Source: a virus
Lineage: Duplodnaviria > Heunggongvirae > Uroviricota > Caudoviricetes
Length of the DNA: 64,000 bases
Strand: one strand, 5' to 3'
Virus record (IMG/VR): IMGVR_UViG_3300028840_001821
Position numbers and translations under genes: made by a program. Below the pieces are notes generated by a model. It searched no databases. It was not told the origin of the DNA and saw only the letters and a program-made list of their open reading frames with translations. Positions 1 to 64,000 of this stretch are shown piece after piece. Within the stretch, counting starts at the first letter, position 1; each line of letters opens with the position of its first letter.

Positions 1-148
1 ACGCGAACCCAACGCCGCGTCAGAGTCCTCGGCATCAAAGAAGCCGGACCACACTGGCTCGATCTCGAAGTCATGGACTTAGGGTGGCATCGCCGAATGT
101 ATATCACGCGCCACAAAGACACGATCAAGGTTTTGGAGAGAACAAAAG

Positions 149-628
149 ATGAGTGACGAAGCAAGAGAACCCGCCGGTATGAAGGTGAGCCACAAGCTAC
201 CTCCGTTGCAGGGACGAGTGGCGTGTGACGTTCTCCAAGAGTTGCGCGATTGCTTTAAGAGCCGCGACTTCAGTAGCATGAGGTCGAAGGTCGAGGAACT
301 ACAGGCTATGTTCGATCGCATGGAGGAGGCTCTCGCGCAGTATGGAAACAGTTACGGCGGTCTCGATCACGTTCACCTTGACGTTGCCGAACTCAAGAAA
401 GAGAAGAGACAACTCAAGGGAGAGATCTATCGTCTCAAGAGGGATAAGGTCGAGCTTGAGGAACAGAAGGCAAGTGACACCGACGACCTCGAAGCCGTCG
501 GCTCGGCGTTCATCAATCTCCTGCGAGACGAGATGGAGATTCCTATCGGACAGGCGGGAGCGTTCTTCAAGAAGATGCGCAAGGCTGGTCTGATCATCTA
601 CAAGCAGAAGGACAATAAGGATGAGTGA
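149..628 (+). CDS. hypothetical coiled-coil protein
   Basis: 159-aa ORF and first gene of a translationally coupled run; its stop overlaps the next start (ATGA). Confidence 0.45.
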   Translation: MSDEAREPAGMKVSHKLPPLQGRVACDVLQELRDCFKSRDFSSMRSKVEELQAMFDRMEEALAQYGNSYGGLDHVHLDVAELKKEKRQLKGEIYRLKRDKVELEEQKASDTDDLEAVGSAFINLLRDEMEIPIGQAGAFFKKMRKAGLIIYKQKDNKDE

Positions 629-821
629 GGAGTATCCGCAGACTGGACCCGCCGCACTTGGTGTGTTCAGTATCAAGAGGCTGTTCACCCCGTTCTCGAT
701 GGAGAATCGGTGCTGGAACTACTATGACGTGAGAGAGAATCGCGTCAAGTTTGGTTACACGCTGGTCTACATGTTCGGCGTCCGTGTCGCCACCATTCAC
801 AGGACGAAGCCCTGGAACTAA
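621..821 (+). CDS. hypothetical protein
   Basis: 66-aa ORF. Start overlaps the upstream stop and its stop overlaps the next ATG (TAATG coupling). Confidence 0.4.
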   Translation: MSEEYPQTGPAALGVFSIKRLFTPFSMENRCWNYYDVRENRVKFGYTLVYMFGVRVATIHRTKPWN

Positions 822-1282
822 TGGTCAATCGCTGGCTGAAACAACTACGTGAGGCGGCTGATCTCGCCCGAAACTCGATCGCTGATAAGCGAAAGAGCTA
901 CATCGGCGCGGTGATCGCGGAGCGCAACAAAATCATCGGTAGCGGAGTCAACTCAAACGACCCGCATCCAGCGATGCAGAAACACTACCCTTGGTATTCC
1001 GGCGTTCACGCTGAGGCGGCGGCACTGATCGACGCTACTCGGGAGCGCGGGGATGTGCGCGGCTGTGATCTTTTCGTTACGAGGGTCTACCGCACGGGTG
1101 AGATCGCATCCACGTCAAAGCCCTGCAAATACTGCATGGCTCTGATCGCACTCTTCGGGATTCGTCGCGTCTTCTATGTTGACGACGGAGAGATCTGTGT
1201 GGCGATTGTCAACGGCGGTCGCGGGGTAGAGGAGTTCGGGTCTGCTGATCTGATCGCAGAAAAGCCTAAAAAACAAGGGTGA
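821..1282 (+). CDS. cytidine/deoxycytidylate (dCMP) deaminase family protein
   Basis: Carries the zinc-binding signature of CMP/dCMP deaminases: H-A-E (GVHAEAAAL) followed by P-C-x-x-C (SKPCKYCMALI). Confidence 0.6.
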   Translation: MVNRWLKQLREAADLARNSIADKRKSYIGAVIAERNKIIGSGVNSNDPHPAMQKHYPWYSGVHAEAAALIDATRERGDVRGCDLFVTRVYRTGEIASTSKPCKYCMALIALFGIRRVFYVDDGEICVAIVNGGRGVEEFGSADLIAEKPKKQG

Positions 1283-1307
1283 AAACGTCTTCGACGTGAG
1301 TTATAAT

Positions 1308-1675
1308 AGTGAAGGCTGCTGCGGCAGTCTGAGGAATTGAAAGAGAACTAAAAGTGTTTTGGGGACTTGGAAACCCTCCTCGGCAGGTGGGTCGGTGGAG
1401 TCCCGCCTAATGCAAACCCTGCCATTAATAATTTATGTGCTTGTCCCCCTTAGTCTTAAGTAGATTAAGGGGGCTGGCTCTCCCCTTCTTCTCAGGCAGG
1501 GATGGGAGAGGGGCGTGGCGAGGACCCTAATTCCTCGCTGGAGTCGAGACACTCCTGGCTCGCGGGGAGTTTAAGTTTGCGCGTGCAGTTGGTCCGTTAA
1601 TCTTCAAGCGGTCACCCGTCATTAGGTTAAAGTCGCCGGAGCCGGGGTTAAAATAGCTTCGGCGCTTTTTTAGTA
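1308..1675 (+). ncRNA. candidate structured non-coding RNA or long 5' leader
   Basis: About 370 nt with no plus-strand ORF, between a TATAAT promoter-like element (1302-1307) and a weak terminator-like gcttcggcgctttttt (about 1655-1672). It contains several perfect hairpins (cccccttagtcttaagtagattaaggggg, ctctcccc..gggagag, ggcagg..ccctgcc). Confidence 0.3.
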
Positions 1676-1700
1676 TCTACGCCAAGCGGAGTTTTGTTTC

Positions 1701-2066
1701 ATGGGCATTGATTACGACGCACATATTGGCTACGGCGTGATGGTTCCGAAGTCTCTGGAGCCCGAGTGGCTTGAAGAGATCGCAGAGCGTAACATCGACA
1801 AAGATCGCTTTGCCGTCATGTGTTGGGGTGACTCCTACACGTGGGATGACGACGACGAGTGTGAACACACGAACATGATCATCGTCGTGAAGGAATCACA
1901 CGAAGACACGTGGCACAATTGCCCACACCCCGTGAATAAGTTGTTTGACCCGAACAATGTCGATATTCCACGATGGGACGATATGCTCCGCAAAGAGTGT
2001 GAGCGTGTCGGCATTGACTTCGACAAAGAAAAACCTCAGTGGTATCTGACGTGCCATGTCTGCTAA
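1701..2066 (+). CDS. hypothetical protein
   Basis: 121-aa ORF after a roughly 390-nt non-coding leader. Its stop overlaps the next start. Confidence 0.45.
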   Translation: MGIDYDAHIGYGVMVPKSLEPEWLEEIAERNIDKDRFAVMCWGDSYTWDDDDECEHTNMIIVVKESHEDTWHNCPHPVNKLFDPNNVDIPRWDDMLRKECERVGIDFDKEKPQWYLTCHVC

Positions 2067-2286
2067 TCTGGATAGCGCACCGCCCACGGAAGAACGCGAC
2101 CAGGGTGTCAATGTGGACGGCGAACCGTGCTACATGATCGACGGTGAACCCGTCGAGGAACGTAGGCAGCGCCTAATGATCCAAGATGCAGTTCAATTCG
2201 CACGAAGAACGGGCTGGCGCAAGGGATTCACAATCGGCATCATCATCGGTGCCGCAATCACGCTGCTCATAGCGCAGATGGGATAA
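2056..2286 (+). CDS. small membrane protein
   Basis: 76 aa with a C-terminal hydrophobic helix (GFTIGIIIGAAITLLIAQ). Start overlaps the upstream stop. Confidence 0.4.
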   Translation: MSANLDSAPPTEERDQGVNVDGEPCYMIDGEPVEERRQRLMIQDAVQFARRTGWRKGFTIGIIIGAAITLLIAQMG

Positions 2287-2288
2287 CG

Positions 2289-2576
2289 ATGGCTGATCTG
2301 TGGGGTCGATTGATCGCAATTGCCACGAAGGATATTGCCCAGGAAGTGCGGGCACAAATCCTGGCGCTCGGTGACGAAGCCGCCCCGGAAGAGATCCACA
2401 AGGTTATCATGTGGGGGCAGGAAGAGTCCCGGCGACGGCTCGAAGAGGCGAAACTCGTAGTCAAAGAGGAGATCCCCGAGGAAGAGAAGACGAAGAAGAT
2501 CTTCAAGATCATGCTCGGCAATCTATTCGACGACTACACCCGGCGCTACAAAGAAGATACGGGCGAGGACTTTTGA
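2289..2576 (+). CDS. hypothetical protein
   Basis: 95-aa ORF. Its TGA stop overlaps the next ATG (TGATGA). Confidence 0.45.
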   Translation: MADLWGRLIAIATKDIAQEVRAQILALGDEAAPEEIHKVIMWGQEESRRRLEEAKLVVKEEIPEEEKTKKIFKIMLGNLFDDYTRRYKEDTGEDF

Positions 2577-2752
2577 TGAAGTTTGTGTTTCTCACACTAC
2601 GAGCAAAAGAGAAGGTCGATCCGCTGGTAGTGTGTTCATTCTTAATGGGGCTTTTCAACCCGGCTCAGGGTAAGACCGAAGTGTCCTACATGCCGGTGTT
2701 AGTAAAGTTTGATGAGGGCGGAAATGAGTCTACTCGAAAACGATATGTATGA
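2576..2752 (+). CDS. hypothetical small protein
   Basis: 58-aa ORF, MKFVFLTLRAKEK.., coupled to the upstream gene. Confidence 0.35.
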   Translation: MKFVFLTLRAKEKVDPLVVCSFLMGLFNPAQGKTEVSYMPVLVKFDEGGNESTRKRYV

Positions 2753-3089
2753 TTGGGGCATGGTGCCTCAAGACAAGCAAGATACCGACAGGAGCAATCT
2801 CATGGGTCGCTGGATCATGTTCTTTTCCGATGACAATAACTGCGCCCACCTTCACGTCTTCGATGCGGACTTCCACGATGCGGACGACGTGGCGCGTGCG
2901 AAGATCACCGAGGTCGGTGCCGATCCGGATATGACTCCGTTCATGCTCAACGAGTTTGAGGGTGAGCTACGGGTAACCGATCCGGCTATCGGAGGCAAGG
3001 GAGAGATCTTCTCCATGTTCAAAGCACCGCCGGACAAGACCAGAACACCGTCGGCGGACGAACCCGCCGATCCATTTGTCACACAGTAG
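2709..3089 (+). CDS. hypothetical protein
   Basis: 126-aa ORF. An alternative start exists at ATG 2745 (MYDWG..). Confidence 0.4.
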   Translation: MMRAEMSLLENDMYDWGMVPQDKQDTDRSNLMGRWIMFFSDDNNCAHLHVFDADFHDADDVARAKITEVGADPDMTPFMLNEFEGELRVTDPAIGGKGEIFSMFKAPPDKTRTPSADEPADPFVTQ

Positions 3090-3098
3090 GAGAATCAC

Positions 3099-3533
3099 AT
3101 GGACTTCGCGTCAATCGGCATCAACTTGGAGCAGTCCAACCTGCTCACGTGGGGCGTCGTCGCCATTGCGGCGATTAGTTGGCTTTTGCTCTACTGGCGT
3201 GTCAAGAAGCATGTCGTCGCCTTCGTGAAGGGCACGAGCAAGCGCAGCCTTCAGAACATCGTCATCAGCAACGTCGCCATTGCGGCGCTCATCGTGTTGG
3301 TGATGATCGTTGGCTTCAACATGCGCACGCAGCGCAAGATCAAGGTGAAGCCGGACACCACGATGGAACGCAACCTTCAGGATCACGTGGGTATGACGCC
3401 GGAAGAGATCCGTCAGCACCGCGAGCACATTCGCCAGAAGCGTGCGGACCAGTGGAAAAACCGCAAGCAAGAGGCGCGAGAAGACGAGAAAGCAGAGCGT
3501 GAACGGTTGCGTAAGCAACTCATGGGCAAGTAA
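3099..3533 (+). CDS. membrane protein
   Basis: RBS GGAGAAtcacATG. Two predicted TM helices are followed by a charged coiled tail. Confidence 0.5.
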   Translation: MDFASIGINLEQSNLLTWGVVAIAAISWLLLYWRVKKHVVAFVKGTSKRSLQNIVISNVAIAALIVLVMIVGFNMRTQRKIKVKPDTTMERNLQDHVGMTPEEIRQHREHIRQKRADQWKNRKQEAREDEKAERERLRKQLMGK

Positions 3534-3563
3534 GTTCCTTTTTTCCAACTACAGGAGTGTTTT

Positions 3564-4547
3564 GTGATGAAGAAGTTTGCCCTTCTACTCGGTATCGTTG
3601 CCGCCATGTTCGCGGCGGGATGCACCGTCGAAGTGCCGCAGGGCACGAAGTGTAAGGTCATGACCGTCGATGGCTGGCAGGACGAGATCTACGATCCGGG
3701 TCGCGCCACCTGTTGGGGTCGTGACGATGCGTATTTCATCGACACCACCGAGGATCTCTACACCGAGACTCTCAAGATTCTCTGTGCCGATGATCTCAAC
3801 TTCGAGTTCGACGTCAATACGCGCTGCGGCGTGAATGACGACAAGGACGCAATCAACCGCGTGTTTACCAAGGTGCGTTCCGGCGAAGACAAGTTGATCA
3901 GTCGGCAGGATATCTACCGGATCTACGTCAAGCCCGTTGTCGAGGCGGAAGCGCGTAAGATCGTCGCCGCCCGCGAGACCAGTCAGATCAACGCCGAACG
4001 TGGTCAGATCGAGAACGAGATCCGCACGGCTGTTATGGAGCAGTTGAAGACTGTTCCGGTCAACATCGGTCTCATCAACATCTCCAACCTCGACTTCCCC
4101 GCCATCATCACTCAGGCGAACGAGAAGAACAAGCAGCGCGAGATTGCGATCAAGGAAGAGAGAGCGAAGGCTCAGATCGCCCAGGCGCGTGCCGAGGGTG
4201 AACTCAGGGTCAAGAACAAAGAGTATCAGATCGCCCTTCTCGAAGCCAAGGAAATCGCTGACGCTCAGGCGATCATCGGTGCCAGCTTGAACAACAACCC
4301 GCTCTATCTGGCGTGGCAGCAGAACAAGGTCATGCTCGCCGCTGCCAAGAGTGCGAACAAGATGTTCATCGTCCCGTTCGATATGATGAACGGCGGCGGC
4401 ACGGGCGGTCTCATGAACAGCGCCCTGATTCGGGACGCGATTCAGGACTCGAAGCCCGGCGATGGTGTCAACAGCGCCCTGAAGCGTGCGCAAGACGCTC
4501 AGAAGGCGGCGAACGACGCGGAGAAGCGTCAGAACGACGGTCAGTAG
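3564..4547 (+). CDS. SPFH/band-7 (prohibitin/HflKC-like) lipoprotein
   Basis: Signal peptide with a lipobox (LLLGIVAAMFAAGC). The central region has the SPFH-domain character (..EARKIVAARETSQINAERGQIENEIR..EKNKQREIAIKEERAKAQIAQARAEGE..). Confidence 0.6.
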   Translation: MMKKFALLLGIVAAMFAAGCTVEVPQGTKCKVMTVDGWQDEIYDPGRATCWGRDDAYFIDTTEDLYTETLKILCADDLNFEFDVNTRCGVNDDKDAINRVFTKVRSGEDKLISRQDIYRIYVKPVVEAEARKIVAARETSQINAERGQIENEIRTAVMEQLKTVPVNIGLINISNLDFPAIITQANEKNKQREIAIKEERAKAQIAQARAEGELRVKNKEYQIALLEAKEIADAQAIIGASLNNNPLYLAWQQNKVMLAAAKSANKMFIVPFDMMNGGGTGGLMNSALIRDAIQDSKPGDGVNSALKRAQDAQKAANDAEKRQNDGQ

Positions 4548-4666
4548 TCCATTCACAGCCCCGATCTCACCAGAGGTCGGGGCATAAGTCTATTTCGGGA
4601 GAGAGTTATGAGTAGCTCAACTCAATCTCAAGATCCGGGAGCAATGATGATCGTGCGTGAGATTAA

Positions 4667-4797
4667 CCGGCACGGGCGCGGTTGAAAACCGGTTAAGGAA
4701 ACCGGTAGATGAAGAGTGAAATAACCGGGATACCGCTTTGCGAGCAGAATGATATCAGTCTTCAGAAAAGAGGCTTAGATGGAGAGAATACTGAACA
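4667..4797 (+). repeat. conserved roughly 130-nt leader element, copy 1
   Basis: ccggcacgggcgcggttgaaaaccggttaaggaaaccggtagatgaag..cagaaaagaggcttagatggagagaata. Copy 2 at 5188 is about 85% identical. It contains a hairpin aaccgg-ttaaggaa-accggt. Confidence 0.55.
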
Positions 4798-4992
4798 ATG
4801 ATTGAGTGGCAATGCCAAAGCTGTAAGCAACACTTCGGCATAATGCTCATGTGCCCAAACTGTGGCTGGATCATATCGGAAGACTACGTAAAAAGGATCA
4901 GGCGGGCGCGGGAGATCCTAATCCTGGGTCTTGCGCGTAAGGTCCAAGGGATAGATCTTGGTGGCATTATTGATCCGTTTGATCCACTCTAG
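4798..4992 (+). CDS. zinc-ribbon small protein
   Basis: 64 aa with CxxC..CxxC (CQSCKQ..CPNCGW). Lies downstream of conserved leader copy 1. Confidence 0.45.
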   Translation: MIEWQCQSCKQHFGIMLMCPNCGWIISEDYVKRIRRAREILILGLARKVQGIDLGGIIDPFDPL

Positions 4993-5041
4993 CCCGGCGG
5001 GCGGTGCCGAAGGCACGATGTAGCTTAAAGGAAATTGAACT

Positions 5042-5209
5042 ATGATATTGACACTCCAAATACTAGGATCAATAATAGGATTACTAGTGCTATCCTGCTG
5101 GTTCTGGTATGCCTGTGTGTGGGGTCCGATCACCGGGACGTGGCGCATTCTGTGTCTCAAACCCTTCTTCTGCGGGCTCCAATCTAACCGGCGCGGGCGC
5201 GGTTGAAAA
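5042..5209 (+). CDS. single-TM micro-peptide (paralog 1)
   Basis: About 55 aa, MILTLQILGSIIGLLVLSCWFWY.., preceded by the conserved spacer gccgaaggcaNgatgtagcttaaaggaaattgaactATG. Confidence 0.4.
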
Positions 5210-5315
5210 CCGGTTAAGGAAACCGGTAAATGAAGACTGCTATCACTTTGAAATACTGGTGCGATCACTCTGAGTTCAGAGTTCAGAAAAACAGCTTAGA
5301 TAGAGAGAATAACAG
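5188..5315 (+). repeat. conserved roughly 130-nt leader element, copy 2
   Basis: A direct repeat of the 4667-4797 element. It overlaps the 3' end of micro-peptide gene 5042..5209. Confidence 0.55.
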
Positions 5316-5486
5316 ATGATGTATCTGAAGCACAGAAGGTCTGATGTTTCACAGCGCGGGTCGAGAAAACATCCGGTTGGGCACCCGTCCGCGCAGCCCA
5401 TTTCATCCTGCTTAGATTGGTGCTCGGACCGCATGGGTTCATTAATTGAGGTGATCTTGCCGATACTGATTGTTGGAGGAATCTGA
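5316..5486 (+). CDS. small protein downstream of leader copy 2
   Basis: About 56-aa ORF starting right after the second copy of the 130-nt leader. Confidence 0.3.
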   Translation: MMYLKHRRSDVSQRGSRKHPVGHPSAQPISSCLDWCSDRMGSLIEVILPILIVGGI

Positions 5487-5489
5487 ACG

Positions 5490-5615
5490 ATGATCACACT
5501 ATTCATTGTCTCAATCTCATCAATCTTACTAGGAGCAATAGGAGGAGTAATCCTATTCTCGATGCTCATTGGCAGGGATCTTAATCCGTTCTCCCGTCGT
5601 GATTCCCGAGGGTAG
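5490..5615 (+). CDS. single-TM micro-peptide (paralog 2)
   Basis: 41 aa, MITLFIVSISSILLGAIGGVILFSMLIGRDLNPFSRRDSRG, with a hydrophobic helix and charged tail. Confidence 0.4.
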   Translation: MITLFIVSISSILLGAIGGVILFSMLIGRDLNPFSRRDSRG

Positions 5616-5660
5616 CCCGGCGCTGCCGAAGGCAGGATGTAGCTTCAAGGAAACTGAACG

Positions 5661-5801
5661 ATGATCGCATCATTCTTAGGAACCCCACTATCAGGAATCA
5701 TAGCTCTCATTACCATAGTAGGACTCTTGGTATTATGGGCTCGTCTTGATCCCTTTCACACCATCTCTCGCCGTGATCTAATGCGTGATTCTGAAGAGTA
5801 G
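5661..5801 (+). CDS. single-TM micro-peptide (paralog 3)
   Basis: 46 aa, MIASFLGTPLSGIIALITIVGLLVLWARLDPFHTISRRDLMRDSEE, behind the same conserved spacer and RBS as paralog 1. Confidence 0.4.
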   Translation: MIASFLGTPLSGIIALITIVGLLVLWARLDPFHTISRRDLMRDSEE

Positions 5802-5982
5802 ATTGAGCCCTTGTGTGCCTAGCTACACGCCCACTTTCTCGTTGTATTCATCTATTTTTCAGCTAAAACCGCCCAAAACCCCGTCATAGCGGCAAAAAAG
5901 CCGAAATGAGCCCGTAAAGTTCAAGAAAACCGGGTGAAAACAGCCCTAAAGCGAGTTATAACAGTAGAAAGGGGCACTTTAG

Positions 5983-6120
5983 ATGCAGTGGATCAATGAA
6001 TTAACTACTCAGGGGGCGGTGACGCTCTGGATCTTCATCGGAGCGGCTTCTTGGGTAGCTGTAACCTTCATCAAGGCTGTGACGGGTGCCTATCTGCCCC
6101 GAATTGGCGAGGACGAAACC
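5983..6120 (+). CDS. small TM peptide
   Basis: 45 aa, MQWINELTTQGAVTLWIFIGAASWVAVTFIKAV.., downstream of the second GGGTGAAAAC..GAGTTATAAC promoter-like block. Confidence 0.35.
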
Positions 6121-6187
6121 CAAAAGGATTAAGATCTACGGGGCGAAATCGCTTAAAACGGCAAATCAGCGTTTCTGAGGCTCATAA

Positions 6188-6313
6188 GTGAAGAAATACA
6201 AGCCAATGACCCGCGCCCAACGAGCACACGCACTGTTCTGGGTCTTCCTGGGTTTGGCAGAGGTGATCGTTGCCATTCTGATTATGAGCGGCGTGATCCA
6301 GCCGGTGGGATAG
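6188..6313 (+). CDS. small TM peptide
   Basis: GTG start with GAGG 8 nt upstream, 41 aa (..ALFWVFLGLAEVIVAILIMSGV..). Its stop abuts the next ATG. Confidence 0.35.
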   Translation: MKKYKPMTRAQRAHALFWVFLGLAEVIVAILIMSGVIQPVG

Positions 6314-6736
6314 ATGAAGAAGTCCCATTGGGAAGAGGTAGGCTACTACGATATCTATACCCGGAGAGGGTTGATAACTTACACAGAGGAATCTGAGATG
6401 AAAGCGTATTTCAAAAATCTCCTTACTGGTTACATCGACCTGTGGAAGATCTCTTGGAACCTCAAGGGAACCGCATTACCGGCGTGGGTAGGACTCAACG
6501 TTGGGATACTGGCGCTGGTTGTCGCCTTTGTTGTCACCGCCGCCAAGTTAGGGTTCATTGCAACCTTCTTGGGTGTGGCAATCGGCATGTCGTTCTTGTT
6601 GTTCGGTGTGGGTCTGAGGCTCGTAGCAAAAGACCTAAGAACAGAGGGTGGCATTAAGGTGAAGGAAGTAGTGACACCGGTGGAGACAACTCTTGGTGAC
6701 GACCGCGAGGTTGAGTCTTCCGCGCCTCTGAACTAA
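6314..6736 (+). CDS. membrane protein
   Basis: 140 aa with three hydrophobic segments. Confidence 0.5.
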   Translation: MKKSHWEEVGYYDIYTRRGLITYTEESEMKAYFKNLLTGYIDLWKISWNLKGTALPAWVGLNVGILALVVAFVVTAAKLGFIATFLGVAIGMSFLLFGVGLRLVAKDLRTEGGIKVKEVVTPVETTLGDDREVESSAPLN

Positions 6737-7384
6737 TGACTCTTCTATCTTACTAGCCTTGGCGCAGCCAATCTACGGCGAAGCCGGAGACTCTTCCGGT
6801 TGCTCGTAAGGTGAGAATACTTGCTCCTCTCCACCTGCCTTGTACCATCCATTATGGCAAAAAAAGTCCATTCGTTCCAAACTTTTTTGGTAAATCCGTG
6901 GCGTGGTTTTTTGAATTGAAAACTAAAACTGGAAATCTCACCAGCCGCCCGGGTCCACGAAGCGCGACTTATAAGGCGGGATCGCGCTAAACCCCTCCCG
7001 GACCTTGAGATCCGAAGGTCCGAAGTTCGGCACACCGGACAATCCGATCCGAAGCTCGTCTTCTCATTTTGATACTCTCATAATGAGACAGCACATAGAA
7101 ATTCCTTCCTGGTCGGTCCTCTTACTATATAACTCATCCTGAGTCAAGTCGTTTCAAGAAAAAACTCCACTTTTTTGTCACTTCGGGTCTTGCGGTCTGA
7201 ACATCCCCAGGTGTCTCGTTCTTGAACATCGGATCTTCCGATCTGAACGTCGTTACCTCCGGCGCGTCTCTACCATATATATAGAAGAGGGATCTTGAGA
7301 AAAATCCAGAAAGTCTGACGAGATGATGAAGCAAATGAGTTATAGCAGTGAGCGCACAAAGCGCAAAGAAAAAATCAAAACAGC

Positions 7385-7412
7385 TTGACTATCGCCCGCA
7401 GCATGGTATTCT
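7385..7412 (+). promoter_or_regulatory. sigma70-like promoter (TTGACT-N16-TATTCT)
   Basis: -35 at 7385-7390 and -10 at 7407-7412, followed by the leader tggggtgaag. Confidence 0.5.
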
Positions 7413-7462
7413 TGGGGTGAAGTCGAACGAAACACTTTTCTCTCTTGAAAGGAATTTGGATC

Positions 7463-8092
7463 ATGTCGGACAAGGAAACCAAGACCCGCGAGCGCAAGGT
7501 GACCGTCACGGACGAGATGCTCAAGAGCTACCGCGAGATCGGCAGCGAGACTCCGAGCCCGATGGCGACCCTGCTCCGCACCCTCCCGGACGCCGAGGCG
7601 AAGAAGCAGATCCAGCGCATCGAGAACGCGGTCGAGAAGAACAGCAAGGACCGACTGGCGTCGGACGAGGGCTACCAGAGTGCCCGCAAGCTGTTCGAGG
7701 CGGCGAAGAACACCTTCTACCGCACCCGCAACAAGCTGACCGTCGAGGACGTCTCGATCGAGAACCCGGACTTCGACTCCGACCAGCCGGTGAGCGAAGA
7801 GAATCCCGCGAAGATCATCATCAAGCGCAACGGCTTCGAGTCCCGCCGTGCCGCGCTCCGCGAGAAGATCGCCGAAGAGGACGCCAAGGAAGCGTCGGCG
7901 GCGGCGGAGACCGCGACGGGCGAGAACTTCGACCCGAAGCAGGAGATCAGCGAGACCAACATGCCCGAGGGCGTGCTGCACAAGAACATGCGCGAGGCGC
8001 AGGAGAGAAAGCGGGCTCTCGCCCGCAAGGCGATGGGACTCAACGGCACCGACCAGGAGACCCCGCCCGAGGTCCTGACCGACGGCGAGTAG
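7463..8092 (+). CDS. hypothetical acidic protein
   Basis: ATG after leader ..gaaaggaatttggatcATG. The track start (TTG 7445) reads the leader as protein. Confidence 0.5.
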   Translation: MSDKETKTRERKVTVTDEMLKSYREIGSETPSPMATLLRTLPDAEAKKQIQRIENAVEKNSKDRLASDEGYQSARKLFEAAKNTFYRTRNKLTVEDVSIENPDFDSDQPVSEENPAKIIIKRNGFESRRAALREKIAEEDAKEASAAAETATGENFDPKQEISETNMPEGVLHKNMREAQERKRALARKAMGLNGTDQETPPEVLTDGE

Positions 8093-8436
8093 AATACCGA
8101 CAGACCCCAACTTCCTCCGCATAGGGACCGCCCGGCTTCGCCGGGCGTGTCCCGACTTTTAACACTTTCGGGCTCACGGGTAACATCCTTGTAGGACGCG
8201 GGTAGCTAACCCATCAATACGGGACTGCCAACGCATGGGTTCCGGAGCCCGATTTATGGACGGGTCCGCTGGATCGGCGGGTCAGCGCAGTAATCAGATC
8301 ATCCCGGTGGGTTCGATTCCCACGCCCGTCCACCCTCCAACTTCGGATCTACCGGTCCGAACGTCCCACCTCTGTTCTGCCTTACGGGCGATTTCTCCCC
8401 GCGAATAAGGTCCCCCAGGTTTCTTTGAAAAAGAAT

Positions 8437-8464
8437 TTGACTTCACGCGCTCCGGGTGTATACT
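8437..8464 (+). promoter_or_regulatory. sigma70-like promoter (TTGACT-N16-TATACT)
   Basis: Followed by the conserved leader tggggtgaaaggaaacgaaacccaATG. Confidence 0.55.
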
Positions 8465-8488
8465 TGGGGTGAAAGGAAACGAAACCCA

Positions 8489-8977
8489 ATGATCGTAACA
8501 GAGCAAGAGATTCGGAAACTGGTCAGGGTCAAGGGGCATACCACGCCCGCCACCTACGAGGACGCAGTGCAAGAGGCTCTACTGGCGGCTCACCTTGCCG
8601 AGCAAGAGAAACCCGACAACAAGCAGTTCGCTATCGGTCGGGCGATCACGGCGGCGCGTAACTTCACGCGGAAAGAGCGTGCCAGGGGACGCCACGAAGG
8701 CGGCGGAGAGTTCTGCCAGGGACTCGACATCCATGACGAAGAGGTCGCCAACCAGCTTATCGCCCCCGTGCCGGACTTCTCCCCGGCGCAGGTGGACGCG
8801 CTTCACGCCTTCGTCGAGGAGCAGGACGAGCCGACCCGCGAGATCATGGCGGCGATCCTTGCCGGCGATAGCATGATGCGAATCAGCAACCGCACCGGCA
8901 GGAGCCACAGCGACGTGTGCCGCATCGTGCGGCGGTTCAAGGAAGCGGCATCCAGGGAACTGGAGGGGGTGGAATAA
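8489..8977 (+). CDS. sigma-factor-like protein (region 4 HTH)
   Basis: The C-terminal ..EIMAAILAGDSMMRISNRTGRSHSDVCRIVRRFKEAAS resembles a sigma70/ECF region 4.2 HTH. Confidence 0.45.
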   Translation: MIVTEQEIRKLVRVKGHTTPATYEDAVQEALLAAHLAEQEKPDNKQFAIGRAITAARNFTRKERARGRHEGGGEFCQGLDIHDEEVANQLIAPVPDFSPAQVDALHAFVEEQDEPTREIMAAILAGDSMMRISNRTGRSHSDVCRIVRRFKEAASRELEGVE

Positions 8978-8993
8978 CCGCCCTTCGGGGCGG
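8978..8993 (+). terminator. GC hairpin after stop (ccgcccttcggggcgg)
   Basis: Perfect stem with a uucg-type loop immediately after the TAA stop; there is no T-run. Confidence 0.35.
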
Positions 8994-9022
8994 GGGAAGA
9001 CAAAAGAGTAAAGGATCTGAAC

Positions 9023-9397
9023 ATGACAATCAGACCATCTCAGTGCCACGATTTTCCCGTCGGCGAGTGCTGGCGGGACCACTGCGGCGAGGGCGTTCAC
9101 AAGGTCTATGATGGTAGCTGGTTCGAGAATGACGACGGACCTGATGATACCGGCTACTACATCTACCAGAGCCAGGTAGACCAGATGTGGGTGGTCGAGC
9201 GGGCGCTGATGTGCAATCCCTACGACAGCCCGGAGAATCGCCCTGTTGCCAAGTTCGCCGATGAGCAAGAGGCAATCAACTACGCCGTGGGGCTTGCCAG
9301 GGATAACGCTCGCACGATAGCCGCCCGGGTAGAGACCCACCTCAAGGACTACGCGGATCGGCTTTGGGCGAACGAGACCAAGGCGGCAGGGATCTAA
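9023..9397 (+). CDS. hypothetical protein
   Basis: RBS aaaggatctgaacATG, 124 aa. Confidence 0.5.
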   Translation: MTIRPSQCHDFPVGECWRDHCGEGVHKVYDGSWFENDDGPDDTGYYIYQSQVDQMWVVERALMCNPYDSPENRPVAKFADEQEAINYAVGLARDNARTIAARVETHLKDYADRLWANETKAAGI

Positions 9398-9729
9398 CCG
9401 GCTTTGCCGTGCTAACGAGAACGAGAATTGGAAGTGTAAATAGGAATCCGAGTTGGAGGTCTGCATCAATATTATATATGCGACCCTGGACCTTCCTACC
9501 TCTGGATCTTAAGATCTGAAACTCCGAAGTTCACGGAGTCTCAGAATGGGAATCTCAGAATGAGACGTCCCTGGAATGGGAATCTGGTTCCGTCGCCCAA
9601 GAATACCACATTCTCACGACGAGTCAAGCACAAAATCGGCGATTTTGGTAAATACGTTCAGGTCTGAACCTCTCCGCCCCCAACGCGCAGCGGTCTCAAA
9701 ATGAGAATGCAAAATTCCAGAAAAACGGT

Positions 9730-9757
9730 TTGACAATCGAATCTCATGAGTTATAAT
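9730..9757 (+). promoter_or_regulatory. sigma70 consensus promoter (TTGACA-N16-TATAAT)
   Basis: Followed by the leader aggggtgaaaggaaagaaaaccATG. Confidence 0.6.
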
Positions 9758-9779
9758 AGGGGTGAAAGGAAAGAAAACC

Positions 9780-10502
9780 ATGAAACTACTATCGGTCGGA
9801 TCGGACGCGAAAACGGTCAAGGGCGAAAAACTCGGGTATCTAACGGGTATCCTGTATCTCAGTCCCGCCGATGAGATTCCCGGGCAGAACCTATGCCCGT
9901 TCGCTTCCCCGGGTTGCCGTGCCGCGTGCCTGTATACCGCCGGGCGCGGTGCTATGGCGAACGTGAAAGCCGGGCGCGTGCGGAAAACGCTTCTCTTCGT
10001 CGAGGACCGGGAGGTATTTCTTTCTCAGTTACGGGCAGATATTTCCCGGTTGGTGAATCAAGCGCGGAAAAAGGGAATGCGTCCCGTTGTGAGACTCAAC
10101 GGCACGAGCGATCTTCCGTTCGAGAAAATTTTTCCCGATCTTTTCGCGGAATTTCCTCAAGTCCAATATATGGACTATACCAAGAATCCGTATCGGATGC
10201 GGAAATTTCTTCGCGGTGGATTGCCCGCGAACTATCACTTGACCTTTTCCCGAAGTGAGACGAATCACCGGACGGCGCTTTCGATTCTCAAATCGGGAGG
10301 GCAGGTAGCCGTGGTCTTCTCCGGGAAAATTCTTCCGCCCGATTGGAAGGGATTCCCGGTTCGAGACGGCGACGCCCACGACGCGAGATTCTCAGATCGG
10401 GACGGCGTGATCGGTCTGGTTTCGAAAGGGCAGGCGTCTCGGGATGAGACGGGTTTCGTGGTCGATCCCGGATTCCCGCAGGGGAAAAAGATCAAACGGT
10501 AG
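9780..10502 (+). CDS. hypothetical protein with Cys motif (CPFASPGCRAACLY)
   Basis: 240 aa. The C..SPGC..AC.Y motif resembles the N-terminal Cys cluster of the phage Gp37/Gp68 (DUF5131)-type family; this match is tentative. Confidence 0.45.
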   Translation: MKLLSVGSDAKTVKGEKLGYLTGILYLSPADEIPGQNLCPFASPGCRAACLYTAGRGAMANVKAGRVRKTLLFVEDREVFLSQLRADISRLVNQARKKGMRPVVRLNGTSDLPFEKIFPDLFAEFPQVQYMDYTKNPYRMRKFLRGGLPANYHLTFSRSETNHRTALSILKSGGQVAVVFSGKILPPDWKGFPVRDGDAHDARFSDRDGVIGLVSKGQASRDETGFVVDPGFPQGKKIKR

Positions 10503-10664
10503 GAACATCTGAAACAACATGGTTTGTCCTCCTTTCGCAAAGTGAGACGCGGGGTAACTCCCCGCGATCTCGCTATCGAACTAACGATGAAAAGGTCTGA
10601 ACGTTGTTAGCGTGCTGTCAAAATGCGCGGACAAATGCGTCGGACAGAAAGTTTTGATTATCAC

Positions 10665-10692
10665 TTGACAGCGCCGCCCTATAGGATATAAT
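10665..10692 (+). promoter_or_regulatory. sigma70 consensus promoter (TTGACA-N16-TATAAT)
   Basis: The block cttgacagcgccgccctataggatataattagggtgaaaggg is nearly identical to the block at 11082. Confidence 0.6.
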
Positions 10693-10715
10693 TAGGGTGA
10701 AAGGGACAAACAACC

Positions 10716-10934
10716 ATGAGCAACATCGAAATTCTGGACGACGGGCGAACCGTCGGCTACAACGTGCGCGACCTACTGCGCGAGGCAATCAAGGATATGG
10801 ACGTTCCCGAGATGAGACGCGACACATCAAGCGACTCAAACGTCCGATGGTTGAGCCGAAACCTCGCCATCCAAAATCGGGACAACGAGAATTTCCGCGT
10901 GGCGATGCACTTCATCCGCGCCCTACTGTCATGA
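10716..10934 (+). CDS. hypothetical protein
   Basis: 72 aa. The track ORF 10697..11101 is a frame that begins in the leader. Confidence 0.45.
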   Translation: MSNIEILDDGRTVGYNVRDLLREAIKDMDVPEMRRDTSSDSNVRWLSRNLAIQNRDNENFRVAMHFIRALLS

Positions 10935-11101
10935 GTAACCGATCAGAACATCGTAAGGTAGCAGCGAAACGCGCCGGTAAGGGCGGAGTAAACTGCTACT
11001 GCTGCGATCCGTCACCCCGCGAGAAGAAGAAATTCTTTCGCACTATCCGGCGGATACTCAAGAGAAAATTCCGAAAGGAACTTGACAGCGCCGCCGGGTA
11101 G
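10931..11101 (+). CDS. small basic Cys protein
   Basis: ATGA overlap with the upstream stop; 56 aa (..GVNCYCCDPSPREKKKFFRTIRRILKRKFRK..). Its 3' end contains the next promoter. Confidence 0.35.
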   Translation: MSNRSEHRKVAAKRAGKGGVNCYCCDPSPREKKKFFRTIRRILKRKFRKELDSAAG

Positions 11102-11109
11102 GGTATAAT
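11082..11109 (+). promoter_or_regulatory. sigma70 consensus promoter (TTGACA-N16-TATAAT)
   Basis: A duplicate of the 10665 block, followed by the leader ggggtgaaaggaaggaaagccATG. Confidence 0.6.
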
Positions 11110-11131
11110 TGGGGTGAAAGGAAGGAAAGCC

Positions 11132-11479
11132 ATGAACGAGAAACCAACGGCAGAAAGCCTCGGACTCCACGCCGATACGCACGAGCGGTGGACGTGGTTC
11201 TCCCAAATCGGCTACAAACCGCCGCAGGAGGACGTCGATACCGTCCGCGAGGCGTTCTATCAGGACTATGAGTATGCCTGCTACAAGCGGGATACGTTCG
11301 AGTGGTTGGGCAACGTCAAGCCGAATCACCTTGCCGACGCGCAAGCCGGTGCCGACTCAAGGGGATTGGCGGTAGTCTTCCTGAAACTACCGATGCCCGC
11401 GCATGACCCGTCCGAACTGCCCGACGATGAGCCGCCAAGCGGGTGGGATTCATCGTGGGGGGAGGACCCGAGAGAATAA
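11132..11479 (+). CDS. hypothetical protein
   Basis: 115 aa, starting after the conserved leader. Confidence 0.5.
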   Translation: MNEKPTAESLGLHADTHERWTWFSQIGYKPPQEDVDTVREAFYQDYEYACYKRDTFEWLGNVKPNHLADAQAGADSRGLAVVFLKLPMPAHDPSELPDDEPPSGWDSSWGEDPRE

Positions 11480-11480
11480 C

Positions 11481-11565
11481 GGGCGTGAGACTGGCTTTCG
11501 ACCCGGCGTAAGACCCGAAAAGGGAGCGACCGGGGACCTCGGTTCAATTCCGAGCACGTCCACCA
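11481..11565 (+). ncRNA. tRNA-like structured RNA with encoded CCA
   Basis: The 5' gggcgtg pairs with the 3' cacgtcc acceptor, followed by A-CCA. There is a perfect T arm (ctcgg-ttcaatt-ccgag) and an internal stem (ctttcg/cgaaag). At 85 nt it does not fold as a standard cloverleaf in my hands. Confidence 0.4.
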
Positions 11566-11579
11566 GAATACCAAACGAT

Positions 11580-11735
11580 GGGAACGTCGGACCGCCGGGG
11601 AACCTTAGCGGGTTCCGTTAGGTAGCATAGTGCTTAGGTCCGGTTGAGAGACACCGAGCCGGATAGGTGTCAGTGGAAAGCCGTGCGCACGGTCGGAAGC
11701 GTTCGAGGCGGGGTGCAATTCCCCACGTTCCTACC
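11580..11735 (+). ncRNA. tRNA-like-ended structured RNA, about 155 nt
   Basis: The 5' gggaacg pairs with the 3' cgttcct at the far end, next to a T-arm-like cgggg-tgcaatt-cccc. The interior has several perfect hairpins (ggaacc-ttagcg-ggttcc, ccgtgcgcacgg, ccgg..ccgg). Confidence 0.3.
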
Positions 11736-11758
11736 CTTTTAATCCGAAATGCATTCTG

Positions 11759-11884
11759 CAAATAGGGTTTGATTTCCATGGCAGGAAAACGCCCCTATAG
11801 TAGTAGCGACGATCACATCCGAACATCTTTTTCTCATAACGAGACTTCGGACGTTTGGATCTGAACATCCGACCGGGGCGCGGA
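11759..11884 (+). repeat. composite intergenic repeat unit (copy a)
   Basis: caaataggg..ttccatggcaggaaaac..ccctatag, then 20 nt, then tccgaacatctttttctcataacgagac..cggacgtttggatctgaacatcc. Confidence 0.55.
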
Positions 11885-11957
11885 GCGAGTCTCATCCCGA
11901 GATTCCGATGTTCGGATAGGATTCTCTGACGGCTGCTGAGAAAAAAAGAAAATCACC

Positions 11958-11985
11958 TTGACGGCAAGCCACTTCGTGATATAAT
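11958..11985 (+). promoter_or_regulatory. sigma70 promoter (TTGACG-N16-TATAAT)
   Basis: Followed by the leader ggggtgaaaggcaaggaaacaaa..aaaggagcaaaatcATG. Confidence 0.6.
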
Positions 11986-12031
11986 TGGGGTGAAAGGCAA
12001 GGAAACAAACCCGCTCGAAAGGAGCAAAATC

Positions 12032-12760
12032 ATGAAGGCAACGCTCGAAATGGTCAAGGCGGTCGAGACCCCCGCCCCCACGGACACCTGGAACCCGATC
12101 TCGCACGTGGACTTCCTGGACGTGATCGAGTCGCAACTCCGGCAGGAAGGCTGGCGGTTGCACGAGACCCGGCACGATCTCGCAAAGGGCGGAATCCGCT
12201 ACACCGGACGCGCTCTCCTGATTCCGGCGGACGTGTCGGAAGTGGTTCGCGCCGGAGCGGACGTCAAGCTCATGCTCGGTTGGGCGAACTTCCTCGACAA
12301 GTCCCGGGCGGCGACGATTCTCGGCGGCTCGGACGTGTTTATCTGCTCGAACGGTCAGATGTTCGCGGAGCACAAGGTCTCCGGCAAGCACACCACGAAC
12401 GTAATCCGGACCCTCCGGTCGCGGTTCGCGGGTGCCCTGGACTCGATCCTGAACCGGTTCGACGATGAGGTCCGCCGGTTCGAGGAGTTCAAGGAAACCG
12501 CCCTGGAGCGCCCGGACATGGCGGAAATGATCCTCGACGCCCGCAAGCGGGGTGCCCTTCCCGCCGCCGACGTCCTCAAGGTGATGGCGGAATACGACGC
12601 CCCGTCCTTCGAGGAGTTCAAGGGCGGAACGGTCTGGACCGGGTTCAACGCCTTCACCACGGTCGCACGGGCGCGTTTCGAGAAGAATCCCGCCGCCGCC
12701 GCCGATGAGTCGCTCGCCTTGGGCGAACTGTTCGAGGAGCGATACCCGATCGCCAGCTAA
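12032..12760 (+). CDS. hypothetical protein
   Basis: Strong RBS aaaggagcaaaatcATG, 242 aa. The opposite-strand ORF 11834..12778 is judged spurious. Confidence 0.5.
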   Translation: MKATLEMVKAVETPAPTDTWNPISHVDFLDVIESQLRQEGWRLHETRHDLAKGGIRYTGRALLIPADVSEVVRAGADVKLMLGWANFLDKSRAATILGGSDVFICSNGQMFAEHKVSGKHTTNVIRTLRSRFAGALDSILNRFDDEVRRFEEFKETALERPDMAEMILDARKRGALPAADVLKVMAEYDAPSFEEFKGGTVWTGFNAFTTVARARFEKNPAAAADESLALGELFEERYPIAS

Positions 12761-12765
12761 CCGAC

Positions 12766-12790
12766 CACCGGACCGCAAGGTCCGGTGTTT
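12766..12790 (+). terminator. hairpin caccggaccgcaaggtccggtg plus uuu
   Basis: Perfect stem immediately after the stop codon. The same ggaccgcaaggtcc core recurs after other genes. Confidence 0.45.
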
Positions 12791-12863
12791 CCCTTAGCCG
12801 AACAAACGATGAAGCGGTCCGAACGTCGGTAGCCAGAGGGCAAAAAGAAATTCTGAAAAGGGT

Positions 12864-12891
12864 TTGACTAAGGCATTTGACGTGCTATAAT
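12864..12891 (+). promoter_or_regulatory. sigma70 promoter (TTGACT-N16-TATAAT)
   Basis: Followed by the leader aggggtaagaaaggacggaaaccATG. Confidence 0.6.
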
Positions 12892-12914
12892 AGGGGTAAG
12901 AAAGGACGGAAACC

Positions 12915-13262
12915 ATGAGCCTGAAAGACGAAATTCACGACGTGTTCGCCAGCGAGAACGCAGTGCTGGACCCGGACGACGCGGAGAACCTGACCGCCGC
13001 CCTGTTCGCGCAAGTGCCCGCGCTGGACTACAACATCAACCCCAACGGAATCACGGTCTGGACGCCCGACAAAGCGCCCGAGTGGGCGAAGAAGCACGCG
13101 CCGGAGAAGACCATGCACATAGCGTGGATTCCGATCACGGCGGGGCGAGTGACCGCCCTATTCGGTCCGGGGACCGCCTTCGGCAAGGGGTTCCAACTTC
13201 AGACGGTCACGCTTCCCGGGGACGTCAAGGGCTTTCTTGCCTACGGCACCGAAAGCGAGTAA
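12915..13262 (+). CDS. hypothetical protein
   Basis: 115 aa. Confidence 0.5.
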   Translation: MSLKDEIHDVFASENAVLDPDDAENLTAALFAQVPALDYNINPNGITVWTPDKAPEWAKKHAPEKTMHIAWIPITAGRVTALFGPGTAFGKGFQLQTVTLPGDVKGFLAYGTESE

Positions 13263-13363
13263 CCGACCCGGACGTCGCAAGCGCGGCGTCCACCTTGCGG
13301 CGGAATATCCGACCTAACGGTCCGAACGTCGGAACCTTCCCTGCTTTTTTACGAGGATTCTGG

Positions 13364-13391
13364 TTGACAATCGCCGTAGGCGAGTTATAAT
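13364..13391 (+). promoter_or_regulatory. sigma70 consensus promoter (TTGACA-N16-TATAAT)
   Basis: Sits ahead of a roughly 170-nt structured leader before the 13563 gene. Confidence 0.55.
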
Positions 13392-13562
13392 AGTAGTGAG
13401 CTTAAGACCTCACGCAATAGCCAAACAACCATCCCGGCGAAGGCTGGAAAACCGGGGCGATAAATGAGGCGCTAATGCGACGGCTACTAAACCGTAAGTG
13501 GCTAAAACCCACCCTCACGGGGGACCTTAAGCTTTCTCTTATTTTCACAACAGGAGAAGACT

Positions 13563-13724
13563 ATGCAAGCGATGAACCTGACCGCAATCGACCAACTGTT
13601 CGAGAAGAACCCGGAGATCAAATCCAACCGGGCAAGGCGGAACGCGATCCACAACGCCGCCCCGTGGCTCACGAAGGATGAGGCGGGACAGGCGCTCGCT
13701 CTATGGCTCCGCTATCGCGGGTAA
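13563..13724 (+). CDS. small protein (53 aa)
   Basis: Strong RBS acaggagaagactATG. Not in the ORF track because it is shorter than 60 aa. Confidence 0.4.
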   Translation: MQAMNLTAIDQLFEKNPEIKSNRARRNAIHNAAPWLTKDEAGQALALWLRYRG

Positions 13725-13740
13725 ACGAAAATCCATTCTA

Positions 13741-13880
13741 CAAATAGGGTAAGGTTTCCATGGCAGGAAAACCGCCCTATAGATTAACAGACAAAGCGGT
13801 CCGAACATCTTTTTATCATTCCGAGACCGTCTCAAAATGAGACGCCGCACATCGGACGTTTGGGTCTGAACGTCCAAACC
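13741..13880 (+). repeat. composite intergenic repeat unit (copy b)
   Basis: The same architecture as copy a, and it includes a perfect palindrome gtctcaaaatgagac at 13829-13843. Confidence 0.55.
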
Positions 13881-13924
13881 TCACGCCTCGCAAACCCCGT
13901 GCCAAAAGAAATTCTAATTTCGAC

Positions 13925-13952
13925 TGGACTCGATTCCTATTCGTGCTATAAT
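13925..13952 (+). promoter_or_regulatory. promoter (TGGACT-N16-TATAAT)
   Basis: Perfect -10 but a weaker -35. Followed by the leader aggggtgacaagcaaaggagaacaggagaaaaatcATG. Confidence 0.45.
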
Positions 13953-13987
13953 AGGGGTGACAAGCAAAGGAGAACAGGAGAAAAATC

Positions 13988-14209
13988 ATGAGTCGCTGGT
14001 CACTGCCCGGATACGATGAGTGGAAAACCACGGACCCCAACGAGACCGACCCGGCGGACTATGAGTGCCGCATGTGTGACCTCGACGGGGACGAGTGCCA
14101 ATGTGAGAATCAGGACGATTGGGTCCTGAAAGACAACGAGCCGGACGACTACGACGACGACTACGACGACGCCGACGTGTGCGACCGGTTCTATAGCCCC
14201 TACGACTAA
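13988..14209 (+). CDS. acidic Cys-containing small protein
   Basis: 73 aa, ..CRMCDLDGDECQCENQDDW.., with a poly-D/Y tail. Confidence 0.45.
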   Translation: MSRWSLPGYDEWKTTDPNETDPADYECRMCDLDGDECQCENQDDWVLKDNEPDDYDDDYDDADVCDRFYSPYD

Positions 14210-14462
14210 CAGGAGGATTCAAACAATGGGCTACTGACTCGCAGCCTAAGCCCGACTCCCAGGCGATAGGGAAGTCGGTTGGGCGCTGAAGTATCGTCCC
14301 GTCGGATTAGCTACCCGGCGGTTGTAATGGCGGGAGTTAGCTACCCGTCGCACCTACCTTCGGATGTTCCGATCCGAACCTCCCTACCTTATGCCGTTCC
14401 GGCGTCTCAAATCGGGACAAAGAAAATTCCAGATTTAGCTTTACTGATACTCCGTTTGGGCT

Positions 14463-14468
14463 ATAATA
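14463..14468 (+). promoter_or_regulatory. -10 TATAAT (weak -35 TTACTG at 14441)
   Basis: The context gggctataatagatatagaaacggaggacaaaaATG matches the cassette pattern. Confidence 0.35.
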
Positions 14469-14490
14469 GATATAGAAACGGAGGACAAAA

Positions 14491-14646
14491 ATGGTTGTCA
14501 TTCTCAGCATACCCGGCGGGTTTCAAGATACGGTCGAGACCGTAGTGGTGCCCGGGGCGAAAACCGCGAAACAGGCAATCGCGGAAGCCAAGAAACAATT
14601 TCCCCGTGAGAAGCGGGATTCAATCCGAGCGGAGGTAAGGAAATGA
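14491..14646 (+). CDS. small protein (51 aa)
   Basis: MVVILSIPGGFQDTVETVVVPGAK... Its stop overlaps the next start (ATGA). Confidence 0.4.
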   Translation: MVVILSIPGGFQDTVETVVVPGAKTAKQAIAEAKKQFPREKRDSIRAEVRK

Positions 14647-14990
14647 GTCTCACAAAGAAACACTTCGTCGATCTCGCAAAGAGACTCGGCGAGGAGAACG
14701 CCAGCGACCGTCTCATTTCGGGAATCGCGGATTTCTGCGAGGAGCACAATCCCCGGTTCGACCGGACCCGGTTCATCCAGGCTGTCGAGGAGAATCGGGA
14801 CGTCAACCGTTGCACCAAGTGTAACGAGGTCATTCCCGATTTGGGACAGGCGTTGACGCAATTCTGCGCCACGTGCGCCACCGAAAACGAGGACTTCGAC
14901 GAATCACCCTGTATTCGGTGCATGGCGGAGAACGAGCGCGAATGCACGTGCGGCGACTATCTGGCGATTGACAACGACCCCCTCTTCTAA
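14643..14990 (+). CDS. Cys-rich zinc-binding protein
   Basis: 115 aa with several CxxC-type pairs (CTKCNEV..CATCATEN..CIRCMAENERECTCGD). Confidence 0.5.
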   Translation: MSLTKKHFVDLAKRLGEENASDRLISGIADFCEEHNPRFDRTRFIQAVEENRDVNRCTKCNEVIPDLGQALTQFCATCATENEDFDESPCIRCMAENERECTCGDYLAIDNDPLF

Positions 14991-14997
14991 GGATTAG

Positions 14998-15015
14998 CGG
15001 ACCGCAAGGTCCGTT
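14998..15015 (+). terminator. hairpin gcggaccgcaaggtccgt
   Basis: Same ggaccgcaaggtcc hairpin family, placed after the stop codon. Confidence 0.4.
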
Positions 15016-15067
15016 ATTCGCTGCCAGCTTCGGACGTTCGGAGCCGAACCTTATTCCAAGATTCTCC

Positions 15068-15095
15068 TTGATTGTAGCGCCCAACGTGCTATAAT
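15068..15095 (+). promoter_or_regulatory. sigma70 promoter (TTGATT-N16-TATAAT)
   Basis: Followed by the leader agaagtgaaaggagacaaggaaATG. Confidence 0.55.
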
Positions 15096-15117
15096 AGAAG
15101 TGAAAGGAGACAAGGAA

Positions 15118-15477
15118 ATGCCAAGACGATACCCAACCGAACCCGTCGAGGACCCCGCAGTCATTTGCGAGGGATGCGGCAACGAGTTCAACGTGGACGA
15201 TTTCACCGACGGACTGTGCTTCGATTGCCTTCAAGATCTCGAATACGAGCGCAACTGCGAAATGCGCGAACTGGCAAACGACCCGGATTCCCCCTACTTC
15301 ATGGCGGACCGGTTCGCGGACCCCGGCGGCGACTCGTGCCTCTACCCGGAAACCGACGACAACCCGCGCAATCTCGCGTGCCCCAACTGCGGAGCGGAGA
15401 ACGTGCTAACCCCGGCGGACCGATCGGCGGGCTATCAGTGCGACCCGTGCGCCCGGCAGGCGGAAATGGGTTTCTAA
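15118..15477 (+). CDS. Cys-rich zinc-finger protein
   Basis: 119 aa (CEGCGNEF..CFDCLQD..CPNCGAEN..CDPCARQ). Confidence 0.5.
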   Translation: MPRRYPTEPVEDPAVICEGCGNEFNVDDFTDGLCFDCLQDLEYERNCEMRELANDPDSPYFMADRFADPGGDSCLYPETDDNPRNLACPNCGAENVLTPADRSAGYQCDPCARQAEMGF

Positions 15478-15492
15478 TCCACGAATCCCTGT

Positions 15493-15612
15493 CAATTTAC
15501 AAGGCAGGGATTTTGCCCTATAGAGGTTAAGATGAAGCGATCCGAACATCTTTTTCTCATTCCGGGATTTCTCACAATGAGAATCGGACGTTTGAATCTG
15601 AACATCCGAACC
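15493..15612 (+). repeat. composite intergenic repeat unit (copy c)
   Basis: caatttacaaggcagggattttgccctataga..tccgaacatctttttctcattccgggatttctcacaatgagaatcggacgtttgaatctgaacatccgaacc. Confidence 0.55.
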
Positions 15613-15657
15613 GTGCTCGCTGCAAATCCCGTGCCAAAAAGAAAAAACAAAAAGGGC

Positions 15658-15685
15658 TTTACTGTGAGCGATACCATGCTATAAT
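15658..15685 (+). promoter_or_regulatory. sigma70 promoter (TTTACT-N16-TATAAT)
   Basis: Followed by the leader aagagtgaaaggaaacagaacaATG. Confidence 0.5.
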
Positions 15686-15707
15686 AAGAGTGAAAGGAAA
15701 CAGAACA

Positions 15708-15893
15708 ATGGTCAACCCGAGAAACGCAAGGCGATACCTGATTCTAAGGGAATTGCTCCGGGACTTCGGACGATTCGCTCTCTACTTTGTAGTCGGGACA
15801 ATCGCGCTGTTTCTCATTTGGGGACTATGCGAGGGTATCAAGGATACGTGTTTCCCAAAATGGAACCACGTGCCCTATGTTGAGGGAAGGTGA
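15708..15893 (+). CDS. small membrane protein
   Basis: 61 aa containing a TM helix (FALYFVVGTIALFLIWGL). Confidence 0.45.
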   Translation: MVNPRNARRYLILRELLRDFGRFALYFVVGTIALFLIWGLCEGIKDTCFPKWNHVPYVEGR

Positions 15894-15896
15894 AAA

Positions 15897-16130
15897 ATGT
15901 TCCGGAGGAAGCGTAAGCTGGCAGTGACGCTGACCGTGAAAAAGGTTCCGGTCGAGGTCGAATACGAGCATTTCAATCTGAGACGCCGCGCAACGGTCGA
16001 GGTCGCCCCGTGTCTCAATGTGGAACGCACGATGCGCCGCGCCGAGAATCTCATTCGGAGAATGGTCGGTTTCGGCAACGGACCGGACAGTCTGAAAATC
16101 GTTCACACCAGCATGGTCGTCTCATCGTGA
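15897..16130 (+). CDS. hypothetical basic protein
   Basis: RBS gagggaaggtgaaaaATG, 77 aa. Confidence 0.4.
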   Translation: MFRRKRKLAVTLTVKKVPVEVEYEHFNLRRRATVEVAPCLNVERTMRRAENLIRRMVGFGNGPDSLKIVHTSMVVSS

Positions 16131-16221
16131 GACGGCGGGCGGACCAAGTGTCCGTCTTCTCTTACGAGCTAACGACGTTCGCATCCGAACAGCGGACCGG
16201 CGATTTCTTTTTGGTTTTTCC

Positions 16222-16249
16222 TGGACTCTCGCGCCCAATGGGCTATAAT
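16222..16249 (+). promoter_or_regulatory. promoter (TGGACT-N16-TATAAT)
   Basis: The block ctggactctcgcgcccaatgggctataatagaggtgaaaggg is nearly identical to the block at 18502. Confidence 0.5.
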
Positions 16250-16271
16250 AGAGGTGAAAGGGAAACAAATC

Positions 16272-16739
16272 ATGCGATACGAAGAACTGTTAGGAAGCCA
16301 CATAACGCCGATGGAAGCGGCGGAAATGGCGGAAGAGACAACCCCGTCGTGGCGTCCCGATCTGGAAGACGTTGGAACGTCCGAGGAAATGGCGTCGGTA
16401 ATGGGACGTTTCGCCGAGCGATTCGAGAGCGACATTCTCGAACTGAGAAAGATCCCGATTGCGGATTGCTGTGTCGGGTGGGCGACCGTTTGGGAAGACG
16501 CCGTCCAAGACTACGCCGAGCGCATGGCAGCGGGCGAAATGGACTATCCGCCGATCATCGCCAGCGCGAACGATCCCGAGGATACTTGGTCAAGCCGCTG
16601 GACCGTGGAAGACGGGTCGCACCGCTGTCTCGCTCTGAGACAGATCGGAATCACTCACGTATATGCTTACGTCGAAGTGGACGAACATCTTGAGCCGCTG
16701 GTCCTGAATACGACGCCGGATTTACCGTTTCCCGAATAG
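16272..16739 (+). CDS. ParB/sulfiredoxin-like domain protein
   Basis: The ..WTVEDGSHRCLALRQIGITHVYAYV.. motif (DGxHR..A) is typical of the ParB N-terminal nuclease/NTPase-like domain. Confidence 0.45.
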   Translation: MRYEELLGSHITPMEAAEMAEETTPSWRPDLEDVGTSEEMASVMGRFAERFESDILELRKIPIADCCVGWATVWEDAVQDYAERMAAGEMDYPPIIASANDPEDTWSSRWTVEDGSHRCLALRQIGITHVYAYVEVDEHLEPLVLNTTPDLPFPE

Positions 16740-16866
16740 AGACAACTGTTCTCCCCTTTCAAAATGAGACGACCGACCGAAACCCGAACGGGAAACTCGG
16801 TCGTCTCGCTTTGGGACACCGGCGGTTCGGACCTGAACGTCGCTACCACTTTATTCTAAATTTCGT

Positions 16867-16894
16867 TTGACTAATAGCCTGAAGGGACTATAAT
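16867..16894 (+). promoter_or_regulatory. sigma70 promoter (TTGACT-N16-TATAAT)
   Basis: Followed by atagttgaacggagagaaacATG. Confidence 0.55.
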
Positions 16895-16914
16895 ATAGTT
16901 GAACGGAGAGAAAC

Positions 16915-17292
16915 ATGTATATCAGATTCGAGATGAGCGGTCACGAACGGAACTACGGTATTTTTACCGGCTGGCGTGACGCTCTCGGTGTAAATTGGGA
17001 TGATGAGACTTATATCGAAATAGATGAGCTTATGGCGAAAGCTGGTAGGATACTGCCGGTCGCCCATATTCCCATGAACGGAGGTAGGTGCTGGTTTAAG
17101 GATACGCCCCAAACCAAGCAGGTTATCGAGCTTCTTCGTGACGCCGCCGACCTTATGCTGGACGTATACGACGTTTCTGTTTCTGAGATACATACAGAGG
17201 ACCTTGAGGTCGTTTGGGAAGATGAATTTCAGGTGGTGGTTCCCGAAGAAAATATGAGTTTTCCCTTGCGTAGCGCCGTTCCCGTGCTATAA
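16915..17292 (+). CDS. hypothetical protein
   Basis: 125 aa. Its 3' end carries the next promoter. Confidence 0.5.
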   Translation: MYIRFEMSGHERNYGIFTGWRDALGVNWDDETYIEIDELMAKAGRILPVAHIPMNGGRCWFKDTPQTKQVIELLRDAADLMLDVYDVSVSEIHTEDLEVVWEDEFQVVVPEENMSFPLRSAVPVL

Positions 17293-17293
17293 T
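17266..17293 (+). promoter_or_regulatory. promoter (TTGCGT-N16-TATAAT)
   Basis: Lies inside the end of the upstream gene, followed by the leader agaagtgaaagcaaaggagaacggaaacATG. Confidence 0.45.
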
Positions 17294-17321
17294 AGAAGTG
17301 AAAGCAAAGGAGAACGGAAAC

Positions 17322-17615
17322 ATGAGCTGGACAAAAGAATACTTCGATAGCCTTCCCCACCCGAAAACGATGAGCCTAACGGATCTTTTCGGGGAGATCG
17401 AGGGAGCGGGCGACAGCATCGCCGAAATCGAGGGTGAAATCGCCGCCTTCGGCGACAGCGCCCCGGGCACATACTGGATGCTGGCACGCTATCGCTGGGT
17501 GATCGGCGAGATTCGCCGCCGCGAGGACGTGGAACGCCAGCGCCAGCGCCAGCGCGACGAAGCGCGGGCACTATTCCGCCCGGCAGCGGACGGGCTGGAA
17601 GACGTCCCATTTTGA
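17322..17615 (+). CDS. hypothetical protein
   Basis: 97 aa with a C-terminal RQRQRQRD repeat. Confidence 0.5.
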   Translation: MSWTKEYFDSLPHPKTMSLTDLFGEIEGAGDSIAEIEGEIAAFGDSAPGTYWMLARYRWVIGEIRRREDVERQRQRQRDEARALFRPAADGLEDVPF

Positions 17616-17762
17616 AACACGCATGATTTCCTCCGGAGCGACCACCGGGTCCAGGTGAAGCGTCAGACTTACCGATCTAAACGTCGGTAAGGAGTCAGCC
17701 CTGCTCGGTGGTCTCTTTTTGATTCGCCTCGAACGTTCCGACCCGAACGTCGTTTGTAAACT

Positions 17763-17920
17763 ACAAATCTCTGCCGGATTGCAAGGCAGGGATTTTTACC
17801 TATAGAACAAAAGAGGATCAGATCTGAACATCGTTTTCTCATATCGAGACCCAACGAAATATCGGTGCGACGTTCCGATCTGAACGTCGGAAGCACAACG
17901 CGTCTCATTCTGAGACCAGC
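17763..17920 (+). repeat. composite intergenic repeat unit (copy d)
   Basis: caaatctctgccggattgcaaggcagggatttttacctataga..gatctgaacatcgttttctcatatcgagac..cgttccgatctgaacgtcgg..gtctcattctgagac. Confidence 0.55.
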
Positions 17921-17952
17921 AAATAGTGTGCCATAGAAAATAAAAAAAAAGC

Positions 17953-17980
17953 TTGACTGTGATCCCGTGCATGGTAGAAT
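17953..17980 (+). promoter_or_regulatory. sigma70 promoter (TTGACT-N16-TAGAAT)
   Basis: Followed by gagggtagaaacggagggacgaaATG. Confidence 0.5.
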
Positions 17981-18003
17981 GAGGGTAGAAACGGAGGGAC
18001 GAA

Positions 18004-18387
18004 ATGAAAATCGCAATCAAAGGCAAGGGCAAAAACGAGAAAGTCGCTCGCCTGATCCGCAATGGTTTTCCGTGGTATCGTAAGCACGCCGTCCACGTGC
18101 GCATCGGCACCACGGTGGAGCTACAAGGAACGGCATGGTTTGAGGGAAGCCGCTCGGACTACTACTGGTTCAACACAATCACTGGCGAGTCTCGCTCGAT
18201 CGGCGTTTCGCGTAATCCGGCGCAATTCGGAGGTCCGACGGAAACGCCTACGGTCGAGACCGGCGGGCATCGTGCGGTAGTCGAGGGCGGTTTTTTCTGC
18301 GGCAAGGCGTCCACGCTCATGATCGTAATCAATCCCGACGATGTGGGCGCGATCGGCGACGCTTATCGGGAAGCCGTCGCAGTCTGA
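18004..18387 (+). CDS. hypothetical protein
   Basis: 127 aa. Confidence 0.5.
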   Translation: MKIAIKGKGKNEKVARLIRNGFPWYRKHAVHVRIGTTVELQGTAWFEGSRSDYYWFNTITGESRSIGVSRNPAQFGGPTETPTVETGGHRAVVEGGFFCGKASTLMIVINPDDVGAIGDAYREAVAV

Positions 18388-18501
18388 GACAAGTTCTTCG
18401 TTCTCCCAATACGAGACGACCGACCGAATCCGGAACTCGGTCGTCTCACTTTTAGACTGAGTAAAGGACGTTTAGATCCGAACGTTTTCTTTAGATTTCG
18501 C

Positions 18502-18529
18502 TGGACTATCGCGCACAATGAGCTATAAT
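18502..18529 (+). promoter_or_regulatory. promoter (TGGACT-N16-TATAAT)
   Basis: A duplicate of the 16222 block, followed by agaagtagaaaggaaacgaaacATG. Confidence 0.5.
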
Positions 18530-18551
18530 AGAAGTAGAAAGGAAACGAAAC

Positions 18552-18911
18552 ATGCGAATCAAAGAAGTAACGGATCAAGGCGGCACGATCTTCGAGGGCG
18601 AAGTCTATCCCTTCGCGTGCTACTGCGGCGAGGAATACCAGACCGCCGAGGCGGCTTGGAATTGCCGCAAGTGCCGCACGTATCTCGAACCTGAAACGTT
18701 CGCCAACCGAGAGGTCTATCATTTCACCGGCGATCGTGAGCCGACGCAAGCGGAGTTGATGGAACCGACCCCGGAGTCGCTGGCGTTCGAGGCGATGTTC
18801 GATGAGGACGGACTCAGCGACGTCGAGGCGGACGCCATGACTCTCAGGGATGCCGGGATGGGCACCGATGAGGATTACGGATACTTCGGCGACGATGGCG
18901 ACGACTGGTAA
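18552..18911 (+). CDS. zinc-ribbon protein
   Basis: CYCGEEY..CRKCRTY, 119 aa with an acidic C-terminus. Confidence 0.5.
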   Translation: MRIKEVTDQGGTIFEGEVYPFACYCGEEYQTAEAAWNCRKCRTYLEPETFANREVYHFTGDREPTQAELMEPTPESLAFEAMFDEDGLSDVEADAMTLRDAGMGTDEDYGYFGDDGDDW

Positions 18912-18918
18912 AGGAGGA

Positions 18919-18941
18919 ACGGACCGAAAGGTCCGTTTCTT
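18919..18941 (+). terminator. hairpin acggaccgaaaggtccgt plus UUCUU
   Basis: Perfect 7-bp stem followed by a U-rich tail after the stop codon. Confidence 0.5.
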
Positions 18942-18999
18942 ACGGCGTGCTTCGGACGTTCGGATCCGAACATCGGTAGTAGAAATCTAAGAAAAAGGA

Positions 19000-19027
19000 T
19001 TGACAATCGTGCGGAGCACGGTATACT
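19000..19027 (+). promoter_or_regulatory. sigma70 promoter (TTGACA-N16-TATACT)
   Basis: Followed by gtaaatagaaaggcggagaacaATG. Confidence 0.55.
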
Positions 19028-19049
19028 GTAAATAGAAAGGCGGAGAACA

Positions 19050-19253
19050 ATGGCAGAACCGACCGAGAAAAGCCCAGCAATCAACGATCTTCTTTCCAAG
19101 CTCGCCGGACGTGACCGGGTCGAGTCAATCAAAAGTGACGATTGCGTCGCCTGCGGTGAGCCCGCGACGGAGTTCAACGATGAGATCAGCGAGCGGGAGT
19201 TCAAGATCTCCGGACTCTGCCAGGATTGCCAAGACGACTTCTTCGGCACCTAA
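19050..19253 (+). CDS. small zinc-binding protein
   Basis: 67 aa, DDCVACGEP..CQDCQDD. Confidence 0.45.
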   Translation: MAEPTEKSPAINDLLSKLAGRDRVESIKSDDCVACGEPATEFNDEISEREFKISGLCQDCQDDFFGT

Positions 19254-19330
19254 CAGCCCGGCGTTACCACGTGGTAACGTCGCCGCTCGTGATAACGACG
19301 TTCAAGCCCGAACCTATTTAGAAGAATGCC

Positions 19331-19358
19331 TTGACAACGGTATTAACTATGATATAAT
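19331..19358 (+). promoter_or_regulatory. sigma70 consensus promoter (TTGACA-N16-TATAAT)
   Basis: Followed by gtaaatagaaaaggagaacaaacATG. Confidence 0.6.
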
Positions 19359-19381
19359 GTAAATAGAAAAGGAGAACAAAC

Positions 19382-19615
19382 ATGCCCCACTGGATCAAAA
19401 GACGCGAAGCCGAAAACAGGATCGACCTGGCAAAAGATTCCGCCTTCTATGGTGGTATCGCGGACCTGGTGGTCTATCTCCAGAGCGAAAAGTTCCATAC
19501 CGATACGACCGTCCAGGTGAGCGACGTTCTCAATCGGATACAAGCTGCCAAGGATCAAGCCGAAGAAGCGAAAGCCGAACAAGCCCGATACGAGACGGAT
19601 AGGGGTAATCTCTAA
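19382..19615 (+). CDS. hypothetical protein
   Basis: 77 aa. Confidence 0.45.
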   Translation: MPHWIKRREAENRIDLAKDSAFYGGIADLVVYLQSEKFHTDTTVQVSDVLNRIQAAKDQAEEAKAEQARYETDRGNL

Positions 19616-19620
19616 ATGAG

Positions 19621-19645
19621 ACGGGGCGCAAGCCCCGTTCTCTCA
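19621..19645 (+). terminator. hairpin acggggcgcaagccccgt plus ucucuc
   Basis: GC stem with a gcaa loop right after the stop codon. Confidence 0.4.
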
Positions 19646-19713
19646 CCGCCCGCGCCATACGTTCGGACCCGAACATCGGTAGCAGACCGGCAAAAAGAAA
19701 TTCTGAAAAAGAC

Positions 19714-19741
19714 TGGACTGAAACCGCCCGCGTGCTATAAT
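19714..19741 (+). promoter_or_regulatory. promoter (TGGACT-N16-TATAAT)
   Basis: Followed by acaagtagaaaggacggagaacaATG. Confidence 0.5.
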
Positions 19742-19764
19742 ACAAGTAGAAAGGACGGAGAACA

Positions 19765-20001
19765 ATGATCGAAAACAATCGCGCAACTGTCGCCAAGTGG
19801 ATCGATACCGATCGCTTCTCGTATCTGGTAGTGGATCACGCCGGAAACACGGACTTCGCTGAGGTCCCGATGGCGGACCCTCGGGTCGTTTGGGTGAACT
19901 CGGTAATCGCTTCTTCGCTCGCCCGCTTCTACAACCAGAACGGGAACGCCGCTGGCGGGCACTACATCGCCGTGGTCGAGATCCCCACCGTCACCGCCTA
20001 A
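19765..20001 (+). CDS. hypothetical protein
   Basis: 78 aa. Confidence 0.45.
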   Translation: MIENNRATVAKWIDTDRFSYLVVDHAGNTDFAEVPMADPRVVWVNSVIASSLARFYNQNGNAAGGHYIAVVEIPTVTA

Positions 20002-20022
20002 TCGAAAACCAAAATCACAAAT

Positions 20023-20041
20023 GCCCCGGAAAACCCGGGGC
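20023..20041 (+). terminator. hairpin gccccggaaaacccggggc
   Basis: Perfect 7-bp GC stem after the stop; no clear U-run. Confidence 0.35.
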
Positions 20042-20062
20042 ACAGAATCTCTCTTATATAGG

Positions 20063-20360
20063 TTCGGACCTAGCGATCTGAACATCTTTTTCTCATTCTG
20101 AGACGTCTCGTTTTGAGACGTGCGAAATCGCACGCCGAGAAATTCTTTCCGTTACCGCACGGTAACGTCTCGAAATGATAATCGGACGTTCGGATCGGAA
20201 CGTTGTGTCATTCTGAGAATACGCACGGCGCATTACGCACGGCGCGTATTCTCATTCTGAGCTTGCGACGTTCGGACCTGATTCTCTTTTTCTCTTTACG
20301 AGATTCTATCGATTGGCACGGGAATTGCTTTGTGTCTCATTCTGAGACAAAAGAAAATCC
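20063..20360 (+). repeat. cluster of GTCTCA/TGAGAC palindromes and GGAYCTGAACRTC units (copy e)
   Basis: ggttcggacctagcgatctgaacatctttttctcattctgagacgtctcgttttgagacg, followed by three more TCTCATTCTGAGA units and a hairpin gagaatacgc..gcgtattctc. Confidence 0.55.
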
Positions 20361-20431
20361 GGAATGGACTAAAGGAAAACCCGGAAACCGCCGATAAGTA
20401 AAGTAGGCAAGCAAAAGAAAGGAAAACGAAA

Positions 20432-20521
20432 ATGAGAATCTCGAAACTCGGAACGGTTTTCGCTCTCGGGTTCGCCCTGGGAATGGCGTTTTCCGCTCTC
20501 ATAGTGGGACTGGTAGGATGA
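20432..20521 (+). CDS. 29-aa hydrophobic micro-peptide
   Basis: Leader gcaaaagaaaggaaaacgaaaATG, MRISKLGTVFALGFALGMAFSALIVGLVG. Its stop overlaps the next ATG. Confidence 0.3.
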   Translation: MRISKLGTVFALGFALGMAFSALIVGLVG

Positions 20522-20703
20522 TAGTCCTTCTCAATCCGAGACTCGCCGAAACGTTGGATCTCGAAATGATCCGTCGGGAATTGCCCGGGGTTCAAATTGA
20601 GGTCCAGGAAGAACGCCGGGATCTCGAAACGAGACCGCCGGAAAAGGGAATCGACGAAACATGGCGGGAACGCGCTAAGTCGTTGGGCTATAACGTCTTA
20701 TGA
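20518..20703 (+). CDS. hypothetical protein
   Basis: 61 aa, ATGA-coupled to the upstream micro-ORF. Confidence 0.4.
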   Translation: MIVLLNPRLAETLDLEMIRRELPGVQIEVQEERRDLETRPPEKGIDETWRERAKSLGYNVL

Positions 20704-20729
20704 CGATTCGCGCGGAATCGGGAAATCAC

Positions 20730-20757
20730 TTGACCCGTTCCGACCCTATGGTAGAAT
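20730..20757 (+). promoter_or_regulatory. sigma70 promoter (TTGACC-N16-TAGAAT)
   Basis: Followed by gtaagtgaaaggggattcaaacATG. Confidence 0.5.
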
Positions 20758-20779
20758 GTAAGTGAAAGGGGATTCAAAC

Positions 20780-21031
20780 ATGAAAAAGCAAACGGTCGAA
20801 TCGGACGGAAAAGTTTACCACTTGACGCCCAAAAACGAGACTCGTCCCGTTTTGGGACCGACGGAAATTCCTTCCCACGGACGCCGATTCCGGGGCAGGA
20901 TCATTCTGAGAAACGCCGCCGGAGAAACCACGTGGGAAAATTCTCAGAATGAGGTTGGAATCCAGGGTTTCCGCCCCGTGAGAATCCGCTACAATGCGGA
21001 AACGGGAACGGCGGAAGTGGCGTCCTACTAA
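20780..21031 (+). CDS. hypothetical protein
   Basis: 83 aa. Confidence 0.45.
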   Translation: MKKQTVESDGKVYHLTPKNETRPVLGPTEIPSHGRRFRGRIILRNAAGETTWENSQNEVGIQGFRPVRIRYNAETGTAEVASY

Positions 21032-21068
21032 CGAGTTAGGCGGTTCCGGTCTTTTTCTCGGAATCGCC

Positions 21069-21096
21069 TTGCAATCCGCCCCTACTATGGTATTCT
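21069..21096 (+). promoter_or_regulatory. promoter (TTGCAA-N16-TATTCT)
   Basis: The -10 context atggtattcttagggtgaa matches the 7385 promoter (atggtattcttggggtgaa). Confidence 0.45.
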
Positions 21097-21145
21097 TAGG
21101 GTGAATAGGGGACACGAAAACAGCACAAACGAAAGGAAATCAGCT

Positions 21146-21511
21146 ATGTTCGGAAATGAGACTACCACCTACGCACTACGGATCACCAGCGCGGTTCTCA
21201 AACTGGGACTCGCCTACTCCCCGGAAATCGTTTCCGAAGCGGGCGTCCCGGAAGCATACGGGCAAAAAATTCTCACCAAGCTCTCCCGGGCGGGTATCAT
21301 TTTGAGCCGCAAGGGTCGCGGGCACGGATGCGGAATCCGTATCAATCCGGAACGGCTGGAAACGCCGCTCGCGGAAATCTTTTCCCTCTTCGCCCCGCCC
21401 CGTCTCGAAATGGAGAATGCCGGACCTGCGGGTCGGGTTCTGGACGGTCTCCTGAAGGGTCTCGAAACGAGAACCGCCAGTCTCAAAGTGAGAGATCTCC
21501 AGGACGGCTAA
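21146..21511 (+). CDS. Rrf2-family (winged-helix) transcriptional regulator
   Basis: TYALRITSAVLKLGLAY..EIVSEAGVPEAYGQKILTKLSRAGIILSRKGRGHGCGIRI matches the Rrf2/BadM HTH pattern (YALR..L..LA..IS...GI....L.KIL.KL.KAG.I.S.RG..GGY.L). Confidence 0.55.
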   Translation: MFGNETTTYALRITSAVLKLGLAYSPEIVSEAGVPEAYGQKILTKLSRAGIILSRKGRGHGCGIRINPERLETPLAEIFSLFAPPRLEMENAGPAGRVLDGLLKGLETRTASLKVRDLQDG

Positions 21512-21518
21512 CAGCGAA

Positions 21519-21550
21519 AGACCTTCCCACCCGGGAAGGTTTTTCTTTGT
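21519..21550 (+). terminator. rho-independent terminator
   Basis: The stem accttcccacccgggaaggt is followed by TTTTCTTTG. Confidence 0.6.
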
Positions 21551-21900
21551 GCCTGCCCGTCTCATATTGAGACGCCAGCATGTGCGCCGTTCGGGTCGAA
21601 ACGTCCGTTTCTCCTGAGACGCTCATAGCGCCGATCTGACGACGTTTGAATCGGAACGTGGACTATGTATCGGTTCGGGCTTGCGTGGATTGTAGGGGCG
21701 TTTCTGCCCGTCTCAGAGGGTGTCCACAAAATAGGACAGTAGGACGTTCGGACGTGAACATCGTATCACAATGAGACAACGATATATCGGTGTATCATAA
21801 TAAGATGAGCGTTATCGCACGTATCATATTGAGACGCGGGCTATCGTCTCAGGATGGGAATTTTTCAAATCTCAGGGTGAGACGCCCGTCTCAAAAGGGG
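21549..21900 (+). repeat. dense cluster of CGTCTCA / TGAGACG half-sites downstream of the Rrf2 gene
   Basis: At least eight copies of gtctca or tgagac(g) in 350 nt (ccgtctcatattgagacgcc, ctcctgagacgc, ccgtctcagagg, cacaatgagaca, catattgagacgcgggctatcgtctcagg, tctcagggtgagacgcccgtctcaaaagg). No convincing ORF spans it. Confidence 0.55.
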
Positions 21901-22380
21901 ACCGGGGGTTCTGTCGCAGGATTTATCAAATCTGGGCTAAACTCTTCATTTATGCTTGCCCAGCGCGGGCGACCAGAGGGAGGTTTTCTGCCTTACGAGC
22001 CGCGAAGCGGATTTCGGAAGATTTTGTTGAAGAAATTTGTTCAAAATGCCATAATAGTAGTGGAGACCAGTGCCTTTTTATCGTATAGTTCAGATACAGG
22101 AAGTAGTAAATGAAGTTGAGAGATTCTGCAACTCGACTTCCGTTTTTGAACTTTGACATTCGATGTGGGTGAGAAGAGAGAGCTTGGTGAATTGAACGGG
22201 AGCTGTGGTGTGAGCCAGCGCGAAGGCGAGACCACCTAGATGTATCCCGGGAACCCTCGACGGTGACTGAGACAGGGTCATGGCGCGAGGCAAATAGCCG
22301 TCTGTTTCGGCTCTCTCTTTCCGCCCACGGGCGTGTAGCTTTACCAGTCACCTTAAATCTTCTTCTTAGGGACCTTGACC

Positions 22381-22590
22381 ATGCGGTTTTGGGACAACGC
22401 ACTACCCCTACTGTGCTACGCAGCGGCTTTCGTATATTTTGTTACGCCGCCCGACAGTGCGCTCGGGGAGTGGATGCTGAGCAACATGACAGATGAGAAG
22501 CGGTTCTTATGCATCTCTGGCGTCTTTTTCATGGTCCTGGGCGTAATCATCAAGCAGGGCTACGATATTGAGGGTAAGAAAGACCGCTAG
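22381..22590 (+). CDS. small membrane protein
   Basis: 69 aa with two hydrophobic helices. Confidence 0.4.
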   Translation: MRFWDNALPLLCYAAAFVYFVTPPDSALGEWMLSNMTDEKRFLCISGVFFMVLGVIIKQGYDIEGKKDR

Positions 22591-22610
22591 CGCGGGACGA
22601 GAGAATCCTT

Positions 22611-23039
22611 ATGCCAGATAGACTACCTTTTGACTCGGGCTCGCCCGAGGAGCAGCCCGACGAGGACGCCGGGTCCCCTGACGGCGACGAGCCAGAAGCC
22701 ACCCCGGAGCAGAAAAGGCTCCACAAGACCGCGATGGAGATTGCCGCCGGTCTAGTCTTAGGTATTCGGGACGACAACAAGGCAGTGATGAGGCAGTTGG
22801 TGGATGTCGTGTTCTTCATGCTTTCCGTCTCCCATGCCTTTGGCGGACGATTCGTTGAGCACTCGGGAGCCGGAGATGAAGGTGAGCCGCAGATGCGCCT
22901 AATCGACGCGATGACGGAGGAGCCGATGGACTCGAACATGATCCTCCAGCGCATCAACATCATGATGCAGATGGTCCGCGAGGCGGCTGGCAAAGCCAGC
23001 GATGAACAGACGGATCAGTTGACCGAGGACGACCTTTAA
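22611..23039 (+). CDS. acidic hypothetical protein
   Basis: 142 aa. Confidence 0.45.
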   Translation: MPDRLPFDSGSPEEQPDEDAGSPDGDEPEATPEQKRLHKTAMEIAAGLVLGIRDDNKAVMRQLVDVVFFMLSVSHAFGGRFVEHSGAGDEGEPQMRLIDAMTEEPMDSNMILQRINIMMQMVREAAGKASDEQTDQLTEDDL

Positions 23040-23107
23040 CCCCGCTGGCGCGGGTGTATTCTGGCTGCTTTTACTTACGAGCCTCATTTGACCACTTTTG
23101 AAAGCCT

Positions 23108-23398
23108 TTGATCATGGATTTCTTTCACAACGCCTTTGAGCCGGATATGTTACCCCTCTGGTTTCTGTTTGCCTGGGTGATTATTCTTGCGGCACTATCT
23201 GTCGTTCTCGGGAAGAAGAACGAGGACAAGCGCCAGACGATAGAGGCTCTTAAAGACAGACTGGCAGAGGAGATAGAACACTCGGGTAATATCATCGAGG
23301 GCTTGCGCCGGTCTACCCGCGATCACAGTGATGACGCGGACAAATATGCCGCCCGCCTTGATGAGATTCGGGCGATCGTGAACCGGGATATGCCATGA
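23108..23398 (+). CDS. membrane-anchored protein
   Basis: N-terminal TM helix (LPLWFLFAWVIILAALSVVL) followed by a coiled region. Confidence 0.45.
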   Translation: MIMDFFHNAFEPDMLPLWFLFAWVIILAALSVVLGKKNEDKRQTIEALKDRLAEEIEHSGNIIEGLRRSTRDHSDDADKYAARLDEIRAIVNRDMP

Positions 23399-23431
23399 AC
23401 GGCGTTGGAGGGACAAAAGGGAGAAGCCGAG

Positions 23432-23641
23432 ATGCCCGAGAAAGCTACCTTCAAAATCCGCATGACGCCTGACCTGGAAGAAGCCTTCCAGCGGGCAGCG
23501 AACGACCGAGAGATTGCCCAAGAGATGCTGGATGCAGCCAAGAAAGCGCGTCGGGCAACAGGTATTTTCTTCATTTTCGGGGCGATCTTCGCTCTGTGGG
23601 GAGTTATATCAGTGGTGATCAACTCGGGAGCGATTCAATGA
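23432..23641 (+). CDS. C-terminally membrane-anchored protein
   Basis: RBS aaagggagaagccgagATG. C-terminal TM helix (GIFFIFGAIFALWGVISVV). Confidence 0.4.
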   Translation: MPEKATFKIRMTPDLEEAFQRAANDREIAQEMLDAAKKARRATGIFFIFGAIFALWGVISVVINSGAIQ

Positions 23642-24072
23642 GAATACCGCACCAGGAGCAGATTCGACCCGGCGACGCGGTTCAATTCCGCTACGATCAC
23701 GTGGGTCCCATCTTCTCTGGTACAGTTACGAGGGTAACTACCTTGTATAAGGTTGACCGCTGGAACCAACCCGAAGAGGGTGTCACGGTCATGACAATCG
23801 AGTCCGGTGACAGGGTGTATGACGACATTACCCTGGAAGAGATTGTTAACCACGACGGTAAGTGGCGCGATCTCGTTTGGGACGTACACGCTCTGGCAGG
23901 TACCATGAAGCCCGGCTTCAAGTACAATGGCTTCACGGTCAAGCGAGTGATCTTTAACGTAATCGCAGACCCGATGGTGCTGGATATGAAGTTTTACGCC
24001 GAGGGTTTCTGCTACGTAGAGACACCTGACGGACTGATCCAAAAACGCAGTTTTGATCAGGTAGGAGAATAA
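23638..24072 (+). CDS. hypothetical protein
   Basis: RBS actcgggagcgattcaATG, ATGA overlap with the upstream gene, 144 aa. Confidence 0.45.
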   Translation: MRIPHQEQIRPGDAVQFRYDHVGPIFSGTVTRVTTLYKVDRWNQPEEGVTVMTIESGDRVYDDITLEEIVNHDGKWRDLVWDVHALAGTMKPGFKYNGFTVKRVIFNVIADPMVLDMKFYAEGFCYVETPDGLIQKRSFDQVGE

Positions 24073-24096
24073 GAAATAATCGTGAGACAGCGATTG

Positions 24097-24168
24097 AGGG
24101 CGGTAGTATAACTGGTAATATACCCGACTCAGACTCGGGCGTTGCGGGTTCGAATCCCGTCCGTATCT
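24097..24168 (+). tRNA. tRNA-like element, acceptor stem unresolved (possible pseudo-tRNA; loop anticodon CAG)
   Basis: Good D arm (gtat..atat), perfect anticodon stem cccga/tcggg around loop cTCAGac, and a canonical T loop (gcggg-ttcgaat-cccgt). The 5' and 3' ends do not pair into an acceptor stem. Confidence 0.3.
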
Positions 24169-24232
24169 CGATATTCTGGTGGCATAACATGGTGGTACCG
24201 CCGGTTTTGTCTTTACTCACCCCGGGATAAAT

Positions 24233-24316
24233 AGCGGCGAAGCATTTGGTAATGCAGGGTGTCTCATAAGCACTCGCCGTAGGGCATTGTGGGTTTGATT
24301 CCCACCGCCGCTACCA
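24233..24316 (+). tRNA. class-II-like tRNA, apparent anticodon CAT, long variable arm, encoded CCA
   Basis: Acceptor agcggcg/cgccgct followed by A-CCA. The anticodon stem is ggtgt/gcact with G-U pairs around loop cuCAUaa. There is a 14-nt variable arm, and the T loop (tttgatt) is atypical. Confidence 0.4.
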
Positions 24317-24516
24317 AAACACCACCGTCGAGAGACGGAGGACCGCAGCGTGAAAGGTAGCACGAATTGATGGGCTTGTAGAGATAACCATTGGCTGGAC
24401 CAAACTACCTTGAGGTCCAGATCTCTCAAGCGGGCTGTCAAGATACTTATGCGCGGCTCTTGGCAGGATACGGTTAGGTGGGACCCCGTACTGCGGACGT
24501 TTTAAGGGAAACAGGA

Positions 24517-24888
24517 ATGACAGACAGTCAGTGGGTGGTTAGGGACCGCGACACCGAGCCCAAGGCATTCATGTGCTCCGGAGTGTTGCCCATTCCGCAG
24601 CACCACGCAGGCATGATGCTCCAGTGTACCAAGCAGGTCACGCTGACGGGCTTGGTTGACAAGAAAGAACGCGTGTATGCTGAGCCCGGCGATCTGTGTA
24701 TCGTCATCAGCATCAGCGACACGTACGGCTGGACCGGGTTTACGCCCAACTACAATTTGGACGTCATGTTCCTGAGCGGCGGCTCGATGTCGTTGAGCAG
24801 GCGTTGCGTCGAAGAGCAATTTCAGGTGTTAAAGGGTTTTCCAAGGAAGCTATCAGACATGAGAAAGTATAGGTATAAACCGGACTGA
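24517..24888 (+). CDS. hypothetical protein
   Basis: RBS aagggaaacaggaATG, 123 aa. Confidence 0.4.
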   Translation: MTDSQWVVRDRDTEPKAFMCSGVLPIPQHHAGMMLQCTKQVTLTGLVDKKERVYAEPGDLCIVISISDTYGWTGFTPNYNLDVMFLSGGSMSLSRRCVEEQFQVLKGFPRKLSDMRKYRYKPD

Positions 24889-24925
24889 TAGCCCTCCGTG
24901 GCGGGGGCTAGCATAGACTATATGT

Positions 24926-25003
24926 GCCTCCGTGGTGTCAACAGTTTAACATACCCGGCTCTTACCCGGTGAGATCTAGGTGCGAATCCTAGCGGGGGTA
25001 CCA
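24926..25003 (+). tRNA. tRNA-Lys (anticodon CTT), CCA encoded
   Basis: The cloverleaf folds with acceptor gcctccg/cgggggt, anticodon loop cuCUUac, and T arm ctagg-tgcgaat-cctag followed by A-CCA. Confidence 0.6.
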
Positions 25004-25006
25004 AGT

Positions 25007-25083
25007 GCCTCCGTAATGTAATGGACAAGCATACTCGGCTTTTAACCGATGAAGTGTGGGTTCGAATCCTACCGGGGGTACCA
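25007..25083 (+). tRNA. tRNA-Lys (anticodon TTT), CCA encoded
   Basis: Same acceptor as the previous tRNA, anticodon loop cuUUUaa, T arm gtggg-ttcgaat-cctac. It starts 3 nt after the previous tRNA. Confidence 0.6.
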
Positions 25084-25084
25084 A

Positions 25085-25159
25085 ACTCCCGTGGTGTAAT
25101 AGACGCATACTCGCCTCCTAAGCGTTGAGGTCCGGGTGCAAATCCTGGCGGGAGTACCA
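25085..25159 (+). tRNA. tRNA-Arg (anticodon CCT), CCA encoded
   Basis: Acceptor actcccg/cgggagt followed by A-CCA, T arm ccggg-tgcaaat-cctgg, and loop cuCCUaa. The anticodon stem has only 3 clean base pairs. Confidence 0.5.
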
Positions 25160-25161
25160 AA

Positions 25162-25242
25162 GGCGCGGTGGCAGAGCGGCGAATGCACCCGGCTGTAAAC
25201 CGGGCGTCTATGACCTCCCTGGTTCGAGTCCAGGTCGCGCCA
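25162..25242 (+). tRNA. tRNA-Tyr (anticodon GTA), class II
   Basis: Acceptor ggcgcgg/tcgcgcc, perfect anticodon stem cccgg/ccggg around loop cuGUAaa, a 13-nt variable arm, and T arm cctgg-ttcgagt-ccagg. No CCA is encoded. Confidence 0.65.
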
Positions 25243-25259
25243 TAAGGTGAGAGACAAAC

Positions 25260-25655
25260 ATGCACTGGTCGGAACTAGATAGTACACAAAAGCGTGGCGA
25301 TGTTGGCATGAGCATGGCTATCGCCTATTTCACGAGACACGGATATACGGTTTCTATCCCGCTGACTGATAGTCAAGATTACGACTTAATCGCTGATCTC
25401 GGCGGGGCTCTTGTTAGGGTCCAGGTAAAGACTACAACGTACAAGCGTCCAAATGGCGTTAGCGAAGTCAGCCTAAAGACCATGACCGGAACTACAAAGA
25501 AGCGGATACACAAGACGTTTGACCAAGTATCATGCGACTACCTATTTGTCGTTACGACCGAAGATAGGATGTTCATGATCCCCAAGGATGAGGTGGCTGG
25601 GAAAACCACCCTGGCGATCGAGAACAAGTATGCGGCATATGAGGTAGAACTATAG
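25260..25655 (+). CDS. PD-(D/E)XK-type nuclease family protein
   Basis: The motif ..DYDLIADLGGALVRVQVK.. (D-x13-E/Q-x-K pattern) sits in a small 131-aa protein embedded in the tRNA island. The position is typical for homing-type nucleases. Confidence 0.5.
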   Translation: MHWSELDSTQKRGDVGMSMAIAYFTRHGYTVSIPLTDSQDYDLIADLGGALVRVQVKTTTYKRPNGVSEVSLKTMTGTTKKRIHKTFDQVSCDYLFVVTTEDRMFMIPKDEVAGKTTLAIENKYAAYEVEL

Positions 25656-25731
25656 GACAGAAAGGGCTGGTTGTCCTGGGTGGTCTTATAAGCCACTGTC
25701 AATGTCGAGTTCGATTCTCGTCTGTCCTACC
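25653..25731 (+). tRNA. tRNA-Ile (anticodon TAT), CCA encoded
   Basis: Acceptor aggacag/ctgtcct followed by A-CCA, anticodon stem gtggt/gccac around loop cuUAUaa, and T arm tcgag-ttcgatt-ctcgt. The variable region is 8 nt. It overlaps the stop codon of the upstream CDS. Confidence 0.5.
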
Positions 25732-25740
25732 AAAATAATT

Positions 25741-25814
25741 TGGGCTCGTACTCCAACAGGAAGAGAGACCCGGCTCAAATCCGGGATAGTGTGAGTTCGA
25801 ATCTCACCGAGCCT
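25741..25814 (+). tRNA. class-I tRNA with anticodon CAA (Leu codon UUG), discriminator A
   Basis: Acceptor gggctcg/cgagcct, perfect anticodon stem cccgg/ccggg around loop cuCAAau, a 5-nt variable loop, and T arm gtgag-ttcgaat-ctcac. Confidence 0.5.
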
Positions 25815-25819
25815 ATAGA

Positions 25820-25892
25820 CGCCCGGGTAGCCGAATGGAATAGGCGCTGGTCTTAGGAACCAGATTTTGTGGGTTCGACTCCCACCCCGGGT
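25820..25892 (+). tRNA. class-I tRNA with anticodon TAG (Leu codon CUA), discriminator A
   Basis: A perfect 73-nt cloverleaf, gcccggg-ta-gccg..aggc-g-ctggt-cuUAGga-accag-atttt-gtggg-ttcgact-cccac-cccgggt-a. Confidence 0.55.
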
Positions 25893-25898
25893 ATCACA

Positions 25899-25972
25899 CG
25901 GGCTGATGGTGACAACGGCTTAACACGCCGCCTTTGCACGGCGGAGATCTGGGTTCGATTCCCAGTCGGTCC
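25899..25972 (+). tRNA. tRNA-Ala (anticodon TGC)
   Basis: Acceptor gggctga/tcggtcc includes the G3:U70 Ala identity pair. The anticodon stem ccgcc/ggcgg is perfect around loop uuUGCac, and the T arm is ctggg-ttcgatt-cccag. Confidence 0.6.
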
Positions 25973-25985
25973 ATATGGAGTAGGC

Positions 25986-26132
25986 ATGAAGTTGACTAAG
26001 GAACAGGCGGAAAAGCTTCTTGCAGAGGCGCTTAGACTCGCCTCTAACGAGGAGCCAGGGAAGGCGATAATTCTCAATGAAGAGGACATTCGTAAGATCC
26101 TTGATCCTGATTCTTCTACTGCTGGCGACTAG
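25986..26132 (+). CDS. possible small protein (48 aa)
   Basis: ATG-initiated ORF MKLTKEQAEKLLAEALRLAS.. immediately after tRNA-Ala. It overlaps the next, better-supported CDS by 56 nt. Confidence 0.25.
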   Translation: MKLTKEQAEKLLAEALRLASNEEPGKAIILNEEDIRKILDPDSSTAGD

Positions 26133-26553
26133 CGCCGCAGCGCAGGATCTCTATTGGTATCCAAGCAAGTATCGACCGCAACTGTTTGTAACGGGCGCGG
26201 TAGCAGGAAGACCCACCGACGTCAAGGCAACGCTGGTCGAGTATAGCTCTCCAGCACCGTCGCGGGTGATCTTCCTCGTCGGCAAGTATCAGAAGCAGTA
26301 CGTTCAGGCGTTCCCGGGAATCGGCGTTCTCCACATCCCGTATCATACGATGTGGATGCAGCAGCGGTGGCTGAAGCTGAAATACCCGGCTCGCATCCTG
26401 GAGTTTTCTCTCTTTAAGGGGACGATTCACCCCGGCTTGAGGGGGACCCAATGGTGCGTACAAGTTTACGTAGAGTATTACAAGTGGGGTTATCCGGCAC
26501 CGCCGGAGGCACCGAAGTGGTTGTCTTACCCGCGCTTGGTAACGATTCAGTGA
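26077..26553 (+). CDS. secreted protein (signal peptide)
   Basis: Classical N-terminal signal peptide, MKRTFVRSLILILLLLATSAAAQD, in a Tyr/Trp-rich 158-aa protein. Confidence 0.5.
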   Translation: MKRTFVRSLILILLLLATSAAAQDLYWYPSKYRPQLFVTGAVAGRPTDVKATLVEYSSPAPSRVIFLVGKYQKQYVQAFPGIGVLHIPYHTMWMQQRWLKLKYPARILEFSLFKGTIHPGLRGTQWCVQVYVEYYKWGYPAPPEAPKWLSYPRLVTIQ

Positions 26554-26564
26554 AGAAGTTTGAC

Positions 26565-26640
26565 GCCCCAATGGTGTAATCGGCTAACACGCCGCCCTCT
26601 CAAGGCGGAGACATGGTGGGTTCAAATCCCCCTTGGGGTA
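26565..26640 (+). tRNA. tRNA-Glu (anticodon CTC)
   Basis: Acceptor gccccaa/ttggggt, D stem gtgt/acac, perfect anticodon stem ccgcc/ggcgg around loop cuCUCaa, and T loop ttcaaat. Confidence 0.55.
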
Positions 26641-26654
26641 TAAAAGGGACGCAG

Positions 26655-26726
26655 GTTGGTAAGTAGCTTAACTGGAAAAAGCACCGGGTCATGCCCGGGG
26701 AAGTGGTTCGAATCCACCTATCAACT
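26655..26726 (+). tRNA. tRNA-Met/Ile2-like (anticodon CAT)
   Basis: Acceptor gttggta/tatcaac, anticodon stem ccgg/ccgg around loop guCAUgc, and T arm agtgg-ttcgaat-ccacc. The D arm is poorly formed. Confidence 0.4.
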
Positions 26727-26787
26727 GTCGCGGTGAGGCTAGCGAGGGACGTCACTTACTAGTTTCCTCTTTGCCCTTTAATACAAC

Positions 26788-26862
26788 GGCGCTGTAGCTT
26801 AATTAGTAAAGCACGCGGCTGAAGACCGCGAGTCGCCGGTGCAATTCCGGACAGCGCCACCA
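26788..26862 (+). tRNA. tRNA-Phe (anticodon GAA), CCA encoded
   Basis: Perfect acceptor ggcgctg/cagcgcc followed by A-CCA, D stem gctt/aagc, and anticodon stem cgcgg/ccgcg around loop cuGAAga. Confidence 0.65.
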
Positions 26863-26863
26863 A

Positions 26864-26940
26864 CGGATCTTGGTGTAGGCAGTTCCGCACGCCACGCTGA
26901 TAACGTGGAAGACAAGGTGCAAATCCTTGAGATCCGACCA
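26864..26940 (+). tRNA. tRNA-Ile (anticodon GAT), CCA encoded
   Basis: Acceptor cggatct/agatccg followed by A-CCA, anticodon stem ccacg/cgtgg around loop cuGAUaa, and T arm caagg-tgcaaat-ccttg. It starts 2 nt after tRNA-Phe. Confidence 0.65.
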
Positions 26941-26946
26941 GACAAT

Positions 26947-27021
26947 TCAAGCGTAGCTCAGCAGCAGAGCGCCCGGCTGTTACCCGGAGGGTCGGTGGTG
27001 CAAGTCCACCCGCTTGAGCCA
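26947..27021 (+). tRNA. tRNA-Asn (anticodon GTT), CCA encoded
   Basis: Acceptor tcaagcg/cgcttga followed by G-CCA, D stem gctc/gagc, loop cuGUUac, and T arm ggtgg-tgcaagt-ccacc. Confidence 0.6.
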
Positions 27022-27029
27022 GACAGATC

Positions 27030-27106
27030 TCATCCGTAGCTCAGTGGTCTAGAGTCACCGGCTGTTAACCGGAGGGTCACGGGTTCGAATCCCGTCGGGT
27101 GAGCCA
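27030..27106 (+). tRNA. second tRNA with anticodon GTT (Asn-like), CCA encoded
   Basis: Acceptor tcatccg/cgggtga followed by G-CCA, loop cuGUUaa, and a perfect T arm acggg-ttcgaat-cccgt. Confidence 0.55.
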
Positions 27107-27210
27107 AAACAGAAAAGAGACAACAATGTGTGATACAATGATGAGCCGAATTACCTTTGCTAATATTACCGCCGCCCTGGTAATACGGGACGGCATTAAG
27201 ACTGCGTAGT

Positions 27211-27360
27211 ATGAGTGGTGCAAGAAGCGGACATCCCGTTATCGACCAACTCCTACAGAGCAACTACGAGTTTCCTCCGTGGGTGTCGGTTGTTATTCTT
27301 GTGGGTGCCTTGGCACTTTTCGCTTGGGTATTCTGGATGCTACGTGATCGAAAGAAATAG
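27211..27360 (+). CDS. small TM peptide (49 aa)
   Basis: MSGARSGHPVIDQLLQSNYEFPPWVSVVILVGALALFAWVFWMLRDRKK. Its stop overlaps the start of tRNA-Gln. Confidence 0.3.
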   Translation: MSGARSGHPVIDQLLQSNYEFPPWVSVVILVGALALFAWVFWMLRDRKK

Positions 27361-27435
27361 ACCCATAGTGGAATTAGCTAACACGTCGGACTCTGAATCC
27401 GAAGATTGCAGGTGCAAGTCCTGCTGGGTCTACCA
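27359..27435 (+). tRNA. tRNA-Gln (anticodon CTG), CCA encoded
   Basis: Acceptor agaccca/tgggtct followed by A-CCA, perfect anticodon stem tcgga/tccga around loop cuCUGaa, and T arm gcagg-tgcaagt-cctgc. Confidence 0.6.
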
Positions 27436-27442
27436 GAACAAT

Positions 27443-27529
27443 AGAGGCGTGACCGAGCGGCTAAGGGACCCGGTTGGAAGCCGGGTAGGGGTCTAAAAGC
27501 CTTCGTGGGTTCGAGTCCCACCGCCTCTG
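27443..27529 (+). tRNA. tRNA-Ser (anticodon GGA), class II
   Basis: Perfect acceptor agaggcg/cgcctct with G73, anticodon stem cccgg/ccggg around loop uuGGAag, a long variable arm, and T arm gtggg-ttcgagt-cccac. Confidence 0.65.
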
Positions 27530-27550
27530 CTCAGAATACCGGCTAACGCC

Positions 27551-27772
27551 GTGGAGACTAGTATGAAGTGTATCATGGATTTAGACTGGTGTACATACGA
27601 GTGCCCCTGCGGTGAGTCGCTGTGTACACGACATGAATCCGTAGAGTCAGTAACGGCTTGGATCGATCAACATCGCCCGCATACTGACGGCACTCTTAAG
27701 ACGCACATTAGCGATGATGGTGCGCGTATTCTTGGCGACGATGCTAAGAGGGATTATACAAGAAAGCTATAG
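27551..27772 (+). CDS. Cys-rich small protein
   Basis: 73 aa, ..DWCTYECPCGESLCTRHES.. Confidence 0.4.
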   Translation: METSMKCIMDLDWCTYECPCGESLCTRHESVESVTAWIDQHRPHTDGTLKTHISDDGARILGDDAKRDYTRKL

Positions 27773-27823
27773 AAATGTTTTACAGTTGTAGTTGTCGATC
27801 ATCCAGTCAACGTGGAAGGTAGG

Positions 27824-27900
27824 CAGATATTGGTTAGCTGCGCCCGATTGCTACTCGGGTAGACTTCACGGTCCTGTGGGTTCGAGTCCCTCACCTTCCT
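27824..27900 (+). tRNA. tRNA-Ser (anticodon GCT), class II
   Basis: Perfect acceptor ggaaggt/accttcc, D stem gcag/ctgc, anticodon stem cccga/tcggg around loop uuGCUac, and a long variable arm. Confidence 0.6.
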
Positions 27901-27905
27901 CTTTG

Positions 27906-27996
27906 GGAGGCTTAGTCTAACGGTAGGACACCTGGCTCGAACCCAGGCAAGGCGGCGAGAGTCGTTGTGAGAGTTCGAATCTCTCAGCCTCCTCCA
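27906..27996 (+). tRNA. tRNA-Ser (anticodon CGA), class II, CCA encoded
   Basis: Acceptor ggaggct/agcctcc, anticodon stem cctgg/ccagg around loop cuCGAac, a 21-nt variable arm, and T arm gagag-ttcgaat-ctctc followed by U-CCA. Confidence 0.6.
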
Positions 27997-27999
27997 TCC

Positions 28000-28081
28000 G
28001 CCCTGGTGACCCGAGTGGTAAGGGAGCGGGTTGCAACCCCGCTGGCGCAAGCTATCGTCAGTTCGATTCTGACCCGGGGCT
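28000..28081 (+). tRNA. long-variable-arm tRNA with anticodon GCA (Cys codon) and U73
   Basis: Acceptor gccctgg/ccggggc, anticodon stem gcggg/cccgc around loop uuGCAac, a variable arm tggc-gcaa-gcta (4-bp stem with GNRA loop), and a perfect T arm gtcag-ttcgatt-ctgac. Confidence 0.5.
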
Positions 28082-28107
28082 CTAACCGACTTTGTCGGGA
28101 GAAGAAA

Positions 28108-28296
28108 ATGTCTCAAACTCATGGTTCGAATATTCCAGGCAATCCATATTATGGAGAAAGTATCATGGACGCAATCATTGGAGAACTGAAGGTTCAGCTT
28201 GAGGCTATGAAGCGCCTTCCAAGCCACCGCGAGGTCGCGTTGGCGATCACAAAGCTGGAAGAGTCCATCATGTGGCTCAAGGCTTTCAAGAAGTAA
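28108..28296 (+). CDS. small hypothetical protein (62 aa)
   Basis: RBS cgggagaagaaaATG. The 5' part of track ORF 27967..28296 lies over tRNAs and is rejected. Confidence 0.4.
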   Translation: MSQTHGSNIPGNPYYGESIMDAIIGELKVQLEAMKRLPSHREVALAITKLEESIMWLKAFKK

Positions 28297-28302
28297 CTAT
28301 GT

Positions 28303-28378
28303 GCCCCTGTCGTCTAACGGATCAGGATCTCTGGCTACGAACCAGAGGATGGGAGTTCGAATCTCTCCGGGGGTACCA
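28303..28378 (+). tRNA. tRNA-Arg (anticodon ACG), CCA encoded
   Basis: Acceptor gcccctg/cgggggt followed by A-CCA, anticodon stem ctctgg/ccagag around loop cuACGaa, and T arm gggag-ttcgaat-ctctc. Confidence 0.6.
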
Positions 28379-28379
28379 C

Positions 28380-28451
28380 ACCCCTGTGATCTAACGGCTA
28401 GGGTATCTGCCTTACAAGCAGAAAGTGGTGGTTCGATTCCACCCAGGGGTA
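28380..28451 (+). tRNA. tRNA-Val (anticodon TAC)
   Basis: Acceptor acccctg/caggggt, perfect anticodon stem tctgc/gcaga around loop cuUACaa, and T arm ggtgg-ttcgatt-ccacc. Confidence 0.6.
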
Positions 28452-28455
28452 TAAA

Positions 28456-28526
28456 CGGGAATTGGTATAATGGTAGCATACGTGGTTTGGGACCACGGGG
28501 CGAAAGTTCGATTCTTTCATTCCCGA
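28456..28526 (+). tRNA. tRNA-Pro (anticodon TGG)
   Basis: Acceptor cgggaat/attcccg, D stem gtat/atac, anticodon stem cgtgg/ccacg around loop uuUGGga, and T arm gaaag-ttcgatt-ctttc. Confidence 0.6.
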
Positions 28527-28638
28527 TAACACGGAAGCCGTGGAAACGGTCAGACTCGATAAGCTTACCGCTAGCTAGGCATATGACTAGGTATGTGAGT
28601 CTATGTGGAGCCACTCACCGTAGAAACCGCTTCCAATC

Positions 28639-28713
28639 GGTCTTATGGTGTAACGAGTAACATACAGGACTGTCGATCCTGAGCACGGAGTGCAAGTCTC
28701 CGTAGGACCGCCA
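28639..28713 (+). tRNA. tRNA-Asp (anticodon GTC), CCA encoded
   Basis: Acceptor ggtctta/taggacc followed by G-CCA, perfect anticodon stem cagga/tcctg around loop cuGUCga, and T arm cggag-tgcaagt-ctccg. Confidence 0.6.
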
Positions 28714-28721
28714 TAATATAT

Positions 28722-28793
28722 GCCGGATTAGTTCATCAAGTAGAATACGCGCCTTGTAAGCATGAGAGCGGGGTGCAAGTCCTCGATCCGGCG
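28722..28793 (+). tRNA. tRNA-Thr (anticodon TGT)
   Basis: Perfect acceptor gccggat/atccggc and loop cuUGUaa. The anticodon stem has one mismatch. Confidence 0.5.
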
Positions 28794-28799
28794 CTCGAT

Positions 28800-28877
28800 G
28801 TCACAGATAGCTCAACTAGTTAGAGTATCGCACTGTGAATGCGAAGGTTGAGGGTGCGAGTCCCTCTCTGTGACCCA
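28800..28877 (+). tRNA. tRNA-His (anticodon GTG) with G-1, CCA encoded
   Basis: A G at -1 precedes acceptor tcacaga/tctgtga followed by C73-CCA. Perfect anticodon stem tcgca/tgcga around loop cuGUGaa, and T arm gaggg-tgcgagt-ccctc. Confidence 0.65.
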
Positions 28878-28878
28878 T

Positions 28879-28952
28879 AGGGTGATGGTGTAATGGTAAC
28901 ATGGCGGTTTCCAAAACCGCGGCTCAAGGTTCGATTCCTTGTCGCCCTGCCA
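28879..28952 (+). tRNA. tRNA-Trp (anticodon CCA), CCA encoded
   Basis: Acceptor agggtga/tcgccct followed by G-CCA, perfect anticodon stem gcggt/accgc around loop uuCCAaa, and T arm caagg-ttcgatt-ccttg. Confidence 0.6.
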
Positions 28953-28972
28953 TAACCTTTTAGGTTAGAAAT

Positions 28973-29110
28973 ATGATCTTAGAGAAAGATATCCCGCAGC
29001 CCAAGATAGACCCAGCTAAGTACTATGCTGCGGAGTATTTTGAATTTCATTATCCTCAGCCCAACTGGTTTGACCGCCTATGGGCAAAGATTGAAGACTG
29101 GCTTGATTAA
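28973..29110 (+). CDS. small hypothetical protein (45 aa)
   Basis: MILEKDIPQPKIDPAKYYAAEYFEFHYPQPNWFDRLWAKIEDWLD, lying between tRNA genes. Confidence 0.3.
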   Translation: MILEKDIPQPKIDPAKYYAAEYFEFHYPQPNWFDRLWAKIEDWLD

Positions 29111-29112
29111 CT

Positions 29113-29185
29113 GCGTCTATGGTGTTCAACGGTAGCACACGACGTTGCCAACGTCGAGGTTCGGGTTCAAGTCCCGGTAGATGCT
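29113..29185 (+). tRNA. tRNA-Gly (anticodon GCC)
   Basis: Acceptor gcgtcta/tagatgc, perfect anticodon stem cgacg/cgtcg around loop uuGCCaa, and T arm tcggg-ttcaagt-cccgg. Confidence 0.6.
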
Positions 29186-29192
29186 CTCATTA

Positions 29193-29268
29193 GCGTCCGT
29201 GGTGTTTAACAGTAGCATCACTGGCTTCCAACCAGTGGGTCTCGGTGCGATTCCGAGTGGACGCTCCA
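29193..29268 (+). tRNA. tRNA-Gly (anticodon TCC), CCA encoded
   Basis: Acceptor gcgtccg/tggacgc followed by U-CCA, perfect anticodon stem actgg/ccagt around loop cuUCCaa, and T arm ctcgg-tgcgatt-ccgag. Confidence 0.6.
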
Positions 29269-29471
29269 AAACGTAGTTTGTAGGAAGTTGGGGTATTTCG
29301 CGCAGAGGGTAGAGTTCTGCACTTGGGGCAGATCGGTGGAAGTTCCTCGTGGGGTGGACGAACCGGTATTCCTGCTCCTAAGACGACCAGGAACTCCCGA
29401 TTCAGGTGCTCTCTAGTCCGCGCTCATCGTCATGGAGTATCCCACTTCCTTCTTTTTTAAGGGAAGTGGAC

Positions 29472-29960
29472 ATGAAGTATTTTTTCATCGCACTCTTAAT
29501 CCTGTGTGTTGGTGGCTTTTGTGCCGCCAATTATCATCAGTTTAAGAGACCCGCACCCGCCGTGGCTATCGAAGCCGCACAATCTGGCGATTCTATCGCC
29601 GACCCCGCCTCTATCCCCGCCTTGGCGAACCTCTTCATCGCCGCCCTCCAGATGTATAACAGTATTGACGCTATCTTAGAAGAGGTCCGTAGAGTCAATG
29701 ATGTCGTAGACGAGGACTCTATCACCGGCATTGCCGATTCTGGACATGGGGATGGTTCGGTCGCCACTGTGATCTACTACAAAGACAAGAACGGCGACAT
29801 GAAGACCTGTCACAGCACCAAGGATGGGATCGCCCGTGTTGCTGGCGAGATCAAGCTTCTTTGGGGCATGGGTAAGAAGCCCGTCATCATCCTTGTCGTG
29901 ACGAAGGCTACTAAACAGATCAGCACTTTAGGCATCGTTGTGAAGAAGCCGGGCAAGTAA
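29472..29960 (+). CDS. secreted/exported protein
   Basis: The signal-peptide-like N-terminus MKYFFIALLILCVGGFCAANY follows RBS aagggaagtggacATG. 162 aa. Confidence 0.5.
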   Translation: MKYFFIALLILCVGGFCAANYHQFKRPAPAVAIEAAQSGDSIADPASIPALANLFIAALQMYNSIDAILEEVRRVNDVVDEDSITGIADSGHGDGSVATVIYYKDKNGDMKTCHSTKDGIARVAGEIKLLWGMGKKPVIILVVTKATKQISTLGIVVKKPGK

Positions 29961-30256
29961 TGGGCAGCTACCATATGTTCCCGCGCAGCTTCATCGAGGG
30001 GCTGAACCTGGGAGATCCAGACGCCTTCGACCGGTGCCTGGACATTTCAACCTTCTTCCATACCAAGCAGGACAATCGCTGGCAGGAAGAGGGGGATTCG
30101 CAGACAATGTACGGAGCGCGGCTGTTGTATATCGCGCACGTTATGGGATTTGAAGTTACCGATCACGGTATGATTAAGAACGCCAAGGGAGAGAGACTCA
30201 GCTTTGATGATTTGATTCGCGTCATCGAACGTCGCCTTGGCAAACAAGGAGGCTAA
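29960..30256 (+). CDS. hypothetical protein
   Basis: TAATG coupling with the upstream gene, 98 aa. Confidence 0.45.
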   Translation: MGSYHMFPRSFIEGLNLGDPDAFDRCLDISTFFHTKQDNRWQEEGDSQTMYGARLLYIAHVMGFEVTDHGMIKNAKGERLSFDDLIRVIERRLGKQGG

Positions 30257-30258
30257 GA

Positions 30259-30528
30259 ATGGGACGCAAATCGTTAGAATCGAAGGGCAAGATCAGCCGT
30301 GACGAGCTATATGACCTCTACGTCACGCAGTCGTTGTCCGTCAAAGCCATTGCGCAACGCAAGGACATGGCGCAAGGCACCGTTTACAATTACCTGGTGG
30401 CGTATGAGATTCCACGTCGCCCTAGAGGGAGCCGCCGGTCTAAGGCAACAGCCCCCGTGGCACCGCCGCTGGCTAACCCCGAAATCCCGGCTTTGGAGAA
30501 CACCGATGACCACTCCGGAAATGCGTAA
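30259..30528 (+). CDS. HTH DNA-binding protein
   Basis: The ..LSVKAIAQRKDMAQGTVYNYL.. segment is a helix-turn-helix-like pattern. 89 aa. Confidence 0.4.
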   Translation: MGRKSLESKGKISRDELYDLYVTQSLSVKAIAQRKDMAQGTVYNYLVAYEIPRRPRGSRRSKATAPVAPPLANPEIPALENTDDHSGNA

Positions 30529-30925
30529 TGACGCTTCGCGTCGTATCTCGCGTATGCAGGAAAACATGGCTGACAAGAAGCGCCCAAAGAAGGTAGACCC
30601 GACAGTTCCCGCGACAGACACGCCGCCCGAACCGGAACTGTACGAAGAGGAACTAGAGTACATGGTCCTCCCCGAAGAGAGTGCTAGCCAGATCAGCGAG
30701 GCGAACCTCAAGGAAGGGGACGTAGTAATCTACCTCCGCGCCGTGACATTCAAGCCCGAGGTACTCAAGAACATCGCTCAGCGGGGTCCAACCGCACTGC
30801 GGGACTACGCCGTTAAGCAGCCCGCGTATTTCTTGATTACGAGACAGGAATACGCAGCAGACGTGTTGAAGGCGCTGTTAGAAGACAGTATCAACCCGCC
30901 CAAAAAGGATGAGGAGAGAGAATAA
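30506..30925 (+). CDS. hypothetical protein
   Basis: 139 aa. Its start overlaps the upstream gene. An alternative ATG exists at 30521. Confidence 0.4.
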   Translation: MTTPEMRNDASRRISRMQENMADKKRPKKVDPTVPATDTPPEPELYEEELEYMVLPEESASQISEANLKEGDVVIYLRAVTFKPEVLKNIAQRGPTALRDYAVKQPAYFLITRQEYAADVLKALLEDSINPPKKDEERE

Positions 30926-31323
30926 TGGCTGGAAAGAGAATCCCCCAGGATAACACGCCCGTCGTGAGTCCGCAGGACTTCCAGGAACGTAAGGCGAAGC
31001 AGGACATCGAGAATCGTCGGCTGGCGAACGTGGCTGCTCTAGGTAAGCGCATTCGTGAGCTAGAGGCGGCTGAGAAGGTTTATACCGCCGAGATCCAGGA
31101 GCTAAAGATCCGGATTGCCACGTTGGAGGAGGAGAATACAGAGATGGTCGAGAAGATGAAGACGTTCGGTGCGGATGCTCCACTCGAAGATCCGATTGCC
31201 GACGAGGATCTAGAGCTAACGAAGGAGCCTGCGACAGCGCGTGAGCTTCCCAAGAAGGACGCGAAGCCTACGAAGAAGGACGAAGACGACGACGAAGAGA
31301 AGACCGATAAAGAGGATCTCTAA
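30925..31323 (+). CDS. coiled-coil protein with acidic tail
   Basis: TAATG coupling with the upstream gene, 132 aa (..RIRELEAAEKVYTAEIQELKIRIATLEEENTEM..). Confidence 0.5.
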   Translation: MAGKRIPQDNTPVVSPQDFQERKAKQDIENRRLANVAALGKRIRELEAAEKVYTAEIQELKIRIATLEEENTEMVEKMKTFGADAPLEDPIADEDLELTKEPATARELPKKDAKPTKKDEDDDEEKTDKEDL

Positions 31324-31332
31324 GTGACTTTA

Positions 31333-31932
31333 ATGGTTCTACCGTCTGGGACGCAGTTCGGATTATATTCCGCCAATTCCACAGAACGAGAAAAAGAAAT
31401 TACACAGGTAATCGAACTTGTAGTCAACATCAAGAAGAGTGCTTACGTAGGTGGAATGTATGATGACGACGATCTAGCGCAGGAACTTCGCATGAGACTA
31501 CTAAGGGCAGCAGAGAATCTGGATGCAGAAGCGCCGCCCTATAACTACCTCATGCGTTGTGCCGACAACTTTATCATCGACAAACGACGAGGCGTCTACC
31601 AGTACAACAATCCACCGTGTTCAGTTTGCGCCGCAGGCGGAGGGTGCCAACCCGACGGGAGCCAGTGTGCCGACTGGAGACGATACGAGAAGAATCTGCA
31701 CACCAAGAGGCAGATCGACAGCCCCATTCCACTAGGTGATTCCGACGTTCCGCAGTTCGACGTGACGTATGAGACCATTGTTGCGCGGGAACTGCACGAG
31801 CGGATCATCGCCGCCCTCCCATCCAGCCTACTTAAACCCTACCACAACATGATTACGGGCGGAGACGTATCAACGATGCAGCGGAACAAGATCCGTGCAA
31901 TTGTGAGGAAGTTGATGGAATATGACAGGTAG
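31333..31932 (+). CDS. sigma-factor-like protein (regions 2 and 4) with Cys-rich insert
   Basis: Region-2-like ..PYNYLMRCADNFIIDKRR.., region-4.2-like ..GGDVSTMQRNKIRAIVRKLMEY, and an internal CSVCAAGGGCQPDGSQC segment. Confidence 0.45.
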   Translation: MVLPSGTQFGLYSANSTEREKEITQVIELVVNIKKSAYVGGMYDDDDLAQELRMRLLRAAENLDAEAPPYNYLMRCADNFIIDKRRGVYQYNNPPCSVCAAGGGCQPDGSQCADWRRYEKNLHTKRQIDSPIPLGDSDVPQFDVTYETIVARELHERIIAALPSSLLKPYHNMITGGDVSTMQRNKIRAIVRKLMEYDR

Positions 31933-32746
31933 CACTCCACTACAGCGACGTATCGCGGAGTTGCTTAAAGAGAACGCGGGGAAGACGGGGATCGATAAAC
32001 TGGTTGCCAACGAGGTTGGTGCCAGCCCTGAGACCGTGCGGCAGATTAGGCGCAAGCTTGGTATCGCCGCAGGGAAGAGGGGTCGTCCGGCTAAGAAGAA
32101 AGCGCCAGCGAAGCCGTCGGCTCCAGTAGCGACGGTCAAGGAGAGTCTTGCTCGCCCTGGCGACGAACTCACCCGGGCGGAGCGAATGCAGCGTCTTGAA
32201 GATCGTTTCAAGACTGATCCCAAATATGCCCACTACCTAGAGTCCATTTTCGATAAGGACGAGAAGGTCGCGTTCCTCAAGCAATTCATCGATATCGTGA
32301 CCGATCTTGACACGCTGGACTCCTTCGAAGAAGCCCACCTTTTCATTGCCCTTGCCCAATTCATTCTAGCCCTACGGTATGCGAAGAAGTATCGCCAACA
32401 GCAGGAGGCGTTCGACCGCTATCTCAAGGGCAACTTCGATCCGGCTGCACCCAACATTAAGGCGCTCATCCGCGACGTGCCACCCGACGAGGCGCTCATG
32501 GAGGAGTTTAACAAGAAGAGCGCGTTGTTCAACCAGTTCCGCGAGAAGTTCGCCCGTGTACAGGAGGAGAAGCGTCGCCGCGTTACCAAGGGGCGCGAGA
32601 CCTTCGCTGACTACATGGAGTACTACAGCGACAAGGAGAAGCAACGCGAGGCTATGCGCGACATCCTCGACATGAACAAGGCTACCGACGAAGAGTTGAA
32701 GCGCATGATGGAAAACAACGAATTGCTAGGTGGTTTTGATGGCTAA
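31922..32746 (+). CDS. DNA-binding protein (N-terminal HTH), possible small terminase
   Basis: N-terminal HTH ..IDKLVANEVGASPETVRQIRRKLG.. plus a Lys-rich linker. It sits two genes upstream of terminase large subunit. Confidence 0.35.
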   Translation: MTGSTPLQRRIAELLKENAGKTGIDKLVANEVGASPETVRQIRRKLGIAAGKRGRPAKKKAPAKPSAPVATVKESLARPGDELTRAERMQRLEDRFKTDPKYAHYLESIFDKDEKVAFLKQFIDIVTDLDTLDSFEEAHLFIALAQFILALRYAKKYRQQQEAFDRYLKGNFDPAAPNIKALIRDVPPDEALMEEFNKKSALFNQFREKFARVQEEKRRRVTKGRETFADYMEYYSDKEKQREAMRDILDMNKATDEELKRMMENNELLGGFDG

Positions 32747-33326
32747 GGCAATGTCTCGTATCACAATCATCCGTGACACCCGCGAGAAGGAGGGTCACGG
32801 TTGGAAATGGGACAAGCGTAGCACATGGTGTGAGAAGACCGAGAAGGCGGCTCTAAAGACTGGCGACTACATAATCAAGGAACTCCCCAATCTCATCGTC
32901 ATCGAGAGAAAGGCGGATTACCGCGAGTTGTGTATGAACTTCACATCCAAAGAGTATCGGAGGAGACTCTTCGAAGAGCTTGACAGGATGCAGGAGTTTC
33001 GCTTCAAATTTATCATCGTAGAATGCACGTTCGACGAGGCGATGGACCGCAATAGCTATCGCTACCTGAAAGCCGGACGTATTCGGAACAATGCCCCCAC
33101 AATCCTACTCGGTACTATTGCGGCGATCCACCTCAAATATGGCGTCCACGTCATCTTTGCTGGTAAACGAGGAAAAGAGTATGCGTCCAGGTTATTCCTG
33201 AAGGCGTTTGAATACTACATGAAAGAAGAAGCAGATGAACATGGGTCCGCAGGAAGTTCACAGCAAGGTTCTGGAGAAGATCCTAAGAGTTCAGCAGCTA
33301 GTGGAGATGGAAAAGCAGGCGATTAG
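32739..33326 (+). CDS. ERCC4-type (XPF/Mus81/Hef-like) nuclease domain protein
   Basis: The ERCC4 hallmark motifs ..ITIIRDTREKEG.. and ..LIVIERKADYREL.. (ERK..D) are present. Confidence 0.5.
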   Translation: MAKAMSRITIIRDTREKEGHGWKWDKRSTWCEKTEKAALKTGDYIIKELPNLIVIERKADYRELCMNFTSKEYRRRLFEELDRMQEFRFKFIIVECTFDEAMDRNSYRYLKAGRIRNNAPTILLGTIAAIHLKYGVHVIFAGKRGKEYASRLFLKAFEYYMKEEADEHGSAGSSQQGSGEDPKSSAASGDGKAGD

Positions 33327-33477
33327 GCGTGCCATTGCGGAGGCACATACAGAGTTGGATGAGGATGCTTGGAACGAGCATAGTCGTATCGCAATCTTTC
33401 TCGCGCTGAAGGACTCACAGATGCGCGAGATCGGAGAGCGCCTCATCATCGAGGAGGAAGACGAGGAGATTTTATGA
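33235..33477 (+). CDS. possible small protein
   Basis: 80-aa ORF overlapping the ERCC4 gene end by 90 nt (alternative ATG at 33305). Its stop overlaps the terminase large subunit ATG. Confidence 0.3.
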   Translation: MNMGPQEVHSKVLEKILRVQQLVEMEKQAIRRAIAEAHTELDEDAWNEHSRIAIFLALKDSQMREIGERLIIEEEDEEIL

Positions 33478-35579
33478 CCCTCTGGGTACCTGGTACCACC
33501 GGTCTTAACGCCGATGATATCGAGAGCATCTTTCACACAGCAGACACGCCGCTGGAGGCGATCGTCAAGCTAGGGCGCACCAACCTATCATGGCTGGTCC
33601 GCCTACTAATGTGTGCGCCTGACGGCACGGGTGATCCGCTCATCCTTATGCCATTCCAGAGCGTGATGCTAGAGCTTCTGTGGAATAAGAAGTTCCCCAT
33701 GATTCTGGCATGTCGTGGTGCTGGTAAGACCTTCATGCTGGGGGTATACGCTTTGCTCCGCGCCATCCTAGTGCCCGGTGAGGAAATCCTGATCGTTGGT
33801 AAAGCGTTCCGTCAGTCCAAGAAGGTGTTTGAGTACGTCGAGAAACTCTACAACAACTCCCCCTTGATCAAAGAGCTTGTAGACAAGAGCCTAAAGAGGT
33901 TTAATACGAAACGGAAGGATGCCATTTCTCACGGTAGTGACCGGTATGAAATGTACATCGGGCTCTCTAAGATCATTGCACTTCCGATCGGCGACGGCGA
34001 GAGCATCCGTGGTCAGCGTGCGACGACACTCCTCGTAGACGAGTTTGCTTCTGTTAATGAGGAAGTGCTAGAGATCGTCATCACCCCGTTCCTGTCAGTT
34101 CATAAGAACCCGCAGAAGCGTGCGGCTATGAATAAGTTTCTGAAGCGCCTTGAGTCTTTAGGAGCACCAGATGATCTAATCAACAAGATGTTGAAGCTAC
34201 AGGGAAGGGGCAACCAGATGGTTATTTCTGGTACCGCTTCTTCGCAGTTCAACCACTTCTACCGCTACTACCTCCAGTACAAAGACATCATCAATAGCAA
34301 GGGCGACGGTCGAATCATCCGCAAGGCGATGGGTCAAACTGCGCAGGGTACGGCGGATGCCATCCCGGATGAGATCATCGAGTCAGTATGCCGCACCTGG
34401 AGAGATTATTCTGTTTACCAGGTTCCGTATACTTCCATGCCAGAGGGCTATCTAGACGATGCGATGGTGGCTCGTAACCGACTAATGTTCACACGCGCTC
34501 GTTTCCGCCAAGAGTACGAGTGCCAGTTTCCTGACGACACCGGAGGTTTTATTCCTTACGGGCTCATCAAGGAGTCAAGCCCCATCGGCGAGGAGCAGAT
34601 TGTTCCCGAGCTATACGGCGAGCCTGGAGCCCGCTATGTTATGGGTATTGACCCCGCTCGTTTGAAGGACTACTTCGGCATCGTCATCTTGAAGCTGCGT
34701 GGCTCTTCCTCCCAGCTTGTTTATGCCAAGTCGTTCTACCGCCGCGAGTTCACCAAGATCGTACCCCACATCGTTGACCTGACCAAGCGGTTCAACATCG
34801 TGCGGATCTTGATGGATAACGCCGGTGGTGGTATTCACGTGAAGGATATGTTGAAGGATCCGAATCACATCTCCAAGAAGGAAGACATGATCTTCGATAT
34901 GGACGACCTTGAGTCGCGCCATAAGCCTTATGGGCGCAAGATTCTTCAGGTGCAGAACTTCAGCAATCAATGGGTGGACGAGGCGATCAACGCCATGAAG
35001 TCCGACATTGAGCACAAGCGCCTAATGTTCCCCCTGCCGAGCCTAGTCAACTCTGACGAGGTGCTCATGAATCAGTATGCCAGGGCTATACGTAAGGTTC
35101 CTGGTGAGATCTTCACTCGGGGTGCGAATGGTCAGTGGTCCTCTGAGTCCTCTGATATTCTAAACCGCTTGAATGATGAATTTTTGGGAGAGGAAAACGA
35201 CGAAGGAGACGTGATCGAGGATGGCGTCATGAAGCATATCGATGAGACGATTCTGGAGACCTGTGCCATCGAGCAGCAGGGTATCCCGGGGTCTCAGTCT
35301 GTGAAGTATGACCTGCCCAAGATCTCGACCTCGGACGCGGCGGATGATGTTCGCCACCGAGACCGTTACACTGCTCTGTTACTAGCCTCCCAGGCGGCGC
35401 GTATTGAGATGTCGCTGGGTCGTTCAAGTTCATCTATTCCGTCTGAGGGTGCTGTTGCCGGACGTCCGGGAGCCCATCGCCAGCGCGGTTCACACAGGGT
35501 TAGCAAGCAGGGTTCGATGAGGATCGTGGATTATAGCGATCATTACAAAAAAATGAGATCTAGACGCCCCAGATCGTAG
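33474..35579 (+). CDS. terL: terminase large subunit
   Basis: Walker A ..ACRGAGKTFMLG.., Walker B ..TLLVDEFASV.., and a C-terminal nuclease region (..MGIDPAR..ILMDNAGGG..). 701 aa. Confidence 0.8.
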   Translation: MTLWVPGTTGLNADDIESIFHTADTPLEAIVKLGRTNLSWLVRLLMCAPDGTGDPLILMPFQSVMLELLWNKKFPMILACRGAGKTFMLGVYALLRAILVPGEEILIVGKAFRQSKKVFEYVEKLYNNSPLIKELVDKSLKRFNTKRKDAISHGSDRYEMYIGLSKIIALPIGDGESIRGQRATTLLVDEFASVNEEVLEIVITPFLSVHKNPQKRAAMNKFLKRLESLGAPDDLINKMLKLQGRGNQMVISGTASSQFNHFYRYYLQYKDIINSKGDGRIIRKAMGQTAQGTADAIPDEIIESVCRTWRDYSVYQVPYTSMPEGYLDDAMVARNRLMFTRARFRQEYECQFPDDTGGFIPYGLIKESSPIGEEQIVPELYGEPGARYVMGIDPARLKDYFGIVILKLRGSSSQLVYAKSFYRREFTKIVPHIVDLTKRFNIVRILMDNAGGGIHVKDMLKDPNHISKKEDMIFDMDDLESRHKPYGRKILQVQNFSNQWVDEAINAMKSDIEHKRLMFPLPSLVNSDEVLMNQYARAIRKVPGEIFTRGANGQWSSESSDILNRLNDEFLGEENDEGDVIEDGVMKHIDETILETCAIEQQGIPGSQSVKYDLPKISTSDAADDVRHRDRYTALLLASQAARIEMSLGRSSSSIPSEGAVAGRPGAHRQRGSHRVSKQGSMRIVDYSDHYKKMRSRRPRS

Positions 35580-35613
35580 CGTTTATCGTATAATACAGTA
35601 GGGGGTTCCCGAA

Positions 35614-38043
35614 ATGTCAAGAAAAAGAAATAAAAGTCGCGCCAATGCGCGCAAGCGCACTCATGCAAGTGCGAAATATGAAGATGCGATCGAGCGGGGT
35701 TTGGCTGCTAACGCTAGACTAGCTGGGGTCGATCTCAACGAACTGCGTAATTCCCGTATGTCGCGGGCTTACCTGGGCGACCAGCATCCTGGTGCCAGGA
35801 TCTCCCGTACCCCGTTTCTAGAGGAAGACACATACGAGAATGCTTTTATCACTCGCCGGAAGAGTGTTCAAAATGAACTTGACGACAAGGATCGCTTCAA
35901 GTTCCATCGCCGTTCTCTGATCGCACGTGTCAACCATGATATCATTGCGGCGTGCCGGATTGCATATCGCAACTATGGTATGGTCCGTACTGTGGTAGAC
36001 TTGATGTCCAACTTCATCTCGAAGCTGCATATCACCCACCCGGACCCTCAGTGGCGTCGGTTCTATCGCTCCTGGGCTGCTAAAGTTCAACTAAACGAGC
36101 GCCTCAGCACATTTACCCGCGACATCCTCGTGGGTGGGCAGGCGTTCATTTTCCGTTCAATGGCTACCATCACGCAGGAGCAGCGTCGCCTAATGCGTCG
36201 GGCTGTTGCGGAGAACGCTCCGGTCAAGGAGCCTACTTACACGATCGTCGGCAATGAGCTACTAGTTGACTACGGAGATGAGTCCGGAGTCATTAGTCCG
36301 CAGATTCGTGGATTGGGTGAGGACTTCACAGGTAAGACCAAGCGCGTCAAGAAGAACACGGTGCCGTGGTCTTATACTTCGCTCAACCCGCTCCAGATCG
36401 AGCCGACCGGTGGTGTCGTGAAGGGTCAGCAGCAATTCAAGTTCCTAATCCGCTCTGATGACCTAGACAAGCTCGGTAACATCGGAAGAGATCTAGACGG
36501 AGACCGGGGTAAGGGTGGAAGCAACACGTCCACCTCTCCGAACCGTTATCGTGGATACATTGACGAGGGCGAGACCCGCGAGAATATGCCGGAGGAGTTC
36601 GGCAAGCGGATCAAGAAGGCAGAGTCTCCGTTCGGTGACTACGACAGCGAGGTTGACATCCCGAACGAGCGCCTATACGTCATCTACGACAAGAAGTTCG
36701 ATTGGGAGCAGTGGGCGGTACCGATGGTGTATCCGGCACTGAAAAACCTGAAGATCAAGGAACTTCTACGTGCGATGGAAGCACGTGCAGCCGAATCCTT
36801 CATTGCTTCTCTGTTACTAGTGAAGTTGGGTTACGTCGATCCGAAGACTGGCGAGATCATTGGTCCTCCGACCGGTGTTGTAGACGACGTTGCCGACCTG
36901 ATCGCGGCTGCTGCGGAATCTAGCCACTTGATTTGGGCGACGCCCGATATCGAGATGGAGTATGTGCAGCCGGATCTATCTCAGATCTTCAATAAGGATA
37001 AGACTGCCGGTGTCGATGCTGACATTCTGGCTGACCTTGGTGCTTCTGAGGTAGTGGTCAACGGTCGTGGTGGCGGAAACTACAGCAACGCTTTCCTGAG
37101 TGTTGCCGCCATGCTTGAGCGACTTGAGACCATCCGCGAGCACTTGCGCCGCTGGGTGACGCATGAGTTGATGCTACTATCCCGCGCCGTTGGAGATAAC
37201 AAGGTTCCCTCTATTCGCTTCGAGGTTACCTCACTACGTGACCCGCGAGTCATGAACGACTTCATGGTCAAGTTGACTCAGATGAACGTGATCTCTCGTC
37301 GTACTCTCCTTGAGTATGCGAACCTTGACGCCGACGTCGAGAACGCAGAGGTCAACCATGAGCAGGATCTCATCAAGAAGGGTGAGCTACCGCCGCTCAA
37401 GGGTCCGTTCAAGGACGAGATCGACACCAAGGTCACGGAAGAGAGGATGCGCGAAGACGAGGATGGCGTTCTACCGTCCAACGAGGAGCAGACAGAGCGC
37501 GAGGTCCAGAAGACCGAAAAGATGGGGGAGGTTCAGAAGAAGCTCAACCCGCCTGGGGATAACCCACAAGGTCCTGGACAGCGTGGTCGTCCGACTGGCA
37601 CGGAGAAGCCGCAGTCTGTCAAGCGTGATACTAAGCCGAAGGGTATGTCCCAGAAGATCCGGATCAATAAGGGTAAATACCTGAAGTATCGCACAGAGGG
37701 CAGGCGACTGGTCAACAAGATTCTCGGGTGCTTGATGCGAAGGGCACTTGTTGCAGCCGACACGGACCGAGTTGCTGACTTGCGACCGGAGGTGCGGAAG
37801 CAAATTTGGCGTATGACTGAGCAGATTCTTGGTAATACTAAGTTTGGTGCGAGAATCACGCAGTCTTATGTCGAATCGTTCTTCACTCAGGCACCTGCTA
37901 AACTCGACAGATGTGTGCAGGACGTATTCAAGCAGAAGGTGGCGTCATTCCGGAAGAAGAATGGCAAGGCACCGACTGGCAAGAAGCGCAAGGAGCTTCT
38001 AAGTTCTGCTTGGGCGATTTGTAGAAGCTCTTTGAAGAAATAA
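35614..38043 (+). CDS. portal protein (putative)
   Basis: 809-aa protein immediately downstream of terminase large subunit, with a basic N-terminus and a long acidic/Lys-rich C-terminus. The call rests on position and size. Confidence 0.55.
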   Translation: MSRKRNKSRANARKRTHASAKYEDAIERGLAANARLAGVDLNELRNSRMSRAYLGDQHPGARISRTPFLEEDTYENAFITRRKSVQNELDDKDRFKFHRRSLIARVNHDIIAACRIAYRNYGMVRTVVDLMSNFISKLHITHPDPQWRRFYRSWAAKVQLNERLSTFTRDILVGGQAFIFRSMATITQEQRRLMRRAVAENAPVKEPTYTIVGNELLVDYGDESGVISPQIRGLGEDFTGKTKRVKKNTVPWSYTSLNPLQIEPTGGVVKGQQQFKFLIRSDDLDKLGNIGRDLDGDRGKGGSNTSTSPNRYRGYIDEGETRENMPEEFGKRIKKAESPFGDYDSEVDIPNERLYVIYDKKFDWEQWAVPMVYPALKNLKIKELLRAMEARAAESFIASLLLVKLGYVDPKTGEIIGPPTGVVDDVADLIAAAAESSHLIWATPDIEMEYVQPDLSQIFNKDKTAGVDADILADLGASEVVVNGRGGGNYSNAFLSVAAMLERLETIREHLRRWVTHELMLLSRAVGDNKVPSIRFEVTSLRDPRVMNDFMVKLTQMNVISRRTLLEYANLDADVENAEVNHEQDLIKKGELPPLKGPFKDEIDTKVTEERMREDEDGVLPSNEEQTEREVQKTEKMGEVQKKLNPPGDNPQGPGQRGRPTGTEKPQSVKRDTKPKGMSQKIRINKGKYLKYRTEGRRLVNKILGCLMRRALVAADTDRVADLRPEVRKQIWRMTEQILGNTKFGARITQSYVESFFTQAPAKLDRCVQDVFKQKVASFRKKNGKAPTGKKRKELLSSAWAICRSSLKK

Positions 38044-38057
38044 AGGGGGTGTAGCGA

Positions 38058-38309
38058 ATGTCTACTCCGACTGGTCCGTTCGAGCCGAAGGATCCTCAGA
38101 AGAACCGAGGACACCTGGTTGTTATGAAGAACGGCGGTAGTATGATTACCGTGACCACGAAGAAGATCAAAGCCGCCGACAATACGACTAAAGCCAAGGG
38201 TGAGGTCGTAGCGCGGACAATCATCCGTCGTGATCCGACCGATCGTACGAAGCACGTGACTAGCAATGACTATGGAACCAGCCCGTCTGGTACCTCAGAT
38301 ACGAACTAA
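38058..38309 (+). CDS. hypothetical protein
   Basis: 83 aa. Confidence 0.4.
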   Translation: MSTPTGPFEPKDPQKNRGHLVVMKNGGSMITVTTKKIKAADNTTKAKGEVVARTIIRRDPTDRTKHVTSNDYGTSPSGTSDTN

Positions 38310-38388
38310 ATCATTTTTTAACTGGTATACATGAATTTTTATCGTATAAATAGTTAGAAGGGATCTATTTTCACTTTAGGGGGTCTCC

Positions 38389-40326
38389 ATGTCTAAGAAG
38401 GTCGTCTTGAAGGCGAAAGCTTCGGTTATCGAGGCTCCGGCGGTAATAGATGAACAAGTTACCGCTTCGCTCGCCAAGGCTTCCGGTGACGACGGCGTGA
38501 ACCAGGAGGATTTGCTCCACGTTCGCAGCACGATGGTCACTAGTGGGGCGAACCGCAACAAAGACTTCTTCTTGAAAGATGAACTTTGGGCGGCTCGGAA
38601 GTCACCTCTGCACAAGCCTTCTGATTGGGACCATGACCGCAAGCGGATCGTGGGTCACATCTACCGGGTTGAGGCTCGGACAATCGAAGGTGAAGAGCTT
38701 GATCTTGAAGCGGATCGTCCGACCCTAAAGGATGGTACGCTCTATGACGGCGATTTCGAACTTATCGTGGATAAGGTCGTATACGCCGCGCTACTACCTG
38801 AGTATGCTGAAGCCATTAAGCGGCTGTCGGCGATGGGTCAACTTCACGTAAGCATGGAAGCATGGTTTGATAGCTATGACTTCGTGACATGGGAAGATGA
38901 CTCCGACCTGTCAGAAGCTCGCCTTGTAGATGATATCGAATTTGAACTTCACGCCCGGGATGAGAATCCTGAGTGGGAGGACAAGCTGATCACGTCTGGC
39001 AAGGATGGCAACGGGAAGCTGGAGGACGGACGCTGTGTGGGTCGTGCGCTGAAGGACATTATCTTCGGCGGCATTGGCTACGTTGGCGTTCCCGGCAACC
39101 CGCGCTCTGATATCCACGCGGTATCTGAGAAGGCGATCTCTGAGGAAGAGTCCTCTGAGACCCCGGCTCTAGCCCGCTTGGATGGCGGAACGTTCGAAGG
39201 CAAGGAGCGCAGTGAAGCGGCTGAAAAGGGCGAGGATTGGACTCATAAGTACAATATCGCTTTCACGATGTTCGGCGGCGGGCACAAGTCCGACGTCGCT
39301 ATCATGGGTGAGGTCGTATCACGAGGTGGCGTGGAAGCGGCGATAAGAGCCTTGAAGGAGAATATCTTCCCGAGGTTGCCGCAACTGGCGATGGCAGTTA
39401 TCAAGGAGATGGATTTGGATTCGGATCTGAATCCTGTCCCGTGGCACAAGTCCATCAGCGCCATTGAGGATGAAAACAAAGTAGTGTATTCTTGCTCTTA
39501 CGAGTTCGAGCGCGAGCCCGAGCCTGAAGAGGAGGAACAGGAGTCTCAGCCGAGCGTCTTGGCTGAGAGTGTTACCGCCGAATTGGTGGCGGATGATGTT
39601 CAGGAGGTGGACATGAACGCTGATCTTCAGGAGCTACAGACTAGGCTCGCAGAGCTTGAGTCTGAGAATGCGCGTCTGAAGGAGGAGCAGGCAAACGCTG
39701 CTTCCGTCGCCGAAGAGGCGGCTCGTATGGAGAAGGTTGACGCGCTTCTCAAGACCGTAGCAACACCGACAGAGATCGCTCGTATCGACGAGGCGATCCA
39801 GAGTGGTCGTGACCCGTTTGAGGCAAAGCTAGCTTTCATCAAGGAATCCCGCGAGCAAGCTGGCACCGCAATTGCGGCGCTTCAGGGGGAAATCGAGAAG
39901 TTCCGTCTACGTGATCGTATCGAGCAGGTCAAGGGTCTCAACCTTTACACGGATGAGAAGCTTGAGAAGGTTCGTGACGCGGTTGCGAAGATGGATGACG
40001 AGGCTTTCGCCGAATGGCTAGAGGAGCGCAAGGATTTTGCCGACAAGATCGCGGCTGCCACTGCCTCCGACGAGTCCGAGGTCGAGGATGCCGAGGAAGA
40101 GGTCGAGGATAGCGCCGAGCAGGCAACTGCGGCTCTAGACGACGCCGAACCCGAGGAGAAGCCGAACTTCGCGGAAACCAAGTCCGAGTCAGAGGATGCT
40201 CCCGCTGAGGCAGAGTCCAGCGAGGAGAAGGATTTCGAGGATCTTGCTGCTCTAGTAAGTGAATCGGGTAATACAGATCGTATCAAGCGTCTGCGTAAGC
40301 AGCGTGGCGACCACTTTGGTCGTTAA
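38389..40326 (+). CDS. prohead scaffolding protein, possibly fused to a prohead protease
   Basis: 645 aa. The C-terminal half is a long acidic coiled coil (..LQELQTRLAELESENARLKEEQ..), typical of scaffolds. It lies between portal and capsid. Confidence 0.4.
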   Translation: MSKKVVLKAKASVIEAPAVIDEQVTASLAKASGDDGVNQEDLLHVRSTMVTSGANRNKDFFLKDELWAARKSPLHKPSDWDHDRKRIVGHIYRVEARTIEGEELDLEADRPTLKDGTLYDGDFELIVDKVVYAALLPEYAEAIKRLSAMGQLHVSMEAWFDSYDFVTWEDDSDLSEARLVDDIEFELHARDENPEWEDKLITSGKDGNGKLEDGRCVGRALKDIIFGGIGYVGVPGNPRSDIHAVSEKAISEEESSETPALARLDGGTFEGKERSEAAEKGEDWTHKYNIAFTMFGGGHKSDVAIMGEVVSRGGVEAAIRALKENIFPRLPQLAMAVIKEMDLDSDLNPVPWHKSISAIEDENKVVYSCSYEFEREPEPEEEEQESQPSVLAESVTAELVADDVQEVDMNADLQELQTRLAELESENARLKEEQANAASVAEEAARMEKVDALLKTVATPTEIARIDEAIQSGRDPFEAKLAFIKESREQAGTAIAALQGEIEKFRLRDRIEQVKGLNLYTDEKLEKVRDAVAKMDDEAFAEWLEERKDFADKIAAATASDESEVEDAEEEVEDSAEQATAALDDAEPEEKPNFAETKSESEDAPAEAESSEEKDFEDLAALVSESGNTDRIKRLRKQRGDHFGR

Positions 40327-40357
40327 TACAGTAAACCCATAGGGAGGTGTAAAAACT

Positions 40358-40867
40358 ATGGCACTCCGTCCGATTCGTCAGGTCGTTGAGACCAGCAACC
40401 AGTACCATGCGGACGCGGCGGCTGAGAGGGGCGGCATCGTCTCGCTAGCGAGTGGTCAGGTCGTTTCTTACGGCGCGACTGCTGCTGGTTCCGGTCTTCA
40501 GCCCGTGGGCGTGCTGCTAACCGACGTTGAAGATCTTAACTACTTCAACGCACCGCAGAAGCTCATGCGTTCAGTAATCGACATCGGTGGCGTTGTAGCC
40601 GTCGCAGTCGAGGGCGAGTTTGAAACCGACTTCATCGAGGATTCCGTTGAGGGAACCATCGTTGCGGGTCAGACAGCCTATCTCACAGCAGATGGTGAGC
40701 TAACAAACTCCGCTACTACAGGTGATGATCCGGCTATGCCGAATACCATCGTTAACCCTGTTGTTGGTGTATTCACCAGCAACGATCATACAACCCGTGG
40801 CGCGGGTCTTGGCTGGGTACGCTTCATGCTCCAGATCAAGCAGGGCGCAACACAGCAGCTTACTTAA
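40358..40867 (+). CDS. hypothetical head protein (paralog of 43899)
   Basis: 169 aa. Its N-terminus MALRPIRQ is shared with the 43899 gene (MALRPIRT). Confidence 0.4.
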   Translation: MALRPIRQVVETSNQYHADAAAERGGIVSLASGQVVSYGATAAGSGLQPVGVLLTDVEDLNYFNAPQKLMRSVIDIGGVVAVAVEGEFETDFIEDSVEGTIVAGQTAYLTADGELTNSATTGDDPAMPNTIVNPVVGVFTSNDHTTRGAGLGWVRFMLQIKQGATQQLT

Positions 40868-40883
40868 GAGGGGGTGATTCAGG

Positions 40884-41912
40884 ATGGCATATGATAAGCG
40901 TCTAATCGAGGCTCTACGCCGTACAGCCGATAACGATCCCGAGGTGCGCAGCAAGGCACAGCGGGCGTTCGCGGGAGCCCTGAACGCGCCCTTGCGTAAG
41001 GGCGTCATGGACGAGGACAACCTCGACGACATCTACGAGCGTCAGGTTCTAGCAGCGGGTGCGCAAGCATATTACCCGCTCGATATCGTGAAGCCGGGCG
41101 AGGAAGATAACTTCGTCGCGTTCACGTATCAGAACCAGAACCGTATTCCTGAGCGTAGGGTCGAGGCGGACGAGCTTTGGGTACCGACGTACAAGATCGC
41201 TAACGCGATGGACTGGGACGTCGATATCGCACGTGATGCTCGTTTCGATCTCGTCGGACGTGCGCTTCAGGTTTACCGTGCGGGCTTCACCCGTAAGCTC
41301 AACTACGACGGCTGGACAACCATCCTAGCCGCAGCAGTGCAGCGCGGTCTCATTGTTTCTGGTGCGAACCAAAGTTCTCTTCCGTTTACCGGTCGTAGCA
41401 TGATTTCGAGTGCTACTCTCGGTGGCGAGTTCACGAAGGAGCTAGTCTCCCGCATGATCATCACCATGCTACGTGGTGGCGGCGGCAACATGGTGAAGAC
41501 TACTCTTACTGACCTTTACCTCTCTGCCGAGGCTATCGCAGACATGCGTGCCTGGGACGCGAGTGACGTCTCTGACTTCTCTCGTCGTGAGCTAGAGGTT
41601 CAGGGCGGCGGTCAGCTTGGTCTGTCCAACATCTACGGCGTAGTTCTGCACCCGATGCAGGAGTTCGGCGTGGGTCAGGACTACCAGACGATCATCGAGG
41701 ATCTCGGGGCAACCCAGCCGAGTGGTACGACTCAGTACTGCATCGGTCTCGATCTCTCGACGGCTGACAGTTTTGTCATGCCGATTCGTCAGGAGCTAAC
41801 GACCTTTGAGGATCCGACACTACAGCGTCAGCTTCGCGCAGGCGTCTACGGTTACATGGAGCAGGGCTTCGCCTGCCTCGACAACCGTCGTGTTCTCCTA
41901 GGTGCCCACTAA
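40884..41912 (+). CDS. major capsid protein (putative)
   Basis: 342 aa in the position after the scaffold, followed by the strongest intrinsic terminator in the window. Confidence 0.5.
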   Translation: MAYDKRLIEALRRTADNDPEVRSKAQRAFAGALNAPLRKGVMDEDNLDDIYERQVLAAGAQAYYPLDIVKPGEEDNFVAFTYQNQNRIPERRVEADELWVPTYKIANAMDWDVDIARDARFDLVGRALQVYRAGFTRKLNYDGWTTILAAAVQRGLIVSGANQSSLPFTGRSMISSATLGGEFTKELVSRMIITMLRGGGGNMVKTTLTDLYLSAEAIADMRAWDASDVSDFSRRELEVQGGGQLGLSNIYGVVLHPMQEFGVGQDYQTIIEDLGATQPSGTTQYCIGLDLSTADSFVMPIRQELTTFEDPTLQRQLRAGVYGYMEQGFACLDNRRVLLGAH

Positions 41913-41935
41913 GCCTAGCTTAGTCAAAACCCAAC

Positions 41936-41968
41936 GAAGGGGCGAGTAATCGCCCCTTCTTTTTTTGT
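41936..41968 (+). terminator. rho-independent terminator
   Basis: The stem gaaggggcga-gtaa-tcgccccttc is followed by TTTTTTTG. Confidence 0.7.
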
Positions 41969-42129
41969 GCCCTGAGAGAAAGAAATGTTTTTTTGAACTT
42001 GTCATTTATCGTATATTATATTGGAGGGATGCTACTTCGGTGTTTCATGGCGCGGACACCGTAGTCTGCGGGTGCGGGCAGTAGTTATCATTACTTGATT
42101 TACAGCCTACCACGTCGTAGGAGAAGGTC

Positions 42130-42384
42130 ATGAGCCAATTTATTGGCATCAGACCTCCCCCTGGTAACTTAAAGCGATCATTCGATTTTTCAGTGAGCAC
42201 TCACAACATCGGCGGGAATAGGTTCCTACTTCCTCATAACTTTGGGACCTATGATATCCTCGTGCAGTGTTTCACTGATACTGGCGTTCAAATACAGCCA
42301 GCCGGGATTGAGATAGTCGATGCTAATAATGTTCTCATAACTTTCTCTGTCAATATTGGTGGCAGGTGTATTATCTTTGCCTAA
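42130..42384 (+). CDS. hypothetical protein
   Basis: 84 aa. Confidence 0.35.
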   Translation: MSQFIGIRPPPGNLKRSFDFSVSTHNIGGNRFLLPHNFGTYDILVQCFTDTGVQIQPAGIEIVDANNVLITFSVNIGGRCIIFA

Positions 42385-42402
42385 AGGGGAGGGTGAGATA
42401 GA

Positions 42403-43041
42403 GTGTTATTCAATAGCTTGATCGAGTTTGTGACATCGGGTCTGTTGCAATCTCCGGAGTCTATTGACATTGAGGCGCTCGACGGTTTTCTGCGTTTGTC
42501 TTGTGCGAACGCTAGCGGTACTCTAGAGTATAGCGTAGACGAGAACCAGTGGCGCTTGAGAAATGCTAACGGTGCGTTTGCACCGATCATGTCCGGCATC
42601 AATGGTGTTCCAGGACCGGACTTAACACTAGAAGGCGGCGCGAACGTAACTCTGACGCCCGACTATGGGGCGGGTAAGATCACGATCAGCGCCTCGGTTC
42701 CATCCGGTACGACTATCAATGGTCAGCCGGGTCCCTTTACGTTAGTGGGAGCCAGCGGCATAGAGGTTGTCACGGTGGGCAACACCATTACCTTCACACA
42801 TGCGCCCGGGGCGTGGGTTATTGGGGCGTCGGGACTTATGGAGCCATCAGCGCGTAATATTATCATCAACCACGGTCTCGGTACAAGGGCTGTGAATATG
42901 ACGTTCGCGTTTGAGGGAGGCTCCCGCGACGGCAGAATCTTCTTTCCGGGAAGACTCACAGTAGTCGATGAGGACAGTATATCTATGAGACTGGACTTGG
43001 TGAGGGACTTTACCTACACCATCATCGGTCTGAAGGGATAA
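42403..43041 (+). CDS. hypothetical structural protein
   Basis: GTG start with RBS aaaggggagggtgagatagaGTG, 212 aa, Gly/Thr-rich. Confidence 0.45.
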   Translation: MLFNSLIEFVTSGLLQSPESIDIEALDGFLRLSCANASGTLEYSVDENQWRLRNANGAFAPIMSGINGVPGPDLTLEGGANVTLTPDYGAGKITISASVPSGTTINGQPGPFTLVGASGIEVVTVGNTITFTHAPGAWVIGASGLMEPSARNIIINHGLGTRAVNMTFAFEGGSRDGRIFFPGRLTVVDEDSISMRLDLVRDFTYTIIGLKG

Positions 43042-43044
43042 AAG

Positions 43045-43557
43045 ATGGTAACGCCGAGCGGTACTAAACTGTATGAGATCTATGACCAAGTGCGCGTAGA
43101 TGTGTTCGGTACAAACGACGAATGGACAACTACCGCCGCTTCCGGTCTACCGACATCTGTTATGGACGTATATGCGCAGAAAGTGGCTTCCCGGATCAAC
43201 GGGCAGCTCAGTATGCATAACTACGTACAGATTAATACCACTACCGGCGCAGTCTCACCGGCGATTGACCAGGTTTATGCTTTGCTAGAGACAGGCATCT
43301 TGGCGCTAATTCGTGATACGGAGGTGTCGCTGCTCAAGCGGCTGTCTAGTGGCTTGGGTATGAATACCGGCACGGGAGGTGGTGAAGGCGCTGTTGTGCG
43401 GAACGCTGACTCTGTGCAGGTGTCTACAGCCGCACGGTATCAAGAACGCATCCGTGCCTTCCTGAACGATCGCAATACTGCCAAAGAAGACTTCAAGACT
43501 CAACTGCGTCAGTTCAAGTACGACCTGCTAAGCAACAGGAAGCGGTATGTCTATTAA
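43045..43557 (+). CDS. hypothetical structural protein
   Basis: 170 aa. Confidence 0.45.
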   Translation: MVTPSGTKLYEIYDQVRVDVFGTNDEWTTTAASGLPTSVMDVYAQKVASRINGQLSMHNYVQINTTTGAVSPAIDQVYALLETGILALIRDTEVSLLKRLSSGLGMNTGTGGGEGAVVRNADSVQVSTAARYQERIRAFLNDRNTAKEDFKTQLRQFKYDLLSNRKRYVY

Positions 43558-43915
43558 AGTCCCCGTTTACTTCCACGTCAACGAGGGCGTCTGGCACGTG
43601 CCCGGATTCCATGTCACGGTCTACGGGCGCTTTGTTCAGCCAGATCCAACAGAGATTCCGGTCGAGGTCTTCCGCGTGTTCCGTGACCAGTTCACGCTAG
43701 CCCCCATCACCAAAGAACTCCTTACTCATTTATTCGGCAACAAGTACTTTGCTTCGACGAAGTTCGAGCTTGGTAGCCTACACATCTTAGCCGAACCGTT
43801 CTTGCGCAAGCTCGCCGACAAGATCGGGATCAAACACAAACACCTGAAGTCGCGTGCCGGGATTGCAAGACTAATCCGCAACGAGATACTAAAGAGGATT
43901 GAAGATGGCTCTTAG
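43547..43915 (+). CDS. hypothetical structural protein
   Basis: 122 aa, overlaps its neighbours. Confidence 0.45.
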   Translation: MSIKVPVYFHVNEGVWHVPGFHVTVYGRFVQPDPTEIPVEVFRVFRDQFTLAPITKELLTHLFGNKYFASTKFELGSLHILAEPFLRKLADKIGIKHKHLKSRAGIARLIRNEILKRIEDGS

Positions 43916-44480
43916 ACCGATAAGAACAGAAAGCGTGATCAAGCGCGATGCTCACCCTCGCTGGATTCCAGCAGAGGCGGGCGGGCTTGTGTCGTTCACG
44001 GCTGCTAGCGGGGTAGACTATTCTATCTATGCTGCTGATCCATCCGGCGTCAATATCATCGGTATCCAACGGCACGATGTGATCGAGAACGATCGTCCGG
44101 ACTTGTTCCCGCGCCCGAGAACTCGCAAGATCCAGTATACATGGACGGAGGATCTGCTAGTGATCACTAAAGGTATGGTGGTTACAGACTTCATCCACCC
44201 CGATGCGACAGGTATTGTTGCGGGCGCTACAGCATATGCTGGTCCAAGTGGACTAGTTACGACTGACTCCTCCTTCAATGGCAGGATCGTTGGTTACTTC
44301 GAAGATGACCTTGTGGTAGATTCGCACGCAGTACTTGTAGAGGGAGGCGGCTACTACCGCCAGGAGTTCTATACGGACCCGAACACAGGGGAGAGAAGCC
44401 TGGAGGATAGGGGTTATCCGCGTAAGACGGTTACCTCTCCGGGCTGGGCAAAGTTAAGGCTGGCGATCCAAAATGGTTAG
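43899..44480 (+). CDS. hypothetical structural protein (MALRPIR paralog)
   Basis: 193 aa. Confidence 0.45.
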   Translation: MKMALRPIRTESVIKRDAHPRWIPAEAGGLVSFTAASGVDYSIYAADPSGVNIIGIQRHDVIENDRPDLFPRPRTRKIQYTWTEDLLVITKGMVVTDFIHPDATGIVAGATAYAGPSGLVTTDSSFNGRIVGYFEDDLVVDSHAVLVEGGGYYRQEFYTDPNTGERSLEDRGYPRKTVTSPGWAKLRLAIQNG

Positions 44481-45000
44481 AAACGAAACTCCGAACGAAG
44501 ACCTAAGTGAAGGCGCGTCGTTTGCTTTTCCGGATTACGAGGCTCTTTATGAAGAGGTCATCGACTCTTCATTCACCAATCTTGGTAGAACAGTCACTTT
44601 CCATCTACAGCCGATTCTTTCGTCTCCTTCTGGCACTCCTCAGCCGACCCATCAGGCATACAAGATCAACCCGTTTACGCGGGAGGGCTTTCGTCCTGCA
44701 CCGGTAGAGCGTCAGCCTGCGGTTCACAAGGAACAGCGTATCGTTCAGTATACGGCACACGTGCGTCATGGTCCTGCGGATATTGACCAGGGCACGCCGT
44801 TGGGTCGTCTAGCCGACAACGAGGTTCAGCTTACTACGGTGTCGGGTTCTGAGGAACACTTGCGCGATGCTATCGCTATGACTATTGACGGTCGTAGGTT
44901 CAAACTGCGTGCAGGTCCGCGTCCGATTGGTCTCGGCTCTGTGAAGTATCTGATCTCGATCTGGCAAGAAGACCCGTCTGCTGAAGATGGTGCGAAGTAA
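44473..45000 (+). CDS. hypothetical structural protein
   Basis: 175 aa. Confidence 0.45.
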   Translation: MVRNETPNEDLSEGASFAFPDYEALYEEVIDSSFTNLGRTVTFHLQPILSSPSGTPQPTHQAYKINPFTREGFRPAPVERQPAVHKEQRIVQYTAHVRHGPADIDQGTPLGRLADNEVQLTTVSGSEEHLRDAIAMTIDGRRFKLRAGPRPIGLGSVKYLISIWQEDPSAEDGAK

Positions 45001-45998
45001 TGGTAGCCCCCGCCGTTGCTCTGGCGTTTGGGCGCACCCTATCCGGCATCTTTGGAGGCGCTGCGTCTCGTGCAACTGCTGCTCAGCGCAATGTTACGTC
45101 TGCAATACTACGGGTTATGGCGAGAGGATTCAAGCGGCTACCCCGCGTGACGGGGATTAGGAATCCTATTGAGCCGAGGCTTGTAGTAGAGAAAGAGATG
45201 GATAAGAAGTTTCGACAACTAGTCCGCTTCTATATCTCTAGACTATTAGATGACGTCGCTCGGGACGCCGCGACGAGACGCAAGCAGTTAATGAATATGG
45301 TTGTCTTTGGTGCTAAGGCTCGGCGTGGATCGACCATCAATACTGGCGGGACCACTGGTCTTACGGGCACCGACCTGTTCCGTAAGGTGCGAGACCCCTC
45401 CGTGATTGGTGAGATGGGTTTTCCGTCCCGCTTCAATCCAGAGGCAGCGTTGGTCAAGGGCTTGAAGGAGTCTGTTCAGACCATTGTTATGCGCCCTCGT
45501 TACAACCATCTCGTGATGAAGTTCATCCTTGATTACAATCGCCTGCGTCGTCTCACCCCTCATCCGGCAGCTAAGATGAAGAGTGGTAAGAACATCACCG
45601 TTACCTCGTGGCTTGACTGGCTACATGGCGATGCCGGTGTAACGGACGCAGGATTCGTGCCCCTATCTAAGATGCGTGGTGCCAAGCCGTCTAAGCGACC
45701 GCTCAGTCCGCGTTCGTATGGTGCGGCAGGACAGAATGCAGGTTGGATGATCTCTCCGACGAAGAAATCGACATTCAAGAAGAGAACCAGTAGTCGAGGA
45801 GTACCCAAGAGGGGCAGTGGAAGAGAAAAGACCAGTATCAACATTCCAGGCTCATGGCGCATTAGTACCCCGGTGAACAAGAACTGGGTGACGGAGCGCA
45901 GCCTGTCGATCGGTATAGGACTTCTTGACCTGTATGCCGGTGGTCTGATCCAGAGGATTCACCGCAAGACGGTCAAGAATTTCGCTGTGAAAATCTAA
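45000..45998 (+). CDS. hypothetical structural protein
   Basis: 332 aa, basic. Confidence 0.45.
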   Translation: MVAPAVALAFGRTLSGIFGGAASRATAAQRNVTSAILRVMARGFKRLPRVTGIRNPIEPRLVVEKEMDKKFRQLVRFYISRLLDDVARDAATRRKQLMNMVVFGAKARRGSTINTGGTTGLTGTDLFRKVRDPSVIGEMGFPSRFNPEAALVKGLKESVQTIVMRPRYNHLVMKFILDYNRLRRLTPHPAAKMKSGKNITVTSWLDWLHGDAGVTDAGFVPLSKMRGAKPSKRPLSPRSYGAAGQNAGWMISPTKKSTFKKRTSSRGVPKRGSGREKTSINIPGSWRISTPVNKNWVTERSLSIGIGLLDLYAGGLIQRIHRKTVKNFAVKI

Positions 45999-46010
45999 TG
46001 GGTGGTAGCT

Positions 46011-47057
46011 ATGCTTATTAAGCCGAGGCAATTGATCAAGTTGAACTTGAAGTTCTTCCTGGATCAAGTTTTTATCCGCGACGGCAACTATCAAAACATC
46101 TCGCGTGGCACGCAGGCGTTTGATGGTACCGACGTGAGTAGATTACAGCCCGACAACGATGCAGAGACGCTAGCGAGCCTAGGGTTTGTTTCGACCGACA
46201 CTAATAAGGTGTGGCAGAGCCCATTCAAGAACTGGGTATATCAGTCTGGACTCGTCCATTCATACGACCGGGGCGAACCCCAGAAGACTGCTCCGACGAT
46301 TTGTTCTGGCATCTATCTCGACGGCGTGTTTAAGCCGGATAGGGCAGAGATGCCGTGGGGTCCCGCCGCAGGCTGGGATCCGACTTGCTTTCCGACAATC
46401 GACTGGATCAATGGTCGCGTGGTCATGAGCAGTGGCTTGCCGTCGAGTGCCACAGTTCAGGCAGCGTATTCTTACGGCGAAGTGACGGTCGCCCTAGCTA
46501 GCCGCGAAAACGAGGACATGGAAGAGTATGTCAAGAACTCGCGGTATGGTAATAATCCCGACACATGGAATAGCATCTCGTATCCTTCCGGTAGATTTCA
46601 ACCGCTTCCGGCGGTGTTCATCGAGATCTCCGAGCAGGACCATGATGCTTACGAGCTTGGTAACAGAAGCCTGAAGGAGCGGGATCAGGTGACTCTGTAC
46701 GTGGCATCCAACAGTAATGTTGTGTTGGATAACATCCTAGATACGATAAGGCTTCAGGACCGCCGGGGTTTTCCGATCGTTGATTACAACGTCGCCCCTC
46801 TTCCGCTGAGCGGTATTTTTTCTGAACGCTCTCCAGAATACATGCGTTACAGCATTCTTCAGGGGAACGTTGTGGCTCACCCGTCAGGCTACACTTCACT
46901 TTATGGTCAGGGGCAGTTCCAGTCTGCCCGGGTTCAGCTAGACAACATTCGGGGTCTAGAGGCTGGACAGGTGACAATGGACATCGAAACCTACATCATC
47001 GTTCCCGATTCACCTATTGGAACTTCTTCTATAGGGTATAATTTCTTTGAAAGCTAA
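46011..47057 (+). CDS. hypothetical structural protein
   Basis: 348 aa from the ATG; the track starts at GTG 46002. Confidence 0.45.
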   Translation: MLIKPRQLIKLNLKFFLDQVFIRDGNYQNISRGTQAFDGTDVSRLQPDNDAETLASLGFVSTDTNKVWQSPFKNWVYQSGLVHSYDRGEPQKTAPTICSGIYLDGVFKPDRAEMPWGPAAGWDPTCFPTIDWINGRVVMSSGLPSSATVQAAYSYGEVTVALASRENEDMEEYVKNSRYGNNPDTWNSISYPSGRFQPLPAVFIEISEQDHDAYELGNRSLKERDQVTLYVASNSNVVLDNILDTIRLQDRRGFPIVDYNVAPLPLSGIFSERSPEYMRYSILQGNVVAHPSGYTSLYGQGQFQSARVQLDNIRGLEAGQVTMDIETYIIVPDSPIGTSSIGYNFFES

Positions 47058-47646
47058 CATAGTCGCACTGTACGAGGCGGGGTCTAGCTTGCGACTTATT
47101 GGTGAGGCTTATGGTCGTAGCAAGACCTGGGTGCGTAAACGTCTCATTGACGCGGGTGTAGATATTCGTTCTGCCAGAGAAAGTAAGAAGGTTGGTCGAC
47201 TTGGTGCTGAAGTTCTGTGTAAAACATGTGGCACTATGGTCTATCGCAAGCCCAATAAGGTTGCACGGAACCTTAATACCTTTTGCTCTCGTCAGTGTTA
47301 TGCGTTGTCTTTGAAGCTGTCTATGCGCGGCAGTAGGAACCACCAATGGCACGGTGGTAGGTCTATTGCCACAATGATCCGTCATAGCGTGCGAAATAAG
47401 GAGTGGATTCAATTCATACTAGAACGAGATGATTTTACGTGTCGGCATTGTCACCAAAGGGGCGTTCATCTACACGTGCATCACATCTATCCGTTTGCTA
47501 GTATCTTGGATCGATTTCTTGAACAGAACTCTTCAAATAACATAGAGCTTCTACTAGAGGCGTCGCAGGAATTTGAAGAGTTTTTTGATATAGATAACGG
47601 CATCTCTTTATGTAGAGAATGTCATAAAGAAGTTCATCACTCGTAG
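47047..47646 (+). CDS. HNH homing endonuclease
   Basis: HNH motif ..CRHCHQRGVHLHVHHIYPF..NGISLCRECHKEVHH, plus an N-terminal HTH and a CxxC..CxxC zinc ribbon. It appears to use a TTG start. Confidence 0.65.
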   Translation: MKANIVALYEAGSSLRLIGEAYGRSKTWVRKRLIDAGVDIRSARESKKVGRLGAEVLCKTCGTMVYRKPNKVARNLNTFCSRQCYALSLKLSMRGSRNHQWHGGRSIATMIRHSVRNKEWIQFILERDDFTCRHCHQRGVHLHVHHIYPFASILDRFLEQNSSNNIELLLEASQEFEEFFDIDNGISLCRECHKEVHHS

Positions 47647-47721
47647 AATTTTAACGTATATATAAGTGGATACCTATGTAGTTCCCGGAGTGGGGACGTT
47701 GTATCATAAGGGAGGTAAACA

Positions 47722-49065
47722 GTGGCTACTCTGAATGCTAACAACCGCATTTTCTGGGCGGTCGAGAAGGTGGCTATTCGTGACAACAGTGCCACGAATA
47801 CCGACCAGACGTCCGTTTGGAACGCGCTCGAATTCCCCTCCGGCGCTATGGCTGCACCCCTGAACCCGGATTATGTTCTAAGTGGTGTAGATCAGGTAAA
47901 CGGTCGGTGGGAAATCGGTCGTGGTGTACAAAGTGTAAGTTCAACTACTACGTATAACCTTGAGCAAGTCTTCGAGCTTGGTCAGATCGAGGTTTACGAA
48001 GATAGTGAACGTGTGCCCGACATCGAGTATACCATCGAGAAGGCTCTCGACGGTACGAAGATGCTGTATTTCATGGCTTCCGATCCCGCACCGGGTGTAG
48101 ACGCCAACGGCATCCCGAAGATTGGTCTGAACAACCGCGTTGGTACGTTCCGTTCCGATCACGCTCTTAACATCTACCCGGACACGCAGGAGCGTTCGAC
48201 AGGCACTCCTCGCTCTGCTATGGTGGCGTCCGGTATGTATCTGTCTTCCGTTACTTACTCGTTCCCGGTGGACGGCTTCTGCACAGAGGCTCTAACGTTC
48301 GTTGGTAACGACAAGATCTGGAAGAACTTCAACGCGAACATCTCCGGTCTTCCGGTAGACGCGTATCCGCAGACTGGCAACACCTACAAGATTCCGGCGT
48401 CTGGTTTCGAGGTCGCTGAATCTACACAGGGTACTCCGAGCGCGTCTCTACGCGTTATCGGTTCTGGTATCCAGCGTCGTGAGAACGTTGACCTACGTAG
48501 GTCTGTTCTTCCGTCCGACATCCCGGGTGTCCAGGCAGCAACTTTGACGACAGTAAACGCAGGCGGCGTTGGCGGATCTACCTCTGGTGTGGTCGTTCAC
48601 ACGACCGGAAACCTTGACTATATGGTCGAGCGTATCCAGAGCATCACGCTGAGCGTTGACTTGAACCGTACGGACTTGAACGAGCTTGGCTCGAAGCGTC
48701 CATTCACTCGTTACATCGCGTTCCCGATCGAGACTTCCTGTGCGATCGAGGTCATCACTGCCGAGGGTGACCACGTTCAAGCGAAGGCGGAGTTCGACAT
48801 CGGCACGGACAACACCCAGCCGAACGAAACCGTCATCGTGCGTACGACAGACGGAACTCAGATCGACCTGGGCGACTCGATGCGACTACAGAGTGTGGAC
48901 TTCAGTCCGGGCGACGCGGGTGGCGACAATGCGACAGCTACCTACAACTATCGTGGATTCAACATCTTCAATATCACACACGACACCTTCTATCCTCACC
49001 ACCGCGTATACGTATCAGCGTCCGCGAACTCGCGCTTCAATGTGGGTGCCGCTGCATCCTTCTAA
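47722..49065 (+). CDS. major tail protein or tail sheath (putative)
   Basis: GTG start after the strong RBS taagggaggtaaacaGTG, 447 aa. It is the first gene of the tail block after the HNH insert. Confidence 0.4.
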   Translation: MATLNANNRIFWAVEKVAIRDNSATNTDQTSVWNALEFPSGAMAAPLNPDYVLSGVDQVNGRWEIGRGVQSVSSTTTYNLEQVFELGQIEVYEDSERVPDIEYTIEKALDGTKMLYFMASDPAPGVDANGIPKIGLNNRVGTFRSDHALNIYPDTQERSTGTPRSAMVASGMYLSSVTYSFPVDGFCTEALTFVGNDKIWKNFNANISGLPVDAYPQTGNTYKIPASGFEVAESTQGTPSASLRVIGSGIQRRENVDLRRSVLPSDIPGVQAATLTTVNAGGVGGSTSGVVVHTTGNLDYMVERIQSITLSVDLNRTDLNELGSKRPFTRYIAFPIETSCAIEVITAEGDHVQAKAEFDIGTDNTQPNETVIVRTTDGTQIDLGDSMRLQSVDFSPGDAGGDNATATYNYRGFNIFNITHDTFYPHHRVYVSASANSRFNVGAAASF

Positions 49066-49197
49066 TAGCGCAGTTTCCATAGATGAGAGGGGCGGGTACC
49101 CGCCCCTCTCCATAGCTCGCCTACCATGTGTAGAAGGAGTTACAGTGCCGTCGCCGGGGTTCGCGGCGGCACTAGTTTTTTTAGGGATATAGGGATC

Positions 49198-50322
49198 ATG
49201 GCAGAAGCAGGCGAAAAGCTAGAGGACGCAATCCAGCGTCTACTATCTAATAGTTGGATGGTGGAAACTGAATCCTCCGACCCCTCTCGCCAAATTCTTG
49301 TCGTAAGACATCCCACCCTAGACCAGAAGCTCATCGGTCGTTTCTTCAAGCAGAAGTTTATCAAGGACCAGACGGGGTCTATGATGAGCCGGGAAGAAGC
49401 CGAAAAGGCGGCGTTCGCTAACGGCGCATGGCATCCCGGCTTGGACGCGAAGCTGGAGACCCTATCTTCTCGTTACGAGATGCTGCACGAAGCCTTAGAG
49501 GCTGAGGAAGAGAACGCCAAAAAGATCGTGGCTGCAAAGGCGCGTGTTCGCTCCATCACGCGAGAGATCAGCCAGATGGAATACACGATGCGCTCTCTGA
49601 TGCTTCAGAAGTTCAGTATCTTTGGCAATACCCTCGAATACCACGCGGAACGTCAGCGCGTGATTCGGATGATTGGCATGAATACGTTTGACGTTCATGG
49701 CAATCCGATTTGGGAAAAGGGCTCTATTGAGGATGAGCAAGATACTGGTCTGATCGACTTTCTAAGTAACGCCTATGTTGAGCAGCAGAACTTCGACGTC
49801 CGCCTAGTTAGGCGTATTGCGAGAAGCAATCTGTGGCACTATCGTTGGACCCTTGGCAAGAACCAGCCCGAGTCTTTGTTCGGGTGCGCGGTCCGGGACC
49901 TAACGGTGGAGCAGAACTTTCTTGTGTTCTGGAGTCAGTTATACGAAGCTTTGAACGAGGCGGCAGACCCGCCCCCACGTGATGTGGTTGAAGACGACGA
50001 GGCTTTTGATAAGTGGCTAGAGAAGCACGCGAGAAAGCACGAGAAGAAGAAACAAAAGGAATACTTCGGCTTAAACAAGCCGGGTAACGAACAGTTCGTT
50101 GTCATCGATGGCTATTACGATGACGAGGGATATTGGCACGAGCATACAGCAGAGGAGAAACAGAAGATCGCGGATAGTATCTATGGATGTAACTCTCCCC
50201 TCATCCGCAGAATGCAAGTAGAGGGTCACCGCAAGCTACAGGATATGGGTGGTCAAGCGCGTGAGACAGAGTTGCGTAAGGGTTGGTTCAGGTTACTTGG
50301 TTGGGATAAGGTCAATGAATAA
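49198..50322 (+). CDS. hypothetical tail-module protein
   Basis: 374 aa from ATG 49198 (MAEAGEKLEDAIQRLL..). Confidence 0.45.
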   Translation: MAEAGEKLEDAIQRLLSNSWMVETESSDPSRQILVVRHPTLDQKLIGRFFKQKFIKDQTGSMMSREEAEKAAFANGAWHPGLDAKLETLSSRYEMLHEALEAEEENAKKIVAAKARVRSITREISQMEYTMRSLMLQKFSIFGNTLEYHAERQRVIRMIGMNTFDVHGNPIWEKGSIEDEQDTGLIDFLSNAYVEQQNFDVRLVRRIARSNLWHYRWTLGKNQPESLFGCAVRDLTVEQNFLVFWSQLYEALNEAADPPPRDVVEDDEAFDKWLEKHARKHEKKKQKEYFGLNKPGNEQFVVIDGYYDDEGYWHEHTAEEKQKIADSIYGCNSPLIRRMQVEGHRKLQDMGGQARETELRKGWFRLLGWDKVNE

Positions 50323-50854
50323 GGTACTAAAAGACAGCTTGGTCCGTAAGAATCGTCAGATGTACAAGACGGCTCTACGCGCAATAGAGCGCGTGATGGG
50401 ACCAGAGTTTACGCGTAGCGACAAGTTCTCAGCGATTCGTAGTACGATCCTCACGGCTGGTAATGAGGTTGAGAGGTCAATCTCTACCGAGGTGGATCAG
50501 TATGCTATCGTCCTAAAGGATGGAGAGACTCCGGCAGCAGTGAGCGCCAGCGAGTACATCATCTCTATGGTGCCGCAGATCAAGTTTGGTCTGGAGGTCC
50601 AGGCAGGCGGCTCTGTGCCATTTCTACGCCTGATCTCGAAGGACGTCAAGGAAGACCTGTCGCTGTTGCGAGAGATCTTCGGAGCGGGTATTGTGTCAAG
50701 GCAAAATGGATATCCGCTGTTTGAGGTAAGAGGAACCACGGACTGTATGAAGGTCAAGCCCGTTATGGACGAGATCATGAAGAGGCTGAAAAACCCGTCC
50801 GACTACGTGGAGTGGGTTGAGTCTCTCTATGCCTTGTATCGGGGCGAAGGGTAA
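50315..50854 (+). CDS. hypothetical tail-module protein
   Basis: 179 aa from ATG 50315, overlapping the upstream stop. Confidence 0.4.
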   Translation: MNKVLKDSLVRKNRQMYKTALRAIERVMGPEFTRSDKFSAIRSTILTAGNEVERSISTEVDQYAIVLKDGETPAAVSASEYIISMVPQIKFGLEVQAGGSVPFLRLISKDVKEDLSLLREIFGAGIVSRQNGYPLFEVRGTTDCMKVKPVMDEIMKRLKNPSDYVEWVESLYALYRGEG

Positions 50855-50866
50855 TAGGAGATAGCC

Positions 50867-51460
50867 ATGTCGGAATATGAATTTCAGGCTACCGACTTAG
50901 ACGGTAAGACGAGTACATACTCGTTTGGACCTGAGACGCTTGGTATCCAGCAGCAGTGTAAGCTGGCATACACCCAGGCATATGCGTTCTACTTCAAGAA
51001 CGGAACCATGACCAAGGCGCAGGCGCTCGATATCGCCAAGAAGAATGGTGTCATCGATGACGCGTGGCAGAAACGGGTGGATATGGTAGTGATGCAGATT
51101 GCTACGCAGACCACCAAGCTTTCTGAAGAGAAGGCTAAGAAGAGGAAGAACAAGAAGAAGATCGCCGACGCCACGGCGGCTCTCAAGGAGCTGCGCGAGC
51201 AGTATGAAGACCTGCTTGCAAGACACACCGAGGTTATGATGCCGACGTGTGAGAACTTGTCCGAGAATAGGGAGCTAGAGTTGAATGTAGTTCTCAGGCT
51301 TCTGGATGAAGATGGTCAGCGCGTATACAAAGACCATGCAGATATGGCTAATCGATACGACGAGCCGTTGACCCAAATTGCTCTTGAGCATATGATGTAT
51401 CTGCGGGCGGGACTCCCATTCCAGCTCGACGGTCTCTATATAGAGGAACAGAAGGACTAG
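50867..51460 (+). CDS. tail assembly chaperone (putative)
   Basis: 197-aa acidic protein with a Lys-rich central stretch, immediately upstream of the tape measure gene. The call rests on position. Confidence 0.35.
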   Translation: MSEYEFQATDLDGKTSTYSFGPETLGIQQQCKLAYTQAYAFYFKNGTMTKAQALDIAKKNGVIDDAWQKRVDMVVMQIATQTTKLSEEKAKKRKNKKKIADATAALKELREQYEDLLARHTEVMMPTCENLSENRELELNVVLRLLDEDGQRVYKDHADMANRYDEPLTQIALEHMMYLRAGLPFQLDGLYIEEQKD

Positions 51461-51469
51461 GTGTTGTAG

Positions 51470-54400
51470 ATGCCTCCGTCTCAAAAGGTTGTAGTTGTCC
51501 TAGAGGTTCGCGCCAGTAAGAAGATTGACGCGGAACTCACTAAGGCAAAGTCTAAAGTTAAGGGATGGGCGGCAACTCTTACGCGGGAGATGAAGAACGT
51601 CTTCAAGAGGGCGACCTTCTTCCGCTTCTCTACAATTGGCATCAACTCCTTCTTCAACTCCATCCGCTTCGCCCGCCAGGAGGCTATCGCCTTCCAGGAT
51701 GCGCTAGGCGACATCGTCAAGGTTGACCTGAATAGGTTCATTGACCTCAACAGTAAGGCTACGCGCAAACTAAGCGATGACATCAGTAGACTAGCTAACG
51801 AGTATGGCATCTTGCGTGTCGAGGCGGCGCAGACCTTGCAGGCTATTACCGTCGCGGGTTTCCGTGGCGCTGAGGCAATGAAGGTGTTGGATGCAGCCCT
51901 CCTGGGTCAGTCCGCCACTGGTCTTAAGGCGGCAAAGGTCTTCAAGGCTATTTTGCTTCCTTCCATCCTTCAGTTCGGCGTTGGTGTAGACCAGCTAGAG
52001 TCCGCCCTTGATGTTCTTGTTACTACGCAGGCAAATGCTGCCGTTGGATTCGAGGACTTCGCTGGTGCGTTCCGTGCTGGTGGTGCTACCTTGGCGGGTA
52101 CAACCCGGTCCCTAAACGAAGCGGCTGCGCTTGTTGCCGCTCTCGGCGAGGTCACTCAGGAGTCTGGTGCCACGGTTGGTACGTTCTTCAAGACCTTGTC
52201 CCCGCGTCTGCTTGCGAACCCGGGTGCCAAGAGGGTATTAGAGACCTTTAAGGTTGATGTAGTTAACCCGCAGACAGGAGCCCTCAAGAGCACGGGCGAG
52301 GTTCTAGTTGACCTCAACCGGAACATGATCGGCTTGGGCGCGGGCGCTAAGCGTTACAACCTGAGCGTGGTCTCCGGTATTCGTCAGGGTAACCGTTTGA
52401 TCGCGGTTATGAACGCGCTAGCCAAGGTCGAAGAGCTAGTAGAGCTAAACTCCCGTGCGGCTGGAGACACGCGTCGTCGTGTTGCCGTCGAGCAGCAGAA
52501 GATTTCTGTTAAGTGGAGGAAGGTACAGAACGAGTTTGCTCAAAGCCTTGAGAAGTCCATGCTCCCGGTTATGGACGACCTCATTGTGGCAGCTAGGGAT
52601 ATTGCGCGTTTTGGTGCCGGTGCGATCAACACCTTAATTGAGGTTGGGCAGTCGCTTGGTATCATTAGTAAGGCTAGTCCAGAGGAAAAAAGGCAGTTAT
52701 CGCTGGTGCGGCAGATCGAGGGGGCTGCGAAGAATCTGTCCGATGCAGGGGTCGAGGCGGTTAATAAGCAGATCCTCAGTATGGCTGTTCAGGTTAAGCG
52801 TTTCAGTATAGAGGAGGCTAGGCAGATTGCCAGGGGTGCGGGTTTTGATCCCGGCATTATCGGTACTGCAATAGGTCGTTTGGCTGAGAATATTACGGGA
52901 CAGACGCCCGTTTCGTCGCAGAGGGCGATTACGAATCTAGATCAGCTCTCTACTATATATAGCGAGCTACTTGCGGGTGGCTTCAAGTTTGCCCAGGGGT
53001 TTGAGAATACCCAACAGCAGATTGGCAATCTCCAGACTATCTTAGCAGCCGTACGTAAGAGGGCGGCTGAAGACAAGAAGGCGGGTCTAGACCCACGCAT
53101 TACTACTGACCTTCCGACCGGGCTCGCCGGACCAGACAATCAGGGCTCTCAGTTTAGAAGTGTTCTGAAGACATTCAACACGGCTCTACGTGAGGGCGGA
53201 CCGGCGAAGTCTATCAAAGAGTTCCAGGTGCGGCTAACCAACGCGTTTGCGGCGATTAATAACCCGGTCAAGTCATTCAACCGTGGACTTCTTCAGCAGC
53301 GCAAGACACTGGTTCAGGTCAACCAAGAGCGGAAGATTGCCAGAGACAAGGCACTTGCTACAGCAGAAGAGCAAGCTAAGATCGATCTCCAGGGTCTAGA
53401 CGCCGGTGCTAAGAAGGCTTTGCAAGAAGAACTACAGTTAGCACGAGACAAGAGCCGAGTCGAGGCACTTAAGGATCAGGTTAAGCTAGCCGAGTTTGAC
53501 GCCAAGGCGATGCGTCGTCTGAATACCGAACTCAACTCCATGAAGGATAAGAGTAAGGACGCTGCGTCCAAGCTATCTACGTCAACGCGTCGATTGAACG
53601 AGTTGCGTATCGAGGAAGCTAAGGCAGCTACAGCAGTAGCCAAGGCGACCATCTCTATGAAGGACGCACTGATCGAATATGAGATCGGTCTACTCAGAGC
53701 CCAGCTTGAGTCTAAGAAGATTACAGGAGAGGTCGGCAGTCTCGCACAGGAGTTGGCGGGTTCTAAAAAGATCATTCCGTTGTTCCTTGAGGGATTAACG
53801 AAGGAGCTTCAGCAGCCGTCTCGTGTTGGCGGAGGATTCGGTGGCGACAACATCATCAAGGGTGAGTTGAAGCTATCGAATCTACGGAGAGAGTCGTTGC
53901 GTCAGCAGCTAGACTTGACCCAGCAGATCCTTAATCGTCAGCGAGAGATTGGCGAGTCCTTCTTCTCCCTGGACGCTGGCGGACGTAATCAGCTTGCCCA
54001 GGGTCTTGGTGCTATCCAAAACCTCTTTGGTAGGTTTGGTGGCGACGTGGGCGCGGTCCGTGGCTTGTCCTCTCAGGATCTAAATGCGTTTGGTCGCCAG
54101 CTTCTAGGCTTGCCGGATGACGTGAAGGAATCTATCTTACGTGCAACGGAGTTCATCCCCGAGGGTGCTACGGTTGCTGGCTTCACCGGTAAGCAGATTA
54201 GGGATATTATTGCGCAGGCATCTCTTGGTCGCGCCGATGGTACTGGCATCCTGGACATCGGGGCTCTCCAGGAGGAAGCCGCAGATGCTACAACCAAGCT
54301 TGCAGAGCTACAGACCGACGCGTTGGTCAACTCTATTGAGCAATTGAACGTCGCTCAGCAGCAGCTAGACCAGCAGAAGGCTCAGACAGAAGTTGCTCGT

Positions 54401-55255
54401 ATCCAGGTAGAGGTTGCGCGTCAGCAGTTGGCTGCTCTAACATCTGAGCAGGGCACACGCCGCGCAGGTATCATGGCAGAGATGGATTTCATCCGTAGGC
54501 AGAACCGCCCGACCGGTCCGGCGATGGGTACTAACGCTGTCCTTGGTCGTGCGAGCATGGCTAGGATTCAGGCATTCCAGACAGCTATGACAAACATCCT
54601 GGATCTAGCGCAAGAAAACCTAGAGTCTGGCAGGGGCACGGCAGAGACTATGGGCGTTCTACAGGAACGCTACGAGAGATTCAATCAGGCTATTAAGGAA
54701 AACGATACATCGATTGCCGCACTCAACGAGGGCTTCCTTAAAATGGGTAGGACAGTCACATCTCTCAACCAGTTGTTCGAGCAGGGTAGGGCTGCGGATC
54801 TCGCCAAGGTAGGTAGTGGTACGCCGGGCTTCGCCATTGCCAAGGGCAAGGCGGCTGGCTCCACGACACAGGTGCCGGTTGAGAAGGCGCTTCTGGATCT
54901 TATCGAGGTTCTACGTCCTCTAACCGGGGAAAAGGGATTCAACTCACAAGAGCTTGGCGTTATGATCAAGAACATCGAGGCGGCTCTAGCCAATAACGGT
55001 GGCAGGGTGCCGACAGAGGTATTGATCAAGCTAGCAGGCGAAACTATCGAGAAGCTAGAGATTACGGGGCTCGCCGAACTACCGGCAGCTATGGCGGACG
55101 TAGTAAAGAACCACCCGGACGTAAAGGACTCTGCGACATTCATCAAGAATCTGGGCGTCATCATCCGGGCAATGGTCGAGGCTGGTATTGGGGCAGGCGC
55201 GTTCCCGCCGAACCTGAGAGCACAGCTACCAAGTATTCCGGCAACAGGCGAGTAA
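51470..55255 (+). CDS. tail tape measure protein
   Basis: 1261 aa, rich in Ala/Gly/Gln/Leu, with long predicted helical stretches. Position and size are typical of a tape measure protein. Confidence 0.7.
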   Translation: MPPSQKVVVVLEVRASKKIDAELTKAKSKVKGWAATLTREMKNVFKRATFFRFSTIGINSFFNSIRFARQEAIAFQDALGDIVKVDLNRFIDLNSKATRKLSDDISRLANEYGILRVEAAQTLQAITVAGFRGAEAMKVLDAALLGQSATGLKAAKVFKAILLPSILQFGVGVDQLESALDVLVTTQANAAVGFEDFAGAFRAGGATLAGTTRSLNEAAALVAALGEVTQESGATVGTFFKTLSPRLLANPGAKRVLETFKVDVVNPQTGALKSTGEVLVDLNRNMIGLGAGAKRYNLSVVSGIRQGNRLIAVMNALAKVEELVELNSRAAGDTRRRVAVEQQKISVKWRKVQNEFAQSLEKSMLPVMDDLIVAARDIARFGAGAINTLIEVGQSLGIISKASPEEKRQLSLVRQIEGAAKNLSDAGVEAVNKQILSMAVQVKRFSIEEARQIARGAGFDPGIIGTAIGRLAENITGQTPVSSQRAITNLDQLSTIYSELLAGGFKFAQGFENTQQQIGNLQTILAAVRKRAAEDKKAGLDPRITTDLPTGLAGPDNQGSQFRSVLKTFNTALREGGPAKSIKEFQVRLTNAFAAINNPVKSFNRGLLQQRKTLVQVNQERKIARDKALATAEEQAKIDLQGLDAGAKKALQEELQLARDKSRVEALKDQVKLAEFDAKAMRRLNTELNSMKDKSKDAASKLSTSTRRLNELRIEEAKAATAVAKATISMKDALIEYEIGLLRAQLESKKITGEVGSLAQELAGSKKIIPLFLEGLTKELQQPSRVGGGFGGDNIIKGELKLSNLRRESLRQQLDLTQQILNRQREIGESFFSLDAGGRNQLAQGLGAIQNLFGRFGGDVGAVRGLSSQDLNAFGRQLLGLPDDVKESILRATEFIPEGATVAGFTGKQIRDIIAQASLGRADGTGILDIGALQEEAADATTKLAELQTDALVNSIEQLNVAQQQLDQQKAQTEVARIQVEVARQQLAALTSEQGTRRAGIMAEMDFIRRQNRPTGPAMGTNAVLGRASMARIQAFQTAMTNILDLAQENLESGRGTAETMGVLQERYERFNQAIKENDTSIAALNEGFLKMGRTVTSLNQLFEQGRAADLAKVGSGTPGFAIAKGKAAGSTTQVPVEKALLDLIEVLRPLTGEKGFNSQELGVMIKNIEAALANNGGRVPTEVLIKLAGETIEKLEITGLAELPAAMADVVKNHPDVKDSATFIKNLGVIIRAMVEAGIGAGAFPPNLRAQLPSIPATGE

Positions 55256-55271
55256 AGAATAGGGGGTTGTA

Positions 55272-56747
55272 ATGCACCTATCGTCAGTCGTCCCGGGGAA
55301 CTCACAGTCCTGGGTCGAGATTTGGTATGGCGACGACCGGATCGGTCCGCCTACACCCCTTATCTCTTGGGACCGCGACTACGTAGAGTCTGGTAACGAA
55401 GAGAAGATCGCTGCTACCCGTGTAATCACACTGAACGGCACGTGGATCAACTCGCCGAGCGGAACCTACAACGATGTCTACGCGGCGCAGGAGCAATTGC
55501 TGTCCATCTTCGCAACAGATGGGAAGCATTTCTCTTTACGGGCGGGACCATCTAACACGGTGATTGCCCCTGGTGAATATATCGCCAGCGGCATCTATCC
55601 CAAGGTGCGTAGCATCTCGTTGCCGGAAGACCTCCAGTATGATAAGTTCATCTACACCGTTGTCCTTGAATACGACGAAGACGACATTGGCGCTAGCGGC
55701 TTAATTGAAAGCGAAGATAACACGTGGTCCTACAATGAGGTTGATGAGTCCCAAAGGGTCAGGATCGAACACTCGATTTCTATCGTGGGCAAGAACACGG
55801 CTCAGAGTGGCGAGACCAACAACGCGCATGAGAATGCCCGGGATTACGGCAGGACCCTGCTGGGGCTGGCTAAGGCTCCGGCGAACTTCCCGGTTCACGT
55901 GCATCAGAGCGAAGCGCCCCTGTATGAGATCTCTACTCAGCGCACAGAGTCCGTCAGCCTAACCCGTGGTTCGTATGATGCCACAGAGGCGTTCATTGTT
56001 ACGTCGGGCATCTATCCTTGGAATCATTCGCGCTCTATCTCGGTGAGTACCGACCGGGCAGGCATTACCTCTATCCAGCTTCAGGGTAAGATCCAGGGTC
56101 TAGGTAGAACAGACGTTGCGCCGAGCGGCAACGTTGGCTTCGACAATGCCACCTCTGGCTGGCTGAACCATGTGAAGCCGAACCTATATGTTGATGCTGC
56201 GGCATTCTATACAGGGTTGGGCTATTCGCTGTCGCTGAATAACAAGAGGATCGCGCAGTCTGTGGCAGAGTCCGAGTTTCTTGGCACGGTAGACTATGAC
56301 GTTACATATACCGACGATCCGGCAGACGACCTGCCGTCAGGTATCGCCGAAAGGTCTGTGACCTATGATCGTCGAGATCCGACCGAGCTATTGGCTCGCT
56401 TTACAATTCCGTTCAGACAGCTTGGCTCCATCGTACAAGAGATGGGAACAACGCTAGACGGTAGCATCAGCGTGAGTGCTCGCGCCAGGGCAACTAACAC
56501 CGGGGATGAGTCGGCGGACGTCAACCGCGCCATCGCCCAGGTAGAGTCAGACCTTAACGCGGTGAAGCCAGATCCAAACAGTTCTGAGTTTATACGCCTA
56601 GACCTAGTGGGACAGCCCTCTCTGAACTACGATATCAAGAGTAGGGTTGCCTCGGCGTCGATTCAGTATTCGTTCATCCTAGACTTGGCGGGCGTGAACT
56701 CTGCCAGCGGCAGTATTTCTCTTCCGCGTTACCAGGGAGGCTTGTAA
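55272..56747 (+). CDS. distal tail/baseplate protein (putative)
   Basis: 491 aa, directly after the tape measure gene. Confidence 0.45.
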   Translation: MHLSSVVPGNSQSWVEIWYGDDRIGPPTPLISWDRDYVESGNEEKIAATRVITLNGTWINSPSGTYNDVYAAQEQLLSIFATDGKHFSLRAGPSNTVIAPGEYIASGIYPKVRSISLPEDLQYDKFIYTVVLEYDEDDIGASGLIESEDNTWSYNEVDESQRVRIEHSISIVGKNTAQSGETNNAHENARDYGRTLLGLAKAPANFPVHVHQSEAPLYEISTQRTESVSLTRGSYDATEAFIVTSGIYPWNHSRSISVSTDRAGITSIQLQGKIQGLGRTDVAPSGNVGFDNATSGWLNHVKPNLYVDAAAFYTGLGYSLSLNNKRIAQSVAESEFLGTVDYDVTYTDDPADDLPSGIAERSVTYDRRDPTELLARFTIPFRQLGSIVQEMGTTLDGSISVSARARATNTGDESADVNRAIAQVESDLNAVKPDPNSSEFIRLDLVGQPSLNYDIKSRVASASIQYSFILDLAGVNSASGSISLPRYQGGL

Positions 56748-57259
56748 TGGTACTTCCGCCTGAAGTCAAGATCGTTCAGTTCGATGTGGCTGCTGCGACT
56801 AGTGGCACGTGGTCGGGGTTCGTAGATACAACAACCCAGGCTCTAGACTTTGGGCAGATCGATAACAGCGTCTCGGGCTTGGTGAGTGATACTAAGGTCG
56901 TCGCCATGAGTGGCGTCGAGTTCAATGGTAACACAGTTATCGAAGACATGCGTTTCTATGCGGTAGCGACTACTGCCTTTAGCCAGGGCACGTATCAGTT
57001 CCTTATGGAATTGACTAATACGTGGGCTCAGAATAAGCAGTTGACGACTGGGGCAGACGATGTCCCGATTTCGCTACCCGGTTCGCAGAACTATTTCAGG
57101 CATGGGGGAGGTGCGCAGATTACCGGCTCTGGTCAGGTAGACGGATTAGGGCAGTGGGCGTATCTTGCCATTTTTGCAGGGACAGACGTGCCAGATGGCA
57201 CTTATGGCGGCTTGGGCGCTGGCACTTTGCGCTATCGTTTCCGCTACGATTACTATTAA
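56747..57259 (+). CDS. tail protein, paralog family A
   Basis: 170 aa. Shares SLPGSQN(Y/L)F and a C-terminal ..R(Y/H)R(F/V).YDY motif with the 57842 gene. Confidence 0.45.
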   Translation: MVLPPEVKIVQFDVAAATSGTWSGFVDTTTQALDFGQIDNSVSGLVSDTKVVAMSGVEFNGNTVIEDMRFYAVATTAFSQGTYQFLMELTNTWAQNKQLTTGADDVPISLPGSQNYFRHGGGAQITGSGQVDGLGQWAYLAIFAGTDVPDGTYGGLGAGTLRYRFRYDYY

Positions 57260-57262
57260 GGA

Positions 57263-57838
57263 GTGGTCATGGTAGAGGTTTTTCCGGGCGCGGGAGTCGA
57301 TCCTAATATTGCCAATGCGGTCGATGGTGCTACAACTGCGCTGCGTACTGTGGACTACGCTCACCACGAGGTTCACAGCGGTAGACATTTTACATTCTCT
57401 GCAACTAGTGGAGACCTAGATATCGGGACTCCGCTAGAGTATCTTATTCATACGCCGGATACAGAGCGGTGGGCTCACCTGCTTGGTAACGTGTATGGGG
57501 CTCTACATACTAGGTTCGAATTCTTTGAAGGAGCTACTCACACGTCTGGCATTCATATGCCAATTCACAATAACAATAGGAATAGTGCCAATGGACCGGG
57601 TTTGATTATCACAGAACATGCGGATGACGGAGACGACGGCACCTTACTATTTGAAACTGAGTTTGGTGTAGATACTGGAGGTGGCGCAAATCGAGTCACC
57701 GGCGGCGGCACTGCTCGCGCGGACTCGGAGTGGGTATTGAAGCAGAATACAGTATACCTACTTAGGTTGTCTAGTCTAACAGCCGACAACGTGGTTAATA
57801 TGGCGCTTAGCTGGTATGAACACATCGACGCAAACTAG
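57263..57838 (+). CDS. tail protein
   Basis: 191 aa. Confidence 0.45.
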   Translation: MVMVEVFPGAGVDPNIANAVDGATTALRTVDYAHHEVHSGRHFTFSATSGDLDIGTPLEYLIHTPDTERWAHLLGNVYGALHTRFEFFEGATHTSGIHMPIHNNNRNSANGPGLIITEHADDGDDGTLLFETEFGVDTGGGANRVTGGGTARADSEWVLKQNTVYLLRLSSLTADNVVNMALSWYEHIDAN

Positions 57839-57841
57839 CGA

Positions 57842-58420
57842 ATGGACGGCATGATGGTTGACGCTCCAACTGTTCATTTATATGAATTTAACATCAGCGA
57901 GACTTCACCTGCGCCGACGCGCCACATCGCTAGTGGGTCGGCAGCATATGTGAAGACACTTGGGAGCGGTACGCAGTCAGCCTACCTGGAGTTCGATACC
58001 TTCACCGAAGAGGATTGGTACTACGGAGCCAAAACAAAAGTCTTTATTTTCAGGACTTCTTCACTAAATTATCGTATATATAATATGAGGTACTATGTTC
58101 CTGACCAAAGTGCCCTCTCTCCAGGTTCATCCCACTTGCAATTTGCCACTTCAGGCGTCTGGGCTGCATACCCCGCCCAAGCTGCCAGCGGTCAGGCTGG
58201 CATGATAGAAGTCCCCACATCTCTGCCAGGGTCGCAGAATCTCTTTGTACAGAATGGCGATGCCAGCATGAGTGGCACCCTGGACCCAGACGTCTCTCAG
58301 TACGTGTATGTGAGCCTCATCCTCGGCGCAGCCTTTCCGAATGGTCGGTATGGCGCGGGTGATGCTGGCTCGTTTGGTCGGTTTGAGCACAGAGTGACCT
58401 ACGATTATACGGGACCATAG
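57842..58420 (+). CDS. tail protein, paralog family A
   Basis: 192 aa, a paralog of the 56747 gene. Confidence 0.45.
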   Translation: MDGMMVDAPTVHLYEFNISETSPAPTRHIASGSAAYVKTLGSGTQSAYLEFDTFTEEDWYYGAKTKVFIFRTSSLNYRIYNMRYYVPDQSALSPGSSHLQFATSGVWAAYPAQAASGQAGMIEVPTSLPGSQNLFVQNGDASMSGTLDPDVSQYVYVSLILGAAFPNGRYGAGDAGSFGRFEHRVTYDYTGP

Positions 58421-58422
58421 CC

Positions 58423-59214
58423 ATGACTCTTGTATTACATGCAAAATTCAGTGAGATGGCTGGGACCCAGACTGTCAATGACGTCGATCCGACGCACAGC
58501 GGCGTGCTGGAGGGGTCTGGTATTCCGACGTGGCAGGGCGGCGGACCACGTAGCACATACCTGGACTTCAACGGGCTAGAGGGCGGTAGTATCGTACGCT
58601 TCCCTGAGAAGTCTGAGACGATGATCTCGGGCAATCTATCGGTGAGCGTATGGGTGAATACGACACAGACGTTTCCTGGCGCTCCGGCACCAGACCCACA
58701 GAAAGAGATGGTTACTCGTGGTGGCGGCAACTTCTCGTTTGGCTGGGAAGAGGGTGCTGTAGAAAACTTTGTGTGGCTGCGCTGTTTTTTTCGACGTCCA
58801 GACAACGTTAACTTCGAACTCGAATGGCGTGATGATAATCCGCAGCCGGGATTCCGAGATGGTGCTTGGCACAATATCCTGATTCGATTCCAGCCATCCT
58901 CAGACGATGCTACATCAGATGGGGTTGCCCAACTATGGGTTGACGGAATTTTGAAAGATGAAGAGTCTCATAATCTATCGCAGCTCAAAATCTCTGGTGT
59001 CGAGGACTGGTGGATTATTGGTGGTCGTAAGTCTACTGCCACCGAGGTAATTGACCGCAACCTAATCGGCAGTATCACAGACGTAAAGGTCTGGGATGAA
59101 TACATCTCAGACGCACAGATACAAATAGAAGCAACACCCGCCTCCGACCTAGTAGGAGGTATGGATGGTTTCATACGTAGCCATCCGGGGCGTCATATTC
59201 GCAAACTCTCTTAA
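58423..59214 (+). CDS. LamG-like (concanavalin-A-like jellyroll) domain tail protein
   Basis: ..SVSVWVNT..DGAWHNILIRF..LWVDGIL..GSITDVKVWDEYISDAQIQ matches the Laminin_G_3-type pattern that ends in (V)W/Y-(N)-x-ALS-x-x-(E/Q)I. Confidence 0.5.
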   Translation: MTLVLHAKFSEMAGTQTVNDVDPTHSGVLEGSGIPTWQGGGPRSTYLDFNGLEGGSIVRFPEKSETMISGNLSVSVWVNTTQTFPGAPAPDPQKEMVTRGGGNFSFGWEEGAVENFVWLRCFFRRPDNVNFELEWRDDNPQPGFRDGAWHNILIRFQPSSDDATSDGVAQLWVDGILKDEESHNLSQLKISGVEDWWIIGGRKSTATEVIDRNLIGSITDVKVWDEYISDAQIQIEATPASDLVGGMDGFIRSHPGRHIRKLS

Positions 59215-59239
59215 GCCAACACGGAGGAGGTGTTAACAC

Positions 59240-59431
59240 ATGGCAACTATCAACTACAACTCTGATACCAACGATGCTAACCTAGTACTTATGCGTACGG
59301 GTCTACGTGTACTTCGTTACACTGATCGCAAGGTTAGTGCGTCCTATGGACGTGGTGCTCTGATCAGCCGTCTATCTGGCTTCAAGCAGGAGGCGACTCT
59401 CACTAACCCGTTCACAAACGCCACATCCTAA
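59240..59431 (+). CDS. small hypothetical protein
   Basis: 63 aa. Confidence 0.35.
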   Translation: MATINYNSDTNDANLVLMRTGLRVLRYTDRKVSASYGRGALISRLSGFKQEATLTNPFTNATS

Positions 59432-59512
59432 TCTCCTAGTCCTGGGAGAAATCTCCACACGCCCGGGGCTGGGGTTTATCTTCAGCCCCGGATTCATTTT
59501 ATGGAGAGATGA

Positions 59513-59950
59513 ATGTTTGAGACGCAAGAAAAAGGAAATACGATCACCGCGACGCTTCAGGCGTATAGTGGTGAGCAAGTCGAGTTCACATTCGATAAGG
59601 AAGAAGGACACTCCTTTGAGATTGGCGGTACCGCCTCAAACCAGGTGCTTACGTATCCTGTCAAGGTGCTGGCAGTCTACACCAAAGAAGACGATGGCAA
59701 GGAATACTGCGACGTGCAGATCGGAGACAGGTGCTTTCCTGATCGCCGCGTTTGCGGTGTCATCGTTCCCAACCAGACAGCCTTCCTTATTGAAACCTAT
59801 GATCTTAACGACAAGCCGCGCTGGCTAGTTGTTAAAGATATCCCGGAAGCGGTGCGTCGTCACTTCATCAATATCGACGTCCGCCGTGGTGCCTCTTTGG
59901 TTAAGAGGTTGCGCATTGATCCGTTTCTAGGCGATTCTAAGGTGATGTAA
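59513..59950 (+). CDS. hypothetical protein
   Basis: 145 aa. Its stop overlaps the next ATG (TAATG). Confidence 0.45.
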   Translation: MFETQEKGNTITATLQAYSGEQVEFTFDKEEGHSFEIGGTASNQVLTYPVKVLAVYTKEDDGKEYCDVQIGDRCFPDRRVCGVIVPNQTAFLIETYDLNDKPRWLVVKDIPEAVRRHFINIDVRRGASLVKRLRIDPFLGDSKVM

Positions 59951-62900
59951 TGGCTACATCTGGCATCCTCGCCCTCATTGATTGGGAGGATTTCTCCACT
60001 GGTGATCTACATGGTCAGAATGGATGGAGGGTCCAGAACGAGGATGGTGTGCGCCCAGTTGGCTTTGATTCCGTAATCATTACAGAGGTTGGTGCGCCTA
60101 GCGGTCAGATCGCTATGCGGAACAATCCTGGCACTGTGTCTGACGACCGCCGCGCCGTCATGGTTCTAGACGGCAGTGGCGTAGATCGTTCTGCGTATGA
60201 TAAGGTGTCGATTGAAGCTGGTATGATCATGAACCAGCTAGAAGGTCGCTCCATTATGCTCATTCGACCGAGCGGAGCGACGAATGATACACTATATGGT
60301 TATCGTGTTGAGTGGGAACACAACACTGGCGCAGCAGACACACTAACATTCGACCGTCTAGACAACGGTGCGATTACTAACCTAGACTCATTCAATATTG
60401 ATAGGGTAGAAAGTCTACGCCTATTAGTAGAGGATGATGATAGTAATATCACTATATGGGCTAACGCCTCTGGTACCTGGGAGTTTATCCATCAAGAAGC
60501 GACTACGACGTATAACTACCTCCCAACTAGCGGCGCATTCCAGTTGCGTACTGACGAAGCGGGTCTTATTCACGGTATTGGCGATGTCACCATATACGGC
60601 GTGAATAATGCAACCGCGACCTCGGGTCAGATTGGTGCCTACGTCCACAACTTCGAGGAACGATGTATCCTCGATATCGACTTTGAGAACTACACAGACG
60701 GCAACTTACTAACTGACAGCCAGCCAGACGACTGGTGGACCCTGACCAGCAACGGTAAGCCTACCGCAGCTAATGACGCATACATCAAAAGCGACCCTGG
60801 TAGCGGTCTAGTGATGTGGCGTCGTGCCGATGCCGTGGCGTTCCCGGGTAAGGCGATCATCGCCGTACTTAACTCGGGCGTTCCCACCAATGCTAGTTCT
60901 TTACGATATGAGTTAGACGTCGCGCCCGATCAGGCTGCGACTAGCCAGTGCAAAGCCGACATTCTATTCCGTCCTAAGAGTGGAATGGCGAACAACCTCA
61001 CTACATGGCGTTTCGGATACTGGCGACGCCTCTCGGGTCAGGATCGTTTTGTTCTTCAGGAGTTGTTGAACGGCGGTAACGTTCAGGCTCTTGCCTACCT
61101 GACTGACGACTATACTATCACCTCTGCTCGTCTACGTGTAGTTGATGACGGTGATTTGATTCAGTGCCATGTTAAAGCGAAGAACTCGGGCATTTGGGAG
61201 GAAACTCATAGCCTGTATGACAATTCGCTTAATGACCAAACGCCAAGTGGTGCGCTGAACTTTGATGGTGATGGTACTAATGTAGTTGTTCAGGTAGATA
61301 ACTTTAACATCTATGCGACATACTCCGGTCTTCAGGTGACTACCGGCGAGATTGGCGGCTACGTTAACGGCGTGGCTGTTTCTACGTCTGGTGAGATTGG
61401 TGGCTATATTGAGGCTGGTGCCGCACCGACACCAACGTCTGGTGAGATCGGTGGCTATGTTCCAGCCTTTAGTCCAGAATCATCTGGACAGATTGGTGGC
61501 TATCTACAAGTATATCCTGGTGCGACACCAGAGGTCTTCACTAAGATTGATCCAGCCATCCAGAGTTGGTGGTATGGCAACGAGGACTCTCCGGGCGACG
61601 CTCTTGTTGATTACGGAGACCTGGGTAACGACCTTGTTGCCCTTACTCCTGTCAACCAGGGTATTCTTACAAGCGGTGTTCAGACAGCTAATATCCAGAG
61701 AGAGAATGCGCGTGTAACGAAGAACGCTGGTACTGGCACAAATGCGAAGTTCCGTGGTGTCGATATTGGGGAGCAGTACACGGGGTCGGCGGAGAACTTT
61801 ACCTGGCAGGGTTGGATATATCCGAGCGGCGGTCACCTACAGGAGACGCAGCCGGTTGTCCTAATCATGCGGGACGATCAGACATTCAATAACAGTGCGC
61901 GTTTCGCAATACAGGTTGTTGGTTCGGCTGGCAAGCCGGTCGATAGGCTACAGGTGGCACACAGGTGGGGTGCGGGCTCTGCGGAAATCGATTACGTCAC
62001 TACGGCGCACGGCGCGGTTCCAAGCGGTCAATTTGTTCATATTGCAGCTACATACAATAAGACTGGCGGAGAGGTTATTCTCTACGTCAATGGCGGCATT
62101 GTTGGCTCCGGCGCGATCACGGGCGTTATGGGTTCTGGTTCTGCGGATGAGCTAGCCCTCCAGGGTAATCCCAACCCGGCGAACACAGACTTCACGGGCG
62201 CTGCCAACGACATCATGTTCATCAGCCGCGCATTGTCAAGCGGAGAGGTTGCATATGTAGCCGAGTCCGGAGTCGGTCCCGTACCTTCTGCTGGTGAATC
62301 CATTGGTGGCTATCTCGATGCATTCGTGACCAGCGTAACTGCTACAGAAGAGCAGATGCAGGGGGTCTGGAGGCTTGATGAGTTAGGCGACAACGATACG
62401 CGCCTAGACAGTAGCGGCAAGAGCAATCACCTCAATGTGATTACAGGATCACCGAAACAGGTTGCAGCTCGTAGAAACAATGGCACAAGATTTGAGCATT
62501 GGGTTAACCCCTTCCCGTCACTACAACGTACTGGTAGTGGCGTGTCCACCGGGCTTAGCCCAACGGCGTCATCTTGGACAATGGGTCTGTGGGCGAAGCC
62601 CAGCGGCGTGGCGTATGAACGCTATGCGCAGCTTGCGGGCAAGGGTTCTTATGATCAGTATGTCCTATATATGGACGAAGAAGGCGAGGTCTGGGGTCAG
62701 GTAAGTATCGACGGCATCGGCTACGTTGTTTCGACACAGCCGAGCAGCCTGATCGCTAACGAGTGGCAGCATATCGATTGGGTGGTTGACCGCGATAACG
62801 AGGTCCAGTATATCTACCGCACGGGCTCCGACTACATCCCGACTATTATTGGTAGTGGTGCTCTGCCGGATTCGTCCAAGGCACAGGACACAACAACCGA

Positions 62901-64000
62901 ACCGTTCCATGTCGGCGCATCTCCGACGAACCAACAGCCATACGACGGCGATTTAGACGAAGTTTACTTCATCCAGCGGGCTCTGTCGTCTGGAGAGATT
63001 CTATCCGTCGTGAAGATCGGCTTGCCGATAGTGATTGCCACGGGTGCGTCGGGTCAGATTGGCGGCTACATGGCAGCGCCGGACTCGGCGACGGGCGTGT
63101 CTGGTCAGGTCGGTGGCTACACGGACGGCGTCCAGCTATCGGCATCGGGCGAGGTTGGTGGCTACCTAGAGCAGCTAGATTCGCCGACAGGGTCGTCGGG
63201 TCAGATTGGCGGATACACAACATACGATCTAGAATCAGCGTCGGGTCAGATTGGCGGATACGTCACATATACCCAGGAGACTGGCTCGGGTCAGGTCGGA
63301 GGCTATCTAAACGCGGTTAGCGTGGATGACGACGCATCCTTCCTCTCGATGTTCACATATGTTGTGCCGGAAGATATCGACTTTGATCTAATCGCCAGGA
63401 TCGGTAGCGCGATGTCGAATGACTTCGATGCGACACTTCAGGTCTTGAGGCAGTATACACCGCCGACAGTGACCTGCTATGTTACTGGCTCCGGCACTCT
63501 CGACGGTTACTATCACGTCACGGTATCTGGTACTGTGACCGTGGGCGATGAGACCATCCAGAATGGTGCGGCAAACGAGATCGAGAGTGTCTGGATCCAG
63601 TTTGGTAACATGAGTGGTCAGCAGGACGTGACGCCGAGCGACGGCGTGTTTGAGGTCGAGCACACGTTCACATCGTCTGGTGTATACATCATTCGTGCTG
63701 ACGCCATTGATAAGCAGGGCACGCACGGTAGCTGCCGCAAGCGCGTTGACCTATCGGTTGGTCTAGCCGCAGACGAGAAGATAACGCTGGAACTAACCGG
63801 CACGCCACAGAGTGGTGTAGTACCACACACGATCGCCTTCACGCAGGCGTATGGTGTGCAGCCGGTGGGAGTAAAGGAATCGATCATCAACTTCGGTGAT
63901 CGTACACTCTCGCACTATGATGATCCGACACACCTCTACCATTCGGTCGGAAACTATATCCCGGTCTGGATCGTCAGAGATGACAACGGTCGGTTTTGGT
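59950..64000 (+). CDS. giant tail fiber / receptor-binding protein (partial, runs off window)
   Basis: I read no stop codon from ATG 59950 to the window end, giving more than 1350 aa. It is absent from the ORF track, presumably because it is unterminated. It has at least two LamG-like modules (..NDIMFISRALSSGEVAYV.., ..LDEVYFIQRALSSGEILSVV..) and about 16 copies of an S-G-(Q/E)-(I/V)-G-G-Y heptapeptide. Confidence 0.55.
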   Translation, partial: MATSGILALIDWEDFSTGDLHGQNGWRVQNEDGVRPVGFDSVIITEVGAPSGQIAMRNNPGTVSDDRRAVMVLDGSGVDRSAYDKVSIEAGMIMNQLEGRSIMLIRPSGATNDTLYGYRVEWEHNTGAADTLTFDRLDNGAITNLDSFNIDRVESLRLLVEDDDSNITIWANASGTWEFIHQEATTTYNYLPTSGAFQLRTDEAGLIHGIGDVTIYGVNNATATSGQIGAYVHNFEERCILDIDFENYTDGNLLTDSQPDDWWTLTSNGKPTAANDAYIKSDPGSGLVMWRRADAVAFPGKAIIAVLNSGVPTNASSLRYELDVAPDQAATSQCKADILFRPKSGMANNLTTWRFGYWRRLSGQDRFVLQELLNGGNVQALAYLTDDYTITSARLRVVDDGDLIQCHVKAKNSGIWEETHSLYDNSLNDQTPSGALNFDGDGTNVVVQVDNFNIYATYSGLQVTTGEIGGYVNGVAVSTSGEIGGYIEAGAAPTPTSGEIGGYVPAFSPESSGQIGGYLQVYPGATPEVFTKIDPAIQSWWYGNEDSPGDALVDYGDLGNDLVALTPVNQGILTSGVQTANIQRENARVTKNAGTGTNAKFRGVDIGEQYTGSAENFTWQGWIYPSGGHLQETQPVVLIMRDDQTFNNSARFAIQVVGSAGKPVDRLQVAHRWGAGSAEIDYVTTAHGAVPSGQFVHIAATYNKTGGEVILYVNGGIVGSGAITGVMGSGSADELALQGNPNPANTDFTGAANDIMFISRALSSGEVAYVAESGVGPVPSAGESIGGYLDAFVTSVTATEEQMQGVWRLDELGDNDTRLDSSGKSNHLNVITGSPKQVAARRNNGTRFEHWVNPFPSLQRTGSGVSTGLSPTASSWTMGLWAKPSGVAYERYAQLAGKGSYDQYVLYMDEEGEVWGQVSIDGIGYVVSTQPSSLIANEWQHIDWVVDRDNEVQYIYRTGSDYIPTIIGSGALPDSSKAQDTTTEPFHVGASPTNQQPYDGDLDEVYFIQRALSSGEILSVVKIGLPIVIATGASGQIGGYMAAPDSATGVSGQVGGYTDGVQLSASGEVGGYLEQLDSPTGSSGQIGGYTTYDLESASGQIGGYVTYTQETGSGQVGGYLNAVSVDDDASFLSMFTYVVPEDIDFDLIARIGSAMSNDFDATLQVLRQYTPPTVTCYVTGSGTLDGYYHVTVSGTVTVGDETIQNGAANEIESVWIQFGNMSGQQDVTPSDGVFEVEHTFTSSGVYIIRADAIDKQGTHGSCRKRVDLSVGLAADEKITLELTGTPQSGVVPHTIAFTQAYGVQPVGVKESIINFGDRTLSHYDDPTHLYHSVGNYIPVWIVRDDNGRFW
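61340..61510 (+). repeat. in-frame tandem repeat, period about 42-48 nt (SGEIGGY units x4)
   Basis: The unit ggYgagatYggYggctaY recurs 4 times within the fiber gene. Confidence 0.6.
63040..63310 (+). repeat. in-frame tandem repeat, period about 42-48 nt (SGQIGGY units x6)
   Basis: The unit tcgggtcagattggcggNtac recurs 6 times, encoding ..ASGQIGGYMAAPDSATGVSGQVGGYTDGVQLSASGEVGGYLEQLDSPTGSSGQIGGYTTYDLESASGQIGGYVTYTQETGSGQVGGYLNAV. Confidence 0.65.

Follow-up and report, generated by a model that had tools for sequence, protein, structure and literature searches.

Introduction

Among the small inner-membrane proteins of phages are the superinfection-exclusion proteins Imm and Sp of T4, which are encoded in variable, non-essential regions. 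By a general mechanism, translation of adjacent genes can be coupled by way of structured regions between cistrons and leader peptides of upstream ORFs. The early promoters of phage N4 are hairpins with a short stem and a 3-nt loop; N4-type hairpin promoters have 5-7-bp stems and work with a giant virion RNA polymerase. Type I toxin-antitoxin loci, such as ldr/rdl, ibs/sib, zor/orz, fst/RNAII and hok/sok, lie in intergenic regions as stand-alone units with an antisense RNA, and search heuristics for their toxins have been set out (Fozo et al., 2010; PMC2887945). Shuffling mediated by PeSL (promoter-early stem-loop) elements, in which short conserved stem-loop cassettes lie beside small ORFans in a hyperplastic region that varies among relatives, has been documented in T4-type phages (PMC2839356, PMC4122927).

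Here we describe a region of tandem micro-genes and repeated structured elements in a large tailed phage. Like T4 Imm and Sp, its peptides appear to be small and bitopic, and they are encoded in a variable region together with other membrane proteins, but they have no sequence similarity to Imm or Sp, are far shorter (41-54 aa) and include tandem paralogs. Its size range, single transmembrane (TM) helices, tails, tandem copies and similarity in the 5' flanks recall type I loci, from which it differs in being a coupled, co-directional array inside a large phage genome.

Genome Context and Open Reading Frames

The window, a 64-kb stretch of DNA (64,000 nt; IMG/VR record IMGVR_UViG_3300028840_001821), belongs to an uncultured phage with a genome of ~170 kb, represented by a contig of up to 169,698 bp. 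Phage hallmarks in the window include 28 tRNAs, a terminase, a portal and a tape measure, which at 1261 aa is the largest ORF; no integrase was seen in the examined parts of the window, and this large tailed phage is probably virulent. Every called gene of the phage lies on the + strand. Two minus-strand ORFs (116 and 97 aa) were rejected as antisense shadows for this reason and because the SPFH lipoprotein gene described below itself has an antisense ORF of 323 aa.

The region 4548-5983, called the island here for short, has membrane-protein genes as neighbours: a 144-aa TM protein, an SPFH lipoprotein (3564-4547) and, over 5983..6736 on the + strand, o49 (5983-6132), o41 (6188-6313) and o140 (6314-6736). 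The last three have typical codon usage and are called by public gene callers, and our ORF analysis bore out an earlier remark that more small TM ORFs follow at 5983 and 6188. Just after the SPFH gene lies a strong 11-bp stem-loop (4558..4583, + strand; -22.9 kcal/mol, z = -4.7, with 0/200 shuffles equally stable). The stem-loop resembles a terminator, though its U tract is weak, and forms the left boundary of the island; it may end upstream transcription, and a good promoter before unit A of the array is absent. The right edge is marked by a degenerate + strand copy of the phage's early-promoter cassette (5935..5962; GTGAAA-16-TATAAC, then agtagaaagggg), which precedes o49 and has the best cassette score within 4500-5950. 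The early region next door has true PeSL-like composites, at 7.4-21 kb. It carries ~21 promoter cassettes with near-perfect sigma-70 sites, matching at 10-12 of 12 positions and all on the + strand, and many of these cassettes are preceded by hairpin elements.

Eight co-directional ORFs make up the island, joined by stop-start junctions of the forms ATGA and TGA-ACN-ATG. Five of them (Zn64, P1, o56, P2 and P3) begin with ATGAT, in four cases within TGAACnATGAT, a start motif similar to the 5'UTR conserved in the early cassette of this phage. Every island ORF uses the standard initiation region of the phage, consisting of AAGGA, 9-10 nt and ATGAT. Seven ATG ORFs with a Shine-Dalgarno motif tile 69% of the + strand between 4548 and 5830, compared with an expectation of 12 +/- 11% (0/2000 simulations as high) and with 28% on the minus strand. 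Codon usage is atypical in all eight, with log-odds at or below 0 versus +0.30 in sure genes; P1 is the least gene-like by this measure, its sense frame scoring below an antisense frame. The JGI and Logan gene callers made zero calls for island ORFs.

A sigma-70-like site on the + strand inside the start of P1 (TTGACA-17-AATAAT, 5048..5076) matches at 11/12 positions, a quality reached in 0.7% of simulated 1.4-kb regions. It is no match for the N16 promoter cassette of the phage, and it could serve transcription of unit B. Both repeated elements described below, L and S, scored less than zero with a weight matrix built from 19 early-promoter cassettes of the phage; the promoter-like read in L (TTGAAA-18-TAGATG) is missing the final T of the -10 hexamer. 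T4-type late promoters (TATAAATA) are absent from the region, and L and S contain no U-tract terminator.

Repeated Elements L and S

Element L is ~127 nt long and present in two + strand copies, L1 (4664..4790) and L2 (5185..5311), spaced 521 nt apart, in agreement with the duplicated leader of ~130 nt that the first-pass annotation had placed at 4667 and 5188. The initial 62 nt of the copies are 90% identical and the following 52 nt 77%, the 5' block matching at 50/53 positions, with identity unbroken over 35 nt (4673-4707 vs 5194-5228). A 28-mer core has just these two occurrences in 64 kb and none in shuffles, and across the 64-kb window both copies of L and both copies of S fall inside 4.6-5.7 kb. 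Two Logan assemblies have contigs broken at window position 5199. These breaks were rejected as biological ends and taken for assembly breaks at a repeat, because they lie inside the L core where the copies are identical over 35 nt.

Each L carries two hairpins, HP1 and HP2, which in L1 are followed by a 3' block, TTCAGAAAA..GCTTAGAT.GAGAGAATA. HP1 (4663-4685 in L1, 5184-5206 in L2) spans the UGA stop codon of the upstream ORF (4683-4685), and HP2 (4688-4706 and 5209-5227) begins 2 nt after that UGA. The sequence of HP2, ACCGGUU-AAGGA-AACCGGU, places a Shine-Dalgarno AAGGA in the 5-nt loop and ends 2 nt before an AUG at 4709; with a predicted energy of -9.6 kcal/mol, equalled in stability by 0/200 shuffles, it confirms the aaccgg-uuaaggaa-accggu hairpin noted earlier. 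An alternative 2:3 hairpin in L reaches only -4.5 kcal/mol, a terminator/antiterminator alternative is unsupported, and no sensing codons for amino acids or antibiotics are evident. HP1 was also considered as an integron attC site and rejected by eye, the element being too short and the core sites a misfit.

The block is conserved as first described, but L is more than a leader: at the 5' end it doubles as the final 7 codons (NR[H/R]GRG-stop) of the ORF before it, and it holds an ORF of 29-30 codons. In L1 the 5' end encodes the end (NRHGRG-stop) of a 25-aa ORF, a25 (4608..4685, + strand). The ORF within L1 (L-ORF1, 4709..4801, 30 codons) has a stop that overlaps the start of Zn64 as ATGA, and that within L2 (L-ORF2, 5230..5319, 29 codons) overlaps the start of o56 in the same way, both on the + strand. 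Differences between the two L-ORFs are spread evenly over codon positions (10/11/11), and dN/dS is 0.48/0.39, i.e. 1.2; the encoded peptide, whose sequence is not conserved between the copies, is free of protein-level selection. A putative remnant of L after P3 was not significant.

Element S is ~50 nt long, also in two + strand copies (S1, 4990..5046; S2, 5613..5665), which are 89% identical and match at 42/47 nt over 5000-5046 vs 5619-5665. S1 extends from a TAG stop to an ATGAT start and contains a hairpin, GUGCC-GAA-GGCAC (5004-5016), an AGGA (5029-5032) and the AUG at 5042; the S2 hairpin is CUGCC-GAA-GGCAG (5623-5635). Both have a 5-bp stem and a GAA loop, and they differ by one compensatory pair (G-C to C-G). 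A 45-nt element of this kind had been reported before every peptide, which is correct for P1 and P3 but not for P2, where the ORF at 5490 shares only AGGAATCTGAACGATGAT, an 18-nt ribosome-binding and start motif. Likewise, the hairpin itself (GCCGAAGGC) is present in both copies of S, but it does not overlap the ribosome-binding site, lying instead 12 nt upstream of the Shine-Dalgarno AGGA. Folding of the 76-nt S regions, proposed earlier as a check for sequestration, gave structures no better than shuffles (z = +0.35 at the P1 start and +0.33 at the P3 start), and the P2 start region gave z = -0.73. The sole Shine-Dalgarno within a stable hairpin is that of the L upstream ORF, in HP2; those of P1-P3 are free.

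Both elements are far better conserved than synonymous sites of the region (50/53 and 42/47 vs dS of ~0.8-1.0). The high identity of L and S could stem from gene conversion instead of function.

Predicted Membrane Peptides and Their Partners

Three + strand ORFs encode peptides with one TM helix: P1 (5042..5206, 54 aa), P2 (5490..5615, 41 aa) and P3 (5661..5801, 46 aa). Their best 19-residue Kyte-Doolittle windows range from 2.25 to 2.48, and each has zero K/R before the helix and 4-5 K+R after it. In P1 the helix is N-terminal, the middle is rich in Cys and Trp, and the RRGRG tail has its codons at the 5' end of L2; the tail of P2 is GRDLNPFSRRDSRG (RRDSRG), and P3 has a Trp after the helix and then a charged cluster, its tail being WARLDPFHTISRRDLMRDSEE (RRDLMRDSEE). 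The plan of one hydrophobic helix and a charged tail with RRD or RRG, described in the first-pass annotation, was therefore recovered in all three. That annotation had also called them three paralogs of 41-55 aa; three ORFs of this type exist, and detectable protein similarity is confined to P2 and P3, with P1 showing no significant similarity to either.

Similarity between P2 and P3 was reached by 10/1000 shuffles and centres on a common L-D/N-P-F..S-R-R-D tail. Seven of the 15 identical residues are on different synonymous codons, and dN/dS over the LxPF..SRRD tail is 0.36/1.06, synonymous sites being near saturation. The tail is under protein-level selection, and because it has been kept through synonymous changes, P2 and P3 are translated genes. 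Zn64 (4798..4992, + strand, 64 aa) has a zinc-ribbon-like CxxC..CxxC arrangement with sub-threshold matches to Zn_ribbon_3 and Zn_ribbon_6; its middle is basic, its C-terminus is weakly hydrophobic and ends IIDPFDPL, and its tail and that of P2 have retained homology. In o56 (5316..5486, + strand, 56 aa) the N-terminus is basic and a hydrophobic anchor, EVILPILIVGGI, lies at the C-terminus; the anchor resembles the TM helix of o41 (0/1000 shuffles). A gap of 3 nt separates the TGA stop of o56 from the P2 start codon, AUG.

Searches for Relatives

Neither L nor S was recovered by exact or degenerate DNA scans of IMG/VR, JGI metagenome contigs and GTDB genomes. INPHARED phages gave no blastn match to the region or to the packaging module, and phages gave no tblastn match to P2, P3 or Zn64. 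A profile search with P1-P3 over 5.8 billion proteins found nothing, and P1-P3 had zero matches in Pfam, PHROGs, NCBIfam and PADLOC. Against 1.84 billion representatives the P2/P3 profile matched a single 1140-aa repetitive protein (E = 2.6e-4), which was deemed spurious. Rfam gave no hit at the gathering threshold and only chance-level hits in an E-value search, and o140 as a query matched only itself. No relatives with L, S or the peptides were found in the libraries searched.

Related loci were sought by means of the SPFH protein, P1 and Zn64, with no relative found to carry the cluster; a 15-residue match within an unrelated 278-aa acidic protein was rejected. The SPFH protein led to two relatives, a distant AT-rich phage without the cluster and a 1.5-kb contig at 87% identity (L007). 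In L007 unrelated sequence follows immediately after a shared stretch, ATGAGTAGCTCAA, which is the start of a25 and is common to a longer gene in L007. The SPFH neighbourhoods of Klebsiella phage Miami and Pseudomonas phage RVTF4 showed no conserved link to micro-peptides.

Discussion

We tentatively interpret 4548-5983, at a little under even confidence, as a tandemly duplicated and hypervariable accessory island that encodes small inner-membrane proteins, in which L is a translational-coupling leader. The island would have arisen by tandem duplication of a ~521-bp micro-gene cassette, and its genes would be read as a polycistronic message, co-directional with the rest of the genome. P1, P2, P3 and o49 are predicted to be bitopic inner-membrane micro-proteins with the N-terminus out and the basic tail in, with Zn64, o56 and o41 as putative partners that are N-in and anchored C-terminally. 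When closed, HP2 would keep the Shine-Dalgarno of the 29-30-codon upstream ORF in its loop, and a ribosome stopping at the upstream UGA, 2 nt away, may open it. The act of translating the upstream ORF would then count, and not its peptide, with the terminal ATGA passing ribosomes to Zn64 or o56. L shares with known coupling systems a stop 2 nt before a stable Shine-Dalgarno hairpin and an unconserved ORF ending on the next start, a likeness from which we propose, and only propose, the coupling mechanism. S would combine an initiation region with its 5-bp GAA-loop hairpin, which may act as an intercistronic site for mRNA stability, processing or protein binding. Predicted topology and neighbourhood, the two grounds for this step, suggest that the peptides most probably act on the host envelope together with the SPFH lipoprotein and other membrane proteins, in superinfection exclusion or modulation of host membrane proteins.

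Of the functions first suggested for these peptides, superinfection exclusion by small phage membrane proteins has nearer evidence than a type I module, in which P1-P3 would be membrane-depolarising toxins whose translation is curbed by RNA, either antisense or a structured leader. P1-P3 do fit published heuristics (PMC2887945): they have fewer than 70 residues, a single TM helix and a C-tail that is polar, charged or aromatic, and they also show tandem repeats, similarity beyond the ORF into the 5' flank and invisibility to gene callers. The resemblance held for size, topology and tandem arrangement and failed for occlusion of the ribosome-binding site, toxin homology and a stand-alone locus. 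There is one weak antisense candidate, a minus-strand GTGAAA-16-CATAAT (5759-5732, 9/12) with a terminator-like hairpin (5675-5656) over the start of P3, but it has no counterpart opposite P1 or P2. Promoter-like sites number 3 vs 2.0 +/- 1.5 in shuffles, terminator-like counts are within shuffle expectation, and the two minus-strand promoter-like sites match at just 9/12; the suggested look for minus-strand promoters thus yielded nothing above chance, in a phage whose own promoters match better and all face the other way. No sequestration is seen at the ribosome-binding sites of P1-P3 (z ~+0.3), no homology to Hok/Gef, Ldr, Fst, TisB, Ibs, ShoB, Zor or other toxin families was detected in Pfam, PHROGs, NCBIfam, PADLOC or protein-scale searches, and the ORFs are operon-like and translationally coupled, not stand-alone. 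The phage is large and tRNA-rich with no integrase seen, and an addiction module would therefore have no obvious role. The evidence does not support a type I toxin-antitoxin module, and we regard toxins of this kind as improbable. About equally doubtful is the more ambitious possibility that L and S represent a new form of cis control, in which a structured leader comprising stop, Shine-Dalgarno hairpin and upstream ORF, and not an antisense RNA, gates membrane-active micro-peptides, with the GAA-triloop hairpin, possibly bound by Zn64, as a second control point.

Recombination offers a different account of the repeats, in which L and S are recombination-prone junctions analogous to PeSL and unrelated micro-ORFs have been swapped or amplified between them without being diverged duplicates. 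The limits of ~90% identity, beyond which it drops to noise, do coincide exactly with the ATGAT start and TAG stop, a close relative has other sequence in place of the island (the contig with the 87% identical SPFH protein, as expected of PeSL), and the adjoining early region has its many promoter cassettes, often with a preceding hairpin. PeSL of T4-type phages are similarly short conserved stem-loop cassettes beside small ORFans, but L and S have no consensus sigma-70 promoter, near-consensus or otherwise, and no U-tract terminator, the cores that they conserve consist of translation-initiation regions and the ends of coding sequences, and within the window each has only two local copies where many dispersed copies are typical of PeSL. 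P2 and P3, as well as the tails of Zn64 and P2, keep homology as diverged duplicates would, and cassette shuffling seems unlikely on balance. Somewhat less likely still is a decaying or non-functional duplication, with most ORFs unexpressed and conservation reflecting recent duplication or gene conversion. The atypical codon usage, the odd composition of P1, the missing gene calls and homologs and the neutral evolution of the L-ORF are all consistent with decay, but the P2/P3 tail motif was retained despite near-saturated synonymous divergence, the S hairpin carries its compensatory change, Shine-Dalgarno ORF tiling is far above chance, and phage genomes, being tightly packed, would not usually carry 1.4 kb of junk. 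Least probable, to the point of being remote, are a role of the single-TM peptides in lysis timing and a role of S as a DNA-hairpin promoter for an N4-type virion RNA polymerase. The holin/antiholin-like function once suggested for the peptides finds no lysis-enzyme domain nearby, neither endolysin nor spanin, among the ten ORFs scanned between 3099 and 6736, and the S hairpin, with its 5-bp stem and 3-nt purine loop, does share the geometry of N4 early promoters, but the window contains no giant RNA polymerase ORF, its largest ORF being the tape measure, and early genes are on sigma-70 promoters.

Under the favoured reading of a duplicated accessory island, the island alone opens no long-standing question. 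If the cis-control reading were true, it would mean a timed or stoichiometric release of membrane-perturbing peptides. If expressed, the island genes would constitute a new family of orphan micro-membrane-proteins in phages, one overlooked by standard gene callers, and they would also be a clear case of intercistronic control sequences constrained far more than the genes they serve. Such a case may be of use for the annotation of small ORFs in phages and for understanding how accessory islands diversify.

Genomic context of the island

The window is a portion of a large tailed-phage genome in which the plus strand carries the called genes, including an array of 28 tRNA genes (24097-29265) and terminase, portal and tape-measure homologs at 33-55 kb. 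A 100% identical sequence turns up both in Logan assemblies and in JGI metagenome 3300017971, and a contig of 169,698 bp encodes an identical SPFH protein. DNA similarity to this phage was absent among the INPHARED phages, and its terminase shares only 25% identity with Bacillus phage terminases. Just outside the window, upstream of its position 1, the phage carries a radical-SAM gene and a gene with a Ribosomal_L12 domain (PF00542), at 918-1889 and 2492-2893 of contig L002 from the same phage. Within the window we also observed a dCMP/cytidine deaminase (821-1282), a protein matching Pfam GP88 (9762-10502; PF17338, E = 4.5e-47), and a single TATAAATA motif at 38345 preceding a 645-aa ORF. A gene at 31324-31932 bears a Sigma70_r2 domain (PF04542), which hints that the phage encodes its own sigma factor for transcription at later stages. 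Ten copies of a coding repeat with 45/51-nt periodicity (60613-63264; consensus ACGTCTGGTGAGATTGGTGGCTA, which by hand would translate as ..SGxIGGY..) probably belong to a tail-fibre-like gene.

A gene at 3564-4547 encodes an SPFH/Band 7 family lipoprotein (lipobox AAGC; Pfam E = 4.5e-16, PHROG 200) with homologs at 26-30% identity in Pseudomonas, Vibrio, Klebsiella, Erwinia and Aeromonas jumbo phages. After this gene comes a strong stem-loop (4558-4583, -22.9 kcal/mol). Downstream of it, eight small plus-strand ORFs fill 4608-5801 in the order a25, L-ORF1, Zn64 (a 64-aa zinc-ribbon-like protein), P1, L-ORF2, o56, P2 and P3, and the small membrane-protein genes o49, o41 and o140 flank this island on its other side. 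The best-supported reading is that the island is a tandemly duplicated, fast-diverging accessory set of micro-membrane-proteins, polycistronic, with conserved initiation and coupling elements, placed among envelope-directed phage genes.

Repeated elements and coding potential

Two kinds of non-coding element, a leader (L) and an intercistronic element (S), are each present twice. The copies of L (4664-4790 and 5185-5311) are spaced 521 nt apart, confirming that the leader is duplicated; they are identical at 50/53 positions in the 5' block, 9/22 in the middle and 40/52 in the 3' block, with one 35-nt stretch the same in both. S (4990-5046 and 5613-5665; 42/47 identical after a 4-nt indel) spans precisely the junction between consecutive ORFs, beginning at the TAG that ends the first and finishing at the ATGAT that opens the second. 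No further copies of the L and S cores were found in the window, and none in shuffles. Two independent Logan assemblies (contigs L003 and L012) both begin at 5199, inside the second L, as would fit breakage of the assemblies at the repeated core; public contigs could therefore carry a mis-assembled number of units.

On the plus strand, 69% of the region is taken up by seven ORFs that are 25 codons or longer, open with ATG and follow a Shine-Dalgarno motif; the corresponding figures are 28% for the minus strand and 12 +/- 11% for simulated sequences, of which 0/2000 reach 69%. Counting against their being genes, codon usage is atypical in all eight ORFs and poor in P1, the JGI and Logan gene callers called 0/8, and the P1 protein (5042-5206, 54 aa) has no significant similarity to P2 (5490-5615, 41 aa) or P3 (5661-5801, 46 aa). 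Aligned with each other, P2 and P3 share 15 identical residues, 7 of them encoded by differing synonymous codons, and their tail, L-D/N-P-F..S-R-R-D..S, has a dN of 0.36 against a dS of 1.06; this tail is thus maintained through protein-level selection. The three peptides had been described as paralogous, which holds for P2 and P3 with their retained tail, but P1 is only loosely related.

In P1-P3 and o49 the N-terminus carries no charge and is followed by a single, strongly hydrophobic helix and then 3-5 K/R; this arrangement predicts an N-out, C-in topology. Zn64, o56 and o41 begin with 5-6 K/R and have a hydrophobic segment at the C-terminus; the o56 anchor is similar to that of o41 (0/1000 shuffles).

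Within L, two hairpins adjoin each other. In the first copy, HP1 (4663-4685, -10.1 kcal/mol) encloses the preceding ORF's stop codon, and HP2 (4688-4706, -9.6 kcal/mol, 0/200 shuffles) has AAGGA in its loop, with 2 nt separating its end from the AUG at 4709. The 29-30-codon ORF that follows differs between copies at 10/11/11 sites by codon position (dN/dS 0.48/0.39), a pattern that shows no protein-level constraint, and in both copies its stop is an ATGA overlapping the start of the next gene. We infer that L is a coupling leader: a ribosome finishing at the upstream stop would open HP2, allowing L's upstream ORF to be translated, and its ribosomes would be handed on to Zn64 or o56. Because L and S diverge by 6-11%, compared with a dS of ~0.8-1.0 at synonymous sites of the genes they flank, the sequences point to nucleotide-level constraint or homogenisation by gene conversion.

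Transcription of the region

The early-promoter cassette of this phage consists of an A/T-rich UP element, TTGACW-N16-TATAAT and a 5'UTR, agggGTGAAAGGAAA..ATG. About 21 occur at 7385-21100, all on the plus strand and one before almost every small gene, 5 of them perfect 12/12 sigma-70 matches; the promoter scan returned 33 sites against 10 +/- 3 in shuffles. Many cassettes are preceded, usually by 40-70 nt, by a palindromic hairpin element, CGGACGTTCGGATCCGAACATCCG, with at least seven dispersed copies at 7180-21780 (e.g., 13838-13883, 15016-15061, 18938-18983 and 19641-19686). These pairs have the same composite look of stem-loop plus promoter as the promoter-early stem-loop (PeSL) cassettes of T4-type phages. 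The early region also holds a 98-nt repeat family ending in GATCCGAACATCTTTTTCTCAT, with five copies (11747, 13729, 15470, 17752 and 20006) spaced ~1.7-2.3 kb apart and 62-74% identical to the reference copy.

No early-promoter cassette was found in 4548-5900, where L and S score below 0 against the cassette matrix; a degenerate one stands at 5935, ahead of o49. A strong, near-consensus but atypical sigma-70 site, TTGACA-17-AATAAT (5048-5076), lies within the opening codons of P1. No other 11/12 site in the window falls outside the N16 cassettes. An equally good site arose in 0.7% of simulated regions, and the one in P1 might drive the second copy of the duplicated unit.

Comparison with type I toxin-antitoxin modules

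The first-pass annotation, largely right but needing three corrections, had likened the peptides to type I toxins, each behind a nearly identical element whose hairpin overlapped the ribosome-binding region. The peptides do fit the heuristic profile of such toxins. S stands before P1 and P3 only, and P2 has in common just an 18-nt ribosome-binding and start motif. The S hairpin is a 5-bp stem with a GAA loop (-7.2 and -6.9 kcal/mol in the two copies), and its outermost pair changes from G-C in one copy to C-G in the other, an event with a chance of ~1-2% by a rough estimate given five substitutions in 47 nt. A gap of 12 nt separates this hairpin from the Shine-Dalgarno sequence downstream of it, and the complete start regions are no more stable than shuffles (z = +0.35 and +0.33); the ribosome-binding site is therefore not occluded. 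The scan for antisense promoters gave only two 9/12 sites on the minus strand, within chance; one (5759-5732), with a weak terminator-like hairpin after it that lies across from the P3 start, is the sole candidate for an antisense RNA and has no conserved counterpart across from P1 or P2. Of the defining features of type I modules, a sequestered ribosome-binding site, a stand-alone locus and homology to known toxins were looked for and not found, and the search for an antitoxin RNA gave just this weak candidate.

Distribution and significance

L, S and the peptides were carried by no relative found. The only close relative, contig L007, with an SPFH protein 87% identical, has the a25 start ATGAGTAGCTCAA in common and runs on from there into a longer gene that is unrelated. 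The spacer upstream is different too, so the island is strain-specific and its site hypervariable. The duplicated set of micro-membrane-proteins adds one new orphan case to an already familiar kind of phage content; it is moderately useful for small-ORF annotation, and its intercistronic elements are unusually strongly conserved.

Follow-up and report, generated by a model that had tools for sequence, protein, structure and literature searches.

[quoted passage not shown] These are the closest known systems to an array that we analyzed in a 64,000-nt stretch of DNA (the window) from an uncultivated tailed phage, identified as such by large terminase and tail tape-measure domains and 30 tRNA genes, for which the longest assembled contig is about 170 kb. 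An initial annotation had described about 22 autonomous cassettes and knew of no established phage family with this exact conserved leader. The PeSL and SPO1 systems do have a comparable layout, and the array is a clean new instance of the cassette arrangement of early genes known from large lytic phages and not a new type of system. What is new here is the presence of conserved palindromes between the units, a tmRNA-like mini-RNA and a coding density of only 65%.

We consider it probable that the region is an early transcription block dependent on host RNA polymerase and composed of repeated expression modules of fixed geometry, with the start sites, timing and termination all being predictions from sequence. 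On entry of the phage DNA, the host housekeeping holoenzyme would fire all of the modules simultaneously, each producing a short mRNA with its 5' end at or beside its own Shine-Dalgarno sequence; small early proteins could thereby be produced fast and abundantly. Hairpins would damp read-through and/or protect 3' ends, and the phage sigma factor would afterwards switch RNA polymerase to the following temporal class.

Extent of the promoter array

A regular expression for both hexamers identified 19 strict promoter sites (8437 to 20730), all on the + strand and always with a 16-nt spacer, from which an 83-nt matrix was built. When both strands of the window were scanned with this matrix, 22 promoter-plus-leader modules were detected between 7385 and 21069, all on the + strand and scoring 22-69 bits; the best score outside these modules was 0.6 bits on either strand, and the maximum in shuffles was 6.7 bits. 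With a consensus scanner we found 34 promoter-like sites in 6700-22500 compared with 7.5 +/- 2.5 in shuffles, the 19 top-ranked sites all being on the + strand with 10-12 of 12 hexamer matches and a spacer of 16 nt; a control region (29300-49299) contained 11 sites compared with 13.1 +/- 4.1. The near-consensus sigma70 promoters of the initial annotation are therefore confirmed, and are confined to one co-oriented block.

The figure of about 22 cassettes is correct for the promoters but not for the genes, because the 14-kb stretch contains 28 small ORFs arranged in 23 units (Table 1), five of which are bicistronic and one of which (20432-20703) has no recognizable promoter. The promoters at 11082 and 17266 fall within the ORF before them, which means that these two units are not insulated. 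About 35% of the array region is non-coding.

Table 1. Units and other features of the array (hairpin energies in kcal/mol; leaders are predicted, start to ATG).
Feature	Position	Strand	Promoter	Leader (nt)	ORFs or content	Matrix (bits)	Remarks
Unit 1	7385-8092	+	TTGACT-16-TATTCT	44	7463-8092 (209 aa)	40.0	ORF kept in L018, L020, L023/24 (50-62% identity); hairpin 8124-8153, -26.8
Unit 2	8437-9397	+	TTGACT-16-TATACT	18 (GAAAGGAAAC..)	8489-8977 (ECF-like sigma, 162 aa), 9023-9397 (124 aa)		
Unit 3	9730-10502	+	TTGACA-16-TATAAT	16	9780-10502 (GP88 family, 240 aa)	61.3	PF17338, E = 4e-47; hairpin 10541-10574, -24.8
Unit 4	10665-11101	+	TTGACA-16-TATAAT	17	10716-10934, 10931-11101 (overlapping)	62.4	No homologue in four related loci; specific to window phage
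Unit 5	11082-11565	+	TTGACA-16-TATAAT	16	11132-11479, then tmRNA-like mini-RNA 11481-11565	62.8	Promoter within end of ORF 10931-11101
Unit 6	11958-12760	+	TTGACG-16-TATAAT	40	12032-12760 (DUF932)	56.3	Second GAAAGGAG in leader close to ATG; PF06067, E = 8e-10; GCAA-loop hairpin, core 12766-12787
Unit 7	12864-13262	+	TTGACT-16-TATAAT	17	12915-13262	67.9	Hairpin 13263-13303, -20.1
Unit 8	13364-13724	+	TTGACA-16-TATAAT	165 (13398-13562, structured-looking)	13563-13724 (53 aa)	22.7	12/12 hexamer matches, score low because leader differs; ORF kept in all related loci
Unit 9	13925-14209	+	TGGACT-16-TATAAT	29	13988-14209 (Cys-rich, acidic)	62.3	
Unit 10	14440-14990	+	TTTACT-16-TATAAT	17	14491-14646, 14643-14990 (Cys-rich) (overlapping)	59.1	Both ORFs kept in L018, L020, L024; hairpin 14992-15019, GCAA loop
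Unit 11	15068-15477	+	TTGATT-16-TATAAT	16	15118-15477 (10 Cys)	65.6	
Unit 12	15658-16130	+	TTTACT-16-TATAAT	16	15708-15893 (membrane-like), 15897-16130	68.1	Hairpin 16125-16167, -21.3
Unit 13	16222-16739	+	TGGACT-16-TATAAT	16	16272-16739	62.7	ORF without counterpart in related loci
Unit 14	16867-17292	+	TTGACT-16-TATAAT	14	16915-17292	54.3	
Unit 15	17266-17615	+	TTGCGT (weak -35), TGcTATAAT	22	17322-17615	45.6	
Unit 16	17953-18387	+	TTGACT-16-TAGAAT	17	18004-18387	58.7	ORF homologue in L024; hairpin 18413-18447, -22.1
Unit 17	18502-18911	+	TGGACT-16-TATAAT	16	18552-18911 (Cys-rich, acidic)	67.7	Hairpin 18914-18941, GAAA loop
Unit 18	19000-19253	+	TTGACA-16-TATACT	16	19050-19253 (Cys-rich)	47.0	
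Unit 19	19331-19615	+	TTGACA-16-TATAAT	17	19382-19615	54.8	ORF homologue in L018
Unit 20	19714-20001	+	TGGACT-16-TATAAT	17	19765-20001	68.6	
Unit 21	20432-20703	+			20432-20521 (29 aa, membrane-like), 20518-20703		No promoter match with 83-nt matrix; early-type Shine-Dalgarno AGAAAGGAAAAC
Unit 22	20730-21031	+	TTGACC-16-TAGAAT	16	20780-21031	43.3	
Unit 23	21069-21511	+	TTGCAA-16-TATTCT	43	21146-21511 (weakly Rrf2-like winged helix)	24.1	Pfam Rrf2, E = 1.5e-6, 28.9 bits, just under cut-off of 30
Intrinsic terminator	21511-21550	+			Stem ACCTTCCC/GGGAAGGT then TTTTTCTTTG		-22.9; array end
Motif A family	7195-21762	+			About 28 copies of GATCYGAACRT, often as palindrome CGGACGTTCGGATCCGAACATCGG		Anchors 7197, 7243, 8357, 9017, 9664, 10597, 11819, 11861, 12819, 13322, 13801, 13866, 14374, 15044, 15542, 15598, 16833, 17743, 17824, 17880, 18478, 18966, 19308, 19669, 20078, 20196, 21652, 21754
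Best single motif A palindrome	18953-18976	+			CGGACGTTCGGATCCGAACATCGG		10/12 Watson-Crick positions
Motif B family	7076-21882				Small palindromes GTCTCA-N3-TGAGAC (TCTCA-N3-5-GAGA)		Often directly 5' of A-rich block
Composite repeat (about 100-160 nt)	11747-20103	+			Hairpin, CCTATAG, motif A half-site, TTTTTCTCATTCNGAGA		Five copies: 11747, 13729, 15470, 17752, 20006
tRNA-like element	8258-8331	+			7-bp acceptor stem, T arm GGTGGGTTCGATTCCCACG		3' of unit 1

The conserved leader and the early Shine-Dalgarno sequence

The modules share one order, i.e. an A-rich UP-like block (A content 0.38 compared with 0.26 for the region), a TTGACA-like -35, exactly 16 nt, a TATAAT-type -10 (with a TGn extension in 12 of the 22 promoters), a purine-rich or G-rich discriminator, the start and a Shine-Dalgarno sequence. 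The T six nt past the -10 is invariant in all 19 of the strict sites used to build the matrix, and a T followed by a purine (G or A) is found 6-7 nt past the -10 in 22/22 sites. The predicted leader is 14-18 nt long in 16 of the 22 sites, with a median of 17, and in most modules it measures about 16-17 nt. The conserved purine-rich leader reported earlier is therefore present and contains a real Shine-Dalgarno sequence; it is the discriminator, predicted start and true Shine-Dalgarno of a duplicated promoter module, and so does not form a separate RNA element.

The early Shine-Dalgarno sequence is GAAAGGA, and late genes have GGAGG or GGGGGTG in its place. Sequences of the early type precede 20 of 27 early genes, compared with 3 of 31 late and 2 of 19 other genes (5/50 combined; Fisher p = 1.7e-8). 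The leader is therefore early-specific and not a ribosome-binding site used genome-wide, the outcome that the initial annotation had named as refuting its reading. Such a sharp early/late split would also be seen if the leader were chiefly a regulatory target, i.e. if a phage factor, which could be a RegB-like endoribonuclease or a translational repressor, recognized GAAAGGA-type 5' ends and shut off early translation, with late mRNAs carrying GGAGG or GGGGGTG instead escaping. T4 RegB, an endoribonuclease that cuts GGAG in early Shine-Dalgarno sequences, provides a precedent by analogy, and the leader is kept across four lineages despite a difference of about 9-10 points in G+C. However, GAAAGGA is an ordinary Shine-Dalgarno complement, its conservation is equally explained by promoter-module duplication together with selection for tight base-pairing to the 3' end of the 16S rRNA, and none of the early ORFs searched encoded a protein resembling RegB or RegA; we therefore regard a regulatory target as unlikely.

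Sigma factor usage and gene products

The consensus hexamers, the TGn extension and the A-rich block support assignment of the promoters to the housekeeping-sigma type, an assignment made from the consensus. Recognition of TGn depends on region 3 of sigma, and this region is absent from the 162-aa phage sigma factor. This factor, a two-domain ECF-like sigma encoded by gene 2 (8489-8977), is the product of the second gene of the array, which could suggest that it is this sigma, and not that of the host, that reads the array promoters. We consider this highly improbable, as the sigma gene itself lies behind one of the array promoters, so that another holoenzyme must act first; as the consensus of group-1 sigmas is TTGACA/TATAAT with TGn, while AAC/CGT-type elements are recognized by ECF sigmas, which have no region 3; and as a distinct CGTATA-containing motif distinguishes genes outside the array. 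A different conserved motif, TATCGTATA, is found upstream of late genes, with 5 exact copies, all on the + strand and all outside the array, and with orthologous copies in the related locus L012.

The products, earlier summarized as mostly Cys-rich, acidic or membrane proteins, comprise five that are Cys-rich, 13 that are acidic and two that appear membrane-spanning among the 28. The suggestion of host takeover went beyond these products, having been drawn solely from the layout; family or fold matches were obtained for four of them, namely the ECF-like sigma, a GP88 family protein, a DUF932 protein and a winged-helix protein with weak similarity to Rrf2.

Palindromes, repeats and small RNAs

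Conserved palindromes and small structured RNAs, which the initial annotation had overlooked, occupy much of the non-coding DNA. Motif A is found in nearly all of the gaps between a 3' hairpin and the following promoter. It also occurs in the related loci L018, L020 and L024 (consensus TTCGGAyGTTnnGATCYGAACAT over 56 copies), and TCCGAAC has 12 copies in the early region compared with 2 elsewhere. Motif B, which is present in the same three loci, matches at 18 sites on the + strand, all but one of them within 7076-21870, and its spacing from the -35 falls into clusters at 35-36 and 58 nt. The explanation in terms of early promoter modules does not account for motifs A and B. L018 has a counterpart of the composite repeat near 17160, and L020 has counterparts near 18370 and 18975.

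The mini-RNA at 11481-11565 scored 50.2 bits with the Rfam tmRNA model (gathering score 47), the match covering the two model ends with 21 nt instead of 312, and has a homologue in L018. The tRNA-like element at 8258-8331 scored 26.5 bits with the Rfam tRNA-Sec model, which is under the gathering score, and ARAGORN made no tRNA call there.

Hairpins and read-through

As initially proposed, a stable hairpin is found downstream of most units, and these hairpins are stronger than coding controls (-18.0 compared with -13.8 kcal/mol, p = 5e-4). Their role as terminators is where the proposal is overstated, because U-tracts are mostly missing: hairpin-plus-U-tract terminators were not enriched over shuffles (23 compared with 20.2 +/- 4.5), most hairpin tails contain 0-2 T, and the element at 21511-21550, with its clear T-tract, is the one element of the array that is clearly a canonical intrinsic terminator. 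The hairpin sequence GGACCGNAAGGTCC (GGACCG[CA]AAGGTCC), said to recur often, has only three copies (12770, 14999 and 18921). The lack of enrichment, together with the two promoters within upstream ORFs, makes read-through and overlapping transcripts likely, and the description of the units as autonomous was therefore an overstatement.

Taken further, these results are consistent with units that are not autonomous, i.e. with transcription largely as long read-through transcripts from many additive promoters in which the hairpins, and possibly motif A, are 3'-end stabilizers or processing sites similar to the RNase III sites in T7 and SP82 early RNAs. RNA processing is also suggested by the corresponding early region of one relative, which contains a Pistol self-cleaving ribozyme, and by tRNA-like elements downstream of two ORFs. 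However, every unit keeps a full-strength promoter, for which an operon would have no need, the hairpins immediately follow stop codons and are significantly stronger than background, and PeSL stem-loops of this kind are proven terminators (PMC2839356). In addition, motif A showed no excess of G:U over A:C mismatches (44 compared with 59) and only weak folding z-scores, so that a role for it as an RNA hairpin is unsupported. We think such largely read-through transcription possible but doubtful.

Proposed cassette turnover in related lineages

The same architecture was found in three further metagenomic phage lineages, with a collinear gene backbone and lineage-specific ORFans. Their promoter sites (15 in L018, at least 12 in L020 and 19 in L024) are all on the + strand, and orthologous promoters are kept upstream of orthologous genes although the relatives are diverged and differ in G+C (44-47% compared with 53%). 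The promoter blocks described earlier as duplicated almost verbatim are less similar than that, with identities over 45 nt of 82% (10665/11082), 84% (16222/18502) and 62% (7385/21069) compared with a family mean of 54%.

These promoter pairs at 82-84% identity, the several repeat families (including the composite repeat) and the low coding density would be compatible with the repeated blocks being chiefly selfish or mobile DNA, i.e. promoter-bearing miniature repeats, with expression of neighboring ORFs as a by-product. We find this improbable, because every copy is co-oriented with the genes at a fixed distance from the start codon, orthologous promoters are retained as described above, and neither terminal inverted repeats nor target-site duplications were seen.

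If the blocks are instead early expression modules, the homology that they offer would allow ORFan cassettes to be inserted, removed or exchanged by recombination, in the manner reported for PeSL elements in T4-type phages. Gain, loss and duplication of cassettes, close to the duplication and shuffling proposed initially, would fit the conserved backbone in the related lineages, in which ORFans are inserted between repeated promoter blocks. We infer recombination at these blocks from gene-content differences among four lineages represented by partial loci, e.g. the cassette at 10665-11101, the flanking promoter blocks of which are 82% identical, is missing from L023.

A strand-specific promoter array confined to one block

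Promoters were sought in the window in three ways. A regular expression for the two hexamers alone returned 19 sites, all on the + strand between 8437 and 20730 and each with a spacer of 16 nt, and only scattered weak matches elsewhere in the window. A consensus scanner applied to 6700-22500 found 34 promoter-like sites, compared with 7.5 +/- 2.5 in dinucleotide shuffles, the best 19 of these sites matching 10-12 of the 12 hexamer positions; when applied to a structural control region (29300-49299) it found 11 sites, compared with 13.1 +/- 4.1 in shuffles. We also used a weight matrix of 83 columns, running from 25 nt 5' of the -35 hexamer to 30 nt 3' of the -10 hexamer and built from 19 strict sites. 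This matrix gave 22 sites from 7385 to 21069 with scores of 22-69 bits, and the next best site in the rest of the 64 kb, on either strand, scored 0.6 bits (shuffled windows did not exceed 6.7 bits). The initial annotation had described about 22 autonomous promoter-leader-microgene-terminator cassettes here; we conclude from these results that the promoter array is real, strand-specific and restricted to this block.

Coordinates of the array and associated features in the window and in related metagenomic loci
Feature	Source	Coordinates	Strand	Remarks
-10-only site and non-coding stretch after it	window	1296-1690	+	
-10 and leader site outside the array	window	5945-5985	+	ATG at 5983
Upstream flank of the array	window	6740-7385		~650 bp, non-coding
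Promoter array	window	7385-21511	+	
tRNA-like element, first	window	8258-8331	+	
Sigma factor gene	window	8489-8977		ECF-like
GP88 ORF	window	9780-10502		
Window-specific cassette	window	10665-11101		
ORF preceding the tmRNA-like RNA	window	11132-11479		
tmRNA-like RNA	window	11481-11565	+	85 nt
tRNA-like element, second	window	~11580-11735	+	
DUF932 ORF	window	12032-12760		
ORF with partial match only	window	12915-13262		
Long leader	window	13398-13562	+	165 nt
Unit without recognisable promoter	window	20432-20703		
Rrf2-like ORF	window	21146-21511		
Final hairpin	window	21511-21550		
Downstream flank of the array	window	21550-22380		~830 bp, non-coding
tRNA genes, in clusters	window	24097-29268	+	30 genes
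Large terminase gene	window	33474-35579		
TATCGTATA, exact	window	22079, 35584, 38340, 42007	+	gaps just upstream of late/other genes
TATCGTATA, exact	window	58070	+	within ORF 57842-58420
TAACGTATA, variant of TATCGTATA	window	47652		gap just upstream of late/other gene
TATCGTATA, orthologous copies	L012	7437, 14773		
tmRNA-like RNA, homologue	L018	13565-13645		
5' end like that of the long leader	L018	14974		
5' end like that of the long leader	L020	11808		
Conserved 5' part of the 1296-1690 stretch	L020	about 4487		
Promoters with spacer dyads	L020	between 8696 and 19444		
Pistol ribozyme	L024	750-813	+	
tRNA-like T arm	L024	1067-1081		

Module anatomy

In the modules an A-rich block lies 5' of the -35 hexamer: the 24 nt there have an A+T content of 0.62 compared with 0.45 for the region (0.38 and 0.26 respectively for A alone), and CAAAAAGAAATTCTGAAAAAG recurs. 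The -35 hexamer is TTGACA, TTGACT, TGGACT, TTTACT or TTGATT, the spacer is exactly 16 nt, and the -10 hexamer is TATAAT in 16 of the 22 modules and TATACT, TAGAAT or TATTCT in the others, with TGn 5' of it in 12 modules. On its 3' side come four mainly purine bases, often GGGG, and then G, T and either G or A; this T is invariant among the 19 matrix-building sites, and T followed by a purine is found at all 22. Usual promoter geometry, together with the preference for a pyrimidine at -1 and a purine at +1, places the predicted transcription start at the purine 7 nt 3' of the -10 hexamer. The RNAs would then begin GAAAGGAAAC... or AGAAAGGA..., and the predicted start would lie 14-18 nt from the ATG in 16/22 modules (median 17). 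The conserved leader of the initial annotation, RGRGTGAAAGGAAAC, is thus a composite, i.e. promoter discriminator, start site and a Shine-Dalgarno sequence at the extreme 5' end of the mRNA, and its discriminator part is probably not transcribed.

The early promoters of T4 and T5 are very strong, host-type promoters used immediately after infection, and their conservation exceeds the hexamers, including an A-rich upstream block and bases 3' of the -10 hexamer. The array shares both of these features, but differs in that its spacer is uniformly 16 nt and its downstream part runs into the Shine-Dalgarno sequence of a leader of ~16-17 nt. Three pairs of promoter blocks had been reported as duplicated almost verbatim, which overstates their similarity: over 45 nt the pairs are 82%, 84% and 62% identical, compared with a family mean of 54%. 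Outside the array, an early-type -10 hexamer and leader without a -35 hexamer (GAGTTATAACAGTAGAAAGGGG) sit among small membrane-protein ORFs.

Units, 3' ends and products

Over 14.1 kb there are 23 units with 28 ORFs (29-242 aa, median 115), for which the 22 promoters provide. Five units are bicistronic, three of them with an ATGA overlap; a single unit has no recognisable promoter, and the promoters at 11082 and 17266 lie inside the preceding ORF. Coding density across the array is 65%, and the remainder contains conserved elements.

Of the gaps, 22 had sufficient length for a hairpin search, and in 19 of these a hairpin of -12 to -27 kcal/mol lies near the stop codon. These 3' hairpins are stronger than those of coding controls (mean -18.0 compared with -13.8 kcal/mol, p = 5e-4). 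Canonical U-tract terminators, by contrast, are not enriched (23 compared with 20.2 +/- 4.5 in shuffles); the hairpin tails are pyrimidine-rich, T-runs are rare, and the final hairpin is the only textbook terminator. The hairpins may act as terminators or attenuators. The hairpin GGACCG[CA]AAGGTCC, previously said to be frequent, has three occurrences.

Most of the array ORFs are ORFans. Assignments were obtained to the GP88 family (E = 4e-47) and to DUF932, and one further ORF is weakly Rrf2-like (28.9 bits, just under the Pfam cut-off of 30), while a PHROGs search of the array returned three unnamed families only and left most products without a family match. Among the products, five are rich in Cys, 13 have an acidic pI (< 5) and two look like membrane-spanning proteins.

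An early-specific Shine-Dalgarno sequence

AAAGG or GAAAG is present at -25 to -4 in 20 of 27 early genes, compared with 3 of 31 late genes and 2 of 19 others (Fisher p = 1.7e-8); the late-gene Shine-Dalgarno sequences are GGAGG, GGGGGTG or GGAGGTG. The leader is therefore not a general ribosome-binding site; genome-wide use of the motif, which the initial annotation had named as counting against its reading, is not what is seen. Early and late Shine-Dalgarno sequences both fit the template AGAAAGGAGGTGATC, the early ones as its 5' part and the late ones as its centre and 3' part, and the longest exact match to the anti-Shine-Dalgarno complement averages 6.6 nt in early genes and 4.5 nt in late genes. 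The template complements a 16S rRNA tail ending ..CCUCCUUUCU-3', and the host may be predicted to have such a tail or a similar one, complementary to AGAAAGGAGGUG.

Palindromes accompanying the modules

Two palindromes recur between the units. Motif A (GATCYGAACRT, often as the palindrome CGGACGTTCGGATCCGAACATCGG) has ~28 copies in the array region, ~21-32 nt 3' of the hairpin in the copies inspected by eye and 25-144 nt 5' of the next -35 hexamer; the string TCCGAAC occurs 12 times in the array region compared with twice in the remaining 48 kb. All three related lineages keep it; the consensus drawn from 56 copies is TTCGGAyGTTnnGATCYGAACAT, and the + strand is favoured over the - strand by 56 to 22. 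Motif B (GTCTCA-N3-TGAGAC) is conserved too and is often found 35 or 58 nt 5' of the -35 hexamer. A composite repeat of ~100-160 nt is present in five copies.

Our best guess is that motif A is a putative DNA operator for a dimeric protein. Two other readings of it were considered. An RNA hairpin is not supported: the folding z averages ~ -1 and, with unbiased choice of copies, G:U mismatches (44) are not above A:C (59). An ECF-type -35 element is rejected, because no -10-like element follows at a fixed distance, information being ~0 beyond +12, and because the spacing from motif A to motif B varies from 15 to 26 nt. A sigma-54 or T7-like reading of GGCAG-N11-TATAG, picked out by eye in the composite repeat, was set aside, as the positions vary and no matching polymerase is encoded in the window. 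The non-coding stretches that flank the array are rich in motifs A and B and have equivalents in the gaps 5' of gene 1 in L018, L020 and L023; a genome end, an origin or a control region may lie there.

A sigma factor and its candidate promoter

The array encodes an ECF-like sigma factor. Sequence-only searches gave weak matches (Pfam Sigma70_r2, E = 0.02, weaker than the cut-off; profile comparison with the PDB, SigL, E = 0.07), and fold comparison alone was decisive, giving a two-domain sigma2 + sigma4 fold in which regions 1 and 3 are absent, with an identity to solved sigma factors of just 10-20%. When the sigma alignment was used to scan reference genomes, the only matches were distant actinobacterial sigma genes, which give no clue to the host.

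A second promoter-like motif, written as (T)TTATCGTATA(W)(W), has no copy in the early array. As TATCGTATA it occurs outside the array in five exact copies, all on the + strand, and L012, a relative whose terminase is 81% identical, carries two orthologous copies. As the count with one mismatch allowed is not above chance (10 compared with 7.7), the weight of the case lies on the exact copies and their strand, positions and conservation. We infer that TATCGTATA is a candidate promoter for the phage ECF-like sigma factor, and the motif together with the early-encoded sigma factor suggests a temporal cascade. The ECF-family sigma factors of phiEco32-type phages are small, two-domain proteins encoded among the early genes and presumed to redirect host RNA polymerase to later promoters, and the sigma factor of the window phage is similarly small, two-domain and early-encoded, with TATCGTATA as its candidate promoter. 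In SPO1, gp28 is the sigma factor that drives the next temporal class; the window phage would share such a sigma factor, but its gene lies within the array, and no sequence homology with SPO1 was found.

Phage identity and relatives

The window derives from a tailed phage, with a large terminase gene located by a Pfam search of the structural ORFs and a tail tape-measure protein of 1261 aa; the same structural ORFs gave no T4-specific Pfam matches. There was no nucleotide match to the window among 50,697 deposited phage genomes, nor any match to phage records in a megablast of 7000-22500. In the 50,697 phage records the best terminase matches were Bacillus siphophages at ~25% identity, and none reached 80% query coverage. 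JGI metagenome 3300017971 and a Logan assembly also contain the window sequence; a JGI contig continues across the upstream boundary, and the longest contig carrying the GP88 gene is 169,698 bp. The tRNA genes of the window are clustered, interspersed with small ORFs and co-oriented with the early array.

Relatives were reached in metagenome assemblies through proteins homologous to GP88 (61-72% identity) and to the sigma factor (45-58%); a GP88 protein search of IMG/VR found none. They represent three further phage lineages (L018/L019, L020 and L023/L024), with G+C contents of 44-47% compared with 53% in the window, and share the order dCMP deaminase, non-coding gap, gene 1, sigma, GP88 and onward. 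The gap between the dCMP deaminase gene and gene 1 is ~0.4 kb between called genes in the window and 0.9-1.3 kb in L018, L020 and L023. The initial annotation had proposed looking for the leader in related metagenomic phages, and modules with it are indeed present in L018 (15 matrix sites), L020 (at least 12, with spacers of 16 or 17 nt) and L024 (19 modules in 11.7 kb), all on the + strand. Orthologous promoters are kept e.g. that of the sigma gene, TTGACT-16-TATACT-TrGGGTGAAAGGAAAC. The matrix found no modules in L021, an unrelated GP88-bearing phage, or in the terminase-region loci L012-L015, which do not extend over an early region. An exact-pattern scan of IMG/VR with TATAATNGGGGTGAAAGG gave 11 matches, which we attribute to chance because they were single and lay in unrelated contigs without arrays.

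Homologues in at least one relative exist for 12 of the 28 ORFs; for the remaining 16, the four partial related loci contain none. Eleven of the 12 conserved ORFs are collinear and aligned over most of their length, and the match of the twelfth (12915-13262), in L023, covers just 37 residues. The window-specific cassette is absent from L023, and the promoter blocks on either side of it share even their spacer (GCGCCGCC). Compared with L024, ORFs 16272, 16915 and 17322 are extra, the first of them following promoter 16222, which is 84% identical to the downstream promoter 18502. In these partial loci, the pattern of gene content is as would be expected if the repeated regulatory blocks were sites of cassette gain, loss and duplication.

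Comparison with known systems

The PeSL (promoter-early stem-loop) cassette of T4-type phages (RB49, phi1, T4/PST and KVP40/nt-1) is a module of stop codon, stem-loop, A/T-rich block, consensus sigma-70 promoter, Shine-Dalgarno sequence and ATG, found in ~50 copies upstream of ORFans, for which promoter activity, terminator activity and recombination have been shown experimentally (PMC2839356, PMC4122927). The array is likewise a repeated composite module in dozens of copies, concentrated 5' of small ORFans in plastic regions and ending at its 3' side in the Shine-Dalgarno sequence and ATG of the early gene, and relatives differ through insertion, deletion or replacement of ORFan cassettes between modules. 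However, it differs from PeSL in that (i) the phage is not T4-type, as its distant terminase matches indicate, (ii) all of the modules lie in one contiguous, co-oriented 14-kb block, (iii) the stem-loop follows the stop codon and is not in the -35/-10 spacer, and (iv) the geometry from -10 hexamer to ATG is nearly fixed and two extra conserved palindromes accompany the modules. The commonest form of PeSL has the stem-loop in the spacer; this form is significant only in the relative L020 and is not enriched in the window, where 236 of 300 shuffles equal it. In L020 the 16-17 nt spacers nearly always hold a GC-rich dyad; the dyads differ in sequence (e.g. ATGCCGGGCGGCAT, CGGGCTTCGCCCG), and 0 of 300 shuffles do as well.

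The host-takeover module of the Bacillus subtilis phage SPO1 (genes 37-60) has 26 small early genes in 12.4 kb, with promoters and ribosome-binding sites of the kind found at highly expressed genes (PMC6873191, citing Stewart et al. 1998). The two share a cluster of ~12-14 kb with ~24-28 small early genes in many short operons, along with promoters and ribosome-binding sites of this kind; the products of the array, unlike those of SPO1, have no known function. Strict membership of either the PeSL or the SPO1 group fails on lineage, the phage being neither T4-type nor SPO1-related. The array combines a uniform 16-nt spacer, an early-specific Shine-Dalgarno sequence at the 5' end, a leader of ~17 nt and two accompanying palindromes.

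We propose that the region would be an early, host-polymerase-dependent block of duplicated expression modules of fixed geometry, with starts, timing and termination as predicted, and its layout suggests a role in host takeover. A more elaborate reading, which we consider unlikely, is that early expression from the array is under central control in a manner specific to this clade, with operators and translational shut-off as two further layers. Motifs A and B would then be operators for one phage or host regulator, which could switch all 22 promoters jointly or block read-through, and the early-only Shine-Dalgarno sequence at the 5' end, by pairing with the 3' tail of 16S rRNA, would permit class-specific translational shut-off. 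A third layer, acting on the ribosome, could come from tRNA-like and tmRNA-like mini-RNAs transcribed together with the genes.

The PeSL/host-takeover layout, hitherto known from T4-type coliphages, vibriophages and SPO1, is extended here to an unrelated clade of uncultivated large phages. The array is unusually regular, with spacer, predicted start site and leader length almost invariant, and it could therefore serve as a ready-made natural collection of ~22 strong promoter and ribosome-binding-site modules of graded strength. It is also a good test case for whether repeated regulatory blocks drive ORFan turnover. Most of its 28 small early proteins are ORFans, and the 28 are candidates for a role in host takeover or anti-defence. 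Something new could come from the two palindrome families, the early-specific Shine-Dalgarno sequence and the tmRNA-like domain without an mRNA part.

Structured RNAs and leaders

The tmRNA-like RNA gene begins 2 nt after the stop codon of the preceding ORF. It scores 50.2 bits with the Rfam tmRNA model (gathering score 47) and aligns with that model at either end. It has 21 nt in place of the ~312 of tmRNA i.e. it is a tRNA-like domain without the mRNA-like part, and it possesses a G3:U70 pair, a tmRNA-type CUGG..UUCGAC segment and an encoded ACCA. Its homologue in L018 follows the orthologous ORF, and a literature search found no description of a natural tmRNA consisting of the tRNA-like domain alone. 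The two tRNA-like elements, uncalled by ARAGORN, both show a T arm and an acceptor stem of 7 bp. With the tRNA-Sec model the first reaches 26.5 bits, which is under the gathering score; the second has an insert of ~110 nt. In L024, gene 1 and the sigma-like gene are separated by a stretch that holds a Pistol self-cleaving ribozyme (51.1 bits against a gathering score of 34.5), with a tRNA-like T arm shortly 3' of it; the equivalent place in the window yielded no ribozyme.

The long leader is closed by GCTTAAGACC / GGACCTTAAGC, precedes a conserved 53-aa ORF and has no Rfam match. Similar 5' ends (GTGAGC..GAGACCT) follow promoters in L018 and L020, and L024 has a standard short leader before the same ORF. 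Downstream of the dCMP deaminase gene of the window lies a -10-only site (GAGTTATAATAGTGAAGG), after which ~380 nt of non-coding DNA look structured and end in a terminator (GCCGGAGCC..GGCGCTTTTTT). This stretch matches no Rfam family and is possibly a non-coding RNA of the phage; its 5' part is recognisably conserved in L020.
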